This document shows positions 1 to 64,000 of a stretch of 64,000 nucleotides of DNA, in pieces. The notes under the pieces were generated by a model that was not told the DNA's origin, ran no database searches, and saw only the letters and a program-made list of their open reading frames with translations. Location of the stretch: the NCBI GenBank assembly GCA_963662545.2, contig CAXXLL010000003.1, positions 2,528,001-2,592,000 of the forward strand. Direction: 5' to 3'. This DNA is from Gammaproteobacteria bacterium (GTDB taxonomy: Bacteria; Pseudomonadota; Gammaproteobacteria; Ga0077536). Position 1 is the first letter of the stretch; every line of letters starts with the position of its first letter. A program made the position numbers and the translations under genes.

Positions 1-344
1 TCGAGTCTGACATACAAGCCTGGTTGCAACAACAAATCGACGCGACACGGAAAAATGAGCGCGTAAGTCGTCGGCCGGGCGGATCTGCCAGCCCGGTGGA
101 ATAGACCCTGGACTTACGGAAACCCACCGTACCCAGTCGAAAGACCTGGACGGGATTGAGGAATGGAAAGCATCGTTCGCCGGCATAGCGTAGCGCCCGT
201 TTTTGATGGCGAAGGCGCAAGAGGCTGGGCCGCGAGTGAGATTGCGACGCTCGACACCGTTCGCATAGCGGGCAAAACGGACGTAGAGAGTCGTGCCTTG
301 GCGGCCAAGCTCCAAGCCACCCGCAAAGCTGTGAAGCGGAGGTA

Positions 345-2858
345 GTGGTGAGCAACGCCCCCAAGGACGTTTCTGCTCCGGTCGCAAGGGACACCGGTGC
401 AACCGACGAAACCCGTAACGTCGGCAACGGTGAATTTCTGCTCGCGGTATTCGGTGCCGATCTGGCAGATGCCCGCCCGCTCGTGGTCAGCTTCGAGGGC
501 GACCCCGGCAGCGGTCCGAAGAAGCGCTGGTGCGGCCTGCCGTGGCAGAGCGAATCAGGGATATTTCCGAGCTTGCCGTCTACCGCCAACAACTATTTCA
601 GTCTCGCGACATTCAGGCCCGATGACACGGGGCGGTATCGGCGACGGAAGGCGCACTTTCATGCGCTCTACGCGGTCATGCTCGATGACGTAGGCACAAA
701 AGTGGTGATGGAACGCCTGACGCTTGGACCATCCTGGTTGTTGGAGACCTCGCCGGATAACCATCAGGCGGGGTATCTCCTGAGCGAGCCGTTAAGCAAC
801 GGAGCGGCGGCCGACCGGCTAATGAACGCAATCATTGACGCCGGATTATGTGACCCGGGTGCGAATGGTCCGCGCTCGCGATTGGCCCGGTTGCCGTGTG
901 CGGTCAACGGGAAACATACGCCGCCGTTCGTGTGTCGGATGGTCAAGTGGGTACCGGCAGTGCGCTATTCAGTCGATGAACTGGTCGATGGCCTGCAGTT
1001 GGACATGACGCCGGCCGGGCGGCCGTGTAAGCGCTCGGCGGGAGAACGCCCCTCTGAGGGCGAGCCGGTCTGGATCCCGGGCTCTAAGGACAATGCCGTG
1101 CTGGTGGCGTTGCGCGGTTCCGGACTGTATAAGTCCCCGCTCGGTGACGGCAGGCACGACATTACGTGCCCCTGGGTACGAGAACATACGGGCGAAGTGG
1201 ACGGCGGCACCGCCTATTTCGAGCCCGATGACCATTGGCCGATAGGCGGTTTCAACTGCTTTCACGGTCACTGTGCCGACCGGCATATTCGCGACCTGTT
1301 GCGCTGCTTGGAAATCGAGGTCAACGCGGCGCGCATGCAGCCCACGATCCGGGTCATAGCAGGTGAAATGCCGCGCATCGTGGACGCGGCCGAGCGTGCG
1401 CTCGCACAATCGCGAAGACACTACCAACGCGGTGGCTTGATCGTGACCGTCATCACCGATCCGGACACCCAGGAGGCCCGTGTGCATGCGCTCAGTCAAC
1501 CGGCATTGGTGCACGCACTTGCCGGTGTGGCAACCTGGGAACGTTTTGACGGCCGATCCAAAGCCTGGACGTGCATCGATCCGCCCGCCCGCCATGCCAC
1601 GACGTTGTTTGAGTTACCCGACTACCCGCACCTGCCGGTTTTGAGCGGTTTAACACGCCAGCCCTGCATGCGCCCCAACGGCACCGTGATGAAGGCGGCC
1701 GGGTATGATGCTGCCACGCGACTATTCGGGGTATTCGACGCCCGGGAGTATGCGATTCCGGAGCATCCCACGCGCGCGCAGGCCAAAGCGGCACTTGCGT
1801 TGCTCGAGAGTTTGTTGACGGAATTCTGTTTTACCCGCCCCGCAGATCAGGCGGCTGCGCTGGCAGCACTCCTCACGGCGGCGGTACGTCCGAGCCTGGC
1901 CCACGCCCCGATGTTCCATGTGCGAGCGCCTGTGGCGAGCGCTGGTAAATCCTATTTGTGCGCCTTGATCACCGCCTTCGCCACCCCTCAACCGAGCACC
2001 CCGACGACCTTTCCGGGCGATGACGAGGAATGCGGGAAACTGCTCCTTGCAGAGCTGTTGGGTGCGAAGGCGGTGATCGATTTCGACAACCTCACGAGTG
2101 ATTTGATCGCGCACAGGAGTCTGTGTACGGCATTGACATCGGCGCACATGAGCGGGCGCATCCTGGGTCTTTCCAGGACCGCCACCGTCAGCACGCGCGC
2201 CTTGTTCTTGTCGAGCGGCACTAACGTGGGGCCGGTGAAGGATATGACGCGGCGCTGCATCACGGTCCATCTCGACCCCGGCTGCGAAGTACCGGCTGAC
2301 CGGTGTTTCGAGCGGCCCGAGTTGGTGTGTGAGGTGCTGCGTGAACGCGGCCGGTTCGTCTCGGCAGCGTTGACCCTCGTGAGGGCTTGGATCGAGGCCG
2401 GGAGGCCCATGTCTAACTGCCGGCCGCTGGTGGGTTACGAGGACTGGTCCGAGCTTTGCCGGCAGCCGTTGCTATGGCTTGGCTTACCCGATCCGACCGG
2501 ATCTGTGTTCGAGGCCATGGCCGATGATCCCGATCGTGACACCCTGGACCGGCTTCTCCAGGCCTGGGAGTCGGTGTTTGGCAACACACCTGCGATGGTG
2601 CGCGAAGCAGCGGAGCGCGGATCTGCATGCCAAAATGCGACTGCGGATCTGCACGAAGTGTTGCACGATATTGCGCGCGAACGCGGTGCCATTAATCGTC
2701 GCAAGTTGGGACAGTGGATCAAACGTCACGAAGGCCAAATCGTCGATGGCCGGCGGATCGTTCGCGATGGTGCCAATCGGTCGGCGCAAGCGTGGCGGGT
2801 GGAATCGGTTGCCAACCGGTCGAGCGGGAAATGCTTCAGCAACCACCGACAACGGTAA
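345..2858 (+). CDS. Primase-helicase fusion of a phage satellite / integrative element
   Basis: 837 aa. N-terminal RepB-primase-like motifs (YAVMLDD, LLETSPDNHQAGY), a Cys/His zinc-type motif (CPW..H..CFHGHC) and a C-terminal P-loop (APVASAGKS). Confidence 0.7.
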   Translation: MVSNAPKDVSAPVARDTGATDETRNVGNGEFLLAVFGADLADARPLVVSFEGDPGSGPKKRWCGLPWQSESGIFPSLPSTANNYFSLATFRPDDTGRYRRRKAHFHALYAVMLDDVGTKVVMERLTLGPSWLLETSPDNHQAGYLLSEPLSNGAAADRLMNAIIDAGLCDPGANGPRSRLARLPCAVNGKHTPPFVCRMVKWVPAVRYSVDELVDGLQLDMTPAGRPCKRSAGERPSEGEPVWIPGSKDNAVLVALRGSGLYKSPLGDGRHDITCPWVREHTGEVDGGTAYFEPDDHWPIGGFNCFHGHCADRHIRDLLRCLEIEVNAARMQPTIRVIAGEMPRIVDAAERALAQSRRHYQRGGLIVTVITDPDTQEARVHALSQPALVHALAGVATWERFDGRSKAWTCIDPPARHATTLFELPDYPHLPVLSGLTRQPCMRPNGTVMKAAGYDAATRLFGVFDAREYAIPEHPTRAQAKAALALLESLLTEFCFTRPADQAAALAALLTAAVRPSLAHAPMFHVRAPVASAGKSYLCALITAFATPQPSTPTTFPGDDEECGKLLLAELLGAKAVIDFDNLTSDLIAHRSLCTALTSAHMSGRILGLSRTATVSTRALFLSSGTNVGPVKDMTRRCITVHLDPGCEVPADRCFERPELVCEVLRERGRFVSAALTLVRAWIEAGRPMSNCRPLVGYEDWSELCRQPLLWLGLPDPTGSVFEAMADDPDRDTLDRLLQAWESVFGNTPAMVREAAERGSACQNATADLHEVLHDIARERGAINRRKLGQWIKRHEGQIVDGRRIVRDGANRSAQAWRVESVANRSSGKCFSNHRQR

Positions 2859-4332
2859 CGCCTATACCCGCATGAGTCGCAGCGGCTGAGCTGTATGGCT
2901 GAACGAATCGATTACTGAGCGCCACCCGACGACCCCTGCCGCGCCAAGATCCACCGCAAACGACATATTTGCCAGTGGGTGCGCTTTGCCAACGCATGCG
3001 TTGTCATTTTCCTGCCAGTCGCTTTGTCAGCTATCGTGGGTTTGTTTCAGGGCTTCCCGCGCGAGGCGCCGACAGATTGACAAGTGGACCCCTACCGTTG
3101 TGCCTCTGTGCCGTTTTGAATCGGAACACCCCCCCATCGATGCAAAAATCAGGGTCCCATTAATGCGTACTCCATGGACTTCCGGGCGCCACATGGGCGG
3201 GCTCGTGTAACTATCCCCGGTTCGGGCACTCGATAGACGGTCCAGTCGAACATCAGCATATCTTCGTGCTTCTCGGCATCGGACACCTTGGGTGTGTTGA
3301 CGTCGTCGTCCAGGCTCACGCCATTGATGAAGTCCGAGCCTGCGCGGCACAGAAGCTACGTACCTGCCACAGGGAAGGACCCAACATGAGGCTGAAAGCG
3401 GTGTTCAATCAACCGGCGGCAATGAAGGTGGTGGTTTGGGTGTCACGAGGGCGCCTCGTAGCAGGTGCCGTCGGTTTCATCGGTTTTATCGGTTATGAAC
3501 GGGGCAGTCGCCGAAAGTGTCACGGCAAAAAAGCCATCAGTAACAGGCTTGCCGACCAGACCAACCAGCGGAAGGGCAAGCAGTTGAGCACAGCACCCGT
3601 GACCTCGACCCGGTGTCCATAAAACGGTTTTACCACTGGCTTGTCGGGCAACCTGAGTATCAGCGGTGATTGCAATGTGTAGATACTGACTCCTTCGATG
3701 GGTCGGAGCCGGATGTGCGCGTAGCGACGGCGAAGCGCAAGCAATTTGCCCGGCCTCGGACTGGGTGATGTACCACATCACCACAGACTCTGCGGATGGG
3801 GCTATCGAGCGCCGCGCTCGCGCTATAGCTTCGATGAGGCTGAAGCCTATTGATCTCACCTGTGGCGGTGCCAATCACGATAGGTGGGCGGCTAGGGCCC
3901 AGTACAGTTCTTGTTTGATGCCTGAGTTCAGGGAGTCAAACGACGCCCAGTCCATGTACGACCTCATCCGCACCGCGCTGGACAAGACCTGTTCCTTTTC
4001 ATCACGGAAATTTGAACACGAATGCGCGTTTGAGCACGCCTCTTGCACCCGCCTGCGGTAAAGCAACCTCACAGCGTAGCGCTGCCTGCGGGATCCGACG
4101 CACGCGCACCGCGACTTGATGGTGAAGGAAGCGTTGCGAACAGAGACACCAGGTGAATCTTAATTCCCAGGCCCGTCGGGATGCGCTTTCAAAGCCGGAC
4201 CGTCGCTGGCCGCTTCAAGGATGTTTGGTCGGCTGCAATGATTGGACATACTTATTGAGGCCTACGTGGCGGGGGTGTTGCCGTCACGCACGACCGTCAG
4301 GAAGCGGGCGGATAGGACCGCGGCAACGATCA

Positions 4333-4352
4333 AATCGGGGGCTAATCGGGGG
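4333..4352. repeat. Direct repeat AATCGGGGG x2, putative integrase arm-type sites at the element end
   Basis: Two 9-bp copies ~60 bp from the tRNA-Ser 3' end, followed by an AT-rich tract. Confidence 0.45.
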
Positions 4353-4410
4353 ACCAATAATTATTTAAATGAGTAAATGATCTATTAATCAATATGTTAA
4401 CTTTTAAGTT

Positions 4411-4501
4411 TGGCGGAGAGAGAGGGATTCGAACCCTCGATGGGCTTTTAACCCATACTCCCTTAGCAGGGGAGCGCCTTCAGCCACTCGGCCACCTCTC
4501 C
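4411..4501 (-). tRNA. tRNA-Ser(GCT)
   Basis: Reverse complement reads GGAGAGGTGGCCGAGTGG...CTGCTAA...GGTTCGAATCC...CTCCGCCA, with a long variable arm and encoded CCA. Canonical position after csrA. Confidence 0.97.
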
Positions 4502-4769
4502 ATTAGCAAAGTCTAGAATACCGGCGCAATAACAATCGGTAAAGATTTACCCTCCAAATATGCGTTGGGATAATCGGCGCCGCCAAAAAGGGATTACTCC
4601 ATACACCCATGTACTACACCCGCGCTAATGCGCGGACCCACCTTCGGCTGTTCAAACTCATTCGAGACGAATTTGTGATTAGCGATCGAAATATCGTTTG
4701 CTCGCCCCGACCCGAGCAGCGCGCTGACTCGGCGCGTCGTGCCGACGGCACTGACGCGCGTGTCGAGAC

Positions 4770-4964
4770 CTATTCAGCCTGGCTGGTAACGTCGCCGCTG
4801 TTTTCCTGTTGAATGCGTTGGTAGATTTCCTCGCGGTGTACCGCGATTTCCTTGGGTGCATCCACGCCGATACGGACCTGGTTACCCTTGATGCCGAGAA
4901 CAGTGACGTTGACGTCGTCGCCTATCATCAAGGATTCTCCAACTCGTCTGGTTAAAATCAGCAT
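4770..4964 (-). CDS. csrA: Carbon storage regulator CsrA
   Basis: [17 protein letters not shown]...VHREEIY signature, GGAG RBS. Confidence 0.98.
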
Positions 4965-5121
4965 ACCACTCCTCCATAAAGCGCAATTGGCATGCGCAGC
5001 GCTCGCAAGCTTACAAAATATGCGGTCATCTGGCTGCCGGTATTAGCACTGTCTTTCCCTGATTGGTCCATTTTACGCCCAAAAAGAAATAAATCCTGGA
5101 CCAGCATCAACTAAGCGGTAA

Positions 5122-6363
5122 TCACCGCGGGTCCGGGTCGGGCTCGCTGTCCCCTTCGAGGCCGAATTCCGAATGCAGGGTGCGGACGCCGAGTTCCGAA
5201 TATTTCTCGTCGACTACGACCGAAATCTTGATCTCCGAGGTCGATATCATGCGAATGTTGATGCCTTCGTTGGCCAGCGCGATGAACATTCGGCTGGCGA
5301 TACCGGCATGCGAACGCATGCCGACGCCGACGATTGAAATCTTCACGATTTTGTTATCGCCTTCCACCCGGCCGGCACCTATGTCACCGGTGAGCCCTTC
5401 GAGGATCTCAAGTGTTCTGTCGTGATCGTCACGATGCACGGTAAAAGTGAAGTCCGTCGTCCCGTCAACGCCCGTATTCTGAACGATCATGTCCACTTCG
5501 ATATTTGCCGCCGCGATCGGCCCCAGAATGGTGCCGGCGATCCCGGGACGATCGGGGACGCCGACGACCGTTACCTTGGCTTCGTCACGGATGAGCGTTA
5601 CGCCGGAAATAAGGGCTTGCTCCATGATGTTATCCTCTGAGGTAATCAGGGTCCCCGGCCCATCTTCAAACGACGACAGGACCCGCAAATTGACGCGGAA
5701 CTTACTGGCGAATTCGACCGAGCGTATCTGTAGAACCTTGGCGCCGAGGCTTGCCATTTCCAACATCTCTTCGTAAGTCAGACTTTCAAGTCGTCGCGCC
5801 TCGGGAACAATCCGGGGATCGGTGGTATAGACGCCGTCAACGTCTGAGTAAATCTGGCACTCATCGGCATTGAGTGCAGCCGCCATGGCAACCGCAGTAA
5901 TATCCGAGCCGCCGCGACCGAGGGTCGTGATGTGGCCGCTTTCGTCGACGCCCTGAAACCCGGCGATCACGACAACACGTCCAGCGTCGAGTTCTTCGCG
6001 CACCCGTAATTTATCGATGTCCAGAATACGTGCTTTGTTGTATGCGCTATCGGTCAGAATACGAACCTGGCCACCAGTGTAAGACACGGCATCAACGCCA
6101 CGGCTTGCGAGCGCCATGCTGAGCAGCGCTACGGAAACTTGCTCACCGGTGGAGAGAAGGACGTCTAGTTCACGTCCCCGGGGCTGCTCACAAATGCTGC
6201 GCGCCAGTTCGAGCAAGCGATCGGTTTCACCGGCCATCGCCGACAGAACGACGACGATGGCATAGCCTTCACCGTGTGCGCGGGCAACTTTATCCGCGAC
6301 CGCAGCGATCCGGTCGACGTCCGCCACGGACGTCCCGCCAAATTTTTGAATGATCGTACTCAT
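5122..6363 (-). CDS. lysC: Aspartate kinase
   Basis: QKFGGTSV, TTLGRGGSD, two ACT domains, alaS-lysC-csrA synteny. Confidence 0.96.
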   Translation of the reverse strand: MSTIIQKFGGTSVADVDRIAAVADKVARAHGEGYAIVVVLSAMAGETDRLLELARSICEQPRGRELDVLLSTGEQVSVALLSMALASRGVDAVSYTGGQVRILTDSAYNKARILDIDKLRVREELDAGRVVVIAGFQGVDESGHITTLGRGGSDITAVAMAAALNADECQIYSDVDGVYTTDPRIVPEARRLESLTYEEMLEMASLGAKVLQIRSVEFASKFRVNLRVLSSFEDGPGTLITSEDNIMEQALISGVTLIRDEAKVTVVGVPDRPGIAGTILGPIAAANIEVDMIVQNTGVDGTTDFTFTVHRDDHDRTLEILEGLTGDIGAGRVEGDNKIVKISIVGVGMRSHAGIASRMFIALANEGINIRMISTSEIKISVVVDEKYSELGVRTLHSEFGLEGDSEPDPDPR

Positions 6364-6415
6364 GGTGCCTTTCTACGCAGCACGGTCGCGCTACTGCGAC
6401 CGGAGGAGCCGGATT

Positions 6416-9034
6416 TCAGCCGACGTGCTCGGCGACCCAGCCGCCGACCGATTCGATGGCGTCGTCGAGCTTACTCGCATCTGGCCCGCCAGCCTGCGCC
6501 ATGTCGGGGCGGCCGCCGCCCTTGCCGCCGACCTGCTGCGCGACGAAGTTAATGAGTTCGCCCGCATGGACAGTGTCCGAAAAATTTTTCGTGACACCTG
6601 CGACGAGGCGCACTTTACCATTCTCTACGGCACCCAGGACAACGACCGCACGATCAAAACGGTCTTTGAGGCGATCACAGGCGGCACGTAAAGTATCCAT
6701 ATCCGCGCCGTCTATGACCTCGGCGACCACCATGGCGCCGCCGATTTCACGCGCTCGATCCGCGATGTCGCGCCCCGATTGCCCCGCCAGCTTGCCCTTG
6801 AGATCCTGAACTTCCTTTTCGAGAGCGCGTGAGCGGTCGATGAGTTGGGCGATTTTATGTTCGACGTCGTCAGATCCGCTGCGCACCACAACGGCGATAC
6901 GCTCGAGCTTGGATTCGTTATCGATCATGGTATTTACCGCTGCCATACCCGTAATGGCTTCGATGCGACGAATACCGGAGGCGACCCCTGTTTCCATGAT
7001 GATCTTAAACGCGCCTATATCACCCGTACGCGCGACGTGCGTACCGCCACACAATTCGATTGAAAAATCACCAATCTTCAGAACGCGAACATCATCGCCG
7101 TATTTTTCGCCGAACAGCGCCATGGCACCGCTGTCCAGTGCCTCTCGGTACGGCATGATCTGCGCTTTTACTTCAATATTGTTCCTGATCTCATCGTTTA
7201 CGAGCCGCTCGATATCACCCAGCTCATCGCTACTCACCGGTTTCGGGTGTGAAAAATCGAACCGTGTCCGATCAGCATCTACGAGTGAGCCCTTTTGCTC
7301 CACGTGCTCGCCCAAAATCAATCTCAATGCGGCGTGCATGAGATGGGTCGCCGAATGATTGAGGCGGGTGGCCTGGCGTCGGGGATCTTCAACCTCCGCA
7401 GTGACCGTATCACCCATATTGAGGCGTCCCCGTTTCAACTGCCCGACATGCAGAAAGAGCCCGCCCTGCGTGCGCGTATCAGCTACCTCGAATACCGCTC
7501 CCCCAGTCAATAACCGTCCACGATCGCCGACCTGCCCTCCTGATTCCGCGTAGAACGGGGTGCGATCGAGCACGACGATACCGGCACTACCCGTTTCCAG
7601 AGTGTCAACTTCGCCGCCTTCGACGAAAAGACCGATAAGCTTGCCCTCGTCGCGTGTGGCTTCATAACCTGTGAAGGCTTGTTCGTTGCCGAAGCGCGCG
7701 AGGGCTTTCGCGCTGACGGCCGACGAGATGTCGACGCCGGTAAACCGACTCGCCGCACGGGCGCGTTCGCGCTGCCTTTCCATCGCCGCATCGAACCCCG
7801 CCCGATCGATGTCCAGTTTGCGTTCGCGAGCAATGTCTGCGGTCAGATCGACGGGAAATCCGTAGGTGTCGTAGAGCTGGAATACTACATCGCCCGGGAT
7901 CGTCGCTCCATTCATGGCCGCGATTGCCGAATCGAGGATGCGCATTCCCTGATCCAGGGTTTCAGCAAAGCGTTCTTCCTCCTGTTTCAATGTCTGCGCG
8001 ATGTTTTCCTGCTTTTCACCGAGCATCGGATAGGCGTCCCCCATCTCGATAGCAAGCGTTTTGACCAGACGATGAAAGAAGGGCTCGTGGATTCCCAGCT
8101 TGTGCCCGTGGCGTAACGCGCGGCGGGCTATTCGGCGAAGAACGTATCCCCGGCCCTCATTCGACGGGATGACGCCGTCGAGAACCAGAAAAGCGCAAGC
8201 CCGAATATGGTCTGCGATGACCCTGAGTGATCCTTCTTCGACAACTTCCTGCGGCGCTTCGTCGCGGACTGCTTGAATCAGGTTTTTGAACAGGTCAATC
8301 TGGTAGTTATCATGCACGCCTTGAAGTACGGCGGCGAGCCGTTCCAGTCCCATTCCCGTGTCGACAGACGGCTGAGCAATCGATTCGAGTTCGCCACCCG
8401 GGCGTCGTTCATACTGCATGAACACGAGATTCCAGATCTCGACATACCGGTCTGCATCTGCGTCCGCGCTCCCCGGCGGCCCGCCCGTAATTTCCGGACC
8501 GTGATCGTAGAAGATCTCCGAACAAGGTCCGCAAGGTCCGGTGTCGCCCATTGTCCAGAAATTGTCCTTTTCACCGCAGCGCGAGAAACGGCCCGGATCG
8601 ACCCCGATTTCGTCGAGCCAGATCGAGGCTGCCTCGTCGTCGTCATCGAATACCGTGACCCAGAGCCGCTCCGGGGGTAACTTGAAACGCTCGGTCAACA
8701 ACTCCCAGGCAAACTGGATCGCTTCGCGCTTGAAATACTCGCCGAAGCTGAAATTACCCAGCATCTCGAAAAATGTATGGTGCCGCGCCGTGTATCCGAC
8801 GTTATCGAGATCGTTGTGCTTGCCGCCGGCACGCACACAGCGTTGACTGGTCGTCGCGCGACGGTAGCTCCTCTCCTCGAGCCCGAGGAAGACGTCTTTG
8901 AATTGCACCATGCCCGCGTTAGTGAAGAGCAGCGACGGGTCGTTTGCGGGCACCAAGGAACTGCCGTCGACGACAGCGTGTCCTTTCTCTTCGAAGTATT
9001 TAAGGAACTCGCTTCGAATGTCAGAAGTCTTCAT
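6416..9034 (-). CDS. alaS: Alanine--tRNA ligase
   Basis: [37 protein letters not shown]. Confidence 0.98.
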
Positions 9035-9485
9035 CGTCTACGGACTCGTCCAATGCATATCTAATGTGTTCGTGATGGAAACCCCGATACTCCATGAAGC
9101 GTGCCTGCCGCACCCGCTCGTCGAAAGAGCGCGGCCTGGTCTTGAACTTCTTAGATCGCACTTCGCATGCGAGCTTCGGCCACTCGTATTCATCCGATTC
9201 GATCTGATCGGCGATCAAGGCGACGCTCACTCCCCGTTCGCGGAGTTCGTTCGCGATGCGTTTAGGGCCAAATCCGCGGTTTGCCCGATAGCGAGCGTAT
9301 GCCTCGGTAAAACGGCGATCGCTCAGTACCTCTTCCGCCTCGAGCTCGTCGAGCACGGACTCAATAATCGATTCGTCGAGTCCCTTCCGAACGAGCTTTC
9401 TTCGCAGCTCGAGGCGGCTGTGCTCGCGGCGAGCGAGTGCAGCAATAGCTAATTCGCGAGCCGCAGGCTTGTGTCCGTTTCTCAG
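9021..9485 (-). CDS. recX: Regulatory protein RecX (start uncertain, probably the CTG overlapping the recA stop)
   Basis: The frame stays open upstream of the 9356 GTG and encodes [15 protein letters not shown]. Also [12 protein letters not shown] and YRGF. Confidence 0.85.
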
Positions 9486-10528
9486 GCTTCGGCCTCCATG
9501 GAAGCTTCGTTGGAATCGGCGGTTTCGGCCACCTTCTCCTTCGGAATCGTTACAGAACGAATCTCGCTTTCGAGTTGCTGAGCAATATCGGTGTTCTCTT
9601 TGAGGAACTGGCGTACGTTGTCCTTGCCCTGGCCGAGCCGATCGCCTTTGTAGCTGTACCAGGCTCCGGTTTTCTCCATAAAATTGTGCTCGACGCCGAG
9701 CTCGATGAGTTCGCTTTCGAGAGACACGCCTTCGTTGTAAAGGATATCGAAATGCGCCTGCTTGAACGGGGGCGCGACCTTGTTTTTTACCACTTTGACA
9801 CGCGTCTCATTGCCGATCACTTCATCGCCTCGCTTGATCGATCCAATGCGCCGGATATCGAGGCGCAGCGACGCATAGAATTTCAATGCATTGCCGCCGG
9901 TCGTCGTCTCCGGATTTCCGAACATGACACCGATCTTGATGCGGATCTGGTTGATGAAGATAACCAGCGTATTTGAACGTTTGATATTCGCCGTCAACTT
10001 CCTCAATGCCTGGGACATGAGCCTGGCTTGCAGGCCAACATGGTGGTCACCCATTTCGCCTTCGATTTCGGCTTTCGGCGTAAGCGCAGCGACGGAATCG
10101 ATGACGATCACGTCGATCGCGCCAGACCTGACCAACATGTCGGTAATCTCGAGCGCCTGCTCGCCGGTGTCAGGTTGCGAGACCAGCAAATCATCGATAT
10201 CGACACCGAGGCGGTCAGCGTATTGGGGGTCGAGCGCGTGTTCAGCGTCGACGAAAGCTGCAGTACCGCCTAGCTTCTGCGCTTCGGCGACCACGTGTAG
10301 TGCAAGCGTTGTTTTACCGGACGATTCAGGACCGTAGATCTCCACGACCCGGCCGCGCGGCATACCGCCGACACCGACTGCGATATCGAGGGTCAAAGAC
10401 CCGGTCGAAATGACTTCGATGTTCGGCACCGCGCCTGCATCACCCAGGCGCATGATTGATCCGGTACCAAACTGCTTTTCGATTTGGGACAGCGCCGCTC
10501 CTAGCGCTTTTTGTTTGTTTTCGTCCAT
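9482..10528 (-). CDS. recA: Recombinase RecA
   Basis: [27 protein letters not shown]. Confidence 0.99.
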
Positions 10529-10839
10529 TACTTTTGTCCTCTTGATGGGTGGTCCTTATATTGATCCAGCGTTCACTGCCGCACTCGAAACGGTCCACGT
10601 GATGCCGGCCCTGTGTGCGACGAGCGCATTCACAAAGCGGGCACCTTCGGTGCACCCCATCGGTGTGCTCCGCATGACGGCCCGGGAATTCGGGCTTGGC
10701 GCCAATACCAGCGGCGATGGAAATCGGTACGGGGCAGCTCGACTCCGGTCCCGGAATTATTGCACAGTTACCAGGCCCTTTTAATCGGTCCGGCCAGCTC
10801 GGAAATGGCACCAGGATTTGGTCTAGTGACATCTCCCGG

Positions 10840-11355
10840 CTAGGCGCCAAGCGGCCACCGATTCAACACCTCGTAACGGGCGCCAATCGGCTCGGTGTGC
10901 GAGGCCACCAGCACGAAATCTCCCACCCGCCAGCGAACGTCGATACTGCCGGAAACCCGCGGCGCCCGCCGGACCTTGCGTGCCACGGTGACGTGCGGCC
11001 GGTAGGAGCGCTCGTCGGTCGGCAATCCAATCGAACGCAAAAACCCCGCCAGTTCTGCGGCGAGATCGGTCAATTCCTGTGAAGCAACGAGGGGCGCAAG
11101 CCATGCGACCCGCGCACCCCGCCACCAACCTGTATCGGCGATTTCGAGGTCGAACGGCATCACGGTCGACACCCCCCGGCGCATACACAGATTATCCTTG
11201 ACCGCTTCGTCTATTTCACCGAGAAAATGCAGCGTCAAATGGAAATTTTCGGGCCTTACCGCACGTCCATCCCGTATATCCAGGCACGAGGCGGCCGCGG
11301 CGAGCGCCGCACGCGTTTCGTCGTCCGGCCACAAAGCATAGAACAGGCGCGACAT
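10840..11355 (-). CDS. thpR: RNA 2',3'-cyclic phosphodiesterase (2H family)
   Basis: RLFYALWP and two HxT motifs (HLTL, HVTV). Confidence 0.9.
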   Translation of the reverse strand: MSRLFYALWPDDETRAALAAAASCLDIRDGRAVRPENFHLTLHFLGEIDEAVKDNLCMRRGVSTVMPFDLEIADTGWWRGARVAWLAPLVASQELTDLAAELAGFLRSIGLPTDERSYRPHVTVARKVRRAPRVSGSIDVRWRVGDFVLVASHTEPIGARYEVLNRWPLGA

Positions 11356-11358
11356 ACC

Positions 11359-11549
11359 AGAACCTATCTCAAAATTATCCGCATGTGCATGGTGCCCTGA
11401 AAGGGCTATGGCGAGGCCGAGTCCGCAGGGCTGAGTTCATCACTATTCAAGCGCTGCAACGAAGCAAGCGCGCGCTTATACGCAATCCGTGGCCTAAGGC
11501 CATTTTCTCGCATTTCGGTGCACATGCGGATAATTTTGAGACAGGTTCT
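11359..11549. repeat. Miniature inverted-repeat element, 31-bp arms
   Basis: AGAACCTATCTCAAAATTATCCGCATGTGCA ... TGCACATGCGGATAATTTTGAGACAGGTTCT, one mismatch. Confidence 0.8.
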
Positions 11550-12051
11550 AGCGTGCCGTAAGGTCTATTAGCCTCGAAAGTGCCAGCGCGACGGTTTTTG
11601 CGCGCACGCCCTTGCGATCGCCGTCAAACTGGTGACGCTCCGTCAGGGTTTTCATCGTGACTCCGGCAAAACCGAACCAGACGGTGCCGACGGGCTTTTC
11701 CGCCGAACCTCCTGCGGGCCCGGCGATGCCGGTGACCGACACCGCGATATCGGCACCGGCCAGACGAAGCGCCGCGTCCGCCAACGCTGCGGCCGTTTCA
11801 CTACTGACCGCACCGCAGCGTTCCAGCGTCATGGGATCGACATCGAGAAGCGTGGATTTCGCCGTGTTGGAATACGTTACCCATCCGGATTCGAACCAAT
11901 CGGAGCTGCCGGCAATCGCGGTCAAGCATTGTGCAATCCAGCCGCCGGTACACGATTCGGCCGCCGTCACCCGCCAGCCACGTTCCATCAACAGCTGACC
12001 CAGTTCCTGCGCGAGATCTTCCAGTTCGTCCTGCGACGGACGATCGCTCAT
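11548..12051 (-). CDS. pncC: Nicotinamide-nucleotide amidohydrolase (CinA C-terminal family)
   Basis: AESCTGG, GSSDWF, TGIAGP, KPVGTVWF. Confidence 0.92.
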   Translation of the reverse strand: MSDRPSQDELEDLAQELGQLLMERGWRVTAAESCTGGWIAQCLTAIAGSSDWFESGWVTYSNTAKSTLLDVDPMTLERCGAVSSETAAALADAALRLAGADIAVSVTGIAGPAGGSAEKPVGTVWFGFAGVTMKTLTERHQFDGDRKGVRAKTVALALSRLIDLTAR

Positions 12052-12539
12052 GTTGACGCCGACGTAGCGCGTCTGGCCTCAAAAAAACCCTTCAACAATC
12101 GCGCGCAGGCATCCGCTTCGACCCCGAATTGCACTATGGCGCGATGATTCAATGCCGGGTTGTCAAGAACGTTGAGCACGCTGCCGCCGGCGCCCCACCG
12201 GTGATCGCGCGCGCCGATCACCACGCGCCCTATGCGTGCCTGTACGATGGCACCGGCACACATCGCACAGGGTTCAAGCGTGGCGTATAAGCAGGTGTCG
12301 AGCATACGGTAATTTCCGAGCTGCGAGCCCGCATGGCGGATCGCAACGATCTCGGCATGCGCTGTCGGATCATTACCGCTGATGCAGGTATTGAACCCCT
12401 CGCCGATAACGTCCTCGCCGAGAATAATGACCGCCCCCACCGGAACCTCCCCCGCCGCCTGCGCCCGTTCGGCAAGGGTCAGTGCATACCGCATCCATTG
12501 GTGATCGGCGTCGTTTTGTGAGTTGCTGGAGATACTCAT
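12048..12539 (-). CDS. tadA: tRNA adenosine(34) deaminase
   Basis: GEVPVGA, DPTAHAE, TLEPCAMC. Confidence 0.95.
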   Translation of the reverse strand: MSISSNSQNDADHQWMRYALTLAERAQAAGEVPVGAVIILGEDVIGEGFNTCISGNDPTAHAEIVAIRHAGSQLGNYRMLDTCLYATLEPCAMCAGAIVQARIGRVVIGARDHRWGAGGSVLNVLDNPALNHRAIVQFGVEADACARLLKGFFEARRATSAST

Positions 12540-12557
12540 CTATTCCCATTCAATAAC
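12540..12557 (-). other. Putative att core: guaA-like 3' end remnant (VIEWE*) at the island boundary
   Basis: Minus strand GTT ATT GAA TGG GAA TAG directly precedes the tadA ATG. IEWE* is the usual GuaA C-terminus. Confidence 0.6.
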
Positions 12558-12697
12558 ATTCAATTGATATTTCCGCATAAATTCAGTCAGTTGCAATTTG
12601 TTTGTACCCATTTTGCAATTACTATGGCTCCATTCGACACGAAACTCACCGATTTTCAAACACTTAGACTGTATCGACAACAAGGTTTGCACCACGA

Positions 12698-13991
12698 ATG
12701 GCGAAAAAACGTTCCAGCTTCATCCGTGAGGAATACGCAATACTCGGCGGTCTGTCGAAAGTTCTCAAGACCAAACAAAGCAACGTGTATCAGCTGAGGA
12801 TGAGGGTTTCCAACGAAAAAAAATACCTCCGAGAAACGCTGAAGACCCGCGATCTGGATACCGCTTTAGAACGCACCGAAAAAAGAACACTAGAAATCTA
12901 CGCAAACATCAAAGCCGGCAAGAAGATCTTCGGTGTCCATCTGGGAGAACTGGTTGGCGAGTATCTCGAATATCGACAAGAGGACGTAGCGGTCGGAAAC
13001 ATCACGTCAGGACGGCTGGTCACGGTGTCTTCCCAACTAAAACATCTTCTCAAGTTTAAGGGCGACCATCTGCGTATCGGCGAGTTAGAGAAAAACTCTT
13101 GCTTTGACTATGCGAATTGGCGGCGAGGGTTAACGCCGTCTGTAAAAGACGTAACCATCCGAAACGAGACCGCAACGATCAACGCGTTAATGAGGTTCGC
13201 TTACCGCAAAGGGTATTCGCATTTCGAAACGTTTGAGTTCCGAAAACTTCGTATTCGAACGGAAGAGACAGATCGTCGAGACACGCTCACGCTAGACGAG
13301 TACGACAACCTCGTTCGGTATCTAAGAACTTGGTGTTCGAAGAAGGCAACGGGAAAGGACAAGGTAGAACGTCTAAAACGGCTTTTGGTCCGAGACTGCA
13401 TTTTGATTGCGACCGACACGATGTTGCGCGTCGGTGAACTGTGGCAGCTACGCTGGGCAGACGTGCTCGGGTACGAATCGATCGGCAACGAGCAGAATCG
13501 TGTCGACCTCGTAAAGATAAAGGTTCGTGCAGAAACGGCTAAGAATAGGAAGTCCCGGACCGTTTTGAGTCGAGGCGGCAAGCACCTGAAACGACTATTT
13601 CAGAGAACACAGTTCCGTGACGACGACCATTATATTTTCGCGATAGCTAACGGACGTAAACGGGCTCCTAAAGAGATCTGGTACAACGCATGGAAAGAAC
13701 TAATGTCAGGAATCGGTATCGATTACAAATCACGAAACCTGACGTGGTATTCGCTACGGCACTTCGGCATAACCTGTAGGCTCCGCGCGGGCGCTAGGGT
13801 ATTCGCTACGGCACTTCGGCATAACCTGTAGGCTCCGCGCGGGCGCTAGCGTTTTCGACGTCTCAAAACTCGCGGGGACTTCCGTGAGTTTCATCGATAC
13901 GCACTACGGTCATTTCGACGACGCCATGGCAAGAGAGGTCGCATTAAAGAACTTTCGATACGGGAAAGACGGAATCGCGATCAAAGATTGA
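12698..13991 (+). pseudogene. Tyrosine recombinase/integrase, frameshifted by a 52-bp tandem duplication (possibly an artefact)
   Basis: LRVGEL, AKNRK, YSLRH. Removing one copy of 13746-13797 restores SVFDVSKLAGTS...THYGH...KD* ending at 13991. Confidence 0.85.
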
Positions 13992-14150
13992 GCGCTTCTA
14001 TTGCAAATACTTGCCGTTGGGCAACAAGGTTATCGTGATCTGTAAAGACTTGGACTCGTTCTTACAGATCGGCATCCCGGATTCAACGTTACCTGACAAG
14101 TGTCGTTGCATAAACACGGTACTGTGCACTCGGACTTAACGAGTTTTAAG

Positions 14151-14384
14151 GTCCGCTATGCCGCCGTAAGCAGCCACGTCATGCTGCACTGCAGGAGTCC
14201 GCTATCGACCCAGACTGTGTGAAAACTCAATAATACGACGTCGAAAGTAAAAAATTCCCCACCAGCATAGTAGTTAAGCACCATGAAAAGGGATCAGCAC
14301 ATCGCATTAATACACTTCCGAGTGTCGGTTCCCCACTTTTGAAAAACGCAAATAGTTTTCACACAGTCTGGACCCTGAGCAGAC
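14151..14384 (-). repeat. Composite palindromic module-boundary repeat, copy 1 (split by a miniature IS)
   Basis: GTCCGCTATGCCGCCGTAAGCAGCC, then a GCTGCACTGC spacer, then GTCCGCTATCGACC[insert]CTGAGCAGAC. Confidence 0.75.
14211..14370. mobile_element. MITE with IS1182-like ends
   Basis: TIRs CAGACTGTGTGAAAACT / AGTTTTCACACAGTCTG, flanked by a GACC 4-bp duplication. Confidence 0.8.
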
Positions 14385-14444
14385 ATCACCCGTAGTTAGG
14401 CCGAGGAGGGAGAGCGGCAGTCAAGAGGTCGTGTTGAGCGCTTG

Positions 14445-14942
14445 TCAGACATCGCCATCGTCGTTTAGCTCCCTATCTACAGCTACAACGAATTCAGGTG
14501 AAATACCGGAGACGACCGGGCTTGCTTTTTGCCACTCCTGAATAGCCAAGGGATTCTCTTTGAGAACGCCAACCAAATGTATGACGCTTATTGATTCTTC
14601 GTATCCAGCCGTTCCGTGCACTACGCTTCTGTATGATGTTGCCGCTGCAAGGAATAAATCCTGAAAGCAGATAGAAAACAGAATCTGTTCATCTTCGGAC
14701 AGTTCTTCATCGTGTCGCGCGCGGACCATGATCTTTGCCAGTTCGGGAGTACCCAGTACGGCGCGGCGCCAGTCCGAATACATTCCTACCGCAGTGGCTG
14801 TTCCTTGTTGGAACGCATGTTCAGATGTTTCTTCTACGGCTTTTCGCGTCAATCGCGTCTGAATGGATAAGTAAATTAGAGTAATGATGATCGCTATTGC
14901 GCCAACAACCTCCGCAATAGTTCCTAACGCATCCCAGTTCAT
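14445..14942 (-). CDS. Cassette protein, MNWDA family with N-terminal TM helix, paralog 1
   Basis: MNWDALGTIAEVVGAIAIIITLIYLSIQ. Starts 15 bp after an attC GTTAGGC. Confidence 0.8.
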   Translation of the reverse strand: MNWDALGTIAEVVGAIAIIITLIYLSIQTRLTRKAVEETSEHAFQQGTATAVGMYSDWRRAVLGTPELAKIMVRARHDEELSEDEQILFSICFQDLFLAAATSYRSVVHGTAGYEESISVIHLVGVLKENPLAIQEWQKASPVVSGISPEFVVAVDRELNDDGDV

Positions 14943-14957
14943 CTGTTCTCTCGTGAT

Positions 14958-15051
14958 GCCTAACGCTAAGTTAACCTGCGCTTGACGGCGGGCGACCGGA
15001 GCGGAAGCGAAGGAAGGGGGCGGTCACGTCAGGTTGCTCCGTTTGTTAGGC
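14958..15051 (-). other. Integron attC site
   Basis: Minus strand GCCTAAC-AAACGGAGCAACCTGACG...GCGCAGGTTAACTTAGC-GTTAGGC: complementary R boxes and inner L-box arms. Confidence 0.8.
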
Positions 15052-15082
15052 GGATGTTGCACTTCAAATGTGAATCTAAGCG

Positions 15083-15553
15083 TCAACGTATTTGGTAATC
15101 TGCGACTTCTAAGCCGTTAACAAACTGCTGAAACTTGGTGTCAAAATTTTTGCTTCTCAACGACCACGCTCGCTGGAGTCCTGGATGACTATAGATGGTC
15201 GAGTAATACTTAACCATTGCATCCCAACTACGAGCGTCAAGCGTTCATTCGTCGTGTTGTATATATGCTTCCTCCCAGGCCCGAAATACGCCTCCGGCAA
15301 GGATTAAGAACCGTGTTGTCTCCGCGTCGGTTAGGTCGTCGTAGCTATCAACCGAACGAGCCCATATTTCTGACATATCCTCGGTCGCGAATTTCGCAGT
15401 CACTTCGCGGAAGCCCACGGAGATGTCGTGCATTGCCGCGAGACGCGATTCCTTGTTCTGATTTCGTATCTGAGTAGCGAGATAGATAAGCGATACGATT
15501 ACTCCTCCGGCACCGAGTATTTCCGCAATTGCTCCTACAGCATCCCAATTCAT
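15083..15553 (-). pseudogene. MNWDA-family paralog 2 with an in-frame TGA at 15245-15247
   Basis: The frame continues past the stop as TLDARSWDAMVKYY...HPGLQRAW... to TGA at 15083. Confidence 0.75.
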
Positions 15554-15614
15554 AACTCAAATCCCCCGTTCTCGCCTTTTTTGCAGGATATCTGAGAAAA
15601 CTGGAACCGTGAAT

Positions 15615-15755
15615 GACTGGAACTGGCCGACTGCCGTCGTCATCAGTTAACACGTCAGTGAACGCAACACCACGACCGCTTCCGAGCGCATTGCAGACGT
15701 AACCGAGAGCAGTGCTGCACTGCCGCGATCAGGCCGGAAACGACCCACAGCAGCC
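15615..15755 (-). repeat. Composite boundary repeat, copy 2 (three sites)
   Basis: Minus strand GGCTGCTGTGGGTCGTTTCCGGCC / GTCTGCAATGCGCTCGGAAGCGGTC / GACGGCAGTCGGCCAGTTCCAGTC. Confidence 0.75.
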
Positions 15756-15821
15756 ATCAGCGCCAGCGAAGGAGGGGCGCTGTCAAGCGGGTTGGCTGCA
15801 GCGCCTTGGTATGCGGAACTT

Positions 15822-16490
15822 TCATCGATTTAATCCGAACATTAAAAAGACGAAGCTAAGGAATGCAATAGAAACCATCAAAATGAGGATGCATTGGAAT
15901 ACGAACGCTGAGTACGGCTCCATATAACCAAGCACAATCGCGCCTTCCACGACGACTGCCGTCATTCCGAGCAGGGCGAAAAGTCGCATGATCGAACGTT
16001 GGGGCTCGGGCAGCAGTTCAAGAAATAAACCGGAACGCAGCATAAACGGTATTGACACAACCCAAGCTATAACATGAGCAACAATTAGTACGCGGAATGA
16101 CCACTTCCACATATCGCCTTCATTCTCGGTAATAAGGGCGACAGTTCCCGGGATGAAGGAAGCGAACACTGCAAAAGCAGTAACGACTAAGAGCGTTGCT
16201 GCAAGCGCGACCTCCGGTCCGGTCAAGCTTTTGCCGCCGCGTAATTGTATAACCCCGATTATCCCGGTAAATCCCATAAGCGTTATCGCGATCTGCAAAC
16301 GAGAACTCCTCGTCAGACGCAACGCGGCGCGGTTACGACGGCCGCGCTCGCGGTCCAATGCGATCGGTTAGTTAATGGAACATTCCTTAAGCCGGCAGTG
16401 AAGCCGTGGATCAGGGAGTTTTCGAGGCCACAGAGGGTCTCATGCCGTCATCGCTAAAGTCTGAAAGTCTGCTGCAATCGCGGGGTCCAT
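15822..16490 (-). pseudogene. Multi-TM membrane cassette protein (paralog of 26170..26679), interrupted by a ~155-bp insert
   Basis: Likely true start MDPAIAADFQTLA at 16490, 7 bp after GTTAGGC. It joins QIAITLMGFTGIIG if ~16298-16452 is removed. Confidence 0.65.
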
Positions 16491-16654
16491 CGCTTCCGCC
16501 TAACAATAAATGGTCATCAAATTGACGCGATTAATTGTGCCATTGTGACGCATAATTATCGGTGCAAACATAACTGTGGTTGCGGTAACCGGGGATGGCT
16601 TTTTTTGCCGAGAGCCGAAGCGCTCGGCTAACGTTCCGATGAACGCAACTCCGT

Positions 16655-16726
16655 GACTGCTTACGGGGGTACTGCAGACGTAATCTAGGGCGGTGCTGCA
16701 CTGCCGCGATTAGGCCGCTGACGACC
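16655..16726 (-). repeat. Composite boundary repeat, copy 3 (other half at 17592-17605)
   Basis: GACTGCTTACGGGGGTACTGCAGAC...GTGCTGCACTGCCGCGATTAGGCCGCTGACGACC. Confidence 0.75.
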
Positions 16727-17591
16727 CAGAGTGTGTGAAAACTCGGAATGGGGAATCACGTCGAGAACTCCTCGTCAGACGCAACGCGGCGCGGTTACGA
16801 TCCAATGCGATCGGGTTAATGGAACATAGAACGGCCCCAGAAGCCGGCAGTGAAGCCGTGGATCAGGGAGTTTTCGAGGCCACAGAGGGTCTCATGCCGT
16901 CATCGCGATGAGCGTAGCGAGTAGATTCATCACGCGTTTCATGTTGTGCACGTGCAGACTCATTTCCGTACCAACGTGTTTCAGCGTGCGCATCTGGAAC
17001 GAACCCATCACGATAGAGTCTCTCCATTCCGTCTGCGGCTATTGTCCGTTTTCGGGCAGCGGGGACACGCCGAACATGGTGCTTGCCTTTCTCCAGCGAG
17101 GCCAGCAAAGATTGAAGTCGCCTAGTAAAGAGGTTATAGCGCACGCCAGCTAATTAGTCAACTCCTTCTTATCCAGGTTGCGTTCGACAGTTGCGCCCGG
17201 TCGACCTACGGACATGTGATCAATTTTTTCGGATGCCGCTGCCATTCACCCCCGTATCCACGCTGGCAAACATTTTCTTCGAAGTTGCTCTGTGCAATTT
17301 GCTTGGGAAACCCGTAATCATTGTTAAACGGTTGCTAGAGGTTGCGGCGTTCCCCGCTGCCCGATCAAATCTAAATGCACAACGGTTCGATACCGGCGCG
17401 CGGGTTCGGTGAGGCGCGATTGGGACGTGAATTTTTAAATCGGAAAATGCGAGTTCTCCGTCAGACTTCCACGTTCGCGCCTCCCGTTCCGCGAGATTGA
17501 ACCCGGTTCAGGTGGGTTATGTACGTTGGATCAACGACTCCCCAGGACCGAAAGAGTGATCTTATCTGATGCAGAGTTTTCACACACTCTG
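16727..17591. mobile_element. IS1182-like-ended non-autonomous element with a garbled interior
   Basis: TIRs CAGAGTGTGTGAAAACTC / GAGTTTTCACACACTCTG, GACC duplication. Confidence 0.7.
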
Positions 17592-17749
17592 GACCCATAG
17601 CGAACGTCCGATAGAGTCCATTCCGTCGCGGCTATTGTCCGTTTTCACATGGTGGAGCGAGGCCAGAAAGATTTCCTAGTAAAGGCTAATTAAGGTTGCG
17701 GGTTCGGGACGACAATTTTTTCGGAATTCACCCCCGTATCCACGCTGGC

Positions 17750-18173
17750 AAACATTTTCTTCGAAGTTGCTCTGTGCAATTTGCTTGGGAAACCCGTAAT
17801 CATTGTTAAATCGGAAAATGCGAGTTCTCCGTCAGACTTCGTTCGCACGGAGTGGGTTATGTACGGATCCGGGAAGCAAAAGCAGCTTCGAAAGGATTAT
17901 TCAGACTCTCTTTCTTCCATTGTGAGCCTAGCGAAGTATTACGAAACTCTTGGTGATATTGCAGCGGAAGCCGAGGATGTGGATCTTGAGCTAGCATTCG
18001 AACGATACCGCCAATCTTTTCTAATTGACGGGCGTAAACGCGTAAAAAGCAAAATAGATCACATCGCAAAGCGAGCGGGCAACCCTGAAGATACAGCTGC
18101 GAACCTTAGACCCGCACGAACACGATTCCGGACCTCAACAATCGAGTTCACGAAGTTTCTCCAGAACACCTAA
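17750..18173 (+). pseudogene. 5'-truncated hypothetical protein
   Basis: Reads NIFFEVALCNLLGKPVIIVK...PSDFV, resembling nucleoside-deoxyribosyltransferase/TIR-like C-terminal motifs. No clear start. Confidence 0.4.
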
Positions 18174-18198
18174 CGCCAGGGTGGTCCATTTGTTAGGC
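18168..18198 (-). other. Internally deleted attC-like site
   Basis: ACCTAAC...GTTAGGC with only ~17 bp between the boxes. Confidence 0.5.
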
Positions 18199-18222
18199 GG
18201 CTGTTACATTTCACTTGGAAAT

Positions 18223-18678
18223 CTAAGCATCATTTAGCAGGTTTTCGATATAGGCTCTCATCGTACTCGACACATCTTCTCGAGCGCTCGTTCCCCACCA
18301 TTCTTGAACTCCTTTTGTGCCAAACAAAAACCGGAGGTTTTTGTCGCAGCCCGCTAAGATAGCCGGTGTTGTAGCCTCCGGCGCACCGACAAGCAGTTCA
18401 TAAACCATCATGCGATCTAACATCCAGTATGAGAAAGAAATTTTCTCTTCTTCTGTAAGCTGTTCGAAGCTTTCCTGACCTCTTTTGAGAACGCCAGCCA
18501 TATACTCACTTAATGGTCCTACGTTGGATTGCGACATTCGGTCACTCAGTGCAGCAAAAGTCTGTGCCTTGACCGCGCTAGTATTCTGGCGAATTTGTAG
18601 GGCCAAGAATATTAGCGATGCAACAACGGCGAGTGCGCCAATTAGATCGGCCCAATCTGCTATGGTGCCAAAATCCAT
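18223..18678 (-). CDS. MNWDA-family paralog 3
   Basis: MDFGTIADWADLIGALAVVASLIFLALQIRQN, GVQEWW, AGGAG RBS. Confidence 0.8.
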   Translation of the reverse strand: MDFGTIADWADLIGALAVVASLIFLALQIRQNTSAVKAQTFAALSDRMSQSNVGPLSEYMAGVLKRGQESFEQLTEEEKISFSYWMLDRMMVYELLVGAPEATTPAILAGCDKNLRFLFGTKGVQEWWGTSAREDVSSTMRAYIENLLNDA

Positions 18679-18781
18679 TGAATAGTCTCCTTAATGCCTA
18701 AAAAAGCGTAGCGAACGCACCGCATTAATAATAGAGGTGCTCTAGCGACCGCCTCAGGGGTGGCTACCAAGCCTGCGGGAT

Positions 18782-18910
18782 GTCCGCACCTGGCCGACTG
18801 CTGCCGTACCCTCTCGACTCGATGCCTGAAGCTACTCGACGACCGCTATTGAGGGTACTGCAGACGTAATCTAGAACCGTGCTGCACTGCCGCGATTAGG
18901 CCGCTGACGG
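18782..18910 (-). repeat. Composite boundary repeat, copy 4
   Basis: GTCCGCACCTGGCCGACTGCTGCC ... GACCGCTATTGAGGGTACTGCAGAC ... GCTGCACTGCCGCGATTAGGCCGCTGAC. Confidence 0.75.
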
Positions 18911-19060
18911 GGAACAGTCAGCGGCAGGCTGTCTCAAATGGCGTGAGCTGTTATCCGCGTAACTACCGGCAGGTTTATTTCCAGCTCGAAACACGAGATC
19001 ATCTTCGCCTAGCCGCTCCCAGTCGCGGCCGTCAATAAAACAACACGAGAGAACTGCACC

Positions 19061-19855
19061 ATGCCCCACATCAATCGCGACGGCGTCAAAGTCTATTACG
19101 AGAGTTTCGGCCAGGGTCTGCCCATCGTCTTCCTGCACCCGTGGAGTACCAACCGGTATATCTGGACGAATCAGTTGCTCGAGTTCGCGCGCAACCACCA
19201 ATGCATAGTGGTCGATCACCGCGGCCACGGCCTGTCCGACAAACCGGCCGAAGGTTACGGCATCGGCGAGATGGCAGCGGACGTGGTCGCCATTCTCGAT
19301 GACGCCGGGATCGACCGTGCGGTACTGGTGGGCAATTCGATCGGCGGCATGGTCGCCATGCAGACGAGCCTCGATACACCGGAACGCGTTATCGGCAATC
19401 TCATTGTAAGCAGCGCTACTAATTTCGGGGCGGATGCGCCGCCGGAAATGGCGGAAGCGATGCAGAAAGACTGGCGCGGTATGTTCAGCGGCCTACTCAA
19501 ATCCGCCGTCTCCGCTAAATCCAAGGCCGAACGACCGGAGATCCTCACGTATATGGAAGGCTGCTTCCGCGTCGACGACAATTTCACTGAAGGCGTGTTC
19601 TGGGCCAGCGTGGCCGATCCGGAGGGCGTGTTCAACTGGAACATCTCCGACCGGCTCAAGGACATCAAGCAGCCCACCCTGATCATCGCCGGCGAGGAAG
19701 ACGGCGCGACCACCCCGGCCCATAATCAATTCCTGGCCGACAACATTCCCGGCGCGGAAATCAAGATGTACAAGGACGTCGCGCACTTTTGCCAGTTGGA
19801 AAAGCCGACTGTCTTCAACGAAGACTTGCGAAACTTCATCGCCAAGGTCGCCTGA
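19061..19855 (+). CDS. Alpha/beta fold hydrolase
   Basis: DHRGHGLS, GNSIGG nucleophile elbow, GEEDGAT, AHF. Confidence 0.9.
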   Translation: MPHINRDGVKVYYESFGQGLPIVFLHPWSTNRYIWTNQLLEFARNHQCIVVDHRGHGLSDKPAEGYGIGEMAADVVAILDDAGIDRAVLVGNSIGGMVAMQTSLDTPERVIGNLIVSSATNFGADAPPEMAEAMQKDWRGMFSGLLKSAVSAKSKAERPEILTYMEGCFRVDDNFTEGVFWASVADPEGVFNWNISDRLKDIKQPTLIIAGEEDGATTPAHNQFLADNIPGAEIKMYKDVAHFCQLEKPTVFNEDLRNFIAKVA

Positions 19856-20069
19856 ATCCACCCTGTCTTAACCCGCGACTTCAGCCCGGACTTACCGGCG
19901 CCGAGGTCGCAAGCGGATCAGGTGGGCGGACACCGAGACTGATTAAGATCGAACGGTGCCGCATTTGATTAGAACCTATCCTCCCTGAATTTCAGTTCCG
20001 GATTGCGGAGCCTATTCCGACACGTCCGCGTGCGAACAGCAGCTATACCGTTTCAATCAACGAAACGTG

Positions 20070-20500
20070 CTGTCATTCCTGACACCGAGGTGCCGGTCCG
20101 TCAATGGGTCGTGACCTTCCCGCATGCCTTGCGGTTTCTCTTCGCCAGCCGCCCAGGGGTCATGGGCCGGGTGTTGGCGATCGTCTACCGCACGCTGGCG
20201 ACACATCAGCGACGCAAGATGGGATATACGCACCGCCAGCACCGGCGCGGTCACCCTCATCCAACGCTTCGGCAGCGCGCTCAACGTCAATATCCACTTT
20301 CACATCCTGATGCTGGATGGTGTGTATGTCGCCACCGACAACCGACTCAGCATCAAGCGCGTGAAGGCACCCGACAAGGCCGAGCTCGAAGCCCTCGTGC
20401 GTACCATCAGCGAGCGCGTGGGTCGCCACCTCGAACGCGAGGGTCTGCTGGTTCGCGATCTGGACACGAGCTACCTCGCGCTCGAACCCCACGATGACGC
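20070..20500 (+). pseudogene. IS91-family (HUH) transposase fragment, frameshifted
   Basis: PVRQWVVTFPHALRFLFA in one frame and TGAVTLIQRFGSALNVNIHFHILMLDGVY in another. Confidence 0.8.
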
Positions 20501-20512
20501 AAAAAAACCTGG

Positions 20513-20642
20513 GCATGGCCGCTCATGGCCGACAGCCGTGGTCCTCGGTTAACACGTCACCGAACACTGCCGCACGACCGCTTATGAGGTAACTCCAGAC
20601 ATAATCCTTACCAGTGCTGCATTGCCGCGATAAGGCCGCTGA
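20513..20642 (-). repeat. Composite boundary repeat, copy 5
   Basis: GGCCGCTCATGGCCGACAGC ... GACCGCTTATGAGGTAACTCCAGAC ... GCTGCATTGCCGCGATAAGGCCGCTGA. Confidence 0.7.
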
Positions 20643-20703
20643 GCAGGGGGACGCTGACGCGCAATACAACGTGGGCAACATGTACCACAAAGGCAAAAGA
20701 GTT
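20632..20703 (+). pseudogene. Single Sel1-repeat fragment
   Basis: Translates as KAAEQGDADAQYNVGNMYHKGK. Confidence 0.65.
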
Positions 20704-20809
20704 ATGAGGGTCTACCTTCGGAATTAGCAGGTAGCGGCACCGGTCAGTGCCACTGATGTCCGATGCTGGAATGTGAGAACTGACCCTTTTGGTGACCTTT
20801 TGGATGACC

Positions 20810-20989
20810 GTGCACGCCCACGAACGCATGGAGGCCATCATCGACGCTGGCATCGGTGAGATCTCGCTGGTAAGCATCATGCCGGGCCTGCCGCAGGATA
20901 AGATACTTGATTCTTTGCGGCTCTTCGCCGCCGAGGTGATGCCGCAGTATGCGGAACCGGCGGTGAGTAAACTTCAACAGACCGGTTAG
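20810..20989 (+). pseudogene. LLM-class flavin oxidoreductase C-terminal fragment
   Basis: PGLPQDKILDSLRLFAAEVMP. Confidence 0.6.
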
Positions 20990-21045
20990 TCGCGATGCCG
21001 GGAGCTGAAGCGTGCGCCATTCGCTCGCATTCTTAGGAGGTAGCC

Positions 21046-21822
21046 ATGGACTTTACCGATAAGCGCATTGTGATCACCGGCTCGTCACGTGGCATCGGCC
21101 GAGCGGCGGCCGAAGTACTACTGGCGGCCGGCGCGACGGTCACGGTCAACGGCCGAACTGAGGCGTCGACGCGTGACGGGATCGCGGCAATGGGCGGTGG
21201 TGACCGATTGATCGCGGCGCCGGGCGATGTGGCGACCGTGGCCGGCTGCGAGGCGATCATCGGCGTCGCAGCCGAGGCCATGGGCGGGATCGACGTCCTT
21301 GTAAACGCCGCCGGCATTGCTACGTTCATCACTCTCGAAGACAGTACGGAGGCGCTGTGGGATGCGACCGTGAATACCAACTTGAAAGGCACGTTCTTCT
21401 GCTGTCGAGCGGCGCTACCGCATTTGACCGCATCCAAGGGCAACATCGTCAACGTCGGATCGGACGCGGGATTGATCGGGGAGGCGGGGCTTGCGGCTTA
21501 CGGCGCATCCAAGGGCGGCGTTATACAACTCACCCGCGCACTCGCCCTGGAGCTGGCGCCCGACATTCGGGTCAACTGTGTGTGCCCGGGCAATGTCGAC
21601 ACCGACATGCTGCGCCGCGACTACATCGATCAGGCCGACGACCCGGCCGAGGCGGAAGCCGAAATCATCGCTTCTGCGCCCTTGCAACGCATCGCTGAGC
21701 CGCTAGAGATCGGTAAGGCGATTGCCTACTTTGCGAGCGACGACGCGGTGTTCGCAACGGGATCGATCCTGTCGATCGACGGTGGCACAACCGCGTGTAA
21801 CAACGCAACGGGGGACGAATAG
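21046..21822 (+). CDS. SDR family oxidoreductase
   Basis: TGSSRGIG, VNAAG, YGASK, AGGAGG RBS. Confidence 0.92.
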   Translation: MDFTDKRIVITGSSRGIGRAAAEVLLAAGATVTVNGRTEASTRDGIAAMGGGDRLIAAPGDVATVAGCEAIIGVAAEAMGGIDVLVNAAGIATFITLEDSTEALWDATVNTNLKGTFFCCRAALPHLTASKGNIVNVGSDAGLIGEAGLAAYGASKGGVIQLTRALALELAPDIRVNCVCPGNVDTDMLRRDYIDQADDPAEAEAEIIASAPLQRIAEPLEIGKAIAYFASDDAVFATGSILSIDGGTTACNNATGDE

Positions 21823-21836
21823 GTTCTAAACCGATC

Positions 21837-22022
21837 ATGATCCCGTTTTAAGTGCTCGACCTCGCGCCGATTGTCGCGGGGAGCGATGCGGCGTAGGCCT
21901 TTCGCAACTCGGTCGGTCTCGCGCAGCGCGCCGAACGCTGGGGATATCAGCGCTACTGGTTCGCCCAGCACCACAATATGCCCGGTATCGCCAGTTCCGC
22001 CACGGCGGTGGTGATCGGCTAT
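21837..22022 (+). pseudogene. Luciferase-like monooxygenase N-terminal fragment with two in-frame stops
   Basis: [54 protein letters not shown]. Confidence 0.75.
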
Positions 22023-22047
22023 CGCCCGCGGATAGCCCGTGGATAAG

Positions 22048-22116
22048 GTCAGTTCTCACATTCCGACATCAGCGCCATCTGCGCAGTGTAGGAATGTGAG
22101 AACTGACCCTTTTGGT
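22048..22116. repeat. REP-like inverted repeat, with one arm also present at 20768
   Basis: GGTCAGTTCTCACATTCC ... GGAATGTGAGAACTGACC. GGAATGTGAGAACTGACCCTTTTGGT recurs at 20768-20793. Confidence 0.7.
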
Positions 22117-22268
22117 CTTCTTTTGGTCTTTCGCAGACCCAAAGCGGAAGTTCGGGGCTAAAGGTGGCGAATTTTTATACTCACGTCATTAGCTCAAATA
22201 AATCTGTCCCTGAAGGCTCCCCACGAATTGAAGGAGAATTCACATAAAAAATAGCCATTTAGAAAAAT

Positions 22269-23653
22269 GGGTCTACGCGGATTCATGTGGGTAAATTCTG
22301 AATTAGACCAAGTGTAAACCATTGAAATCATGTAGACATTCAGAGATTTCGTATGGGGTGAAAGTGGTTTCATTTTGTGGGTAGGCTAAGGCCATGAAGA
22401 ATCCCAAGTCGATCCGAGCGCTGTTTGCGTTCCCTGGTTTTACCGCCGCATCGAAATTGGTGGGCATGTTTGGTGATCGGTATGCCCGTGTGATCCAACT
22501 CAAGAGGCGAAAAAAACAGCGATCTGTTCTCACTGTGCTCACCGGTGCCGCGGGCGTTACGACAAGAAGGTGCTGCGAGTACGAGACCTGTCAGTTGCCG
22601 GATGGCGAATCTACCTGGAGTTCGAACGCTGGCGTGTCAGTTGCCGGAGGTGCGGCGGCGTGCAGGTAGAACATCTTGACTGGCTGGCAAAGAACCCTCG
22701 CTATACGCAGCGCTTTGCCATGCAGGTGGGCAAGCTGTGCCGGGACATGCCGAACCAGGCTGTCGCCGAGAGGGAACGCCTGCACCACAGCACGGTGAAA
22801 GACCTCGATAAGCTGTACATGCAAAAGCAGGTTGAGCTGGCGGGCATGCCAGCACCCCGGGCCATCGGTATTGATGAGATCTCCATCCGCAAAGGACATA
22901 ACTACCGGGTCATCGTCAGTGACCTGGATCGGGGGCGTCCTATCTGGGTCGGTGGTGAAGGTCGCAAAGAGGCTGACATCGACCTGTTTTTCCAGGCATT
23001 GGGCGAGAACAAGAGCGCTCGCATCGAACTGGCGGCGATGGACATGTGGAAGCCGTTCCGTAACTCGGTCATGAACAACGCACCGCAGGCGCGGATCATC
23101 TATGACAAGTTCCATATCATGCGCCACCTCTCAAAGGCTCTCGATGAAGTCCGGCGCCGTGAATACAAACGTCTCCGCGGCAAGGACAGGAGTTACATCA
23201 AAGGCCAGCGATATACCTTGCTCTCGCGACGCGAGAACCTGAATCTGGATGGCAGACGAGCCCTGAAAAAACTGCTCCAGGCCAACCGGCGTCTGAACAC
23301 CGCCTACGTCCTCAAGGAAACCTTCGGCCAACTCTGGGACTACCGTACCGAGCGCGGCGCGCGTGCCTTTTTCGAGCGCTGGAAGGACAGTCTGAAATGG
23401 CAGCGATTGGCGCCGTATCGCAAGTTTGCTGAGCTGATTGAATCCCATTGGGATGGCATTGCTTCCTATTGTGATGCTAAGAATAAAGTCAGTCTTGGAT
23501 TGGTCGAAGGGGTCAACAACAAAATCCGGGTCCTGCAACGACGCGCCTATGGCTATCGTGATGAGGAATTCCTCAAACTGAAAATCATTGCGGCATTTCT
23601 TCCGCCACTACCCAGAAATGCCAATATCAACCCACACGTTTCCGCGTAGACCC
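22269..23653 (+). mobile_element. ISL3-family insertion sequence
   Basis: TIRs GGGTCTACGCGGA..TGTGGG / CCCACA..TCCGCGTAGACCC. No target duplication visible. Confidence 0.9.
22394..23649 (+). CDS. ISL3 transposase, probably expressed via a -1 frameshift at A7 (22510-22516)
   Basis: IGIDE, MDMW, DKFH, EGVNNKIRVLQRRAYG. A -1 shift joins ...LKRRKK to the zinc-finger TAICSHC. Confidence 0.85.
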
Positions 23654-23770
23654 AAACAATTTTGGAAGCTACGCGAGCATGTTTTCTCGAAAGATTTCCG
23701 AGAATTTGTAGCCTCGGTGGAACCGGGCGAGTATCTATTAAAGTGATCCTTGTTTGAGCATTAGCAGGAT

Positions 23771-23911
23771 GTCCGGAAAGGGTCGTCAGCGGCCTAATCG
23801 CCGCAGCGCAGCACTGATTAGCGTTTTGTCTCCTATGCGCTCGGAAGTGGTCGTCCGGTAGCGTTCAGCGTCACGAGCATAATGAGCGGCGGCGGTCGGC
23901 CGATAGCGGAC
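23771..23911 (+). repeat. Composite boundary repeat, copy 6 (uninterrupted reference copy)
   Basis: GTCCGGAAAGGGTCGTCAGCGGCC / GTCTCCTATGCGCTCGGAAGTGGTC / GGCGGCGGTCGGCCGATAGCGGAC. Confidence 0.8.
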
Positions 23912-23972
23912 ACCCTAAGGTCAGCGCCATCCGATATTCTTATAGTCCAGGAACCAAATAGGGGATCGGGCC

Positions 23973-24501
23973 ATGAACTGGGATGCTATCGGTGCTTTGA
24001 GTGAACTGCTCGGTGCAACAGCAGTTGTTGTGTCAATAATCTATCTCGCACTACAGGTGAGACAAAATTCGAGCCATGTCCGCAGTAGCGGGTATCAGAT
24101 GGCGGCTCAATCGGCAAATCACTTTTTGGAAAGTCTATCGGCGCACCCTGAGGCGTTGAAGGTTTTCCACGCGGCTCAGGAGTCCTATGACGGCCTAGAC
24201 GACGACGATCAACTCGTAGCTCGAACAGTATTCTTGCAACTGTTCATCTATTACGAAGCTTTGTTTTACCAGTATGAAGACCGCGTCGTGGATCTCGATA
24301 TCTGGGAGGTTTTACCAGTATGAAGACCGCGTCGTGGATCTCGATATCTGGGAGGGGCGAAGGAAGATGATGCTCAACCTCCTACAAATGCCAGGCGTAG
24401 CGTCATGGTGGGGAACCTGGCGACCAATCTTTGGCGCGAAATTCCAGTCGTACGTCGCGGAGAACATGGAATCACCGAGTGATTTGCATTTGACATTTTG
24501 A
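23973..24501 (+). pseudogene. MNWDA-family paralog 4, frameshifted by a 46-bp tandem duplication
   Basis: MNWDAIGALSELLGA. GTTTTACCAG...TCTGGGAG is repeated at ~24263-24354. C-terminus PGVASWW lies in another frame. Confidence 0.8.
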
Positions 24502-24593
24502 GCAGATCGGCATATCTGTTCGGGAAACGACGATCGTTAGTCGGCTATCCGACTCGACCTCGCATGCACCTTCGTCCCCCGCCAGCTAGCAAT

Positions 24594-24675
24594 GACGGTA
24601 TTGGGTCGGCAGCGGCCTTATCGCGGCAGTGCAACGCTGTTCAAGATTAGGTCTGCAATCCTCTCGAAAGCGGAC
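24594..24675 (+). repeat. Composite boundary repeat, copy 7
   Basis: GACGGTATTGGGTCGGCAGCGGCC ... GTCTGCAATCCTCTCGAAAGCGGAC. Confidence 0.75.
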
Positions 24676-24867
24676 TCGGGCGGCTTGGAAGCCACGTACG
24701 TCACGGTCGCCGCAGCACCCCTATTATTTATGCTGTGCGTTCGCTACAGTTTCCTAACTTCTCAGTGGAATCAAATGGAACGGCATACAAACCGCGCGCC
24801 CGTATGTTCATTAATAACGGGGCAATATGGCCCGTACATTAGCTGTTAGGCGGCAAGGGAACCTTCG

Positions 24868-25338
24868 ATGAATTGGGAAGCGGTTGGAGTAATTGTAGAA
24901 ACAGTCGGAACGATTGTTGTCCTTGTTACCCTAATTTACCTGTCAATGCAGATTCGACTAGCGCGTGAAGAATCGCAAGTACAGAGCACATATTCTTCGG
25001 TAAATCTATGGGCTAATTGGCGTTCACACTTAATCAACAACCCTGATATTAGTGAGCTTATAGAGAAAGCGAATGAAGGCCAGGATCTATCTAAAGCGGA
25101 AAAACTTCGAATTTCGACTTTTATGGACGAATTCATATTTACGTCCTATGCCTCCCACGCAACAAGTCAGAAAGGCAACCCACTATATACACGCGATGCA
25201 GAGGTCGAATATTTGGTCGGTTTTCTGGAAGCGAATCCAGGGTTGGAATCTCACTGGGAAAGGCTTCGGGATTATGTTGACGCGTGGGACCCCGAATTTT
25301 CGAAGAAGATAAGAATCCGGCGGGACGAGGTTGACTAA
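24868..25338 (+). CDS. MNWDA-family paralog 5
   Basis: MNWEAVGVIVETVGTIVVLVTLIYLSMQ. Preceded by GTTAGGC at 24845. Confidence 0.8.
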   Translation: MNWEAVGVIVETVGTIVVLVTLIYLSMQIRLAREESQVQSTYSSVNLWANWRSHLINNPDISELIEKANEGQDLSKAEKLRISTFMDEFIFTSYASHATSQKGNPLYTRDAEVEYLVGFLEANPGLESHWERLRDYVDAWDPEFSKKIRIRRDEVD

Positions 25339-25460
25339 CGTGACATGGTCAGAATATCGGTTGGTTTCTCCGGGTGTGCGGCGCAGCCGCGTAGATTCAA
25401 AGTCGAAGTGCAACAACGCGAGCAAGACAGGATGTCCCAGACTTCGTTAAACACCCCGTC

Positions 25461-25570
25461 ACCTATAAGTCGTTGGAGCGGTCGTGTTACAGCGGGCTTT
25501 TCTTCCGCGGCTGTCGCATTATCGCTTCAGAAAAGCGCACTGTAACGCGCCGCTCAACTTTGCACTATGC
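25461..25570 (+). other. Degenerate attC-like site
   Basis: GTTGGAGCGG...CCGCTCAAC arms with an extra G, inner GTTACAG/CTGTAAC, eroded R boxes. Confidence 0.55.
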
Positions 25571-25608
25571 CGCAATCGTTCCATCTAGATTCTTACAGGA
25601 ACAAAACC

Positions 25609-26050
25609 ATGAGAAGAACCCCGCTAATCATTAAACCGGAAACTTATCAATCTCCATTGAATGTCGTAGGTACGAACGTAACAGTGCTCGCTTCAAAACA
25701 AGACACAAAGGGACAGGAATTCACGTATCAGTCCGGAGACAAAGGCATGGGACCTCCGCCTCATAGCCACGACTGGGATGAATCATTTTTCGTGATTAAA
25801 GGAAGCGTTGAAATCACCTGTGATGGAAGGACCGAACTGTGCACACCAGGCACACTTTTTCGTGCCGGGTGGAACGATACATGCGTTCAAATACGGCCCC
25901 GATGGCGGCGAAATGCTGGAAATAACAGGCTCCGGGAGCATAGCTGCTCAAATGTTCACGGCGCTCGACAATGAAGTTCCGCCAGGTCCGCCGAACATAG
26001 AAAAGATCGTAGAAGTAATGAACAGAAATGGGGTCACTGTGCATTCATAA
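25609..26050 (+). pseudogene. Cupin domain protein, frameshifted at a T run (~25856)
   Basis: GPPPHSHDWDESF in one frame and FVPGGTIHAF in the next. Confidence 0.75.
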
Positions 26051-26054
26051 TGCA

Positions 26055-26158
26055 GCATAACGGGTCGTTGGAGGCGGACGCTTGACAGTGGCATTCCCTA
26101 CGCCGCCGCTCCGTTCCGTCGCCGTCGCCGTCGAGTGCGGCTCATGGGAGCGTAAGGT
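26055..26158 (+). other. Degenerate attC-like site
   Basis: GCATAAC right after the cupin stop, CTTGAC/GTCGAG inner arms, GTAAGGT just before the next gene. Confidence 0.5.
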
Positions 26159-26169
26159 GAACTAGAGAT

Positions 26170-26679
26170 ATGGCTGTACCGGAAGACTTCTATGTCATTG
26201 CTCAGATCGCGGTCACCTTAATGGGATTTACCGGGATCGTCGGTGCTCTTCAGACCCGCGGAGGCGCAGTACTCGACGAACGAGAGAAGTTCCATATCGT
26301 TAATCTGCTAACGACTTCGACGCTTGTACTTTTTCTTGCCTTTGTTCCGACATGGCTGCAGTCGCTTCCTGGCAGTGACGAGAACCTTTGGGCGTGGTCA
26401 ATTCGAGTGCTCTTGGCCATACACATTTGCGCTTGGATAATTGCTATCCCAACATTCCAACGTGGGAGCATTTTCTTCAATCAGAAATACCGAGCATTTG
26501 AGCGGATGGCTGGATTGACAGTCGCAGTCCTTGGCGTTGTTGCAGTAGGTGCCGAACTTCTAATCGTGGGGGGGCATTACACCGAGTATTCGGTCTTTCT
26601 CTACGAAGGGGTGCTGTTATTGTTTGTGGCTGTATCGGTGTTTAATTTTCTTTCGCTCCTGATAAAGCCGTCGAGATGA
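26170..26679 (+). CDS. Multi-TM membrane cassette protein
   Basis: QIAVTLMGFTGIVG. Collinear similarity to 15822..16490. Confidence 0.75.
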   Translation: MAVPEDFYVIAQIAVTLMGFTGIVGALQTRGGAVLDEREKFHIVNLLTTSTLVLFLAFVPTWLQSLPGSDENLWAWSIRVLLAIHICAWIIAIPTFQRGSIFFNQKYRAFERMAGLTVAVLGVVAVGAELLIVGGHYTEYSVFLYEGVLLLFVAVSVFNFLSLLIKPSR

Positions 26680-26799
26680 ACCATTCGCCATAAAAGGCGT
26701 TCAACCTGACGCTTGACCGCGCGCTTCCTGCGCTGCCGCTTCGATAAGCCTTTATCGAGCACCGGTCAGCTTGAACGTTCGTGAAGTCTGCTATAGGGT

Positions 26800-27676
26800 G
26801 TGCGCCGTGCAAAGGCGGCGTTCTTCAGTGGGTGCAAGTCCCACCCGGCAACTGTCGCTCCAGCCGGAAGCAATCGGAGCAGTCATGGAGGTAACAAGAT
26901 GGCTGAAGCCTTCGGTGTAGAGGGTCACTAGGTGACTTGGCGAGTGTGCAGGCCGTAAGGTGAGTGAACGCTGAGCAAGCCTCGAAAAGGACGATGCACG
27001 TGCCGACCGGTCAACCCCTATCGGGAAGGCTGAAAGGGCTGGGGAAGCGAGCGATGAGCGCACCCAGTCGGCGTGCCGGGGTAGTGGCGATGGCATGTAC
27101 ACAGAGGAGAACGCGCGCAACACGGGAAGCCCGATGGCGTGGTCGGTCGTGGCGATCAACCGGAGACCGGTGACGGTCAGAGAGGGCGCTATGGGGTGGC
27201 GGAGAGGCCCGTAGTACTGAGGAAGCCGGGTAATGCTGGTGGAGGGAAGGGGCCTTAGTTCAAGACGGGCACTGAAAGCGGCAAAGCACAGGAGATTGGG
27301 GCAACCCTAGGCAACTCCGGTAAGGTGCGGGCGCGGTGGAAGGCGTCACATGTTGAAGCGAAGGAAGAACCCGGATTGCGATCTGGGAAGCGAATGCCCA
27401 CCCAAGTGGTGGCATTGGCGGTTGTGTGCAGAACGCTCGGTTCGTGCACGCCGGGATACACGGCCCGGTGTGGTGGGTCGGGTGAACTGCGGATGACCTT
27501 TCGTGTGCCAAGGCATGAGTCTTGTCCGAGAGCCGGATGCGGTAGTTCCGCCTGTCCGGTTCGATGAGGAGGATGTGGAAACGGAGTGATGGTCCGGCTA
27601 TTGAGGCACCGCCAGACGAAAGGGGCGGCAACAGATTGGCTGAACCTTAGACCACCGCGCCACATCCTTACTCTAC
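26800..27676 (+). ncRNA. Group II intron lacking an intact RT ORF
   Basis: 5' GTGCG. Domain V GAGCCGGATGCGGTAGTTCCGCCTGTCCGGTTC. 3' end CCACATCCTTACTCTAC. Only short IEP-like remnants (AKEEP) in domain IV. Confidence 0.9.
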
Positions 27677-28060
27677 CGTCAGCGGCCTAATCGCGGCAGC
27701 GCACACTAATTAGCGTTTTGTCTGCAATGCGCTCGTAAGCGGTCGTCCCGCAGCTTTCAGTGGAGCGTTAGCTGAGCAGGGCGGGTCTCGGCCTATTCTG
27801 TTGAAAAAGTCCGATTCGCCGTCGGTCGCGACGTGTGCAGAAAAACCGACCGCGTAGGATCGCCTGTAAGCGACGATCGGCACTCCGGGAATGGTTTAGC
27901 GACCCCCAAATATATCGAAATCGTATGCGGTACGACTTTTTCAACACAATAGTCCGTCAGCGGCCGAATCGCGGCGGTGCAGCACCGTTAGAGTTTACGT
28001 CTGCAATCCCCTCGTAAGCGGTCGTCGAGATGCTTCAAGCGTCGAGTTGAGAGAGCACCA
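27677..28060 (+). repeat. Composite boundary repeat, copies 8 and 9 (first half-site at 26786-26799)
   Basis: CGTCAGCGGCCTAATCGCGGCAGCGCA...GTCTGCAATGCGCTCGTAAGCGGTC, and a second unit from 27952. Confidence 0.8.
27794..27951. mobile_element. MITE with IS5/IS1182-like ends
   Basis: TIRs TATTCTGTTGAAAAAGTC / GACTTTTTCAACACAATA, flanked by GGCC/GTCC. Confidence 0.75.
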
Positions 28061-28123
28061 ATAAATCCACGTCTATCACTCCTTTAATCTCCTGCCGTCT
28101 GATTAGCAGGAGAAGGGTTAAAC

Positions 28124-28185
28124 GTGGGTCAGTTTTGGGTGCAAATACCCGGGGCTAGTGGGTCACTTTTGGATGCAAATCTACA
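28124..28185. mobile_element. Isolated IS21-family terminus
   Basis: Two copies of GTGGGTCAnTTTTGGnTGCAAAT, ending in ...CTACA. Confidence 0.65.
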
Positions 28186-28240
28186 GATTAAAGGGTTCTA
28201 CGTGCCGCGCTAATGTCCCCGCAGCTTCACCAACCTCCGG

Positions 28241-28786
28241 TCACAATGCACAAACGCGCGGTTCCCAAACCGCGAGGAAACGCTCGAAGCCAATCCCAAC
28301 GGCAATGACATGGGCCAACTCAACGATTTCGGCGTCATTGAATTCGTGGCGCAAAAGCTCGAAGAAATCGTCATCGAGTCCTTCGGGTTCAATGCCGAGT
28401 TTCTCTGCAAACTTCAAGGCCAGCTTTTCACGACGCGTCAAACATTCGCTCACCTCATAAGTCCCAATCGCCGCGATCTTTTGTTTGGTTAGCTGCGGGA
28501 CGGGCGGCCGTGGGGTGGCCAAGCGTGGCACTGATGACTTCGCGATATACGCGGAGCAATCGTTGTTCTGCGCGATCTTCATTCGCACTAACTCTTTCAA
28601 GTCCCGCTCGAGTTTGCCGTTCTCCAACATATTGACGTAGGCAGCGAAAATGGGTTCAAACACTTCCTGCTTATGCGCAAAGATTTTAAGACCGTTGGCG
28701 TAATTTGAATCGAACTCGAACTTATCGACCAGCGATGCCATAGCCGGGCTTAGTTTGGTTTTATCCAAGGGGGTTGGTGCAGTCAT
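28241..28786 (-). CDS. AhpD/carboxymuconolactone decarboxylase-like protein (CxxY variant)
   Basis: LKELVRMKIAQNNDCSAY, REKLALKFAEK, EFNDAEIVEL. Paralog of the upstream gene. Confidence 0.8.
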   Translation of the reverse strand: MTAPTPLDKTKLSPAMASLVDKFEFDSNYANGLKIFAHKQEVFEPIFAAYVNMLENGKLERDLKELVRMKIAQNNDCSAYIAKSSVPRLATPRPPVPQLTKQKIAAIGTYEVSECLTRREKLALKFAEKLGIEPEGLDDDFFELLRHEFNDAEIVELAHVIAVGIGFERFLAVWEPRVCAL

Positions 28787-28841
28787 GACAGTCGGTCCTT
28801 TGTGTTGGAGACTCGTTGGAGAAATACCCGTTCTTTGCTGT

Positions 28842-29363
28842 TCATGCTTCTTCAGGCTTGAAGACTGAAAGCAGGCGGCCCCACCCGATACATACGCTGA
28901 TCACAATTGAAAGTTCGACAATCTCCGGCTCCGAAAACTCTTCGCCCAGCAGTGCAAAGAAATTGTCATCGATTGCCCGGTGTTCGATCCCCATCTTTTC
29001 CGCGAACTTTAGCGCGAGCTTTTCACGCCGCGTTAAGATCTCGCTAACTTCGAAATTTTCGATTTCTTTGATTTTTTCTTCCGTCAAACCCTTATCCATC
29101 ACCGATGGATATCGCAACTTTCGTCAGGTGAAGCAGTCGTTGTTATAAGCGATTTTGATGCGCATCATCTCCTTCAGCCGGGAGTCGACCAGGCCGCCTT
29201 CAAACATGTCGACGTAGGCCGTCCACATCGGTTCGACGAACTCCTGACTGTGCGCAAAGACCTTAAGACCCGCGTGGTATCCGGGATCAAACTTGACGCG
29301 ATCCACCAACTCCGCCATGCCGGGTGTCAGATATCGCTCTTCTATGGGTTCCAACCGTGCCAT
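28842..29363 (-). CDS. AhpD-like protein with CxxU, candidate selenoprotein (173 aa, Sec80)
   Basis: The two track ORFs are in frame across TGA 29124-29126: NNDCFT-U-RKLRYP. Hairpin TATCCATC-GGT-GATGGATA follows. Confidence 0.8.
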
Positions 29364-29529
29364 GAATTCCTTCCAGGGGCCGTTAAGGCACCAATTTGTC
29401 AGGTGGCCGTATCCGAGTTGTGTATTTCTCGGAACGGAGAATGTGTCTCCTTATATAGCCTCTGGGTGGTGGATTTGGCAACTTGTTTAAGGCCAATGCT
29501 CATGCCGATTAGCCTAGATCCGCGAGCGA

Positions 29530-29625
29530 TGCATATTCCAGCCCAAGCCGATCACTCATTCCGGTGCAAGCCGATCACCCATTCCAGCTGATGCCGATCA
29601 CCGATTCCGGCTGATGCCGATCACT
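29530..29625. mobile_element. Isolated IS21-family terminus
   Basis: TGCATATTCC start, then four GCCGATCAC repeats at ~23-bp period. Confidence 0.65.
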
Positions 29626-29689
29626 TTTGAGTACGTGGGAGGATTTTGTGCCAGGTCTTGCCTTTTGCCATCAATGTCGGCTTCGGGTC

Positions 29690-29838
29690 TATTGTGTTGA
29701 AAAACTCCCTCAACAGATGGTTTAGCCAAATTTAGGGGGTGCTCAAACCATTACCTGAAGTCCGATCGTCGCTTACGCGCGATCCTGTGAGGTCCAATTT
29801 CTCGGAGCAATGGGCGAACCGAGTTTTTCAACAGAATA
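29690..29838. mobile_element. MITE with IS5/IS1182-like ends
   Basis: TIRs TATTGTGTTGAAAAACTC / GAGTTTTTCAACAGAATA, GGTC duplication. Confidence 0.8.
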
Positions 29839-29960
29839 GGTCGTCAGCGGCCGAATCGCGGCAGTGCAGCAATGCTAGAGGTTAGGTCTGCAATTCCCTC
29901 GTAAGCGGTCGTTTGGCTTCCGAAAGCGTCATTGATTGAACTGACTTCGGCTCGCGGCCA
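29839..29960 (+). repeat. Composite boundary repeat, copy 10 (first half-site at 29676-29689)
   Basis: GGTCGTCAGCGGCCGAATCGCGGCAGTGCAGCA...GTCTGCAATTCCCTCGTAAGCGGTC. Confidence 0.8.
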
Positions 29961-29993
29961 TAAGGTAAACTGCAAGCCCGCGAGGTCTAATCA

Positions 29994-30323
29994 TTGGTCA
30001 ACTGCCGTAAATGCGGAGAGAGGTTGCCGTTCCGGAGTTTTCTGTTTTCTCCGGGTCTGTCTGTGGCGGATCTGAAATGCCCTTTCTGCCATCTCGTGAT
30101 GCGTGCTGGTCGGCAGAGTAAACAAACGATCTGGCTAGGAATACTGGCTGGCGGCATAGTCAGCGCGGTTGGTGCGCATTGGGCCTACTACGTGCAGGGT
30201 TGGAATCGCGGTTCCAGTGCCGGAGTTGTATTGGCCATTGCGATTATCGTTGGCGTGGCGCTGACATGTTATTCGTGGATCAAAGACGACTACGATGCGA
30301 ATACGAACTCAGCCCGCGAATAA
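29994..30323 (+). CDS. Small zinc-ribbon plus 2-TM protein
   Basis: CRKC...CPFC followed by two hydrophobic segments. Confidence 0.6.
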   Translation: MVNCRKCGERLPFRSFLFSPGLSVADLKCPFCHLVMRAGRQSKQTIWLGILAGGIVSAVGAHWAYYVQGWNRGSSAGVVLAIAIIVGVALTCYSWIKDDYDANTNSARE

Positions 30324-30572
30324 GGACCTAATCTCTCCAAAACCCATTAAACCGATTCGCCGCTAACTTCGCGTAACTGACCGTGTGCCGAATAGCAGTG
30401 CACTACTTCCCTCCGGAGGGAATAAATCTATGAGGAGCGCGGATGCTTGCCCCCTCTATCAAATTTGCGGAGGGGCTCTAGCAGCAGACAGCGGCGTCGA
30501 GATCGATCCCCACCCCCCGGGGGCCAGGGTTGCGACTTGGACACATAAAAATTGCGCCTAGGCGACAATGTT

Positions 30573-30593
30573 TGACGGTATTGATGACGGTAT
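30573..30593. repeat. TGACGGTAT x2, putative integrase arm-type sites
   Basis: Direct repeat followed by an AT-rich tract, downstream of a C7-G5 motif. Confidence 0.4.
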
Positions 30594-31150
30594 CTGGAAC
30601 AGTAACCACCGTCAGACCTATTAAATTCAATCGGTTAAACTGTGTAAGTATCTACAAGTACGTTAAGTACGATTGAGGGCAGCGGTCGATAATTTTCAGA
30701 TACGAATAATTTTCGGTAAAAAAAGCGTTCCCGCGGAAACGTAATTTTTGGCCGGGAGCAGGCCATTTTATTGAAAACACTGTTTTCAATAAAATGGTAG
30801 CGTGCTTAAGCGCCTTGCAAGAACTCGATTCGTGTACGGTTCCCGGGCACATCGGCGAGCCTTTGATCGCGGGCGGGTAAGTCAGCGTCGAGAGCTTCAC
30901 CGAGCGCGACGTAGGCGGCGCGCAAAAGGTGTCCCCCGATATCGGGCCAACTCCACCTGACAGTTCATCGTGACGACTTTTCTACCCGTCACTTTGCCCA
31001 GCTTATCTCGAGCGCAGCCATCGTAAACAGGCGGGCCGGCGCAGTCCTCTGCAGTCATACATGACCGCCGTGAAATGGCTTAGCATGTTCCGGATCGATC
31101 AAGATGGTGCACAGGAGGGAGAGCCAATAATGCCCGTCGCTTCGCAACCG

Positions 31151-32536
31151 GAGTTATTGTCAAAAGTGGTGTTCAGGCGGTTGAATCAAGCGGCGACCTG
31201 ATTGACCCTTGTCACCTCGATACCATCTTCAAATTTAACTCCAGTAATCACCTTGGCCAGGTAGTCGAATCCACGTAGGCGTCGCCAATTCTTCTGCGCA
31301 CACCGCCCCAGCTTGAACATCATATGGAGCATGCCGTCCCGAGAGAGACCGCCCTTGGAGCGCCGGGTCCGGTGCCGGATCGTAGCGAAGGTGGATTCAA
31401 TCGGATTGCTCGTGCGAATGCTTTGCCAATGTGGTGCCGGAAAATCATAGAACGCCAGCAACTCCTCACGGTCTTTCTGTAGGCACAGGGTCGCCTTGGG
31501 ATACTTCGGTTCATAGGTCTTGAGGAACAGCTCGAACGCCTTCTCGGCGTCGGCCTTTGTCGCGGCCTGCCAGATCGCGTGCAGGGCTTGCTTGGCTTTG
31601 GCCTGTGCCGACTTCGGTAGGCAGTTCAGCACGTTCATCGTCTTGTGCATCCAGCAGCGTTGCTGGCGGGTCTCACCGTAGACTTCCTCCAGTGCGGCCC
31701 AGAAGCCCATGGCACCGTCCCCGATCGCCAGCTTGGGAATATTCATCCCGCGTGACTTCAATTTCAGCAACACCTCGCGCCAGCTCTGCGTGGACTCCCG
31801 CACACCATCCTCCATCGCCAAAAAACGCTTCTCGCCTCGCTCATTGACGCCGATCACCACCAACGCACACAGCTTCGTGTGCTCCGCCCGCAGGCCACTG
31901 TAGACACCGTCCGCCCACACCTACACCCAGCGGTCTTGGTCCAATCGCCCCTCGCACCAGTCGCGGTATTCTTGCGCCCACACCTGCTTCAAGCGCGACA
32001 CGGTGCTCGCCGACAGGCCCTTCGCCTGCGGCCCCAACAAAACTTCCAGCGCAGCGCCCATTTCGCCACTGGAAACGCCCTTCAAATACAGCCACGGCAC
32101 GGCCGCCTCCAAGGTTCTTGTCTTGCGCACATACGGCGGCACCAGCGCTGAACGGAAGGTCACCGGCTCGCCGAGCTTCGAACGAACCTTCGGGATCCTC
32201 ACCGTCACCGGCCCCAAGCCCGTCTGCAACTGGCGTTCCGGCAAATAGCCGTTGCGAACCACACCTGCTTTGTCGTCCGCCGTGCGATGTCCTGAATACT
32301 GCGCCATATATTCTGCCAGCTCGATTTCAACCGCTCGTTCAATCAGAGCCCGAGCTCCGTTTCTCAAAACCTCCGTCAACGGCTCTGGTATTCCTTCTCG
32401 ACCTGATAATTCAACAACCTTACTCTCTCTCATGGTGGCGTATCCTCTTTGGTTGGCTTGCTGCTTGGTAACAACATTTCAACCAGATACGCCGCCTTTA
32501 TTCAATTCGCTCAAACACCAGATTCAGTTATAACTC
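31151..32536 (-). mobile_element. IS256-family insertion sequence with a 9-bp target duplication
   Basis: Ends GAGTTATTGTCAAAAGTGGTGTT / AACACCAGATTCAGTTATAACTC. TCGCAACCG on both sides. Confidence 0.92.
31186..32433 (-). pseudogene. IS256 transposase with an in-frame TAG
   Basis: RNGYLPER, RWV*VWADG, IGDGAMGFW, QRCWMHK, RTSNPIES. Confidence 0.88.
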
Positions 32537-35500
32537 TCGCAACCGACCGCCAAGGTCTACGCCGCGCTCGAGCGCAAGCTCGAGGCCCGCATCGTCGAGC
32601 TTGCCGAGGAACGGGCGTACCAGGCGGCGATCAGCGATGTGCTGCGCGTGATCAGTGAATCGCGAACCGACCTGCAGCCGGTATTCGACGTGATTGCCGA
32701 GCGTGCGACTACGCTATGTAGTGCGGATATCGGTGTGCTTGTTCGATTCGACGGCCATGTCATGGAAGTAGGGGCAATTTACGGCCTTTCCATGGGGGAC
32801 GAGCAAGCTGGGCGTGCCCTCTTTCCGATGAAACCGCGGCGGGACATCGTCAGCGGTCGGTCGATCATCGATCGTGTAGCCGTTCACGTCGCAGATCTCG
32901 ACGACGACACTGACTTTACTGCGCTCAACCCGATCAGAAAGGCAGCCCTGCGCAGCGCGCTGGCCGTGCCAATGCTGAAGGAAGGTCAGTGCCTGGGCGC
33001 GCTCGTAGCCATGCGCCACGCGCCAGGACTGTTCCCGGAAAAGCTCATTACCCTGTTTCAAACCTTCGCCGACCAGGCCGTGATCGCGATCGAAAACGTA
33101 CGCCTGTTCAACGAGACCCAGGAGGCAGTGGAGCAGCAGACCGCAATCAGCGACGTGCTGCGCGTGATCTCGGAATCGCCAAGCGACGTGCAGCCGGTGT
33201 TCGACGCGGTAACCCAGCGCGCGATGGCCTTATGCGACGCGCGCATCGGCGTCGCAACGCGCTTCGACGGCCAACGCATGCATCTGGCGTCTTTACACGG
33301 CGTATCGCAGGACACATTCGACGCGACGCAAGTCGCTTTCCCGATGCCTCCCGCCCGTAACTCTCTCAACGGGCGGGCGGTCCTCGAATGCGCCACAGTG
33401 CAGATCCCGGACATGCCCGCCGACCCGGAATACACCATGTTCGCGGCGCAGGAAACGGGCAGCGGTCTTGCCGTGCCGCTGATGCGCGAAGGCCGGGTGG
33501 TCGGCACGCTCATGGTCGCGCGGAAAGAGACGGGTTTTTTCCCGGAGAAGCTTGTCAGCCTGCTCGAGACCTTCGCCGATCAGGCCGTGATCGCGATCGA
33601 GAACGTGCGGCTGTTCAACGAGACCCGCGACGCGCTGGAGCGGCAGACCGCGACCGCCGAGATCCTGCGCGTCATCAGCAGCTCGCCGACCGATGTGCAG
33701 CCGGTGTTCGAAGCGATCGCGGACCGCTCCATGGCGTTGTGTGACGCCCAGTGGGGCATGACCACACGCTTCGACGGCGAGCTGATACATGTAGGAGCGA
33801 TTCGTGGACCCGCTCCTGGGGTTGTCGAGACGGTACGCGCCGCTTTTCCGATGAAGCCCGGGCCAGACTTGATGGTTGCGCAGGCCATCCTCGACCGCGC
33901 GCCGGCGCAGACGGCCGACATGCTCGCGACCCCCGATTACAACGATGCGATTCGAGACGCTCTCCGGCGCGATGCCCAATACCACAGCGCCCTCGCAGTG
34001 CCCATGCTGCGTGAGGGCCAAGTCATCGGCTCAATCGGGGTGGCCCGCACGAAGCCGGGTGTTTTTCCGGACAAGCTCGTCAGCCTGCTCGAGACCTTCG
34101 CCGCCCAGGGCGTGATCGCGATCGAGAACGTGCGGCTGTTCAACGAGACTCAGGAGGCGCTGCAAAGGCAGACGGCAACGGCCGAGATCCTGCGCGTCAT
34201 CAGCAGTTCGCCGACCGATCTGCAACCGGTGTTCGAGACCATCGCGGATCGCGCGATGGCATTGTGTGGCGCCAGCGTGGGTCTCGTAACGCGGGTTGAT
34301 GGTGAGCAGGCACACCTGGTCGTGCTCAAGGGTGTGTCGGAAGAAGCCGCCGTGCCGATACGTGCAGCTTTCCCAATGCCGCTGGATCGAGGAAGTCTCA
34401 GCACGCGCGCCGTCCTCGAACGCGCGCCGGTGCAAATCAAAGATTTCCTCGCGGATCCGGACATCAGCGAGCCAGTGAAGGAAGCTGCCCGGCACGGCGC
34501 GCCGCGCAGTGGACTCGCAGTGCCGATGCTGCTGGAAGGCAAGGTTATCGGCACTATCCTGGTCAGTCGCCTTGATTCGGGCCTGTTTCCCGACGAGCTG
34601 GTCGGTTTACTTGAAACCTTTGCGGCGCAGGCCGTGATCGCGATTGAGAACGCGCGTCTGTTCAACGAGACCGAGGAGGCGCTCGAGCAGCAGACCGCAA
34701 TCAGCGACATTCTCCGCGTGATCGCCGAGTCGCCGACCGACGTGCAGCCGGTGCTCGAAGCGATAGCCGATCATGCTGCGCGCCTGTGCGACGCGGCGTC
34801 GGCATCAATTTTCCTGAGCGGGGATGACAGGCTGCGGCATGTGGCGTCGCGCGCCTCGATTGCCGGACCGTCCATGTTGATGACATGCAGGCCGAGGCCG
34901 AGGAGTTTCCGCTCGGCTTCGAATTTGCGCAACGCCTGGGTTTTCGCACGATCGTGGTCGCGCCGCTGCTCCGCGAGGGTCAGTCGTTCGGCACCATCCA
35001 GCTGCGCCGCCAGGAAGTACGGCCGTTCAGTGCACGCGAACGGGCGCTGCTGCGTACCTTTGGTGACCAGGCGGCGATTGCGCTCGAGAACGTGCGGCTG
35101 TTCAACGAAACCAAGGAAGCGCTCGAACAGCAAACCGCGACTGCGGAAGTGTTGCGCGTGATCAGCAGTTCCGTCGACGACACCGCGCCGGTATTCGAGA
35201 AAATTCTCGACAGTTGCGAGCATTTGTTCGCTACGGAAGAGCTGGGCATTTTTTTCGTCAACGACGGGCAAGTACACGTGGGCGCGTATCGCGGCGAGGC
35301 GCTCGAAGCGGTCACCCGCACGTTCCCGAAGCCGCTCGACGAGACGGCCACCGGAGTGGCAATACGCAAGCGCAATACCGTGAATTATCGAAGCGTACGC
35401 AACGATGTCGACGTTCCTCCTACGTTGATTGCCATAGCAGATCACATAGGAGACTTCTCGATCGCGATTGCGCCGATGCTATGGGAAGACCAGGCGATCG

Positions 35501-36848
35501 GTTCGATTCTGACGGTGCGTATCCCGCCCAACCCGTTCACAGACAAGGAAATCGCCCTGTTAACGACTTTCGCCGACCAGGCCGTGATAGCGATCCAGAA
35601 CGCACGCCTGTTCAACGAAACCAAGGAAGCGCTCGAACAACAGACCGCGACCGCCGAAGTGCTGCGCGTGATCAGTGGTTCCGTAGCGGACACCGAGCCG
35701 GTGTTCGAGAAAATTCTCGACAGTTGTGAGCGACTGTTCGATACAGAGCAACTTGGGATCTTGCTCGTGCGTGACGAACAAATACACGTAGGTGCACTGC
35801 GTGGCCCGGACGTAGCGCCCGTGAGTAAGCTGTTCCCGGTGCCTTTCGATGGATCGGCCTTGGCACTGGCGATACGCATGCTCCATATCGTGCACTATCC
35901 CGACGTCAGTGCCGTCGTCGACCTGCCGTCCGGCTTGCGCAACCTTTATGATCAAATCGGAAACTTTTCGTTTATGTTGGCGCCCATGCTGTGGGAAGGC
36001 CGGGGCGTCGGGTCAATTAATCTTATTCGTCAGCCGCCCAAACCATTCTCGGAGAAGGAAATCGAGCTATTGACAACCTTCGCCGATCAGGCCGTGATAG
36101 CTATTGAGAACGCGCGCCTGTTCCACGAGATCGAGAACAAGAGCCACCAGCTCGAGATCGCGAATCAGCACAAGTCGGAATTTCTCGCCAACATGTCGCA
36201 CGAACTGCGCACGCCTCTGAACGCGATCATCGGCTTCTCGGAAGTGCTGATCGAACGCATGTTCGGCGAGCTGAACGAAAAGCAGGACGATTACCTGAAG
36301 GACATCTACACCTCCGGTAAGCATTTGCTGGCGCTGATCAATGACATTCTCGATCTGTCCAAGATCGAAGCCGGGCGCATGGAACTCGAGCTCGAGACCT
36401 TCGACGTCGAAGAGGCGCTCGCGAACACCTTGATCCTGATCCGTGAGCGCGCGCAGCGACATGGAATTAGCTTGAAACTCAATAACGCTCCAGACCTTGG
36501 CGAAATCCGTGCCGACCAGCGCAAATTGAAACAGATCATGTTGAACCTGCTCTCCAACGCGGTGAAGTTCACCCCTGACGGCGGGCGCATCGAGGTGGGT
36601 GCGGCGTTCACGGGCGACGTACTCGAGATCTCGGTCGGCGACACCGGCATCGGGATTGCCGAGTCCGATCAGGAAACGATATTCCAGGAGTTCCGTCAGG
36701 TCGGCGGCGACTACACCAACAAACAGGAAGGCACCGGTCTCGGTCTCGCGTTGACCAAGCGCTTTATCGAGTTGCACGGTGGCACGCTTGGGGTCGTCAG
36801 CAAACCCGGGAGCGGCTCGACCTTCACGTTCACCTTGCCGAGGCAGTC

Positions 36849-37223
36849 ATGAGCCGGATTCTGATCGTCGAAGACAACGCCATGAACATGAAGCTCGCGC
36901 GCGACATTCTCGAGGCCAAGGGCTACGGCACGCTGACGGCGACCACCGGTGAAGACGGTGTACGCCTGGCCGTGGAGCAGCTGCCGGATCTGGTGTTGCT
37001 GGATATCCAGTTGCCGGGCATCGATGGCATCGAAGCCTTCAAGCAACTGCGCGCGGACGCGCGCACCGCGGCGATCCCGGTAGTCGCGTTCACGGCCTCG
37101 GTGACGTCTAGCGATCGCAGTCGTGTCGCGGAGGCGGGATTCGATGCGTTCGTGAGCAAGCCGATTGATCTCAAGACCTTCGTCATTGCAATTCAAGACT
37201 TAATCGAACCTGGCGGGCCATGA
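36849..37223 (+). CDS. Single-domain response regulator (DivK-like)
   Basis: ILIVEDN, LLDIQLPG, SKP. Confidence 0.9.
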   Translation: MSRILIVEDNAMNMKLARDILEAKGYGTLTATTGEDGVRLAVEQLPDLVLLDIQLPGIDGIEAFKQLRADARTAAIPVVAFTASVTSSDRSRVAEAGFDAFVSKPIDLKTFVIAIQDLIEPGGP

Positions 37224-38344
37224 GCGCCGCACCACCCGCAAAAATCCTGGTCGTCGACGACACGCCGGCCAACGTCAAGCTGCTGGTCGATGTGTTGACC
37301 GTGACCGGCTACGCCGCCACGGCTGCGACCAACGGCGAGGAGGCCTTGGCGCAGATCGCGAGCGAGCCGCCGGATCTCGTGCTGCTCGATATCATGATGC
37401 CGGGTCTGTCCGGCTACGAAGTATGCGAGCGTCTGCGTGCCGACCCGGACACGGCCCTGCTGCCGGTGGTGTTGTGCACGTCACTCGATCCGCAGCAGGA
37501 GCGCATCAAAGGCATCGAGGCGGGCGCTGATGACTTCGTCTCCAAGCCGATCAACCGGCCGGAATTACTGGCACGCGTAAAATCACTCTTGCGCATTAAG
37601 ACGTTGCAGGATGAAGTCAAATCGCAGGCGGCCGAGCTCGCACAATGGAACCAAACCCTCGAGGAGCGCGTGCAGGAGCAGGTGGACCAGTTGGAGCGGC
37701 TCTCGCGTCTGAAAGGGTTTTTCTCGCCGCAGCTCGCCGAGGCCATCGTTGCCGGCGGCGAGGATCTGCTCAAAACGCACCGGCGCGAGGTCAGCGTGGT
37801 GTTTCTCGACCTGCGCGGTTTCACCGCCTTCACGGACCGTGCCGAGCCCGAAGAGGTGATGGAGTTGCTGCATACCTACCACGCGCAAATGGGCGCCATC
37901 GTGCTTGCGCACGGCGGCACGCTGGAGCGCTTTGCGGGCGATTCGATCATGGTGTTCTTCAACGATCCGGTGCCGGTCGATCAACCGGCCGAGCGCGCCG
38001 TACTGATGGCACTCGAAATGCAGCAGGCGTTTCCGTCGCTCGGCGATCCATGGCGCAGGCGCGGCTTCGATCTGGGTTTGGGTTGCGGTATCGCGCAAGG
38101 CTATGCCACGCTCGGCGTGATAGGTTTCGAGGGACGGCGCGACTATGCGGCTATCGGCAACGTGACGAATCTCGCGGCGCGGCTGTGTGCCGAGGCCGAG
38201 GCCAGTCAGGTGCTGGTGGATCGAAAGATCATGGCGGAAATCGAGCCAATGGTCGCGGCCACCGCAGTAGGTCCATTGACACTGAAAGGTTTCGGCCAAC
38301 CGGTGCCAGCGTTCGAAGTCGAACGCTGGCTGCCCCCGGATTGA
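37220..38344 (+). CDS. Receiver plus adenylate/guanylate cyclase
   Basis: VVDD, DIMMP, FLDLRGFT, GDSIM, GNVTNLAARL. Confidence 0.92.
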   Translation: MSAAPPAKILVVDDTPANVKLLVDVLTVTGYAATAATNGEEALAQIASEPPDLVLLDIMMPGLSGYEVCERLRADPDTALLPVVLCTSLDPQQERIKGIEAGADDFVSKPINRPELLARVKSLLRIKTLQDEVKSQAAELAQWNQTLEERVQEQVDQLERLSRLKGFFSPQLAEAIVAGGEDLLKTHRREVSVVFLDLRGFTAFTDRAEPEEVMELLHTYHAQMGAIVLAHGGTLERFAGDSIMVFFNDPVPVDQPAERAVLMALEMQQAFPSLGDPWRRRGFDLGLGCGIAQGYATLGVIGFEGRRDYAAIGNVTNLAARLCAEAEASQVLVDRKIMAEIEPMVAATAVGPLTLKGFGQPVPAFEVERWLPPD

Positions 38345-38359
38345 CGCATTGGCCGTGGC

Positions 38360-38640
38360 TCACGCGCTCAATTGCTCCCGTATGCCCATCGCGGAAATGA
38401 AGTCGTGGTTGTGGCCGACGTTGTGTTTGCGGCATTCGATGATCTTACCGCCGGAGAAGCGGTAATAACCGAGGACATTGAATTTCAGTGTTTTGCCCGC
38501 CGGTGCCACGCCGCAGAACTTACCTTTCTGTTCGCCGCTGAATGACAACCAAACGAAAACTAGATCGTCTTCGGCGATCATTTCTTCGATTTTGAACGTA
38601 AAACCGCCGGCCGGAAACGCCTTGTGAAAAGATTCGATAA
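38360..38640 (-). pseudogene. SnoaL-like ester cyclase fragment
   Basis: FKIEEMIAEDDLVFV...GKFCGVAPAGK. 5' end replaced by an IS-like terminus. Confidence 0.6.
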
Positions 38641-38646
38641 TGAAAA

Positions 38647-38737
38647 TAGTTTTCACACAGCCTCGCTCGATAGCCGCCTCGTCGCAGCAGTGCAACACTG
38701 CTAAACGTTACGTCTGCGACTCCCTTAGAAGCGGACG
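38647..38737 (+). repeat. IS1182-like end plus composite boundary repeat, copy 11 (right edge of the island)
   Basis: AGTTTTCACACAGCC, then GCTCGATAGCCGCC..GCAGTGCAACA..GTCTGCGACTCCCTTAGAAGCGGAC. Confidence 0.65.
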
Positions 38738-38865
38738 TTCTATTGCTTTAAGCTTGTTACCCCAGGCGCACTATGGCCATTGGCCTTTAGCGAACATCCT
38801 AGTGGCCTTTAGCGAACATCCTAGTCAGCATCGCAAAAGATCCTGCGCTAAGGCGGTCCTTCGAC

Positions 38866-39837
38866 TCAGGCCAGAACCTCGCGGACTCGCGCCATCAGCG
38901 CGCCGCGCTCCGCCCTCGCCGCGAGCGCCGCATCCATGTCCACCTCTACGAAGCGCGTCGGCAGGTTCGGCTGCATCTGGCCGATGAGATCCATGTCGGC
39001 CGAGATCACCGCGCCGATCTGAAAGTAGCCGCCGGCCGAGACCGCGTCGCGGTGGAGCACGATCGGCTCCGAGCCGCCCGGGATCTGAATTGATCCGTAA
39101 GCATAGCTGCTGTCCACGATGTTCGAGGGATCGGCGCCCGCGCCGAACGGTTGCTCGCGCTCGACGTACTCCATAGCTCGGCCGCCGCGGAAACGGTACC
39201 CCATGCGGTCGGCCTCGGGCGCGACCGTCCATTCGTCCTCGAAAAAGTGCCGGCCCGCCGCTTCGGTAATGCGATGCCAATAGAGCCCCGGTAGCGCGCC
39301 CGGCTCGGCCGGGTTGCCCGGCATGCGCCGCAATGATTCCGGCACCTTGCGACCGGCTTTGCCTGCACCGGCCATCCCGAAAGGCAGGCGATCGTCCGCC
39401 TGGATGGCGCGGCCCTCGAAACCGCCCATCGCGCCAACGAGATAGGTCGAGCGGCTGCCGAGCACGATCGGGACGTCGATGCCGCCCGCGACCGCGATGT
39501 AGATGCGTGCCCCCGCTTTGAGATAACCGAAGCTCAAGACCTGCCCCGCGCGGACTTCGAGCGTGGTCCAAGCCGGCTGTTCTTCGCCGTCCAATAGGAT
39601 GGGCATGTCGGCGCCCGTGATCGCGATCCGGGTATGGCGCTCGATCTCGAGCTCGGGCCCGAGGAACACGGCTTCGAGGCCCGCGGCGCTCTCCTCGTTG
39701 CCAACCAACAGGTTCGCCGCGCGAAAAGCGAGGCGATCCATCGCGCCGCCGATGGGGATGCCAAGATGAAAATGGCCGGGGCGGCCGAGGTCTTGCACGG
39801 TCGTTGCGAGCCCGGGCTTCAATACCTTAACCGTCAT
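38866..39837 (-). CDS. Biotin-dependent carboxyltransferase / PxpC-like subunit
   Basis: MTVKVLKPGLATTVQDLGR, GAMD, DRMGYR. Confidence 0.88.
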   Translation of the reverse strand: MTVKVLKPGLATTVQDLGRPGHFHLGIPIGGAMDRLAFRAANLLVGNEESAAGLEAVFLGPELEIERHTRIAITGADMPILLDGEEQPAWTTLEVRAGQVLSFGYLKAGARIYIAVAGGIDVPIVLGSRSTYLVGAMGGFEGRAIQADDRLPFGMAGAGKAGRKVPESLRRMPGNPAEPGALPGLYWHRITEAAGRHFFEDEWTVAPEADRMGYRFRGGRAMEYVEREQPFGAGADPSNIVDSSYAYGSIQIPGGSEPIVLHRDAVSAGGYFQIGAVISADMDLIGQMQPNLPTRFVEVDMDAALAARAERGALMARVREVLA

Positions 39838-40702
39838 TGAGCACACCACTGAGCTTCGCGTTGTAGCCCTCGATATCGGCTTCGAATTCACGCAGGTCGA
39901 AGTGAACCTCGTGGATTCTCGGCGAAAAGGCGTTGCGCTCAACCGCCGCGAGATCTTCGTCGTATTCTTCGCTCGAGATCGGTTTGAACTTCACGATGTC
40001 ACCCGGCCGGCAGAACACCATCGAATCACGCAAGTAGCTCTCTGATTGGGAAGGGTCGAAGATCGGCATGGGCGTGATCCCGAACATCTGATAGCCGCCC
40101 GCGCCGCGTACCGCGTAGATGCAGGCGAAGCAGCCACCGTGGCCGATCGTGTGACGTGGCGTGTCGGTGCGCGGGCGTAAGTACTTCGGTACTTCGAGCT
40201 GGCGGGCGCGATCGACCAACTGGTAAAGCCAGGGACAGCCGCAGACGAAACCGACCTGTGACACGAACCACGGCGAACCGTGATGGGCCGCGATGAAAGC
40301 CTCGACCGATCCAAGGCCGTTGATGCGCGCCGCGTATTCGAGATCCGTCGCGCTCGGGTCCTGATGCCGTTCGCGAAAATGCATCATCGTCTCGTGGGTC
40401 CACGGGTCATCGTAGTACACCGGGATCTCGACGATGCGGGTATCGAGCACGGGCTCGCTCTGATCGGCCGCGCCATCGAGCGCCTGAATCTCGCGCATGA
40501 GGTCGTCCGGATGGATCTGGTCCGGATCGAACCTAACCTGATAAGACGCATTGCCCCCGTAGATCTCGGTCACGCCCCGGATAGCGCTTTCGCGGATCCC
40601 GCGCATCGCGGCCAGGCTCTTGAAGAACGCCTCGAACGACATTTCCTCGGCGCATTCGCAGTGCAGATGCTCGTCGCCGCCGAAGCTGAACCGGGTCTCC
40701 AT
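39827..40702 (-). CDS. PxpB-like / allophanate hydrolase subunit 1 family
   Basis: VEIPVYY, PRTDTP, GAGGYQMFG. Confidence 0.85.
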   Translation of the reverse strand: METRFSFGGDEHLHCECAEEMSFEAFFKSLAAMRGIRESAIRGVTEIYGGNASYQVRFDPDQIHPDDLMREIQALDGAADQSEPVLDTRIVEIPVYYDDPWTHETMMHFRERHQDPSATDLEYAARINGLGSVEAFIAAHHGSPWFVSQVGFVCGCPWLYQLVDRARQLEVPKYLRPRTDTPRHTIGHGGCFACIYAVRGAGGYQMFGITPMPIFDPSQSESYLRDSMVFCRPGDIVKFKPISSEEYDEDLAAVERNAFSPRIHEVHFDLREFEADIEGYNAKLSGVLNDG

Positions 40703-40720
40703 TACGCTATCTAGTCAATA

Positions 40721-42085
40721 TCACACGTTAGTTTCAAAACGCCGCTCGAGCCAGGTTTCTAGAAACCGAGTGTTTACGCGACCCGCGGCGACGTCTAAAT
40801 CGTCCACGAGCAGCGCATGCAGGGGCACCGTGGTAGGAATGCCGGTGATCTCAAGCCCCGCGAGCGCGTCTTTTAGCGCCACGAGGCAGCTTTCGCGATC
40901 GGCGCTACGCACGATCAACTTGCCGAGCAGCGAATCGTAGAAAGGTGGTACGACATAGCCTTCGTAAAGCATCGTGTCGAAGCGGATACCCTCGCCTTCA
41001 GGGATCTTCAGGGATTCGATCGTGCCCGGACCGGGCATGAAATTCTTGGCCGGATCCTCGGCGTTGATGCGGCATTCGATCGCATGGCCATCAACGGTAA
41101 CGTCATCCTGCGTGATCGCGAGCGGCTCCCCGCCGGCGATCCGGATCATCGCCTGCACGAGATCGATGCCGGTGATCATCTCGGTCACCGGGTGTTCGAC
41201 TTGGATGCGGGTGTTGACCTCGATGAAATAGAACGACTGCGAGGCGCCATCATAGAGGAATTCAACCGTTCCGGCGCCACGGTAGCCGACCAGTTTCGCG
41301 AGTGCCACCGCGCTCGCGCACATCGCCTCACGCACCGCGGGCGCGAGGTCGAAAGCCGGCGCTTCCTCCCAGATTTTCTGACGCCGACGCTGCAGCGAGC
41401 ATTCGCGCTCGAAGCAATGGATGAAGCGCTGACCGTCACCGAGTACCTGCACTTCGATGTGCCGAGCCGGGTCGATCAACTTTTCGATGTAGAGTCCCCC
41501 GTCGCCAAATGCGGCGGCCGCCTCTGCAGATGCCTGCGGAAAAAAGCGCTCGAATTCATCGAAGTCCGCGGCCACGCGGATGCCGCGTCCGCCACCGCCC
41601 GCGACCGCCTTGATCATCACCGGAAAGCCGATGTCCTCGACGATACCGCGCGCCTCATCGATTTCCCCGACGCGCCCGTCGCTGCCCGGCACGGTCGGTA
41701 CGCCTGCTTTTGCCGCCGCCTGCCGCGCGGAGACTTTGTCACCCAGCAGCCGGATCGAATCACCGTCCGGGCCGACGAAGATCATCCCCGCCGCCGCAAC
41801 AGCGTCCGCGAAATCTGCGTTCTCGGCGAGAAAGCCATAGCCCGGGTGCACCGCGTCGACGCCGGTCGCGCGCGCGGCGCCGATCAAAGCCTCGATGTTC
41901 AGGTAGGACTTCGCTGCCGGCGGCGGACCGATCTCGACTGCTTCGTCGGCGAGCCGTACCGCGAGCGAGTCGGCGTCGGCCACGCTGTGTGCTTGCACCG
42001 ACCTGATGCCGAGCGCCCGGCAGGCATGGATCACGCGCACCGCAATCTCGCCGCGGTTTGCGATCAGGAGCGAACTGATGGTCAC
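40721..42085 (-). CDS. Biotin carboxylase
   Basis: IANRGEIA, HPGYGFLAEN, GGGGRG, EVNTRIQVEHPVTE. Confidence 0.95.
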   Translation of the reverse strand: MTISSLLIANRGEIAVRVIHACRALGIRSVQAHSVADADSLAVRLADEAVEIGPPPAAKSYLNIEALIGAARATGVDAVHPGYGFLAENADFADAVAAAGMIFVGPDGDSIRLLGDKVSARQAAAKAGVPTVPGSDGRVGEIDEARGIVEDIGFPVMIKAVAGGGGRGIRVAADFDEFERFFPQASAEAAAAFGDGGLYIEKLIDPARHIEVQVLGDGQRFIHCFERECSLQRRRQKIWEEAPAFDLAPAVREAMCASAVALAKLVGYRGAGTVEFLYDGASQSFYFIEVNTRIQVEHPVTEMITGIDLVQAMIRIAGGEPLAITQDDVTVDGHAIECRINAEDPAKNFMPGPGTIESLKIPEGEGIRFDTMLYEGYVVPPFYDSLLGKLIVRSADRESCLVALKDALAGLEITGIPTTVPLHALLVDDLDVAAGRVNTRFLETWLERRFETNV

Positions 42086-42324
42086 GTGTCGATCTCGGCG
42101 ATCGCCTGGCCGGCCATGATCGCCTCGCCATCCTCCACCAGAAAGGTGATCGCCCTGCCCTCTGCATCGGCCGTGACTTCCTGAAAATTCTTCATTACCT
42201 CGACGAGACCGATGACATCTGAAGCGCTCACCGGATCGCCATCTTGCTTGAACGGTGGGCTTTCAGGAGATGCCTTGCGGTAGAAGGTGCCCGGCAGGGG
42301 CGAAATTATCTGTGCTTTACTCAT
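42082..42324 (-). CDS. Biotin carboxyl carrier protein
   Basis: MSKAQIISPLPGTFY, EVMK biotinylation motif, GGAG RBS. Confidence 0.9.
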   Translation of the reverse strand: MSKAQIISPLPGTFYRKASPESPPFKQDGDPVSASDVIGLVEVMKNFQEVTADAEGRAITFLVEDGEAIMAGQAIAEIDT

Positions 42325-42711
42325 TATTCTCCCCCCAAATCTCGGATCGGTATCTTCCCATGCGAAGCCCCGGGCGCAGAGGCCGGCGAACTCTGGATGC
42401 AAAACCCGCATCATCATACTTGATGGTTTCGACAAGTTGGCGCGATCGGTGTAAGTCCATCGAGTAATGACGCTTGGTAACTCTCGATTGCGCGCATCTC
42501 AGCTCTCTGAACTGAACGCCCAATAGGAATGTAACGATTGCCACCTCATCCATGAACCCGGTCTATCCCAGTCGCTCTTGGTGCTCACGCACGACGGCGA
42601 AAGTAGAGTTTCCTACGGCGCTGCGAAAGACGGAACTTTCCTCGGCGATACCAACGTAACGGACGTAGTAAAATTGGATAATACGAGCCCATCACCTATA
42701 GCTAATAATTC

Positions 42712-43425
42712 GTGGTAGACAAACCCGACAAGCTACCGATCAAATCGACCTCTGCGGAGGTCGATGCGTTTCTCGCCAAAGTCGCCGGCATGCCCGCCGT
42801 CAAATCCGCGGGCGAAAGAGGCCGGCTGATATTCGCTATGGACGCAACCGCGAGTCGCGAGCCGAGCTGGGATGTCGCTTGCAACATTCAGGCCGAGATG
42901 TTCAAGGACACTGCCACGCTCGGTGGTCTCGATATCCAGCTCTGCTATTACCGCGGGTTCAACGAGTTTTTTGCGAGCGGCTGGCTCAGCAGCTCGGCCC
43001 GGCTGCTCGAGCAGATGAGCGGTGTTCACTGTGCAGGGGGCATGACCCAGATCAAGCGCGTGTTCGCGCATGCGATCCGCGAATCACGTCGTGACGGAAT
43101 CAATGCGCTCGTGTTCGTTGGCGATTGCATGGAAGAGGACGTGGATCAAGTGTGCGAGCTCGGCGGACAGCTCGGCATTCTCGGCATTCCCGCGTTTCTG
43201 TTCCATGAAGGTTTCGACCCCGTGGCGAAGCGGACGTTTAGTGAACTCGCGCGTCTGACGAAGGGTGCGTATTGCCGCTTCGATGCGAGCAGCGCGAGTC
43301 AGCTGCGCGATCTGCTCGGCGCCGTAGCGGTCTATGCCGCGGGCGGGCGCAAGGCGCTGGAGCACCTCGGCGATCAGAAAGGCGGCCTCGTCAAGCAGCT
43401 CACCGACCAGATGACGAGGGAATAG
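42712..43425 (+). CDS. VWA domain protein
   Basis: FAMDATAS MIDAS-like motif, GGMTQI, VFVGD. Confidence 0.8.
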   Translation: MVDKPDKLPIKSTSAEVDAFLAKVAGMPAVKSAGERGRLIFAMDATASREPSWDVACNIQAEMFKDTATLGGLDIQLCYYRGFNEFFASGWLSSSARLLEQMSGVHCAGGMTQIKRVFAHAIRESRRDGINALVFVGDCMEEDVDQVCELGGQLGILGIPAFLFHEGFDPVAKRTFSELARLTKGAYCRFDASSASQLRDLLGAVAVYAAGGRKALEHLGDQKGGLVKQLTDQMTRE

Positions 43426-43429
43426 CGAC

Positions 43430-44167
43430 TTGCACCCGTTCATCATCCTGGTAGCGCTGCTCACCGTCGTGCTCGCCATAAAGTGGGTAAGCAGACTACC
43501 GGCGTCACAGCGCACGCAGGCACGCAATCGCATGCTGCTCTACGGCGGGCTCGGCCTGTTGGCCGTACTGCTGCTCACCGGCAGATTGCATCCGCTGTTC
43601 GCAGGCCTGGCCGCCTTAATCCCTGTAGCGCGGCGCCTTATGTCGTTCGCCCAAATGGCCAACACCTTCAATTCTTTCCGTAAGCGGGCGACCGGTTCCC
43701 AGGGACCGGCACCAGGCCAGACCTCGGACGTCGAGACGCGGTTTCTGCGTATGTCGCTGGACCATGATAGCGGCGACCTCGACGGCATCGTGCTCGAGGG
43801 CCCGCACCAGGGTCGGCGACTCAGTGAACTCAAACTCGAAAACTTGCTGGATCTGCTAGCAAGCTGCCGCAGCGAGGATCCGAAATCCGCGGCGGTACTC
43901 GAAGCGTATCTCGAGCACGCGCATGGAGATAGCTGGCGCGCCAGCGACGATTCGAGCGATAACGGACGAACCACCGGCGGCGGGGGCGTCCAGGGGATGG
44001 ATCTCGCCGAGGCGCGGCAGATCCTGGATGTGAAAGCAGACGCGACACGAGAGGACATCATCGAGGCCCATCGAAGCTTGATGCAAAAAATGCACCCCGA
44101 CCGCGGCGGATCAACCTTTCTTGCCGCAAAGATCAACCAGGCAAAAACGACTCTGTTGGACTCGTAG
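43430..44167 (+). CDS. Membrane-anchored protein with a C-terminal J domain
   Basis: N-terminal TM segments, HPDRGGS, KINQAK. Confidence 0.85.
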   Translation: MHPFIILVALLTVVLAIKWVSRLPASQRTQARNRMLLYGGLGLLAVLLLTGRLHPLFAGLAALIPVARRLMSFAQMANTFNSFRKRATGSQGPAPGQTSDVETRFLRMSLDHDSGDLDGIVLEGPHQGRRLSELKLENLLDLLASCRSEDPKSAAVLEAYLEHAHGDSWRASDDSSDNGRTTGGGGVQGMDLAEARQILDVKADATREDIIEAHRSLMQKMHPDRGGSTFLAAKINQAKTTLLDS

Positions 44168-44290
44168 TCCAGGGCCTCACCACGAAACGCGCCGGCATTG
44201 CGTGGTTACGGTCACACCACCGCGACGGTTGTTAAGCCTTTAGCAAACGAATATGGTCTTGATAGTTTTCAGAATGCATGGAGAGACCCC

Positions 44291-45655
44291 ATGATCGGCG
44301 CGGCAAAAATCAAGGCGTTTTCCGAACGGCTGGAGGGCCGCTTGGTGCATCCCGACGATGGTGAATACGACACGGCCCGAACGATCTGGAACGCCATGAT
44401 CGACAAACGCCCCGCACTGATCGCGCGGTGCAAGTCGCAATGGGACGTCGTCGCCTCGGTCGAATTCGCCCGCGAGCACGACTTGCTCGTCTCGATCCGC
44501 GGCGGCGGTCACAACGTTGCCGGCAACGCGCTCTGCGACGATGGCCTCATGATCGATTTATCACTGATGAAGGGCATCGAAATCGATGCAGACGCGCGTA
44601 CGATCATTGCGCAGCCCGGCTGCACGCTGGGTGACCTAGACCGCGCGTCGGATCGCCATGGCTTGGCGGTACCCACCGGCATTGTTTCGGAAACCGGCAT
44701 CGCCGGGCTTACGCTCGGCGGGGGCGTCGGATGGCTGGTACGGAAATATGGCCTCACCTGTGACAATCTGATCTCGGCCGACGTCGTTACTGCCGCTGGC
44801 GATGCGGTCAAGGCCAGCCTAGAAGAAAATGAAGACCTTTTCTGGGGGCTTAGAGGCGGCGGCGGCAACTTTGGCGTCGTCACCTCGTTTCAATTCCGTG
44901 CACACCCGGTCAGCCGGGTGCTCGGTGGCATGGTCGTGCATCCGCGTGCTGCCGCCGGCGACGTCTTTCGTTTCTATCGCGATTTCACGAAACAAGTGCC
45001 TGACGAACTGACCGCCTACTGCGCCATGCTGACGACGCCCGATGGGACAGCCGCGGTGGCGGTCATCGCCTGTTATTGCGGGGACGCGCACGCCGGCGAG
45101 AAAGTGCTCCGACCGTTGCGGGAATTCGGATCGCCGATCGACGATACGATCAAGCACATGCCCCGTCTCGAGATGCAAACCATGTTCGATCCGGGCTTTC
45201 CCTATGGCAATCACAACTACTGGAAGTCGTCGTTCATCGACGAATTGACGGACGATGCGATCGATGCACTCGTAGAGCATGCGAACCGCATGGCGTCACC
45301 CTTGTCCGCGGTGATGTGCGAGTACTATTTCGGCGGCCCCGCGACCCAGGTCGGCGAGACCGAAACGGCGTTTGCACACCGCAACGCGCAGTACGATATC
45401 GGCATCATTGCTCAATGGACCAATCCCGACGAAAACGAGCGGCACATGAACTGGGCGCGGGACGCCTATGCTGCGATCGAGCCGTATGCAAACGGCCGCA
45501 TTTACGCCAATCTAATGGGTGGGGACCAGATGACTGAAATAAGCCAGTTGCGCGCGGCTTTCGGTGTCAACTACGAGCGGCTGGTAGCGCTGAAGCAGAA
45601 ATTCGATCCGAGTAACTTCTTTCGGTTGAATCAAAACATTCGGCCCGAGGGGTGA
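44291..45655 (+). CDS. FAD-binding oxidoreductase (BBE-like)
   Basis: RGGGHNV, GLRGGGGNFGVV, FDPSNFF. Confidence 0.9.
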   Translation: MIGAAKIKAFSERLEGRLVHPDDGEYDTARTIWNAMIDKRPALIARCKSQWDVVASVEFAREHDLLVSIRGGGHNVAGNALCDDGLMIDLSLMKGIEIDADARTIIAQPGCTLGDLDRASDRHGLAVPTGIVSETGIAGLTLGGGVGWLVRKYGLTCDNLISADVVTAAGDAVKASLEENEDLFWGLRGGGGNFGVVTSFQFRAHPVSRVLGGMVVHPRAAAGDVFRFYRDFTKQVPDELTAYCAMLTTPDGTAAVAVIACYCGDAHAGEKVLRPLREFGSPIDDTIKHMPRLEMQTMFDPGFPYGNHNYWKSSFIDELTDDAIDALVEHANRMASPLSAVMCEYYFGGPATQVGETETAFAHRNAQYDIGIIAQWTNPDENERHMNWARDAYAAIEPYANGRIYANLMGGDQMTEISQLRAAFGVNYERLVALKQKFDPSNFFRLNQNIRPEG

Positions 45656-45692
45656 GTGCCAACCCTCGCTTCGTGCGAGCCCCGACAGCTTG

Positions 45693-46130
45693 CTAAGCTG
45701 ATCTTTCGAGGTTCTCCAGCCGTTCGCCACCGGTTTCGCCGCCGAACTTTGGCAAGTCGTCGTTCACCTGCGTCCATTCGGCACGGGAATCGTAGAAATA
45801 GTGGGCCTCCGGTTCGCGATCGATCCTGCCGTGCAGACTGGCGAGAGCAATGTCGATGTATTTCTCGTTGGTCTTGCAGAACATCTGGCTTCCGCAATGA
45901 CGGCAGAAGCTTCGCGACCCGTGCTCCGAACTCTTGTAATTAACGACATCGGGCTCGCCGCGCGTCACTCGAAGCCGTTCCGGCGGAACGGCCGTCCAGG
46001 TGACGAAGCTGGCACCGTGCGGTCGCCTGCACATCGAGCAATGGCAATGGGCGCAGAAAAGGGTCGGCAGTTCAATTTCGAATTCAACCGCACCGCAGAA
46101 ACAACTTCCCTTGACGATAGATGGTTCCAT
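45693..46130 (-). CDS. GFA family protein
   Basis: GSCFCG, CHCSMCR, FCRHCGS. Confidence 0.9.
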   Translation of the reverse strand: MEPSIVKGSCFCGAVEFEIELPTLFCAHCHCSMCRRPHGASFVTWTAVPPERLRVTRGEPDVVNYKSSEHGSRSFCRHCGSQMFCKTNEKYIDIALASLHGRIDREPEAHYFYDSRAEWTQVNDDLPKFGGETGGERLENLERSA

Positions 46131-46275
46131 TGCAGTTTCCCCATAAACCGGTAACGCAGTGACAGCAGCGTCGTGGCGCGGTTATTGTTGTTATCAGGCG
46201 TAATCCACGAACACGGATTATCAACTGATGGTGTCGGTCTAACAAGCTGGCAAAGACTATGTTTTCGCCATCCTG

Positions 46276-47604
46276 CTAGCGCCCGCCCGTCAGATTGGAG
46301 ACGCTGAACATGCGCCGAATCCGGGTCGCTTCGAACTTCGGGAATGTCACGGGTTCGATCGCGCGGGTGACGGTTGCGTCGTTTTCCTTGTAATTGACCG
46401 CAACCGATGCAGACCAGTGACTGAGCGTGTGCTCAGGCAAGGATTGATCGGCCTCATCGCCCGGTCTGCGATACATCGTGATGATGGATTTCCACAAAAC
46501 CTCGCCGTGATCGAAGATCAAGGCCAAAACGACGTTATAGGTCTCCTCATCCACGAACATGATCTTGCTGGAGATCGGATGTCCCGTCCATTTCGGGCGG
46601 TACTCGACCACGAAGCACTGCCTGATTTGCCATCGATCCTCCGGCAGTCGGCTGTACGGCCCGTGGAATCTGGCAGGGGCTTCGCGCGAATTCGATACGT
46701 TCAAAACGGCCTTCCTGCCGAGATAGGTCCAGTCGAAATCGAGGACTTGCCCTGAAAAGCCCTCGAAATCGTCGAGCGAGTAATTCGACCCCAAGAAGCT
46801 GTCTGCCCGCTCCCGGGCCGAAAGCCTGCGCACGCGCCGCTCCTTCGGGAGATACGAGTTCACCTGGTCGCCCTCGTGCGGGTCGTTGGAGCGCTCGATG
46901 ATGAACTTCGTGCCCTTGAGATCGAAAGGTTCCCAGTACTCCATGTAATCCTTCCAATAGAGTCGATCACTGTCGTCGGTGTCCACACGGAAATCGTTTC
47001 CGGCCCGACTGGCCAGATGACTCAGATACACCCGGTAGTAACTCTGCGAAATATAGCGGTCGATATGACCACCACCGCTGAACCCCTTTAGCAGGGTACC
47101 CGACGCGCCGGCGCTGAGCGGCCGCACGTAATTCATGACGAGTTCGTCGGTCGCGTAGCCGTTGTATTGCCAGCGGTAAATGTTATTCCAGGCGATCATC
47201 AGGCCCGCCTCATCGAGGGTCGCCGCGAGAATTTGTTCGTGGTTGAACGGGAGCCCGGCCGCATAGTTTTCCAGGCTGCCGTCGGCTGCCAGCGTCGCTT
47301 GTCCGGCGTACTGCATAGTCACACGTTGGTAAATGTCGTGCGGCGCGTAGGTCTGCGTGCCAACCACCTCCATATGCAGTTCGGTAAACGCAAATTCTTC
47401 GATAAGGCCGGGAGGTAGGTAAGGACTCAGTTTTTCGACGTCCTCGGAGCTGATCGCGCCCATCGCCGCGTCCCGCGTCGTCGCCGTTGCGAATTTTTCC
47501 AGCCAATCCAGGATCTCCTGCCGCAACGGAGATGCGGCGGTAGCCGGCGCAGCGGACGCACCCATCCCCATGAGCAGCAACAATATTATGGTTTTGATGT
47601 TCAT
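46276..47604 (-). CDS. DUF1329-like exported protein
   Basis: Signal peptide, AGLPF, YLPKERRVRRL. Confidence 0.7.
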   Translation of the reverse strand: MNIKTIILLLLMGMGASAAPATAASPLRQEILDWLEKFATATTRDAAMGAISSEDVEKLSPYLPPGLIEEFAFTELHMEVVGTQTYAPHDIYQRVTMQYAGQATLAADGSLENYAAGLPFNHEQILAATLDEAGLMIAWNNIYRWQYNGYATDELVMNYVRPLSAGASGTLLKGFSGGGHIDRYISQSYYRVYLSHLASRAGNDFRVDTDDSDRLYWKDYMEYWEPFDLKGTKFIIERSNDPHEGDQVNSYLPKERRVRRLSARERADSFLGSNYSLDDFEGFSGQVLDFDWTYLGRKAVLNVSNSREAPARFHGPYSRLPEDRWQIRQCFVVEYRPKWTGHPISSKIMFVDEETYNVVLALIFDHGEVLWKSIITMYRRPGDEADQSLPEHTLSHWSASVAVNYKENDATVTRAIEPVTFPKFEATRIRRMFSVSNLTGGR

Positions 47605-47731
47605 TCCCCTCCAACGGTAATTTATTTCGGCCGCCGGATTGTATCGCTAAGCGAAGACCTTCGTTCGCGAACCATGGCTGCATGCGCCCCGCTCAACGAT
47701 GTGCTCAAGCAAAAAATCGCGCTTATGCACT

Positions 47732-48502
47732 TCATCGGACCCCCAGAATCCAGCCTTCCAGTTTCGCGCGGCGGCGCTCCGGCAGTGTCAGCGGCGGATT
47801 GAAGTATTCGGCTAGAGCGCCGCGCGCGTCCATGTCCTGCAACCAGGTGGCAACCGCATAGGCATCCTGCTGGTCAGGCGAGCGTCTGGCGCGTGGATAA
47901 CGGCGGCGGAACAATGACGGATAGATCTCGGCAATGACGGCACGACCTCTTTCGATCCCAAAGCTGTCGAATGGCCAGAAACACGTTTTGGATTTGACTA
48001 CCGGGTCATCTCGCAGCCATTTCAACCAGGGAATGCCCGAATGGGTCGACTTGGCGACCGAGCCCTGCATGTCGAATTGAAACACGCTCTTGGCTGCAGC
48101 CGTCCAGATCTCGCAAAGGCGCATTTCGTCACTCGTGCCGCCCGGTGGGCTCTGTTCACGCACGAAATCCACGTACATGTGATCTCGATCGGTCGGCCAA
48201 ACTTCGCAGAAGTGTTCGAGGAAAGCATTCCAACTGTCGAGTTGGTGGCGCTCGAAGTAAGTGGTGGGAAAGGAAAAGCCGTGATCGATGCCGATGATAC
48301 AGGGTTCGTCTCGAATCAGTTGTTCACGGACGTAGTGCGCGACTTCCTTACGACACCAGTTGCGCGCGCCTTTATCGAATGGCGGGACAGCGCAAGCAAG
48401 GCCATCGCCCTCGCTCAGATACACCTGTAGCGCGCGCAGTCTCGACACTGGCGCCCGGGCCCCCGAGTAATCGATACCGATATATCGCGAGAACATCGTC
48501 AC
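47732..48502 (-). CDS. Conserved hypothetical protein (DUF429-like)
   Basis: YIGIDYSGA, GIDHGFSFP, AEIYPS, EGWILG. Confidence 0.6.
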   Translation of the reverse strand: MTMFSRYIGIDYSGARAPVSRLRALQVYLSEGDGLACAVPPFDKGARNWCRKEVAHYVREQLIRDEPCIIGIDHGFSFPTTYFERHQLDSWNAFLEHFCEVWPTDRDHMYVDFVREQSPPGGTSDEMRLCEIWTAAAKSVFQFDMQGSVAKSTHSGIPWLKWLRDDPVVKSKTCFWPFDSFGIERGRAVIAEIYPSLFRRRYPRARRSPDQQDAYAVATWLQDMDARGALAEYFNPPLTLPERRRAKLEGWILGVR

Positions 48503-48533
48503 CGTAAATCACCGCCTTCGTGCAATATGCGGG

Positions 48534-49058
48534 CTAGTTCGACCCGCGGGCGTGCAAGGCCTCGCGAAGACCATGCACTTCTTCGTCATAGACGTCCATG
48601 TCGTCAAGCGTATCAGCTAGCCGCGTGAGGTATTCCACGTTGGGACCGCTGGGGCCAACGGCGTTCGCAATCTGAGCGATCATTTCCTGCATGGGTGCGG
48701 GTCCGATGAAACTTGGATTCTCCGGGCCAGCTACGTAGGTCAGACCGCGCCGCACACTGCCGTCGTCGAACTCCAGATCGACTTTGATCGGCTCGTAACC
48801 GTTCTTCTCGCGGAGATCGAGTTCTGACATGACCTGGCGCCGATCGCCTTCCTTGAGAAGAAACGCCGTGCCCCAGCAGACGGTGCCGACCTCTTCCACC
48901 AGCGTCACGACCCGACCCGGTGCCTCCGGGACACCGCGGTGGTCGGGGGACGCCTGCCAGAAACGGCGGCGCCAGCCCCGAACGACTGCCCTGCGCCGGT
49001 CTTCATAAGGAAACGCCGGGCGCCATAGGAGCGACCCATACCCGAAAATCCACGTCAT
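48534..49058 (-). CDS. chaC: Gamma-glutamylcyclotransferase, ChaC family
   Basis: WIFGYGSL, DHRG, GPSGPNVEY. Confidence 0.88.
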   Translation of the reverse strand: MTWIFGYGSLLWRPAFPYEDRRRAVVRGWRRRFWQASPDHRGVPEAPGRVVTLVEEVGTVCWGTAFLLKEGDRRQVMSELDLREKNGYEPIKVDLEFDDGSVRRGLTYVAGPENPSFIGPAPMQEMIAQIANAVGPSGPNVEYLTRLADTLDDMDVYDEEVHGLREALHARGSN

Positions 49059-49225
49059 CTTGCTTGAAAACTCCTCGCCCGACAGGTTCCAACGCGCGCT
49101 GCGAAGCGCCGCCCGAATTACGGGGAGATCTTCGGATTAAGGCGTGCGAAACTCAAGCATTGAAATCAGAAACCGACGACCGTGCCTTTATTCGATGAAG
49201 CGTGCGCAACGCGAAGAGAACGTCC

Positions 49226-49936
49226 ATGATCGTATTCGGTCATCGCGGCGCCGCGGGACACTTTCCAGAAAATACGCTCCGCTCGATCGAGATCGCTCTC
49301 GACCACGGCGTCGATGGCGTCGAAATCGACGTGCGTATGCTGGACGACGCGATCATCGTGCTGCACGATGAGACGGTCGATCGCACCACCTCGGGCAACG
49401 GCCATTACAAGTCGCTAAGCCTCGATGCGCTGCGCGGGCTCGATGCGGGCGGCGGCGAACGCATCCCCATGTTGAGCGAAGTCGTCGAATTGATCGACGG
49501 TCGGATTGACTTGAACGTGGAAGTCAAGGAACCGAGAATAGCGGTGCCGGTCATTGAAGATCTCTTGTCTCACACGATAGCCCGCAAGAGTTGGCGCTCC
49601 CGGCTCCTGCTGTCCTCCTTCGATGTCACGACGACCTACGAGCTCGCACGTCACCACGGCGACATGCGGCTCGGTGTTCTCTACGAAGACGGCTTCGAGA
49701 CAGCTCTCGCGAGGGCCAAAACACTCGACGCTTATTCGCTGCACATGTCTATTCGTTCGCTCGACCGCTCCAAGGTAGAGCGCGCGCACGAAGCCAACAT
49801 CGCCGTGCTCGTTTACACCGTCAACGAAGCTGACGACATTCTGCGCTGCGCCGAGGCGCGAGCAGACGGCGTTTTCTCCGACTACCCCGACCGCATAGTT
49901 GCGTTTAACCAGGGCGTCTCCAAGAATACGGATTAA
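49226..49936 (+). CDS. Glycerophosphodiester phosphodiesterase
   Basis: GHRGA, PENT, EIDV, HD, SDYP. Confidence 0.9.
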   Translation: MIVFGHRGAAGHFPENTLRSIEIALDHGVDGVEIDVRMLDDAIIVLHDETVDRTTSGNGHYKSLSLDALRGLDAGGGERIPMLSEVVELIDGRIDLNVEVKEPRIAVPVIEDLLSHTIARKSWRSRLLLSSFDVTTTYELARHHGDMRLGVLYEDGFETALARAKTLDAYSLHMSIRSLDRSKVERAHEANIAVLVYTVNEADDILRCAEARADGVFSDYPDRIVAFNQGVSKNTD

Positions 49937-49974
49937 GGAACCTCTGATTAAGTCATGGTACAGGTCGAATCGCG

Positions 49975-51468
49975 TTGACTCACATTCTCGCCCTCGATCA
50001 GGGCACGACCAGTTCCCGAGCCATCGTCTTTGAACTATCCGGCCGCATCGCCGGTATTGCGCACCAGGAGTTCGAGCAGAACTATCCACAAGCAGGCTGG
50101 GTCGAACACGATCCACGCGCGATCATCGAAACCCAGATGTCCGTCGCGCTAGCCGCGATCAATCAAGCGAGCGTGACAGCGCGCGACATCGCCGCAATCG
50201 GCATTACCAACCAGCGGGAAACGACCGTGCTGTGGGATCGACGCAGCGGCGACCCGGTGGCTAACGCCATCGTATGGCAGGATCGACGAACCGCCGATCT
50301 GTGCGCATCATTGCGTGATTCCGGTGCCGAAGATCTGGTGCGCGCCAAGACCGGGCTCGTCATCGATCCCTATTTCTCCGCGTCCAAAATTCGCTGGATG
50401 CTCGACCACATCGACGGGGTGCGCGACCGTGCCGAGCGCGGTGAGCTTGCGTTCGGCACCATCGACAGCTGGCTCATCTGGCATCTGAGCGAGGGCCGGC
50501 GGCACGTGACGGATGCCACCAACGCTTCGCGTACGATGCTTTACGACATCCGCAGCGGCGAGTGGGACGAGGAACTGCTCGCGCTGTGGAAAATCCCGCG
50601 CTCGCTGCTGCCGGAAGTGTGCGACACGAGCGGCGTCAGCGCGATGACGACCCGCTTCGGGGGCGAGCTGCCCGTCGCCGGCATTGCCGGCGATCAGCAA
50701 GCCGCGCTTTTCGGCCAGGCATGCTTCGAGCCCGGGATGGCCAAGTGTACCTACGGTACGGGATGCTTCATTCTGATGGCGACGGGCGGCGTCGCGCCCG
50801 TGTCGGAACGCGGCCTGTTGACCACGATCGCCGGGCGCAGCAACGGCGTAACCGAATATGCCCTCGAGGGCAGCGTTTTCATGGGCGGCGCAACGGTCCA
50901 GTGGCTGCGCGATGGGCTCGGCCTCATCGAGGAGGCCGCCGACATCGAAGCGCTTGCCCGCGAAGTCGATGACAGTGACGGCGTCGTGCTCGTACCGGCG
51001 TTTACTGGCCTCGGCGCACCCCAATGGGACCCGCACGCACGCGCCTTGCTGATCGGAATGACACGCGGAACGACCAGGGCGCACATCGCCCGCGCCGCAC
51101 TCGAAGGTATCGCGTGGCAGGTGGTTGACGTGGCGGATGCGATGGCCGCGGATGCTGGCGTGGATCTCCGGGAACTCCGAGTCGACGGCGGTGCCAGCGC
51201 AAACGGTCTGTTGATGCAAAACCAGTCCGACTTTCTCGGCATTGCGATTGTACGTCCGCGCGGCGTCGAATGTACGGCTCACGGCGCGGCCTTACTGGCG
51301 GGTCTCGGTGTGGGCTTGTTCAAGAACCGCCAGGACATCGCCGATAACTGGCAGGCCGAAGTCCGCTTCGAACCAAGGCTTTCAGTCGATGAGCGGAACG
51401 CACGGCACAATCAGTGGACACGAGCCGTGGAAAAATCCGCCAACTGGACCTCAGGAATCTCTAAATAA
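49975..51468 (+). CDS. glpK: Glycerol kinase
   Basis: [26 protein letters not shown]. Confidence 0.96.
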
Positions 51469-51617
51469 GTCATGGTGTGTCTGAATTGTTCATGAAATTG
51501 TGCAGATCAAGGCACGAATCGCAGGCCATAGCGGGGACTAGGGCTAAGGTTCGTCACGTAAGGCTCCGCGATTTCATGGGCAAGGCAGATGGGCCATGAC
51601 TTTTTCAGAGGTTCCCT
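51453..51617. repeat. Miniature inverted-repeat element; a lone left end also lies at 49936
   Basis: GGAATCTCTAAATAAGTCATGG ... CCATGACTTTTTCAGAGGTTCC. Confidence 0.65.
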
Positions 51618-51625
51618 GACACTTC

Positions 51626-53186
51626 ATGAATCGTTCCGCGTTCATCGAACGCATCTTCTCGTCGCCCGAAGGATTCGACCTCGCGGTCATCGGCGGTGGC
51701 GCGAACGGAGCGGGCATCGCGCTGGACGCGGCGAGTCGCGGACTGTCTGTCGTGCTCCTGGAGCGCGGTGACTTCGGCTGCGGGACATCTTCGCGCAGCA
51801 GCAAGCCTGGCGCTGGGACAGCTCGGGCTCGTGCGCGAAGCGCTCGCCGAACGCATGCTGCTGCTTGCGAACGCCAGCGCCATCGTCAAACCCCAGCCGT
51901 TTTTGATCCCCGCATACGGCCGTCTGGAACTGTTCAAATTCACCGCCGGGCTGAAATTCTACGACTGGCTCGCGGGCACAGCCAAAGTCGGAACGAGCCG
52001 ATCGCTCGATGGTGCCCAAGCAAGCTCTCTTGCTCCAGGGCTTGTTACTGACAGCATGGTCGGCGCCGCCTGTTATTACGACGCCCAGTTCGATGATGCA
52101 CGCTTGTTGATCTCGATCTTGAAACGCGCGGCAAAGCTCGGCGCGATCGTGGTCAATTACCTCGAAGTTACTGAATTCAGGAAAGATCAAAAAGGCAAGG
52201 TTCGCGGTGTAGTAGCTGTCGACGAAATGTCGGGAAATACCGTCGAAGTCGCGGCGCGCTGCGTAATCAATGCCACCGGTGCCCAAGGAGATGACATCCG
52301 GCGGCTCGACGATCATCGCAGCCCGACGCGGGTGATGCCGAGCCAGGGTGCGCATATCGTAGTCCACCGGCGTTTTCTCGGTGGCGATCACGCGGTCGTA
52401 CTGCCGCACACCCCGGACGGGCGCATTATGTTCGCGATCCCGTGGGCTGAGCACCTCTTGCTCGGCACCACCGACACGCCCTTGACCGAGGTGTCGAGAT
52501 CACCCGTTCCGTTCGAATCGGAGATCGCCATGATCCTCGAGGTGGCGGGACGGTTTTTGGATCCGGCGCCTTCATCTACCGATATCCTGAGCACTTTTGC
52601 CGGTGTCCGACCGCTGGTAGCGACGCCGGGCGCCGGCAGCACGGCCCGGCTTTCGCGCGAACACGCCATCGACGTCAGCACCTCCGGATTGGTTTCGGTC
52701 AGCGGCGGTAAATGGACTACTTACCGCCTGGTAGCCGAACAGTGCGTCGACGAGGCAGTTCGAAGCGCGCGCTTAGCAGCCGGCCCCTCCGGTTCACATG
52801 CGCTCGACATAGCACGGGCCGACGATGAGGCCGCAGCCAGGTTTTCCGCCTACGGCGCCGAACAAAGGGATCTCGAAAAATTGATAGCAGGGCGTCCCGA
52901 ACTCGACGAGCCGCTGCATCCGGATCTCCCGTACTGCGGCGCGCACTTCGTGTGGGCGGCGCAGGCCGAGATGGCGCTTACGGTATACGACGCCCTCGCT
53001 TATCGCACACGTGCGATGTTCATCAATGCGCGCGCGGCCTCGGCAATGGCGCCGCGGGTTGCCGAACTCATGGCCACCGAGCTTGGTCGCGATAGGTCGT
53101 GGGTCGAGTCACAAACAAATGCCGTGCGTACGCAAGCTATTCCGTTCACGTCTACTCCCACTCGAGCTCACGAAACGCACGGCTGA
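51626..53186 (+). pseudogene. glpD: Glycerol-3-phosphate dehydrogenase with a frameshifting deletion near 51805
   Basis: IGGGANG...GTSSRSSK in one frame, DDARL/GTTD/GGKWTTYR in another. The expected HGGxRY segment is missing. Confidence 0.85.
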
Positions 53187-54123
53187 CGTTGCGTGCGTGC
53201 GCTCGCTCGCTCAACTGCCATCGTGTCTTTTCGTCGTTCGCGACAACCCCTTTTGCGTCCTCAATGAATACGCCCTCGGCGACGGCGGCACGCGTTTGAT
53301 CGAGCAAGGCCTTGAGGTAGCGGTATTGTGCGGCCGCACCTTGCGGCCAGGCGCGGTCGGGTGCGCCGTGTCCCGGGATCACGAGGGCATATGGGCTCTT
53401 TGTCGCGACATCCATCCATGCGAGCCAGCCTTTGAGGCTGCCGTCCAGCACCGGCATGCGCTCCCTGAATAAGAGATCGCCGGTCCACAATGTATTGGTT
53501 TTAAGATCATGTACCGTCACGTCGGTATTCGTATGAGCGAGGTGATGGGACTCGATGATCACGAGGCGCTCACCGAGATCGATTTCGATGCGCTCCTCGA
53601 CCAGCAACTGCGGCGCGGCAAGTTTCTCCGCCATGTCGTCACCGCCCAGCTCTTCGGAGAAAAATTCAGCGAAGAATTCGCGATTGGCCGGCAGTGCCTC
53701 AGCAAGGTTTTGGTGGCCAATGAACTGGAGTTCTTGGTCTGCGAACGCGCCATTTCCGAGAACGTGGTCGAAGTGTACGTGGGTGTTGATCACGTAGCAC
53801 ACCGGTTTTTGGACTCGTTTCCGTATGGCCTGCCGGAGCCGCGTTCCCGTCGCGAAAGAGCCACCGGAGTCGACGACCGCGACACAGCGCTCGCCCTCAA
53901 TGAATCCGATGTTCGCGCTGTCGCCGCGCGCGGAGTCCTCGAGATCTGCATGCTGGCCACGGTGCAGAAAGATGCCCGGCGCGATTTCTTCCAGCACGAA
54001 ATCGCCGGGCGACGAAGCACCGGCCAGCCCCCAACCGCCCAACATGAACGACAGTGAAACAGCATGGATACGATATGACCGAGGCATGAGGTGGATCCTG
54101 CAGAGCACTCCAAACGCGATCAT
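53152..54123 (-). CDS. MBL-fold metallohydrolase (quinoprotein-relay/SoxH-like)
   Basis: THVHFDHVLGN, AHT, PGHG, C-terminal ELEWE. Confidence 0.8.
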   Translation of the reverse strand: MIAFGVLCRIHLMPRSYRIHAVSLSFMLGGWGLAGASSPGDFVLEEIAPGIFLHRGQHADLEDSARGDSANIGFIEGERCVAVVDSGGSFATGTRLRQAIRKRVQKPVCYVINTHVHFDHVLGNGAFADQELQFIGHQNLAEALPANREFFAEFFSEELGGDDMAEKLAAPQLLVEERIEIDLGERLVIIESHHLAHTNTDVTVHDLKTNTLWTGDLLFRERMPVLDGSLKGWLAWMDVATKSPYALVIPGHGAPDRAWPQGAAAQYRYLKALLDQTRAAVAEGVFIEDAKGVVANDEKTRWQLSERAHARNVSRAFRELEWE

Positions 54124-54153
54124 AACCGCTTGCGCGCGGCGCCCGCAGGCAGA

Positions 54154-55011
54154 TCAGGAATTCGCTGCGGTTGGCAGGGTTTCGGGATAGGCTTCGCGCG
54201 CGGCGGTGAGATTGCCGTAGAGATGCGCGACGATGTCCCGGCCGTCGGCCGTCTGTTCCAGGAAACGCACGGCCTCCGCAATGTAGGGCTGCACGCTCGA
54301 TTCGAAAAACGCAGGATAGCCTATCAGAAGATCACCCGGGCATTCATAGCCCATGGACTCATTGAATCCAACTTCTTCGAATTCGAAGAAGATGGCGGAA
54401 AGTTTGTTCAAATACCGGGGGTCGCTCAACTGCCCAATGAGATCGGCGGCTCGAACAAGCCCCGGATAATCATCGGTCTGCGCATACCAGGGATCATCGG
54501 GTACGGGAAAGCGGGTGCGCTCGATACAAGCGTTTACGAAACCGATATCGGTCAGGCGGCTGTCAATGAACTGCTCCTCCACGAACCGCTTGCCGCGATT
54601 AACGTGAATCGGCATCAATACCGCGTCGCTGCGGCCGACAACGACGTCAAAGGGCTGACCGTCGATGCCGGTGGCGAGCGTACTCGCCGTATCGGAGCGG
54701 CACAGCCCGCGCGCGTATCCGATGTCGTGGCAGAGCAAGGCGATGACGACGTTACTCCAGATCTCGGGCGTCACCACGCCCTCGGTTCGCTGTTTGCCGC
54801 GCAGTAAGTGCAGTCCGACGAGGGTCACGTGGGCAGTGTGTTCGACGTTGTGATAGAGCGCGTCACTCGTACCGATCCAATCAAACGCCGTCCCGGCAAA
54901 ACGCAGCACATGATCGAGGGACGCGGCCGGCGCCTGCGGGTAGATCTCGCGGTAGTGCTCTGCCGCCGTGTCGCTGACGATCGAAGTCAGTACTTTCGTG
55001 ACGTTTAACAT
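54154..55011 (-). CDS. HD-domain metal-dependent phosphohydrolase
   Basis: YHNVEHT, HDIGY, RAADLIGQ. Confidence 0.8.
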   Translation of the reverse strand: MLNVTKVLTSIVSDTAAEHYREIYPQAPAASLDHVLRFAGTAFDWIGTSDALYHNVEHTAHVTLVGLHLLRGKQRTEGVVTPEIWSNVVIALLCHDIGYARGLCRSDTASTLATGIDGQPFDVVVGRSDAVLMPIHVNRGKRFVEEQFIDSRLTDIGFVNACIERTRFPVPDDPWYAQTDDYPGLVRAADLIGQLSDPRYLNKLSAIFFEFEEVGFNESMGYECPGDLLIGYPAFFESSVQPYIAEAVRFLEQTADGRDIVAHLYGNLTAAREAYPETLPTAANS

Positions 55012-55247
55012 TCAGCATACGCCGCTGTCATTTATGCAGGGTCGGCCATACGTCGACGTATGGCGGCTGCCCTCTAATTAGGGAAAAGTATAGGCACCGC
55101 CCACGAACCTGTCCTTGTAAATACGGCCGTTTTGTGACGAACTTGAATTAATGCTGTCCCGCTTTCCGGGGTGGCCGGGATGCAGGCGTGAGCACACCGT
55201 AACTCTTTGCAATCACAGGTAATTTCGAACAAGAAATTGGAAGAACC

Positions 55248-55961
55248 ATGATCGAAGAACTGATCACCTACCAACATCGCGGCACCACGCTCGAGGCTTA
55301 TCTCGCCTACGACGAGTCGCGCGACGGTCCGCTGCCAGGCATCTTGATCGCGCATGCCTGGAGCGGGCGCGGTGAACTCGAATGTGCCAGGGCCAGGGCG
55401 CTCGCCGGACAGGGATACGCGGGTATCGCACTCGACCTGTATGGCAAGGGGATACTCGGCAGCGGCCCCGAGGAAAATGCTGGGCTCATGCAACCCTTCA
55501 TGGAAGATCGAGGTTTCCTGCAGGATCGCCTGAGCGCTGCGCTCGCGGCCCTACAGGCACGGTCTGAAGTGGACGAGGACCGGATCGCTGCGATCGGCTT
55601 TTGTTTCGGCGGTCTCTGCGTGCTCGATCTGGCGAGAACCGGTGTCGAAATCCGCGGTGTCGTCAGTTTTCACGGCTTGCTGGGCAAGCCGGGTAATACG
55701 GACGGCATCCCGATCAAGGCCAAGGTGCTGGTCCTCCACGGCCATGACGACCCAATGGCACCCGTCGCGCAGGTCCTCGACATCGAAAACGAACTGACGG
55801 AGGCCGGCGCCGACTGGCAGATCCATGTCTATGGCAACACCCTGCATTCGTTCACCAACCCCAAGGCGAACGATCCGGAAATGGGTACGGTCTACAACGA
55901 GGCCGCCGACCGCCGCTCCTGGATGACGCTACTGAACTTCCTCGACGAGGTGCTGCGGTAG
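55248..55961 (+). CDS. Dienelactone hydrolase family protein
   Basis: GFCFGG, HGHDDP, HSFTNP. Confidence 0.9.
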   Translation: MIEELITYQHRGTTLEAYLAYDESRDGPLPGILIAHAWSGRGELECARARALAGQGYAGIALDLYGKGILGSGPEENAGLMQPFMEDRGFLQDRLSAALAALQARSEVDEDRIAAIGFCFGGLCVLDLARTGVEIRGVVSFHGLLGKPGNTDGIPIKAKVLVLHGHDDPMAPVAQVLDIENELTEAGADWQIHVYGNTLHSFTNPKANDPEMGTVYNEAADRRSWMTLLNFLDEVLR

Positions 55962-57041
55962 TCGCAGCACTTCACTCGTTCTGGTAAAAACTGCCGGCGG
56001 TACGCCCAGGGCGGCCTTGAGCGCAATATCGCGATCGAGCGGATTGTGGAGGGTCGCCGAATAGCGCAATTCGGCGAACGGCGCGCTGCCGAGATGCCAC
56101 CACCGCCAGACCAGGGGAAAGAATTGTAGCGGCCAGTCGCTGCCGTAAACCATGCGCTCCGCCACCCCTGCCGTGGCGAGCGCCCGGCGCAGATATCCAC
56201 GCTTGTTGATCTGGGTGAGACTCGAAATATCGGTGTACAGATTCGGATAATTCAGCAGCATGGGTATCAATCGATCGAAGTTTCCCTCGCCGTTATTGTG
56301 CCCGGTCGTCCCGATATGGGCGGCGATAATCGTGACGCCTTGTTCGAGCGGCGCGATCAGGCGCTCGGGATCGCCGAGTCTGTTGTCCGCATGATGAAAT
56401 GCGTTCTCGTCTCCCACATGCACGAGCAGTGGCAGGTCGAGGGCTATGAGCAGCTCGTAGAATGGCTGTAGCTCGTGGTTGGCCGGGTCGATGTCCATGA
56501 TGGACGGTATCCACTTGACCAGCACTGCGCCGTCCCGCTTCGCCTGCTCTAGCCGCTCGCGCCAATCGAGTCGGTGGGGATTGATGCTCGCGCCGAACAG
56601 AAACTCTTCATGTCTGGCGGCTATTCCTGCGACGTATTCGTTGGGGATAAATAACTGGGTCGCCTGTTTATCGAGCCGGCCCTGTTCATCGATGACGCCG
56701 TCGAGGGCGAGCAGCACGGCTTGACGGATCCAGCGCGAACTCCGGATGTGCTCGCGTAAACGCTCCGCGACGACGACATCACCTTTATCTGTCATTTCCT
56801 CGGACGAGGTGCCGAATGCGCGCAGATACCATTTAAATTTGTAGCCCTCCAGCAGGTCCGTGGATACGTAACAGGTCTCGCAGCCGTGTCCCAACCCCGC
56901 CACGTGGGCGTGCATGTCGATCACGCTCTTGGCCGGCGGCAGCGGTTGTGGTGCCCGCGGCGCCAAAAACACGAAGAGCCCGGCAGCGAGCAGCGCCACT
57001 GCAAAAGCACTGGCAATAATGAGTCGAACGATCGAAGACAC
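55929..57041 (-). CDS. Amidohydrolase family protein with an N-terminal anchor
   Basis: IDMHAH, LVHVG, AAH, YGSDWP. Confidence 0.85.
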   Translation of the reverse strand: MSSIVRLIIASAFAVALLAAGLFVFLAPRAPQPLPPAKSVIDMHAHVAGLGHGCETCYVSTDLLEGYKFKWYLRAFGTSSEEMTDKGDVVVAERLREHIRSSRWIRQAVLLALDGVIDEQGRLDKQATQLFIPNEYVAGIAARHEEFLFGASINPHRLDWRERLEQAKRDGAVLVKWIPSIMDIDPANHELQPFYELLIALDLPLLVHVGDENAFHHADNRLGDPERLIAPLEQGVTIIAAHIGTTGHNNGEGNFDRLIPMLLNYPNLYTDISSLTQINKRGYLRRALATAGVAERMVYGSDWPLQFFPLVWRWWHLGSAPFAELRYSATLHNPLDRDIALKAALGVPPAVFTRTSEVLRLPQHLVEEVQ

Positions 57042-57048
57042 GGGAAAA

Positions 57049-58233
57049 CTAAGCCGCGCGGAGCAAGAGCGGCAGCCTCGCGGGCGCGTGAACGGCGTTC
57101 GCGGGGCGCCATTCAGCCTCGCCTGCCGGCTCTATCGAATCTACATGACGCAGTAATGCTGAGAGCAAGGCGAAAGCTTCCTGCCGCGCGACATGCTGCC
57201 CGACACAGACGTGGATGCCGCTGCCGAAAGCGACGTGAGGACGCGACGAACGCGTTATATCGAACGTATCAGGGCGATCCCACCGGCGAGGATCGCGATT
57301 GGCTGCTGCAATGATGCACATGATCTTTGTCCCTTCGGCGAGTTCAACGTCGTCGAGCCGAGTATCGTTCGCGATCGTTCGGCAAAACGTGTGAATGGGC
57401 GACTCGAAGCGCAGGACCTCTTCAATGGCCGCCGACGCCCGCGAGTGATCGGCTTTGAGCGTTTCCCATGCGTGTGGATGGTTCGCGAAGGAGTAGAGCA
57501 TGTTGCCGATCGTGGCGACGGTCGTGTCGATGCCGGCTGACAACAGTGAACGTACGAGCAGTGAAGCCTCCTCTTCGGTGATGTCGCCGGTGTCGCAGGC
57601 CGCGTATATGGTGTGTCCGAAACCGTCCGCCTTGAGTGCTTCGTGCCGACACCTCGCGGTGATCCAGGGCACGACCAGTTCGGCACAAGCCATCGAATCG
57701 CGCCTGATTTGATTATCGGGCCCGAGTGCATCGAACACCATCCGACCGTAACGCAGCAGATTGCTTCGATCGCCGTCCTCCAGGCCAACAGCATCGGCGA
57801 ATACTTTGAGCGGGTAGGCCTCGGCCAGATCGGCCACCCCATCGACCTCGCCGCATTCGATTGCGCGCGACACGCATGCTTCGGCCTCGATGGCGAAGCG
57901 ATCCTGCATCGACTTTACGGCTTTTGGTGACATGGCGCGCGCCATGACTGTGCGCGTGCGTTCGTGCGCCGGCGGATCGACTTCGAGAATGATGCTTGGC
58001 GGTCGCCAGGAAGATTCCTTTTTGAAGTCGGCCAGACCGACGCCGCGCGAGGAGCGGAACGTCTTCCAGTCGCGAAAAACCTGCTCGACGAGATCGATAC
58101 GTGCGACGGCACAGACATCGTAGCGGTCTATTCGAACTACCGGTCCGAACTCACGCACCTGCCGATAGTAATCGTAAGGAGCGAGCAGCAATGCCGGTGA
58201 ATAGGGGTCGACGTCGAGGGTCGGCAGGTTCAT
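57049..58233 (-). CDS. Cytochrome P450, CYP199A-like
   Basis: WRPPSIILEVDPP, SAGIDTT, EVLR, FGSGIHVCVG. Confidence 0.88.
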   Translation of the reverse strand: MNLPTLDVDPYSPALLLAPYDYYRQVREFGPVVRIDRYDVCAVARIDLVEQVFRDWKTFRSSRGVGLADFKKESSWRPPSIILEVDPPAHERTRTVMARAMSPKAVKSMQDRFAIEAEACVSRAIECGEVDGVADLAEAYPLKVFADAVGLEDGDRSNLLRYGRMVFDALGPDNQIRRDSMACAELVVPWITARCRHEALKADGFGHTIYAACDTGDITEEEASLLVRSLLSAGIDTTVATIGNMLYSFANHPHAWETLKADHSRASAAIEEVLRFESPIHTFCRTIANDTRLDDVELAEGTKIMCIIAAANRDPRRWDRPDTFDITRSSRPHVAFGSGIHVCVGQHVARQEAFALLSALLRHVDSIEPAGEAEWRPANAVHAPARLPLLLRAA

Positions 58234-58332
58234 TGGCTTTAAAAATGACGGAAATTTCGAGGCAGGTCTTTCGCCCATCGCGCCGCTGGTTTTGCTTGAC
58301 GCCGCACGCCCTTGCTGCGAGCGTTCGCGCAC

Positions 58333-58719
58333 TCAGGATCCGGCGTCGATCGAATCGAATACCTCGGTTGCGAGTTTGAACGCCGTATTCGACGCTGGCA
58401 CCCCGCAGTAAATCGCGGCGTGCAACAACACCTCCTTGATCTCGTCGCGCGTCAGGCCGTTGTTGAGGGCCGCGCGAATGTGGAGCTGGAATTCCTCGCT
58501 GCGGTTGAGCGCGATCAAAAGCGACAGGGTCATGAAACTGCGGGTACGGCGATCGAGACCGTCGCGCTGCCAGACCTCACCCCAGGCGTAACGGGTGATG
58601 AGATCCTGGAAATCGGCATTGAACTCGGTCTTGTTGGCCTCGGCCCGGTCGACGTGGGCATCGCCCAGGACCGCGCGCCGCGTCGCCAAGCCTCGGGCTT
58701 TGCGTTCTTCGTCGTTCAC
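58333..58719 (-). CDS. pcaC: 4-carboxymuconolactone decarboxylase
   Basis: RRAVLGDAHVDRA, YAWGEVW, AIYCGVPA. Confidence 0.92.
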   Translation of the reverse strand: MNDEERKARGLATRRAVLGDAHVDRAEANKTEFNADFQDLITRYAWGEVWQRDGLDRRTRSFMTLSLLIALNRSEEFQLHIRAALNNGLTRDEIKEVLLHAAIYCGVPASNTAFKLATEVFDSIDAGS

Positions 58720-59489
58720 AGAAAGTCTCCCAGAGCGGTGTTGAAATTGGCGGCGCGTTCGATGTTCGAAAGGTGAGCGGATTCGAGATTCACGAGCTGC
58801 GCACCCGGGATCGAGTCGGCCAGGAACTGCGTATTCTCGGGCGGTGTCGCCGGATCGGAAAGGCCGCCGATGACGAGCGTCGCCGCCGCGATCGACGCCA
58901 GGCCTGCGCGTTGGTCCATGTCGCGGATCGCCGCACAACAGCCGGCGTAGCCAGCCGCTGCCGTCGCCAACAAGCCATCCTCGATGCGCTTCACGTCGAC
59001 CGGACAACGCTCGCGGAACTCGGCGGTAAACCAACGCTCCAGCAGGATTGGCACCAAAGCGGCCATGCCTTCGTTTCTGACCAGGTCGATGCGCGACTGC
59101 CAGGCCTCGGGCTGCCCGAGATACGCCGAGGTATTGGCCATGACGAGCTTGTCGATACGGTCGGGCGCGTTCGCGCCGAGCCACATCGCAACCATGCCGC
59201 CTTTCGAGACACCGCACACCGAAGCGTTCTCGATTCCCAGGTGATCCATGAGCGCCACCGCATCCCGGCCAAGTTGATCCATGGTGTAATCGGCGTCCGG
59301 GGCTTCCGAGCGCCCGTGTCCACGACTGTCGTAACGCACGACCCGAAATCTCGATTCGAGCAGTTCCATCTGCGGCCACCACATGTCGAGTGAAGTGCCG
59401 AGCGAATTCGAAAGCAGGAGGCTGGGCCCGTCGTCGCATCCGCTGACTTCGTAGTAAAGGCCGATCCCGTTGACCTGTGCTTTAGGCAT
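58716..59489 (-). CDS. pcaD: 3-oxoadipate enol-lactonase
   Basis: SNSLGT, RYDSRGHG, AHLSNIE. Confidence 0.92.
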   Translation of the reverse strand: MPKAQVNGIGLYYEVSGCDDGPSLLLSNSLGTSLDMWWPQMELLESRFRVVRYDSRGHGRSEAPDADYTMDQLGRDAVALMDHLGIENASVCGVSKGGMVAMWLGANAPDRIDKLVMANTSAYLGQPEAWQSRIDLVRNEGMAALVPILLERWFTAEFRERCPVDVKRIEDGLLATAAAGYAGCCAAIRDMDQRAGLASIAAATLVIGGLSDPATPPENTQFLADSIPGAQLVNLESAHLSNIERAANFNTALGDFL

Positions 59490-60819
59490 TTTCGTACCTC
59501 TCTATCACCTCGTCGATGAAGGTCTCGATCACGCCCGTGTATTGCAGCGGATCCATGGCTTTTGCGAGCCCGTCCCGGCCCAGGTGTTCGCCAACCGCGG
59601 TATTTTCCGCGAGCACCTGTTCGAGTCTGCGGCCTTCGATCAACGCCACCTCTGAAGCCGCTTTGACCAGCGCCTGCGCTTGATCCCGCCCCAGGGTTCC
59701 GGCGAGCGCAACCGCCACCGCCTCGGCCATGACCAGCCCCTTCGTCCTGTCCAGGTTTTCACGCATCGCCTCGACATCGACCTCGAGACCATCGAGTGCC
59801 TTGTCGAGTTGCTCCAGTGCGGCACCGACGGTGGCGAAGAGATCGCGAACCGTCAGCCATTCCGCCTGCCAGGCGCCCGCAGCGCGTTCATTCTCGTGAT
59901 CGAAATCAGCAAACAGGCTGGCGATGAATCCCGGTACCCGGCGAACGCAGGCTGATACGCCGATCGACGCGACCGGATTGCGCTTGTGCGGAAAAGTCGA
60001 CGATCCGCCGCGTCCCGCGGCAGCCGCTTCGCGGAGTTCGGCCACGTCCGTTTGCATCATGAACAGTAAATCGGTCGCTATCTTGCCCGCACTCGCTGCC
60101 AGCATGCTAATCGAACTCGCGACCAGTCTGACCGGGCTGCGGTCCGTGTGCCAGGGAAGGCCCGGCCGTAAGCTGAGTTCCGCCGCCATGGCTTGCCGCA
60201 GTTCGATGCCCCGATCGCCAAGCGCTGCGAGCGTTCCAGCGCCGCCGCCGAACTGCAACGGGAGTGCATCCGTCAGGGCCGCGATCCGCTCGCGGCCGTC
60301 GAGCATCGCCTGCAGCCACAGCGCCACCTTGTACCCGAAAATTGTCGGCGATGCATGCTGCGACAGTGTCCGGGCGACCATGGGCGTGTGCCGATGATCG
60401 CGAACCAGGCTCGCTAGTGATTCGATGATGCGAACGACGCTTTGATCGAGCAGTTCGATGCCCGCCCGGCACTGCAGTATACCGGCGTTATCCACGACGT
60501 CCTGGCTGGTCGATCCCCAGTGAACATAGCGCGCCGCTTCCGCGTCGAGCGCAGCTACCTGCCCGGTCAGGAGTTTGACCAATCCTACCGCGGGATTCGT
60601 CGATTCAGACGTCAAGGCCTGGAGTTCGCCGATGCTGTAGTGCTGCGGATCGCAGGCGACCCCGATGACATCTGCGGCGGCTTGCGGAATGATGCCGAGC
60701 TCGGCTTGCGATTTCGCCAGCGCGGCTTCGAAGACCAGCATCTTCTCCAGCGTCGAGTGCGCGCCGAAACAGGCCGCCAGCGCATGCGAATTCAGATAGC
60801 CGTCGGTCAGTGAATCCAT
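59482..60819 (-). CDS. pcaB: 3-carboxy-cis,cis-muconate cycloisomerase
   Basis: HWGSTSQD, GGSSTFPHKRNP, pca context. Confidence 0.92.
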   Translation of the reverse strand: MDSLTDGYLNSHALAACFGAHSTLEKMLVFEAALAKSQAELGIIPQAAADVIGVACDPQHYSIGELQALTSESTNPAVGLVKLLTGQVAALDAEAARYVHWGSTSQDVVDNAGILQCRAGIELLDQSVVRIIESLASLVRDHRHTPMVARTLSQHASPTIFGYKVALWLQAMLDGRERIAALTDALPLQFGGGAGTLAALGDRGIELRQAMAAELSLRPGLPWHTDRSPVRLVASSISMLAASAGKIATDLLFMMQTDVAELREAAAAGRGGSSTFPHKRNPVASIGVSACVRRVPGFIASLFADFDHENERAAGAWQAEWLTVRDLFATVGAALEQLDKALDGLEVDVEAMRENLDRTKGLVMAEAVAVALAGTLGRDQAQALVKAASEVALIEGRRLEQVLAENTAVGEHLGRDGLAKAMDPLQYTGVIETFIDEVIERYENA

Positions 60820-60890
60820 GCTCGATTCCGGTTTATTCGGGCGCCTTCGCGTTCGTGTGATTATCGTTGTAGGCGGCGGGTTCGGCCAGT

Positions 60891-62603
<1,713 letters not shown>

Positions 62604-62607
<4 letters not shown>

Positions 62608-63320
62608 GCTTCATCCTCCCAGGGCATTTCGTCGGCCCCACGGATGCCGATGTCGAAGCGGTAGGCCATGGCGTAGTCGGGCACCGATCGGTCGATATCG
62701 AACACAGAAATCATGCGCTTGCGGGCTGACTCGTCGGCCGTTCCCATGAAGATCGGGTCCAGTGGCAGGGTCGGATCGCCGGGGAAATACATCTGGGTCA
62801 CGAGTCGCGTCGCCCAGGCCGGCCCGAACAGGGAAAAGTGGATGTGCTTCGGCCGCCAGGCATTGTGGTGATTCGGCCAGGGATAGGCACCCGGTTCAAT
62901 GGTCGTGAACTCGTAGTAGCCCTCCTCGTTCGTCACCACCTGGCCGGTACCGATGAAATAGGGGTCGAGCGGCGCATCGTGCGTATCACCGTCGTGCCGG
63001 TAGCGCCCGGCGGCGTTCGCCTGCCACAACTCGATCAGCGCGCCGCGCTCAGGCCGATTACGATCATCGGTGACGCGGCCGAATACGATGATGCGTTGAC
63101 CCTGCGCAGTTCCATCCGGCACCTGCCGGGTCAGATCTTGTGCGCCTTCGCGCAGTTTTTCGCGACCGAACCGCGGACCCGTGATCTCCGAGGCGGTATG
63201 CGGGATTGTGATCGCCGCCTCAAACGGCGCGCGTTTTTCGCTCGATCGGTATGCAGGATAATCGTTATCGGGATAAACCCCGTCCGGTACGCTCGGGTAT
63301 ACGCGAATCATTTTCGTCAC
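62604..63320 (-). CDS. pcaH: Protocatechuate 3,4-dioxygenase beta subunit
   Basis: WQANAAGRYRH, PGAYPW, WRPKHIH. Confidence 0.95.
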
Positions 63321-63992
63321 TCAGGCCGCTACGGTGCTCAATCGGCGGCAATCGTCTGCGAAGGTCAAAGATGCGGCCGTCATCGATTGCAGTTTCTCGC
63401 CGCTCATACCCTCTACCATCGCGGTCACATAAAGCCCCTCCGGCATCACGTCGATCACGGCCAGATCGGAATAGATCCGGTTGACGCAGGCGACGCCGGT
63501 CAGAGGTAAAGTACAGGTTTCCACGACCTTTGCCCCACCTTGTTTGTTAACGTGGCTAGCCAACATGACCCAGACCTGCTTGGCGCCGGCGACGAGATCC
63601 ATCGCGCCGCCCACCGCAGGCGGTTTCGGTCCCGGCAACGCCCAGTTGGCGATGTCACCGTTGGCGGCGACTTCATAGGCTCCGAGAATGGAGACGTCGA
63701 CGTGCCCGCCGCGAATCATGACGAAGGAATCGGCGTGATGAAAGTACGATCCGCCCGGCAGGATCGTGACCGGTTGCTTCCCGGCATTGATGATATCTGG
63801 ATCGACTGCGTCTTCCGCGGGCGCCGGCCCCATGCCGAGCAGACCGTTTTCGGAATGCAGGACGAACTCCTTTCCCTGCGGCACGTGGTCGGCGACCTTC
63901 ATCGGCATGCCGATGCCGAGATTGACGTAACTGCCATCCGCAATATCGGCTGCAACGCAGCGAGCGATGTCAGCGGCGGACAGTTTCATCAT
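63321..63992 (-). CDS. pcaJ: 3-oxoacid CoA-transferase subunit B
   Basis: VNLGIGMP, SENG, GGAMDL. Confidence 0.88.
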   Translation of the reverse strand: MMKLSAADIARCVAADIADGSYVNLGIGMPMKVADHVPQGKEFVLHSENGLLGMGPAPAEDAVDPDIINAGKQPVTILPGGSYFHHADSFVMIRGGHVDVSILGAYEVAANGDIANWALPGPKPPAVGGAMDLVAGAKQVWVMLASHVNKQGGAKVVETCTLPLTGVACVNRIYSDLAVIDVMPEGLYVTAMVEGMSGEKLQSMTAASLTFADDCRRLSTVAA

Positions 63993-64000
63993 CGTGCGCC

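Follow-up and report, generated by a model that had tools for sequence, protein, structure and literature searches.

A composite repeat of about 140 bases divides islands in the genome of a sponge-associated bacterium into modules: its copies form arrays, mostly co-oriented, and are related to one another as if drawn from a pool; modules are shared between arrays, and two fixed points of the repeat are hit by three kinds of mobile element. We tentatively suggest, at a little less than an even chance, that the repeat is a junction site at which repeat-bearing modules insert in fixed orientation by means of a putative enzyme; the insertion itself we infer to be enzymatic and site-directed. The repeat would then join the units of a modular island system common to one genus, each module comprising the repeat body from GGGTCG of its 5′ site together with 0.1–10 kb of cargo of any kind and in either direction. 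Were each new module to join an existing copy in fixed orientation, co-oriented arrays would result, from which modules might also be lost, swapped or re-ordered.

This junction-site reading is suggested by co-orientation, pool-like relatedness, recurring modules, linkage of the repeat to its 3′-side cargo, the sharp edge at GGGTCG, targeting by mobile elements and restriction to one genus. It is weakened by the lack of a co-occurring recombinase, by break points at three places, by a weak left arm without covariation, by a captured gene fragment that is set off from its repeats, and by flanking repeats that diverge more than the gene they enclose.

Repeat arrays in the window, the genome and the genus

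The window, that is, the whole stretch of 64,000 nucleotides analysed here, contains ten full copies and one partial copy of the repeat, all between 14182 and 38785. They were found by repeat finding and then with an nhmmer profile of the copies in the window, which matches full copies at E-values of 1e-25 to 1e-33 and yields no copy elsewhere in the window. This bears out two claims of an earlier, sequence-only reading, namely that there are some 11 composite copies and that flanking core genes hold none; ten of its 11 coordinates fall on copies found by the profile, while the start it placed at 29676 belongs to a MITE end, the actual copy beginning at 29823.

Copies lie on the − strand from 14182 to 20648 and on the + strand from 23769 to 38785. 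The − half begins with the partial copy (14182–14226; E 0.05, profile positions 3–51), which retains only the 5′ site and linker and is the final copy on the integrase side; full copies follow at 15624–15757 (E 2.2e-32), 16606–16742 (E 8.5e-33), 18791–18923 (E 2.2e-32) and 20526–20648 (E 1.2e-30), the 3′ end of the last adjoining an IS91-family Y2 fragment. The copy at 23769–23901 (E 6.5e-30) opens the + half, which continues at 24591–24719 (E 2.7e-25), 27662–27793 (E 7.4e-30), 27936–28060 (E 2.6e-32) and 29823–29960 (E 1.2e-32) and ends at 38649–38785 (E 2.7e-26); this last copy is the right island edge, about 80 nt from the stop codon of the core gene pxpC (Pfam matches of the flanking genes). 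Spacing in the window measures 0.27–8.8 kb, a broader range than the 0.5–3 kb first estimated.

Across the genome we found 115 copies (profile, E ≤ 1e-5), 109 of which fall within 11 arrays covering about 314 kb, or 5.6% of the genome. In nine of these arrays every copy points the same way (38/38, 17/17, 11/11, 9/9 and 8/8 among them), the biggest having 38 copies across 136 kb; independent insertion would not yield such arrays. The repeat is present in both congeners (G001 and G002, whose assemblies, in 20 and 150 contigs, are incomplete and of draft or metagenome type) and in none of 34 genomes from the family's other genera. Repeats scattered genome-wide independently of islands or integrases had been named beforehand as a finding that would speak against a recombination system; the copies do occur genome-wide and independently of the integrase at 12698, yet they are confined to islands.

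That integrase, a tyrosine recombinase gene at the left island edge (12698–13990, + strand; PF00589, 26.5 bits, and PF13102), is disrupted by a tandem duplication of 52 bp (about 13746–13849); contigs of three runs from other samples skip the 52 bp and show the gene intact. The original proposal that it serves the sites now seems scarcely credible: although the gene adjoins the last, partial copy, and an integrase of some sort accompanies five arrays, with its side and strand the same in relation to the repeats, its distribution contradicts such a role. We found no homologue (E ≤ 1e-10) in 60 relatives, both array-bearing congeners included; ten other arrays lack the gene, and the integrases that do lie beside other arrays are unlike it, themselves falling into two unrelated groups that adjoin tRNA genes.

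Anatomy of the repeat and likeness to known sites

Conservation begins abruptly at GGGTCG and is uneven along the repeat, which points to constraint. In the 5′ site the right half (GGGTCGTCAGCGGCC) is sharply conserved and the left arm weakly so; the linker TCGCGGCAGTGCAGCA, a 25-bp site (GTCTGCAATGCGCTCGTAAGCGGTC) and a 3′ site (CGGCC..AGCGG) are also present. The palindromic sub-motifs with a conserved linker described earlier therefore exist as motifs, but as palindromes they are weak: only 4–5 of nine arm positions in the 25-bp site are complementary, and covariation is absent from all four sites of the repeat. RNAalifold gave no consensus structure for 82 copies on either strand, and single-strand folds in eight tests (z −2.1 to +1.2) were no better than shuffles in six, the two folds near z −2 owing their score to a hairpin outside the repeat. 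The repeat has no terminal inverted repeats such as MITEs have; the true MITEs that occur here are distinct elements lodged within it, and stretches of AGTTTTCACACAG that had been counted as part of the repeat proved to be the ends of an inserted IS and of its MITEs.

The layout can be described as a putative core-like 5′ site followed by two or three motifs that share AGCGG in direct orientation, and by analogy it appears to match composite recombination sites, of which transposon resolution sites are an example. Tn3-family res sites and TnpI IRS sites likewise span about 115–140 bp and contain a number of imperfect dyads or direct motifs, all of one recognition sequence and unevenly spaced, with a core at one end; res has three subsites, the TnpI IRS an inverted core with direct accessory motifs. 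The function of such sites depends on direct orientation, and they are known insertion hot spots. A res site, however, occurs once per transposon and next to the resolvase gene, whereas the repeat has 115 copies and no linked resolvase.

The main rival, which we consider possible but on balance improbable, is a selfish or structural intergenic repeat of REP/BIME type that has accumulated in islands without a dedicated recombinase, homologous recombination shuffling, deleting and duplicating the genes between copies. A BIME combines short imperfect palindromes through conserved linkers, and REPs are palindromic repeats targeted by IS; the repeat, too, alternates two types of palindrome with conserved linkers between them, its copies are intergenic, IS-targeted and indifferent to gene orientation, and we found no cognate enzyme. 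Dispersed REPs are nevertheless arranged otherwise than 109 of 115 copies in 11 mostly co-oriented arrays, and the lack of fold or covariation leaves a stem-loop without support. Neither is there an association with RAYT: none of the seven PF01797 matches (Y1, RAYT-type) lies beside a repeat, and one fragment lies inside the array at C2:612975–748998. Even if the repeat were passive and REP-like, its strict co-orientation over 136 kb would still want explanation.

Integron arrays and CALINs resemble these arrays in several respects: both are long and co-oriented, with a site of about 130 nt, unrelated cargo, most of one site per unit and arrays that lack an adjacent integrase, and in both the site is hit by a group II intron and by IS. 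The genome itself holds two IntI genes, and true attC sites occur inside some modules, as at 14958–15050 (GCCTAAC...GTTAGGC, by sequence and attC profile matches), where the site is cargo, and downstream of the copy at 24591–24719, where attC-type sites (by the same evidence) separate three small, cassette-like ORFs. Some group II introns target attC, and one sits in the repeat. It is nonetheless very improbable that the repeat is an unusual attC or attI-like site whose cassette clusters the two IntI proteins serve in trans. The RYYYAAC/GTTRRRY ends are absent from copies and consensus alike, as are R″/R′ cores, hairpin and covariation, and cargo lacks strand bias and often comprises several genes or only part of one. 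Neither IntI gene adjoins a repeat array; both have their own attC arrays elsewhere, built of a different, well-folded site of about 128 nt that ends in GCCTAAC...GTTAGGC. The repeat is thus distinct from IntI/attC, as had been supposed.

The same holds for Xer/dif: the canonical dif at C2:2180010 is unlike the sites of the repeat when they are read side by side. Modules bounded by pdif, the 28-bp dif-like XerC/D sites that occur in alternating orientation on Acinetobacter plasmids, are similar in that recombinase-type palindromic sites bound units which lie in either orientation and recur in varied contexts. The repeat differs in being about 140 nt long, composite, co-oriented and unlike the host dif.

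Cargo, shared modules and break points

Cargo reaches 10 kb and can comprise several genes. Its ORFs show no strand bias relative to the repeat (135 + versus 111 − in 94 modules; 22 + versus 21 − among single-ORF modules). The claim that copies often cut through features of the cargo is borne out by a truncated Y2 transposase of the IS91 family at 20244–20483 (+ strand; PF04986 positions 1–85 of 183) and by a truncated MscS elsewhere, but most ORFs are whole between repeats. A captured PQQ fragment is separated from both of its repeats by 28–46 nt of other sequence.

Repeat copies are no more alike within an array (64.5% identity) than between arrays (64.8%), and 12 of 84 copies have their closest relative within their own array, against 14.6 expected; this argues that arrays are drawn from a pool and not grown by local duplication. 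Homologous recombination should, in our estimation, be poor at about 65% identity over some 135 nt, which also counts against a REP-like repeat shuffled in that way.

That the repeat delimits modules, as the sequence-only reading held, is borne out by modules that recur in other arrays and, in changed order, in a congener. A 2.1-kb PQQ-dehydrogenase module is found in two arrays (95%) and in a congener array (92%); a single G001 array carries modules matching four separate arrays of the source genome (G000), and the order of two modules is swapped between G000 and G002. In both pairs that share upstream cargo, likeness ends at the 5′ site of the repeat, whereas four independent pairs that share downstream cargo have part of the repeat in common as well, indicating that the repeat travels with its 3′-side cargo. 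Break points of shared modules fall at the 5′ site (three), the start of the 25-bp site (two) and the 3′ site (one), positions that are lower bounds because the shared side stays identical, and no single crossover point emerges among them; such a spread over the repeat favours the REP-like alternative. Where species have a gene in common, the repeats on either side of it diverge more than the gene itself, and clean empty sites for solo copies were not found in the assemblies of the two congeners.

The further proposal that the repeats are recombination sites of a DNA-capture or shuffling system stands as regards module boundaries; the case for site-specific recombination is weakened by the three break-point places and by the lack of any recombinase that accompanies the repeat throughout the genus (G000 and the two congeners). 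If modules do move through the site, the genus has its own route for stockpiling and reshuffling genes, amounting to about 314 kb, the cargo being copied in part from the core genome. A broader version of the junction-site reading, in which bacteria possess, besides integrons and pdif modules, a further class of gene-module array, with repeat-bearing modules of any content inserted, excised and re-ordered in fixed orientation at a double-stranded composite site (core plus accessory motifs) over 5.6% of the chromosome, strikes us as doubtful.

Mobile elements in the repeat and candidate enzymes

Three kinds of mobile element use two insertion points in the repeat, the middle of the 5′ site and the 3′ site. 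An IS of the IS1182/IS5-like family, together with its MITEs, accounts for insertions in 33 of 87 full copies; a group II intron is present in three copies and IS91-like elements in five. In the window, a 162-bp MITE of the IS1182/IS5-like family with 18-bp inverted ends, identified by sequence, occupies a 5′ site (14210–14371), and the same unit lies upstream of five further copies; an IS1182/IS5-like right-end fragment (16728–16906) adjoins the 5′ site of the copy at 16606–16742, its flank as in full IS copies; and a MITE-like unit with inverted ends (27795–27953, likewise by sequence) sits between two copies, its flank family recurring at C2:76199 and C2:76825. In the copy at 27662–27793, an ORF-less group II intron (26799–27676, + strand) interrupts the 5′ site at its centre; it splits off the first 13 nt or so of the copy (26786–26798) and is matched by the Rfam families RF02003 (100.8 bits, 26826–26963) and RF00029 (27528–27676; E 4.6e-5, 36.1 bits, below the gathering threshold of 40); two further intron copies elsewhere occupy the same repeat position. 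Because three mobile elements hit it at fixed points, the repeat is a natural test bed for target choice by IS, group II introns and rolling-circle transposons.

All five full-length copies of the IS91-like Y2 element lie in or at arrays, four arrays in total; they share the orientation of the array and occupy one of its first four positions counted from the 5′ end, and insertion is always at one point of the 3′ site or of a variant repeat. Two elements are head-to-tail. IS91-like elements also carry an IntI-like tyrosine recombinase, which matches the IntI model in two pieces (3–178 and 238–315) without the IntI-specific insert. A preprint (10.1101/542381) groups IS91-linked recombinases as ‘Integron-like’, beside IntI.

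These features could mean that IS91-like elements made the arrays, either by one-ended, rolling-circle Y2 transposition together with flanking DNA, landing by a GTCG..-type motif in the repeat, or by IntI-like recombination at the palindromes. Rolling-circle gene capture is known from IS91 and ISCR; as there, the elements lack inverted-repeat ends, lie beside a short fixed motif and can be head-to-tail, neighbouring gene fragments are captured, as the fragments among the cargo would fit, and the elements sit in the repeat. We regard this origin as unlikely all the same. Most modules lack a transposase, and neither the element nor its recombinase was found in the two congener assemblies (20 and 150 contigs), which carry arrays and hold only Y2 fragments, on other contigs. 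The element does occur in four other genera that lack the repeat, where it adjoins a similar short motif; no comparable arrays were seen beside it in six stretches from three genomes of those genera, which fits simple target choice. Local alignment of the repeat with five IS91-like left ends scored 19–26 against shuffle means of 17–18, a likeness equalled by 7–77 of 300 shuffles and so not significant.

The Y2 transposase and the IntI-like recombinase of the IS91-like elements in the repeat are nevertheless the sole candidates seen for the putative enzyme of the junction-site reading. In its boldest form, the doubtful broader version, with a further class of array, would make the IntI-like recombinase the enzyme and the system a living relative of the integron ancestor without folded attC; since IS91-linked recombinases are reported as nearest to IntI, their presence in a co-oriented array bears on the origin of integrons. 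The G002 assembly contains only two tyrosine recombinases, which have the strongest family scores in that genome and look like XerC and XerD. The sole serine recombinase gene (PF00239) of the source genome is broken and lies 2.6 kb from a repeat copy.

Repeat copies and their arrays

A repeat search of window 12000-40000 returned families of direct and inverted repeats of 100-130 nt where a sequence-only reading had placed a composite repeat, and the family is real: eleven candidate copies were aligned, and an nhmmer profile built from ten of them, the partial copy left out, recovered ten full copies at E values between 1e-25 and 1e-33, together with a single partial one (14182-14226, E 0.05). 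Four full copies and the partial one run leftward (14182-20648) and six run rightward (23769-38785); a copy formerly placed at 29676 is the end of a MITE (a short IS1182/IS5-like derivative), the true copy lying at 29823. As that reading had noted for the flanking core genes, the rest of the window (outside 14182-38785) held no further copy in the profile search. These core genes are recA, cinA and a tadA-type deaminase on the left of the island and pxpB/C-type carboxyltransferase subunits and biotin carboxylase on the right; across window 12-31 kb the G+C drops, from roughly 0.60 to roughly 0.50.

Some smaller features accompany the island. Two exact local duplications among IS fragments (66 nt, 16389-16454 and 16841-16906, 452 nt apart; 85 nt, 17244-17328 and 17726-17810, 482 nt apart) point to what may be recent scrambling of that part. 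Tandem repeats stand beside repeat copies, a 23-bp unit in four copies and a 22-bp unit in two (29535-29626 and 38779-38822). A multi-GAF histidine kinase (32639-36852), whose internal repeats of 507-525 nt are its GAF domains, appears as two ORFs that overlap (840 and 655 aa), probably through a frameshift. Between recA and cinA, a stretch of ~170 nt (11350-11520) has six further matches in the congener G002 and is therefore another multi-copy element.

Scanning the 5.58-Mb genome with the profile, as had been suggested, gave 124 matches at E<=10 and 115 at E<=1e-5. The sequence-only reading had held that repeats scattered genome-wide, apart from islands or integrases, would speak against it; copies do occur genome-wide but are confined to arrays and not strewn outside islands (109 of the 115 in 11 clusters, six solitary). 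Orientation is uniform in nine of the 11 clusters, the largest having 38 copies over 136 kb on contig C2 and the others 17, 11, 9, 8, 4, 3, 3 and 3; the two of mixed orientation are that in the window (----++++++) and C3:1449925-1462018 (--+). Array orientation agreed with neither GC skew nor replication direction, the positive-skew part of C2 running -,-,+,-,+. Copies are spaced 0.2-22 kb apart, mostly 0.7-5 kb, and the arrays account for 5.6% of the genome (314 kb in total), with a G+C of 0.562 against 0.581 overall. The copy counts include a few duplicates because part of one array exactly copies another: C2:2574-2588 kb is a second copy of C3:906-919 kb (100% identity over stretches of 3.7 and 2.5 kb), and flanks are identical at copies C2:2588151 and C3:11954, at the end of C2 and the start of C3. 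A recent segmental duplication would explain the identical stretches, as would a faulty assembly join where contigs end.

Measured across 85 full copies, conservation starts sharply at GGGTCG, is highest in GGGTCGTCAGCGGCC, the linker around TCGCGGCAGTGCAGCA and the 25-bp GTCTGCAATGCGCTCGTAAGCGGTC, falls for ~35 nt after this 25-bp site and recovers at a 3' CGGC..TCGGCC..AGCGG motif. The left arm of a 24-bp dyad proposed earlier, upstream of GGGTCG, is only a weak ATGnCCGCT. AGCGG occurs four times, in direct orientation. With a single dyad at its 5' end and additional motifs to one side of it, the repeat resembles composite recombination sites in layout. The points at which partial copies break off were set aside as break-point evidence, because local-alignment ends follow the poorly conserved 3' part.

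Modules bounded by the repeat

Identity is no higher between copies from one array (64.5%) than between copies from different arrays (64.8%), adjacent copies are 65.3% identical, and the nearest relative of a copy lies in its own array in 12 of 84 cases, where 14.6 would be expected; arrays were thus assembled from a pool and not by local duplication. Strict co-orientation and this pool-like relatedness are facts that any explanation must meet, including that of a passive REP/BIME-like repeat acted on by homologous recombination, which we consider unlikely. The reading that we tentatively prefer, at somewhat less than an even chance, is orientation-specific, enzyme-mediated insertion: an enzyme would insert repeat-bearing modules (a repeat copy with its cargo up to the next copy), in fixed orientation, at existing copies. 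Site-specific recombination at the repeat is a hypothesis.

When the 87 full copies were compared in 3,741 pairs, 16 pairs had only the downstream flank in common, 11 owing to MITEs at the 3' motif and five (four independent) to shared cargo. Two arrays have in common a 2.1-kb PQQ-dehydrogenase module (95% identity) whose neighbours on either side are unrelated. The module copies, at 97% identity, a 2.04-kb stretch of a core locus at C3:2732 kb that extends into the beginning of the following gene. It is also repeat-bounded (92%) in an array of the congener G001, which has modules that are present in four different arrays of the genome under study. Module order, which the sequence-only reading had wanted compared, also varies between species, two modules being A-B here and B-A in G002. 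Its claim that the repeats bound modules was right in kind: modules recur in other arrays and in congeners, in altered order.

In both pairs with common upstream cargo, likeness ends at the 5' dyad; in those with common downstream cargo, the shared part starts after the 5' dyad (one pair), where the 25-bp site opens (two) or at the 3' motif (one). As the shared side stays identical, all these break points are no more than lower bounds. The body of the repeat thus accompanies the cargo that lies 3' of it, and the shared-module pairs gave no single crossover point. Between species, the repeats flanking the PQQ gene are ~70-80% alike, less than the gene itself. In the search for circles and empty sites, Logan contigs of public runs ended inside repeats, joints near repeats having short sides (<=32 nt) or low depth, and at two solo copies and the right edge of the island synteny with congeners stops near repeats or at contig ends.

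Comparison with attC, dif and other elements

The genome has two IntI genes above the TIGR02249 cut-off (462 and 461 bits), and ahead of one of them lie eight ~128-nt sites that have GCCTAAC...GTTAGGC at their ends and, inside, a palindrome that is nearly perfect. A simple scan for R''/R' pairs, which gave 31 unclustered matches, was replaced by a profile of true attC sites; the clusters it found lie mostly away from the repeat, the largest at C3:1917894-1949540 and C2:982347-995550, and only four of its matches fall in the window, attC sites being cargo there. Besides the true integron with ~128-nt VCR-like attC (C2:982347-997664) there is a separate attC cluster (C3:1917894-1949540) with 48 profile matches, both strands counted, or about half as many sites, and no integrase match within it.

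We rejected the repeat as an attC because it is without GCCTAAC...GTTAGGC-type ends and differs from the genome's true attC. An aberrant attC is very improbable as well: besides having no attC-type ends, the repeat folded as single-stranded DNA no better than shuffles in six of eight tests, 82 copies gave no consensus structure on either strand, and none of four dyads showed covariation, Watson-Crick counts equalling the expectation from column composition. The modules also differ from integron cassettes in their cargo, which has no strand bias (135 ORFs + and 111 - relative to the repeat in 94 modules; first ORF past the repeat, 44 + and 45 -; last ORF ahead of the next, 36 + and 42 -) and includes ordinary multi-gene stretches (acyl-CoA dehydrogenase, Na/H exchanger, HflK/C pair, lytic transglycosylase, GAF histidine kinase plus two response regulators) as well as gene fragments (truncated MscS, IS91 transposase stub).

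A dif-like site was rejected because the repeat is unlike the one canonical dif, at C2:2180010, and a RAYT-linked element because there is no RAYT linkage. The sites are thus distinct from both attC and dif, as the sequence-only reading had claimed. The genome has a single serine recombinase (resolvase) gene (C2:2551529-2551855), and a stop interrupts it; it sits inside an array, 2.6 kb from the array's last copy, and is not adjacent to any copy. Rfam at gathering thresholds found only tRNA and a group II intron in the whole window, with no match for the repeat, and one copy had no match among 72,556 plasmid records (blastn, distant mode). The accessible parts of the literature on IS91 with tyrosine recombinase or integron integrase, integron origins and integron-like repeat-bounded modules (10.1101/542381 and PMC10945833 included) describe no such arrays.

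By BLAST of one copy, the repeat is present in both congeners and in none of 34 genomes of other genera of the family or 24 of other families of the class. An exact-pattern scan of genome contigs gave 18 stretches, about the chance expectation; full copies stand in only four, from three MAG records with differing phylum labels. Public runs labelled as sponge metagenomes contain 34-70% of sampled words of window 18900-28000.

Candidate enzymes and elements lodged in the repeat

The earlier observation stands, larger in extent than was seen, and so, in kind, does its interpretation as module-bounding sites distinct from attC and dif; the partner proposed for them, the integrase at 12698, does not. 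That this integrase serves the repeat is scarcely credible: it is a singleton, with no homologue at E<=1e-10 among 60 relatives, both array-bearing congeners included, and it resembles no other integrase of the genome. A 52-bp tandem duplication (13746-13849) disrupts its frame; three public runs (X1, X5, X15) have contigs that are shorter by exactly 52 bp at this point, so other populations carry it undisrupted. The integrases beside other arrays, on the same side and strand, look like island integrases: a P4-type pair adjoins tRNA-Lys and tRNA-Met, two more arrays are flanked by a type of 196-217 aa, and in G002 an array follows tRNA-SeC. Given these flanking integrases and tRNA genes, the arrays lie in ordinary tRNA-linked islands.

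IS91-like elements, encoding a tyrosine recombinase and then a Y2 transposase, lie at C2:613.1-615.6 kb, C2:623.5-629.8 kb, C2:1616.8-1619.3 kb, C3:6.8-9.4 kb and C3:920.8-923.6 kb. All five full copies are inserted between CGGCCA(A/G) and nnAGCGGnC of the 3' motif, or the equivalent in a diverged repeat; two are head-to-tail, and they share the orientation of the arrays and, in four arrays, occupy places among the first four counted from the 5' end. Their recombinase aligns to the IntI model in two separate parts, the IntI-specific middle being absent; the accessible part of 10.1101/542381 assigns IS91-linked recombinases to an 'Integron-like' subgroup without IntI's extra helices. That these elements made the arrays is nevertheless improbable, since the recombinase had no homologue at E<=1e-30 in either congener assembly (89% complete, 20 contigs; 95% complete, 150 contigs) and is present in four other genera without the repeat. 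Repeated elements are frequently absent from draft assemblies, so the absence from congeners weakens this reading without being decisive. In the four genera, the left end of the element abuts a similar short GTCG..-type motif; six stretches around the recombinase from three genomes held no comparable arrays, and one holds an attC array.

A 1.69-kb IS1182/IS5-like IS, with inverted ends of 18 bp and a duplicated GGTC, encodes a 478-aa DDE transposase (DUF772/DDE_Tnp_1) and lies at the centre of the 5' dyad; one copy is at C2:687174-688865 and 12 further modules also hold one (13 of 94), with two of the 13 reversed. Its MITEs, such as those at window 14210-14371 and 27795-27953, sit at the 5' dyad centre or the 3' motif, IS and MITEs together inserting almost only at these two points. 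An IS or MITE end stands immediately 5' of 33 of the 87 full copies, and AGTTTTCACACAG stretches that had been counted as part of the repeat are such ends. The 5' dyad is also split by an ORF-less group II intron of ~880 nt (window 26799-27676); with two more copies, upstream of repeat matches starting at C2:1635167 and C3:15115, all three occupy the identical position in the dyad, in the orientation of the repeat.

What the first reader, a model, noticed from the sequence alone, without database searches (positions are those of the whole stretch)
26786..27690. ORF-less group II intron inserted precisely in the centre of the boundary repeat
Seen: an 877-nt intron (GTGCG...CTCTAC, intact domain V) with only short IEP remnants. 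Removing it gives GTCTGCTATAGGGT|CGTCAGCGGCC, matching the uninterrupted site GTCCGGAAAGGGTCGTCAGCGGCC at 23771. Established: group IIC-attC introns target integron attC sites in the same way. Inference: this is an intron lineage specialised on this recombination site and mobilised in trans, which is independent support that the site is an abundant, conserved target.
Basis: partly seen in the sequence, partly recalled or inferred. Interest (0 to 1): 0.7.

Follow-up and report, generated by a model that had tools for sequence, protein, structure and literature searches.

The report
ORF-less group II intron in repeat
A real but protein-less group II intron sits at one fixed point of a repeat that fills this bacterium's gene arrays, because the repeat's edge matches the short target its whole intron family recognises by base pairing, not because the intron evolved for that repeat.

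Summary
Window 26800-27676 is an 877-nt group II intron: Rfam RF02003 scores 100.8 bits, and domains V and VI end exactly at 27676. The reverse-transcriptase (IEP) gene is deleted.

The genome holds three 100%-identical copies, two full and one lacking its 5' part. Each abuts a different copy of a ~120-nt repeat at the same junction, GGGT|CG. The repeat has 118 copies in co-oriented arrays.

Covariation across 51 full-length relatives from alpha- and beta-proteobacteria maps EBS1 (ACCC) to exon -4..-1, EBS2 (GGAC) to -13..-10, and probably EBS3 (G) to +1. The site satisfies all three.

- The relatives share the target motif AATGTCCGCTTTGGGT|CG but lie in unrelated flanks that lack the repeat.
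- The repeat is found only in this genus among the genomes searched; the intron only in this genome.
- The repeat is not a canonical attC.
- The intron is IIB-like (class E/F traits), not IIC.

The assembly contains no RT gene, so the trans-acting IEP is inferred and now missing. An IS5/IS1182-like IS with its MITEs and a 158-bp TIR element also hit the same junction; an IS91-like element hits the repeat's 3' end. Metatranscriptome contigs cover the intron interior but not the exons.

Verdict: an ordinary retrohoming mechanism in an unusual setting.

The parts
26786..26789 (+). IBS2 (GTCT), pairing with EBS2 GGAC; lies at -14..-11, one nt further from the splice site than the -13..-10 seen in relatives and in the C2 copy
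   Evidence: Sequence; EBS2/IBS2 register from covariation in 51 relatives; a DNA contig of run X5 lacks one letter at 26792, which would restore the usual spacing
26796..26799 (+). IBS1 (GGGT), last four bases of the 5' exon
   Evidence: Mutual information: exon -1..-4 with intron positions 215..218; variant pairs listed
26800..27676 (+). ORF-less group II intron, 877 nt, GTGCG...CTCTAC
   Evidence: three 100%-identical copies in the genome
26826..26963 (+). Conserved domain I core (Rfam group-II-D1D4-4, full-length match)
   Evidence: 100.8 bits, gathering 49
26989..26992 (+). EBS2 (GGAC, intron 190-193)
   Evidence: Paired with exon -10..-13 in 43, 50, 37 and 41 of 51 relatives; neighbouring positions pair in 3 and 9 of 51. 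GGTC goes with GACC in 7 of 7, AGAC with GTCT in 4 of 4, GGCC with GGCC in 1 of 1
27014..27017 (+). EBS1 (ACCC, intron 215-218) in the loop of hairpin 27008-27024
   Evidence: Top mutual-information columns for exon -1..-4; GCAA/TTGC, GTGG/CCAC, GGGT/ACCC, GCCA/TGGC, CCTC/GAGG, ACTC/GAGT, ACGT/ACGT variants
27084..27084 (+). Candidate EBS3 (G, intron 285), pairing with +1 C
   Evidence: C at this position in 8 of 8 relatives whose 3' exon starts with G; G in the other 43, of which 42 have +1 C. This is one lineage, so one evolutionary event; position 379 changes with it
27291..27374 (+). Remnant of the 5' end of the IEP ORF in domain IV (about 25 codons, with a stop)
   Evidence: blastn to the ORF starts of relatives, about 72-76% identity; frames
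27375..27501 (+). 127 nt in domain IV with no detectable similarity to relatives (the place of the ORF deletion)
   Evidence: Unaligned between 575 and 703; no blastn hit at E<=0.01; tblastx hits lie only on the opposite strand, E 7e-4 or weaker
27530..27562 (+). Domain V, AGC triad present, 5-nt terminal loop UAGUU
   Evidence: a 5-nt DV loop is described as a class E/F trait in PMC3753933 (passage read)
27566..27676 (+). Extended domain VI (the internal branch is shared with relatives); bulged A at 27670, 7 nt from the 3' splice site
27677..27797 (+). Copy of the ~120-nt repeat; its first base C is IBS3
   Evidence: nhmmer hit C3:2555677-2555797, 99.8 bits; alignment
23771..23906 (+). Uninterrupted site plus repeat copy used for comparison
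27795..27952 (+). 158-bp element with terminal inverted repeats (TIR element B), lying between two repeat copies; not part of the intron
   Evidence: Inverted repeats I24/I25; 6 full-length copies (one is the window's own) and 2 partial matches in the genome

Best explanation
This is a deletion derivative of an endonuclease-less, IIB-like group II intron with class E/F traits. It has lost its reverse-transcriptase/maturase gene. It entered this genome by horizontal transfer; its nearest relatives are about 78% identical and lie in alpha- and beta-proteobacteria. As an ORF-less RNA it retrohomed into at least three sites. Site choice follows the ordinary rule: EBS2 (GGAC), EBS1 (ACCC) and EBS3 (G) pair with exon -13..-10, -4..-1 and +1. 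The whole intron family prefers AATGTCCGCTTTGGGT|CG. The 5' edge of a genus-specific ~120-nt repeat carries nearly that sequence, so this genome offers dozens of good targets. Shown: intron identity, the three insertions at one junction, the EBS/IBS pairings, relatives in unrelated flanks, and absence of any RT gene in the assembly. Inferred: that an IEP supplied in trans did the mobilising and has since been lost or lies on an unassembled replicon; that the intron is now immobile; that it is transcribed with the upstream ORF and may still splice.
For: Identity. Three 100% copies, at the window, at C2:1634304-1635180, and at C3:14622-15128 (intron positions 370-877), lie in three different repeat copies whose 3' flanks differ from +3 onward. 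ORF deletion: the intron aligns at 1-575 and 703-877 to a 1986-nt relative that encodes a 441-aa RVT_1+GIIM protein without an endonuclease domain. EBS1, EBS2 and EBS3 covariation. Family target consensus from 51 relatives with no conservation beyond +2, and 0 repeat-HMM hits in 81 loci. A PWM built from the 23 relatives with IBS1 GGGT places repeat edges at 9 of the top 11 and 13 of the top 25 genome sites. Filled-versus-other comparison: near-identical paralogous units (99.7-99.8%) have a MITE instead of the intron at the same junction. The repeat is in 2 of 2 same-genus genomes and 0 of 38 others searched. The intron is in 0 of 60 relatives' genomes; four of them gave only matches of 63 nt or less. 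No RT or maturase gene. Precedent for ORF-less copies with one shared deletion spreading through a trans IEP: PMC2882425 (passages).
Against: No IEP source exists in the assembly (96.85% complete, 3 contigs), so the trans step is inference only. The window copy has IBS2 one nt out of register. EBS-IBS helices are short, 4+4+1 bp by covariation. The strong conservation of exon -9..-7 (GCT) is unexplained by pairing (3 and 9 of 51 paired). The intron deviates from relatives at 20 of 302 and 8 of 98 near-invariant columns, more than most relatives, and its DV loop differs from theirs (UAGUU versus GAGAU or GAAAU). It may therefore be decaying. Only 3 of 106 repeat edges are occupied, although 13-14 of the 62 empty ones satisfy IBS1, IBS2 and IBS3. 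The truncated copy also lacks 6 nt of its exon, so it may be a later deletion rather than incomplete reverse transcription. No ligated-exon junction was seen in any RNA or DNA contig. The close match between the repeat-edge consensus and the family consensus is left to chance plus ascertainment, which is not proven.
Confidence: 0.8

Rival explanations
1. One reading: an intron lineage specialised on this recombination site, recognising it as IIC-attC introns recognise attC (a structured single-stranded site), and kept mobile in trans.
For: 3 of 3 copies are at one junction. The junction is also used by an IS5/IS1182-like IS with its MITEs and by a 158-bp TIR element. The repeat-edge consensus equals the family target consensus at 17 of 18 positions. 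A published case places class E intron fragments in a CALIN (PMC7923331, abstract and sections 7 and 12).
Against: Relatives carry the same EBS and the same target motif in unrelated flanks. The motif is rare in their hosts. No hairpin covariation in the site. Hairpin enrichment in relatives' exons is 9 of 49 against 10.4% in controls, p=0.06. EBS2 is present, unlike IIC. There is no RT gene in the genome. The intron is absent from the two same-genus genomes that do have the repeat.
Confidence: 0.08
2. The copies spread at the DNA level, by gene conversion or recombination between repeat copies or by segmental duplication, with no retromobility in this genome.
For: Arrays contain large recent duplications, for example units 100% identical between C2:2578-2585 kb and C3:910-916 kb. 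No RT gene is present.
Against: The three copies are 100% identical, whereas their flanking repeat copies share only 70% mean column identity and differ from +3 onward, and the 5' flanks are unrelated apart from the target motif. The near-identical paralogues of two intron-bearing units lack the intron. The insertion points are exact splice junctions with matching IBS.
Confidence: 0.05
3. The ORF-less intron is kept because its RNA does something for the host or the array, for example as a stable ribozyme or RNA that shapes expression of neighbouring units, rather than being a stranded parasite.
For: Metatranscriptome contigs from 3 runs (at most 3 samples, 2 studies) cover the intron interior 26968-27623 with 2-4 differences but none of the flanking exons. 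In the DNA run, flanks and interior have similar depth. A second, unrelated ORF-less intron also persists in this RT-free genome.
Against: Contigs cannot show RNA ends, strand or level. Three genomic copies against one of each flank could bias assembly. Conserved intron parts also recruit contigs from other organisms. The intron is in one genome only. The copies are identical, which means recent, so no selection can be read.
Confidence: 0.07

Closest known systems
Group IIC-attC introns (e.g. S.ma.I2) of integrons
   Same: A group II intron found repeatedly at one point of the repeat that separates units of a gene array; endonuclease-less lineage. Source: Zimmerly & Semper 2015, PMC4424553, passages read.
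   Different: Those are class C and recognise a DNA stem-loop. Here EBS2-IBS2 exists, there is no hairpin covariation, and the target is not a canonical attC. The intron is in the sense orientation behind the upstream ORF; the antisense orientation of IIC-attC is from PMC7923331 section 7 and from recall.
Group IIB introns in integron arrays and CALINs of halophiles (UHB.I2; class E fragments H.ha.F1/F2), Sonbol & Siam 2021, PMC7923331
   Same: Non-IIC, En-minus introns within cassette arrays, one in the same orientation as the cassettes and just after an attC; class E fragments in an array that lacks an integrase (abstract and sections 7 and 12).
   Different: Those arrays have IntegronFinder-type attC sites and the class E copies are 5'-truncated. 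Here the full ribozyme is present without its ORF, the repeat is not an attC, and target choice is explained by EBS/IBS.
ORF-less TeI3 introns of Thermosynechococcus elongatus, Mohr et al. 2010, PMC2882425
   Same: [quoted passage not shown]
   Different: T. elongatus keeps several IEP-encoding introns that drive the ORF-less ones. Here no RT or maturase gene is found in the assembly.
C.te.I1 of Clostridium tetani, an ORF-less bacterial intron in a genome without an IEP gene
   Same: ORF-less intron with no related IEP in the genome. The 2015 review calls this the sole known exception among bacterial ORF-less introns (PMC4424553, passage).
   Different: C.te.I1 lies between coding frames and splices alternatively (PMC4024640, search listing only). 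This intron is intergenic, multi-copy and clearly a recent ORF deletion.
RmInt1 / RmInt2 of Sinorhizobium meliloti homing into IS elements; REP sequences as IS targets
   Same: En-minus IIB introns that multiply because their homing site lies in a repeated mobile sequence (PMC5894124, passages). Intergenic repeats acting as shared targets of several mobile elements, including 2 of 9 P. putida intron copies (PMC1525189, table passage).
   Different: RmInt1 and RmInt2 are class D and carry their own IEP. Here the repeated target is an array repeat, not an IS.

Membership tests
Group II intron ribozyme | Conserved domain I core | tested here: met
   RF02003, full-length match, 100.8 bits against gathering 49
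Group II intron ribozyme | Domain V with AGC triad, followed by domain VI with a bulged A 7-8 nt from the 3' end | tested here: met
   RF00029 at 36.1 bits (below gathering 40 because of the long DVI) over 27528-27676; AGC at 27531-27533; bulged A at 27670; DVI extension shared with relatives
Group II intron ribozyme | GUGYG 5' end and AY 3' end | tested here: met
   GTGCG...TAC; the same ends in relatives
Group II intron ribozyme | Splicing activity | not testable with these tools
   No ligated-exon joint appeared in the contigs of 4 runs, which cannot show absence
Autonomous mobile group II intron (retroelement) | Intron-encoded RT/maturase ORF in domain IV | tested here: not met
   Only ~80 nt of the ORF start and the last few codons remain; no RVT_1 or GIIM hit anywhere in the genome; tblastn best E 0.13
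Bacterial class E/F (IIB-like, En-minus) introns | 5-nt loop in domain V instead of a tetraloop | tested here: met
   UAGUU here; GAGAU or GAAAU in 32 of 52 sequences tallied; trait as stated in PMC3753933
Bacterial class E/F (IIB-like, En-minus) introns | IEP with RT and X domains but no D/En domain | tested here: inconclusive
   True of a relative's 441-aa IEP (RVT_1 + GIIM only); this intron has no IEP
Bacterial class E/F (IIB-like, En-minus) introns | Phylogenetic placement of IEP or ribozyme with reference members | not tested
   No reference sequences of named classes were at hand; class D is not excluded by any test made here
Group IIC-attC introns | Class C ribozyme lacking EBS2 | tested here: not met
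   EBS2-IBS2 covariation; best Rfam D1-D4 family is D1D4-4; ribozyme part about 700 nt
Group IIC-attC introns | Target is an integron attC (R''/R' boxes, imperfect palindrome) | tested here: not met
   The genome's own integron attCs read GCCTAAC...GTTAGGC and fold into a long hairpin. The repeat has neither box. Arm pairing of at least 8 of 9 bases is seen in 12 of 62 copies, against 12.6% of shuffled sequences. No covariation
Integron cassette array (for the surrounding repeat arrays) | Adjacent integron integrase | tested here: not met
   Two TIGR02249-positive intI genes, at C2:996723 and C3:1527239, are not next to any array. Tyrosine recombinases inside the arrays belong to IS91-like elements

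The most novel reading that the evidence does not exclude
The junction GGGT|CG may be the working site of an unrecognised cassette-array system. It has 118 units, occurs only in this genus among the genomes searched, and is distinct from the genome's classical integron. The site would be regularly nicked or single-stranded. That would explain why three unrelated mobile elements converge on the same few bases (a IIB-like intron, an IS5/IS1182-like IS with its MITEs, and a 158-bp TIR element) while an IS91-like element targets the repeat's 3' end. On this reading the match between the intron family's target and the repeat edge is not chance, and the two ORF-less introns persist as expressed RNAs in an RT-free genome.
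Probability: 0.15. Interest if true: 0.75.

Novelty: new member of a known kind. Interest (0 to 1): 0.4.

Why it matters
This is a clean natural example of how a group II intron with a fixed, short base-pairing target can colonise a repeat family once a genome happens to multiply that target. It also shows what is left when the driver protein disappears: identical ORF-less copies, one truncated copy, and many good sites left empty. Bacterial ORF-less introns in genomes without any intron RT are described as very rare in the 2015 review (PMC4424553, passage read). This genome has two unrelated ones. The work also corrects the attractive attC analogy: relatives in unrelated flanks show that the specificity is inherited, not evolved for this repeat. 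The more intriguing object is the repeat itself. Its 5' junction is a shared hot spot for several mobile elements, and its function is unknown.

Tried and rejected
1. Local hairpin at the site (GTCCGCT...AGCGGCC with the intron in the loop). Only about 55% of cells pair and there is no covariation (for -10:+8, C-G 20, C-C 8, G-G 8 of 61). Rejected.

2. The repeat as a ~150-bp palindrome with 26-nt arms, suggested by the consensus. At least 8 of 9 pairs are found in 12 of 62 copies, against 156 of 1240 shuffles, and RNAalifold gave no consensus structure on either strand. Rejected as a general feature.

3. Hairpin targets in relatives. Stems of 5 bp or more occur in 9 of 49, against 10.4% in control windows, p=0.06. 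An inverted partner of -16..-7 within 300 nt downstream was found in 2 of 48. Not supported.

4. Tyrosine recombinases near the arrays as the array recombinase. They are the first gene of IS91-like elements (Phage_integrase followed by Zn_Tnp_IS91 + Y2_Tnp) inserted at the 3' end of the repeat. Rejected as evidence.

5. Test of cassette-level exchange. One whole unit is shared between two arrays at about 95%, but the left break coincides with different MITE insertions and the right break lies inside the next repeat. Inconclusive.

6. Replication-strand bias. Local GC skew is +0.014, -0.008 and -0.019 at the three copies. Inconclusive.

7. EBS2 by simple complementarity scan. Too many G-rich matches. 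It was solved only by mutual information and inspection.

8. Metagenome scan for an exact 20-mer of the EBS1 hairpin: 0 hits.

9. Rfam at E<=1 on two repeat copies: nothing. blastn of one repeat against plasmids: nothing.

10. Read laying: no joint across 26799/27677, and no RNA contig on the exons. Contigs cannot show absence.

11. The RT found in same-genus genome G001 (451 aa) has no Rfam ribozyme in its locus at E<=0.01. It was not followed up as a donor.

12. Class assignment by literature. PMC3552965 and PMC5894124 did not name this family. Supplementary tables that list class D, E and F members could not be seen and may bear on the class.

13. In my notebook I wrote 14 of the top 25 PWM sites. 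A recount gives 13.
Full report
**What is there.** Window 26800-27676 (+) is an 877-nt group II intron. It starts GTGCG and ends CTCTAC. Rfam's group-II-D1D4-4 model matches 26826-26963 end to end at 100.8 bits against a gathering score of 49. The domain V-VI model matches 27528-27676 at 36.1 bits. Domain V (27530-27562) has the AGC triad and a 5-nt loop. Domain VI has a bulged A at 27670, seven bases from the end. The extended domain VI is shared with relatives, so it is a family trait and not damage.

**The ORF is gone.** Against a 1986-nt relative from a Paraburkholderia plasmid, the intron aligns at 1-575 and 703-877 at about 78%. That relative encodes a 441-aa protein with RVT_1 and GIIM domains and no endonuclease domain. 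Intron 492-575 corresponds to the first ~80 nt of relatives' ORFs, and the 127 nt in between match nothing.

**Copies and site.** The genome (3 contigs, 5.58 Mb, 96.85% complete) holds three copies at 100% identity: the window copy, C2:1634304-1635180, and C3:14622-15128, which covers intron positions 370-877. All three span the deletion junction, so the ORF was lost before the spread.
- Each copy is followed directly by a different copy of the same repeat. The 3' flanks begin CGTCAGCGG, CGATAGCCG and CGTGAGCCG and have 70% mean column identity.
- Both full copies are preceded by ..GTC(T/C)G(C/T)TAT(A)GGGT in otherwise unrelated sequence.
- An HMM of the repeat finds 118 copies in the genome. 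They lie in clusters with a single orientation each; the largest is 46 hits between C2:612993 and 749001.
- Ten copies are in the window. They are on the minus strand left of an IS cluster and on the plus strand right of it.
- Conservation starts at the insertion point. Bases +1 to about +120 are conserved. Upstream, only GGGT is strongly conserved (86-98 of 106), preceded by a weak (A)TG(T)CCGCT. The intron is therefore at the 5' edge of the repeat core, not in its centre.

**How the site is recognised.** I collected 80 loci encoding IEPs 81-95% identical to the Paraburkholderia one, mostly from alpha- and beta-proteobacteria. Of these, 51 introns had both ends cleanly mapped.
- Their 5' exons give the consensus AATGTCCGCTTTGGGT|CG, with no conservation beyond +2.
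- EBS1: mutual information between exon and intron columns puts exon -1, -2, -3 and -4 opposite intron 215, 216, 217 and 218. The loop there reads ACCC with exon GGGT, GCAA with TTGC, GTGG with CCAC, GGGT with ACCC, GCCA with TGGC, and so on.
- EBS2: intron 190-193 (GGAC) pairs with exon -10..-13 in 43, 50, 37 and 41 of 51 relatives, while the neighbouring positions pair in 3 and 9 of 51. GGTC goes with GACC in 7 of 7, AGAC with GTCT in 4 of 4.
- EBS3: position 285 is C in the 8 relatives whose 3' exon starts with G, and G in the other 43, of which 42 have +1 C. This is a candidate only, resting on one lineage.
- The window intron has GGAC, ACCC and G at these places. Its exons offer GTCT, GGGT and C, with IBS2 one base further out than usual. 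The C2 copy has the usual spacing. A DNA contig from a public run lacks one letter at 26792, which would restore the spacing.

**Is the lineage specialised on the repeat? No.**
- The 51 relatives share only the short motif, and the repeat HMM has no hit in the 81 relatives' loci.
- The motif occurs 0-5 times at one mismatch or fewer in four host records, with reversed-pattern controls at 0-2.
- Relatives' exons show no significant hairpin (9 of 49 against 10.4%, p=0.06) and no inverted partner (2 of 48).
- The repeat was found in 2 of 2 same-genus genomes and in none of 38 others searched. The intron was found in none of 60 relatives' genomes; four of them gave only matches of 63 nt or less.
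- So the repeat is old in the genus and the intron is a recent arrival whose inherited target happens to sit on the repeat's edge.
- A PWM from the 23 relatives with IBS1 GGGT ranks repeat edges at 9 of the top 11 and 13 of the top 25 sites in the genome.
- The consensus-level agreement is 17 of 18 positions and looks striking. However, non-repeat sites scoring 19-20 bits also occur in this genome. A chance match made visible by the intron's success is therefore plausible, though not proven.

**Is the repeat an attC or a recombination site? Not shown.**
- The genome has two true integron integrases above the TIGR02249 cut-off. One, at C2:996723, faces an array of classical attC sites reading GCCTAAC...GTTAGGC that fold into long hairpins. 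The repeat has none of these features.
- It shows no covariation for a local hairpin, no general arm pairing, no consensus fold, no Rfam match and no plasmid match.
- The tyrosine recombinases inside the arrays are part of IS91-like elements that themselves insert at the repeat's 3' end.
- A unit shared between two arrays did not give a clean break-point.

**The junction is a hot spot.** Of 106 repeat copies with an intact 5' edge:
- 62 have unique or unclassified upstream sequence;
- 36 abut the end of a 1.7-kb IS, whose DDE transposase matches DUF772, DDE_Tnp_1 and DDE_Tnp_1_6, or one of its ~164-nt MITEs;
- 5 abut a 158-bp TIR element;
- 3 abut the intron.

Two intron-bearing units have paralogues 99.7-99.8% identical in which a MITE sits at GGGTC| instead of the intron at GGGT|. 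This acts as a natural control showing independent, recent hits on the same bases. The same comparison shows that the truncated copy also lacks the last 6 nt of its exon. Of the 62 unoccupied edges, 47 keep IBS1 and +1 C, and 13-14 also keep IBS2. The intron stopped well short of saturation.

**Mobility now.** The genome has no RVT_1 or GIIM match, and tblastn with a relative's IEP gives nothing better than E 0.13. A trans-acting IEP is therefore an inference from the shared deletion, as argued for the T. elongatus ORF-less introns (PMC2882425, passages). It must have been lost or lie outside the assembly. The 2015 review states that bacterial ORF-less introns nearly always coexist with related IEP-encoding introns, with C.te.I1 as the sole exception (PMC4424553, passage). 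This genome also has a second, unrelated ORF-less intron at C2:445294-445949 (RF01999 115.7 bits and RF00029 54.9 bits).

**Expression.** Contigs from three metatranscriptome runs (at most three samples, two studies) cover 26968-27623 with 2-4 differences but cover none of the flanking exons. In a DNA run, flanks and interior have similar depth. This is a weak hint that intron RNA outlasts its exons. Contigs cannot give ends, strand or level, and no spliced joint was seen. The simple terminator scan found no terminator-like site between the end of the upstream ORF (26679) and the intron.

**Class.** The relatives' En-minus IEP, the 5-nt domain V loop and the ribozyme size fit the traits given for classes E and F in PMC3753933 (passage). 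I did not place the intron by phylogeny, and class D is not excluded. The intron differs from its relatives at 28 of 400 near-invariant columns and in the DV loop. That may reflect lineage distance or early decay.

**Verdict.** The mechanism is ordinary EBS/IBS-guided retrohoming of an ORF-deleted intron into a target that a genus-specific repeat has multiplied.

Noticed in passing
G000 C2:445294-445949 (L017 921-1576): A second, unrelated ORF-less group II intron of 656 nt (RF01999 115.7 bits, RF00029 54.9 bits). It sits right after the end of a copy of the 158-bp TIR element, beside a repeat copy in the opposite orientation. A 69-nt 3' fragment lies at C2:1713391-1713458.
   Followed up: partly
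whole genome; window copies at 15741, 16723, 18909, 20642 (-) and 23784, 24607, 27677, 27955, 29842, 38668 (+): The ~120-nt repeat has 118 copies in co-oriented clusters, separating units of 0.3-5 kb. It was found only in the same genus among the genomes searched. It is not a canonical attC and matches no Rfam family. Its function is unknown.
   Followed up: partly
e.g. G000 C2:2578477-2582341 (last 1.7 kb of the unit); window 14229-14354 region and 16745 onward: A 1.7-kb IS, whose 477-aa DDE transposase matches DUF772 and DDE_Tnp_1, and its ~164-nt MITEs insert at GGGTC| of the repeat edge, apparently duplicating GGTC. Together they occupy 36 of 106 repeat edges.
   Followed up: partly
window 27795-27952: A 158-bp element with terminal inverted repeats (GACTTTTTCAACA...) lies between two repeat copies. 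The genome has 6 full-length copies (one is the window's own) and 2 partial matches, and 5 repeat edges abut its end.
   Followed up: partly
L008 1322-3522 (G000 C3:6802 onward); L010 1322 onward: An IS91-like element, carrying a tyrosine recombinase gene followed by a Zn_Tnp_IS91 + Y2_Tnp transposase gene, is inserted at the 3' end of repeat copies (..GGCCA(A/G)(A/G)G|GACTAAACC). One copy is itself interrupted by another IS.
   Followed up: partly
G000 C2:985250-997664: A classical chromosomal integron: intI at 462.5 bits on TIGR02249, facing at least nine ~110-nt attC sites (GCCTAAC...GTTAGGC) with 27-nt inverted repeats. A second intI at C3:1527239 showed no repeated attC in the 22 kb upstream.
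   Followed up: partly
window 20003-23649: An IS cluster lies between the minus-strand and plus-strand halves of the array. It holds ORFs that look like IS91-type transposase fragments (20003-20552; recalled, not scanned) and a 359-aa ORF (22570-23649) that looks like an ISL3-family transposase (also recalled, not scanned). The layout suggests an inversion of half the array.
   Followed up: no
window 24263-24354: A perfect 46-nt tandem duplication at the 3' end of ORF 23973-24323, which probably disrupts its reading frame.
   Followed up: no
window 14445-14942, 15245-15553, 18223-18678 (-); 23973-24323, 24868-25338 (+): Array units repeatedly encode paralogous small proteins that start MNWDA.G...E..G with an N-terminal hydrophobic stretch. 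The ORF just upstream of the intron (26170-26679) has no Pfam family and has a paralogue at 15822-16358.
   Followed up: no
G001 C13:7172-7858 (L110 1135-2490, minus strand): A same-genus genome encodes a 451-aa group II intron-like RT, but Rfam finds no ribozyme in the 3.7-kb locus at E<=0.01.
   Followed up: partly
window 26785 and 26792: A DNA contig of public run X5 differs from the window in the 5' exon (A>T at 26785, one letter fewer at 26792). This would put IBS2 at the family's usual spacing.
   Followed up: no
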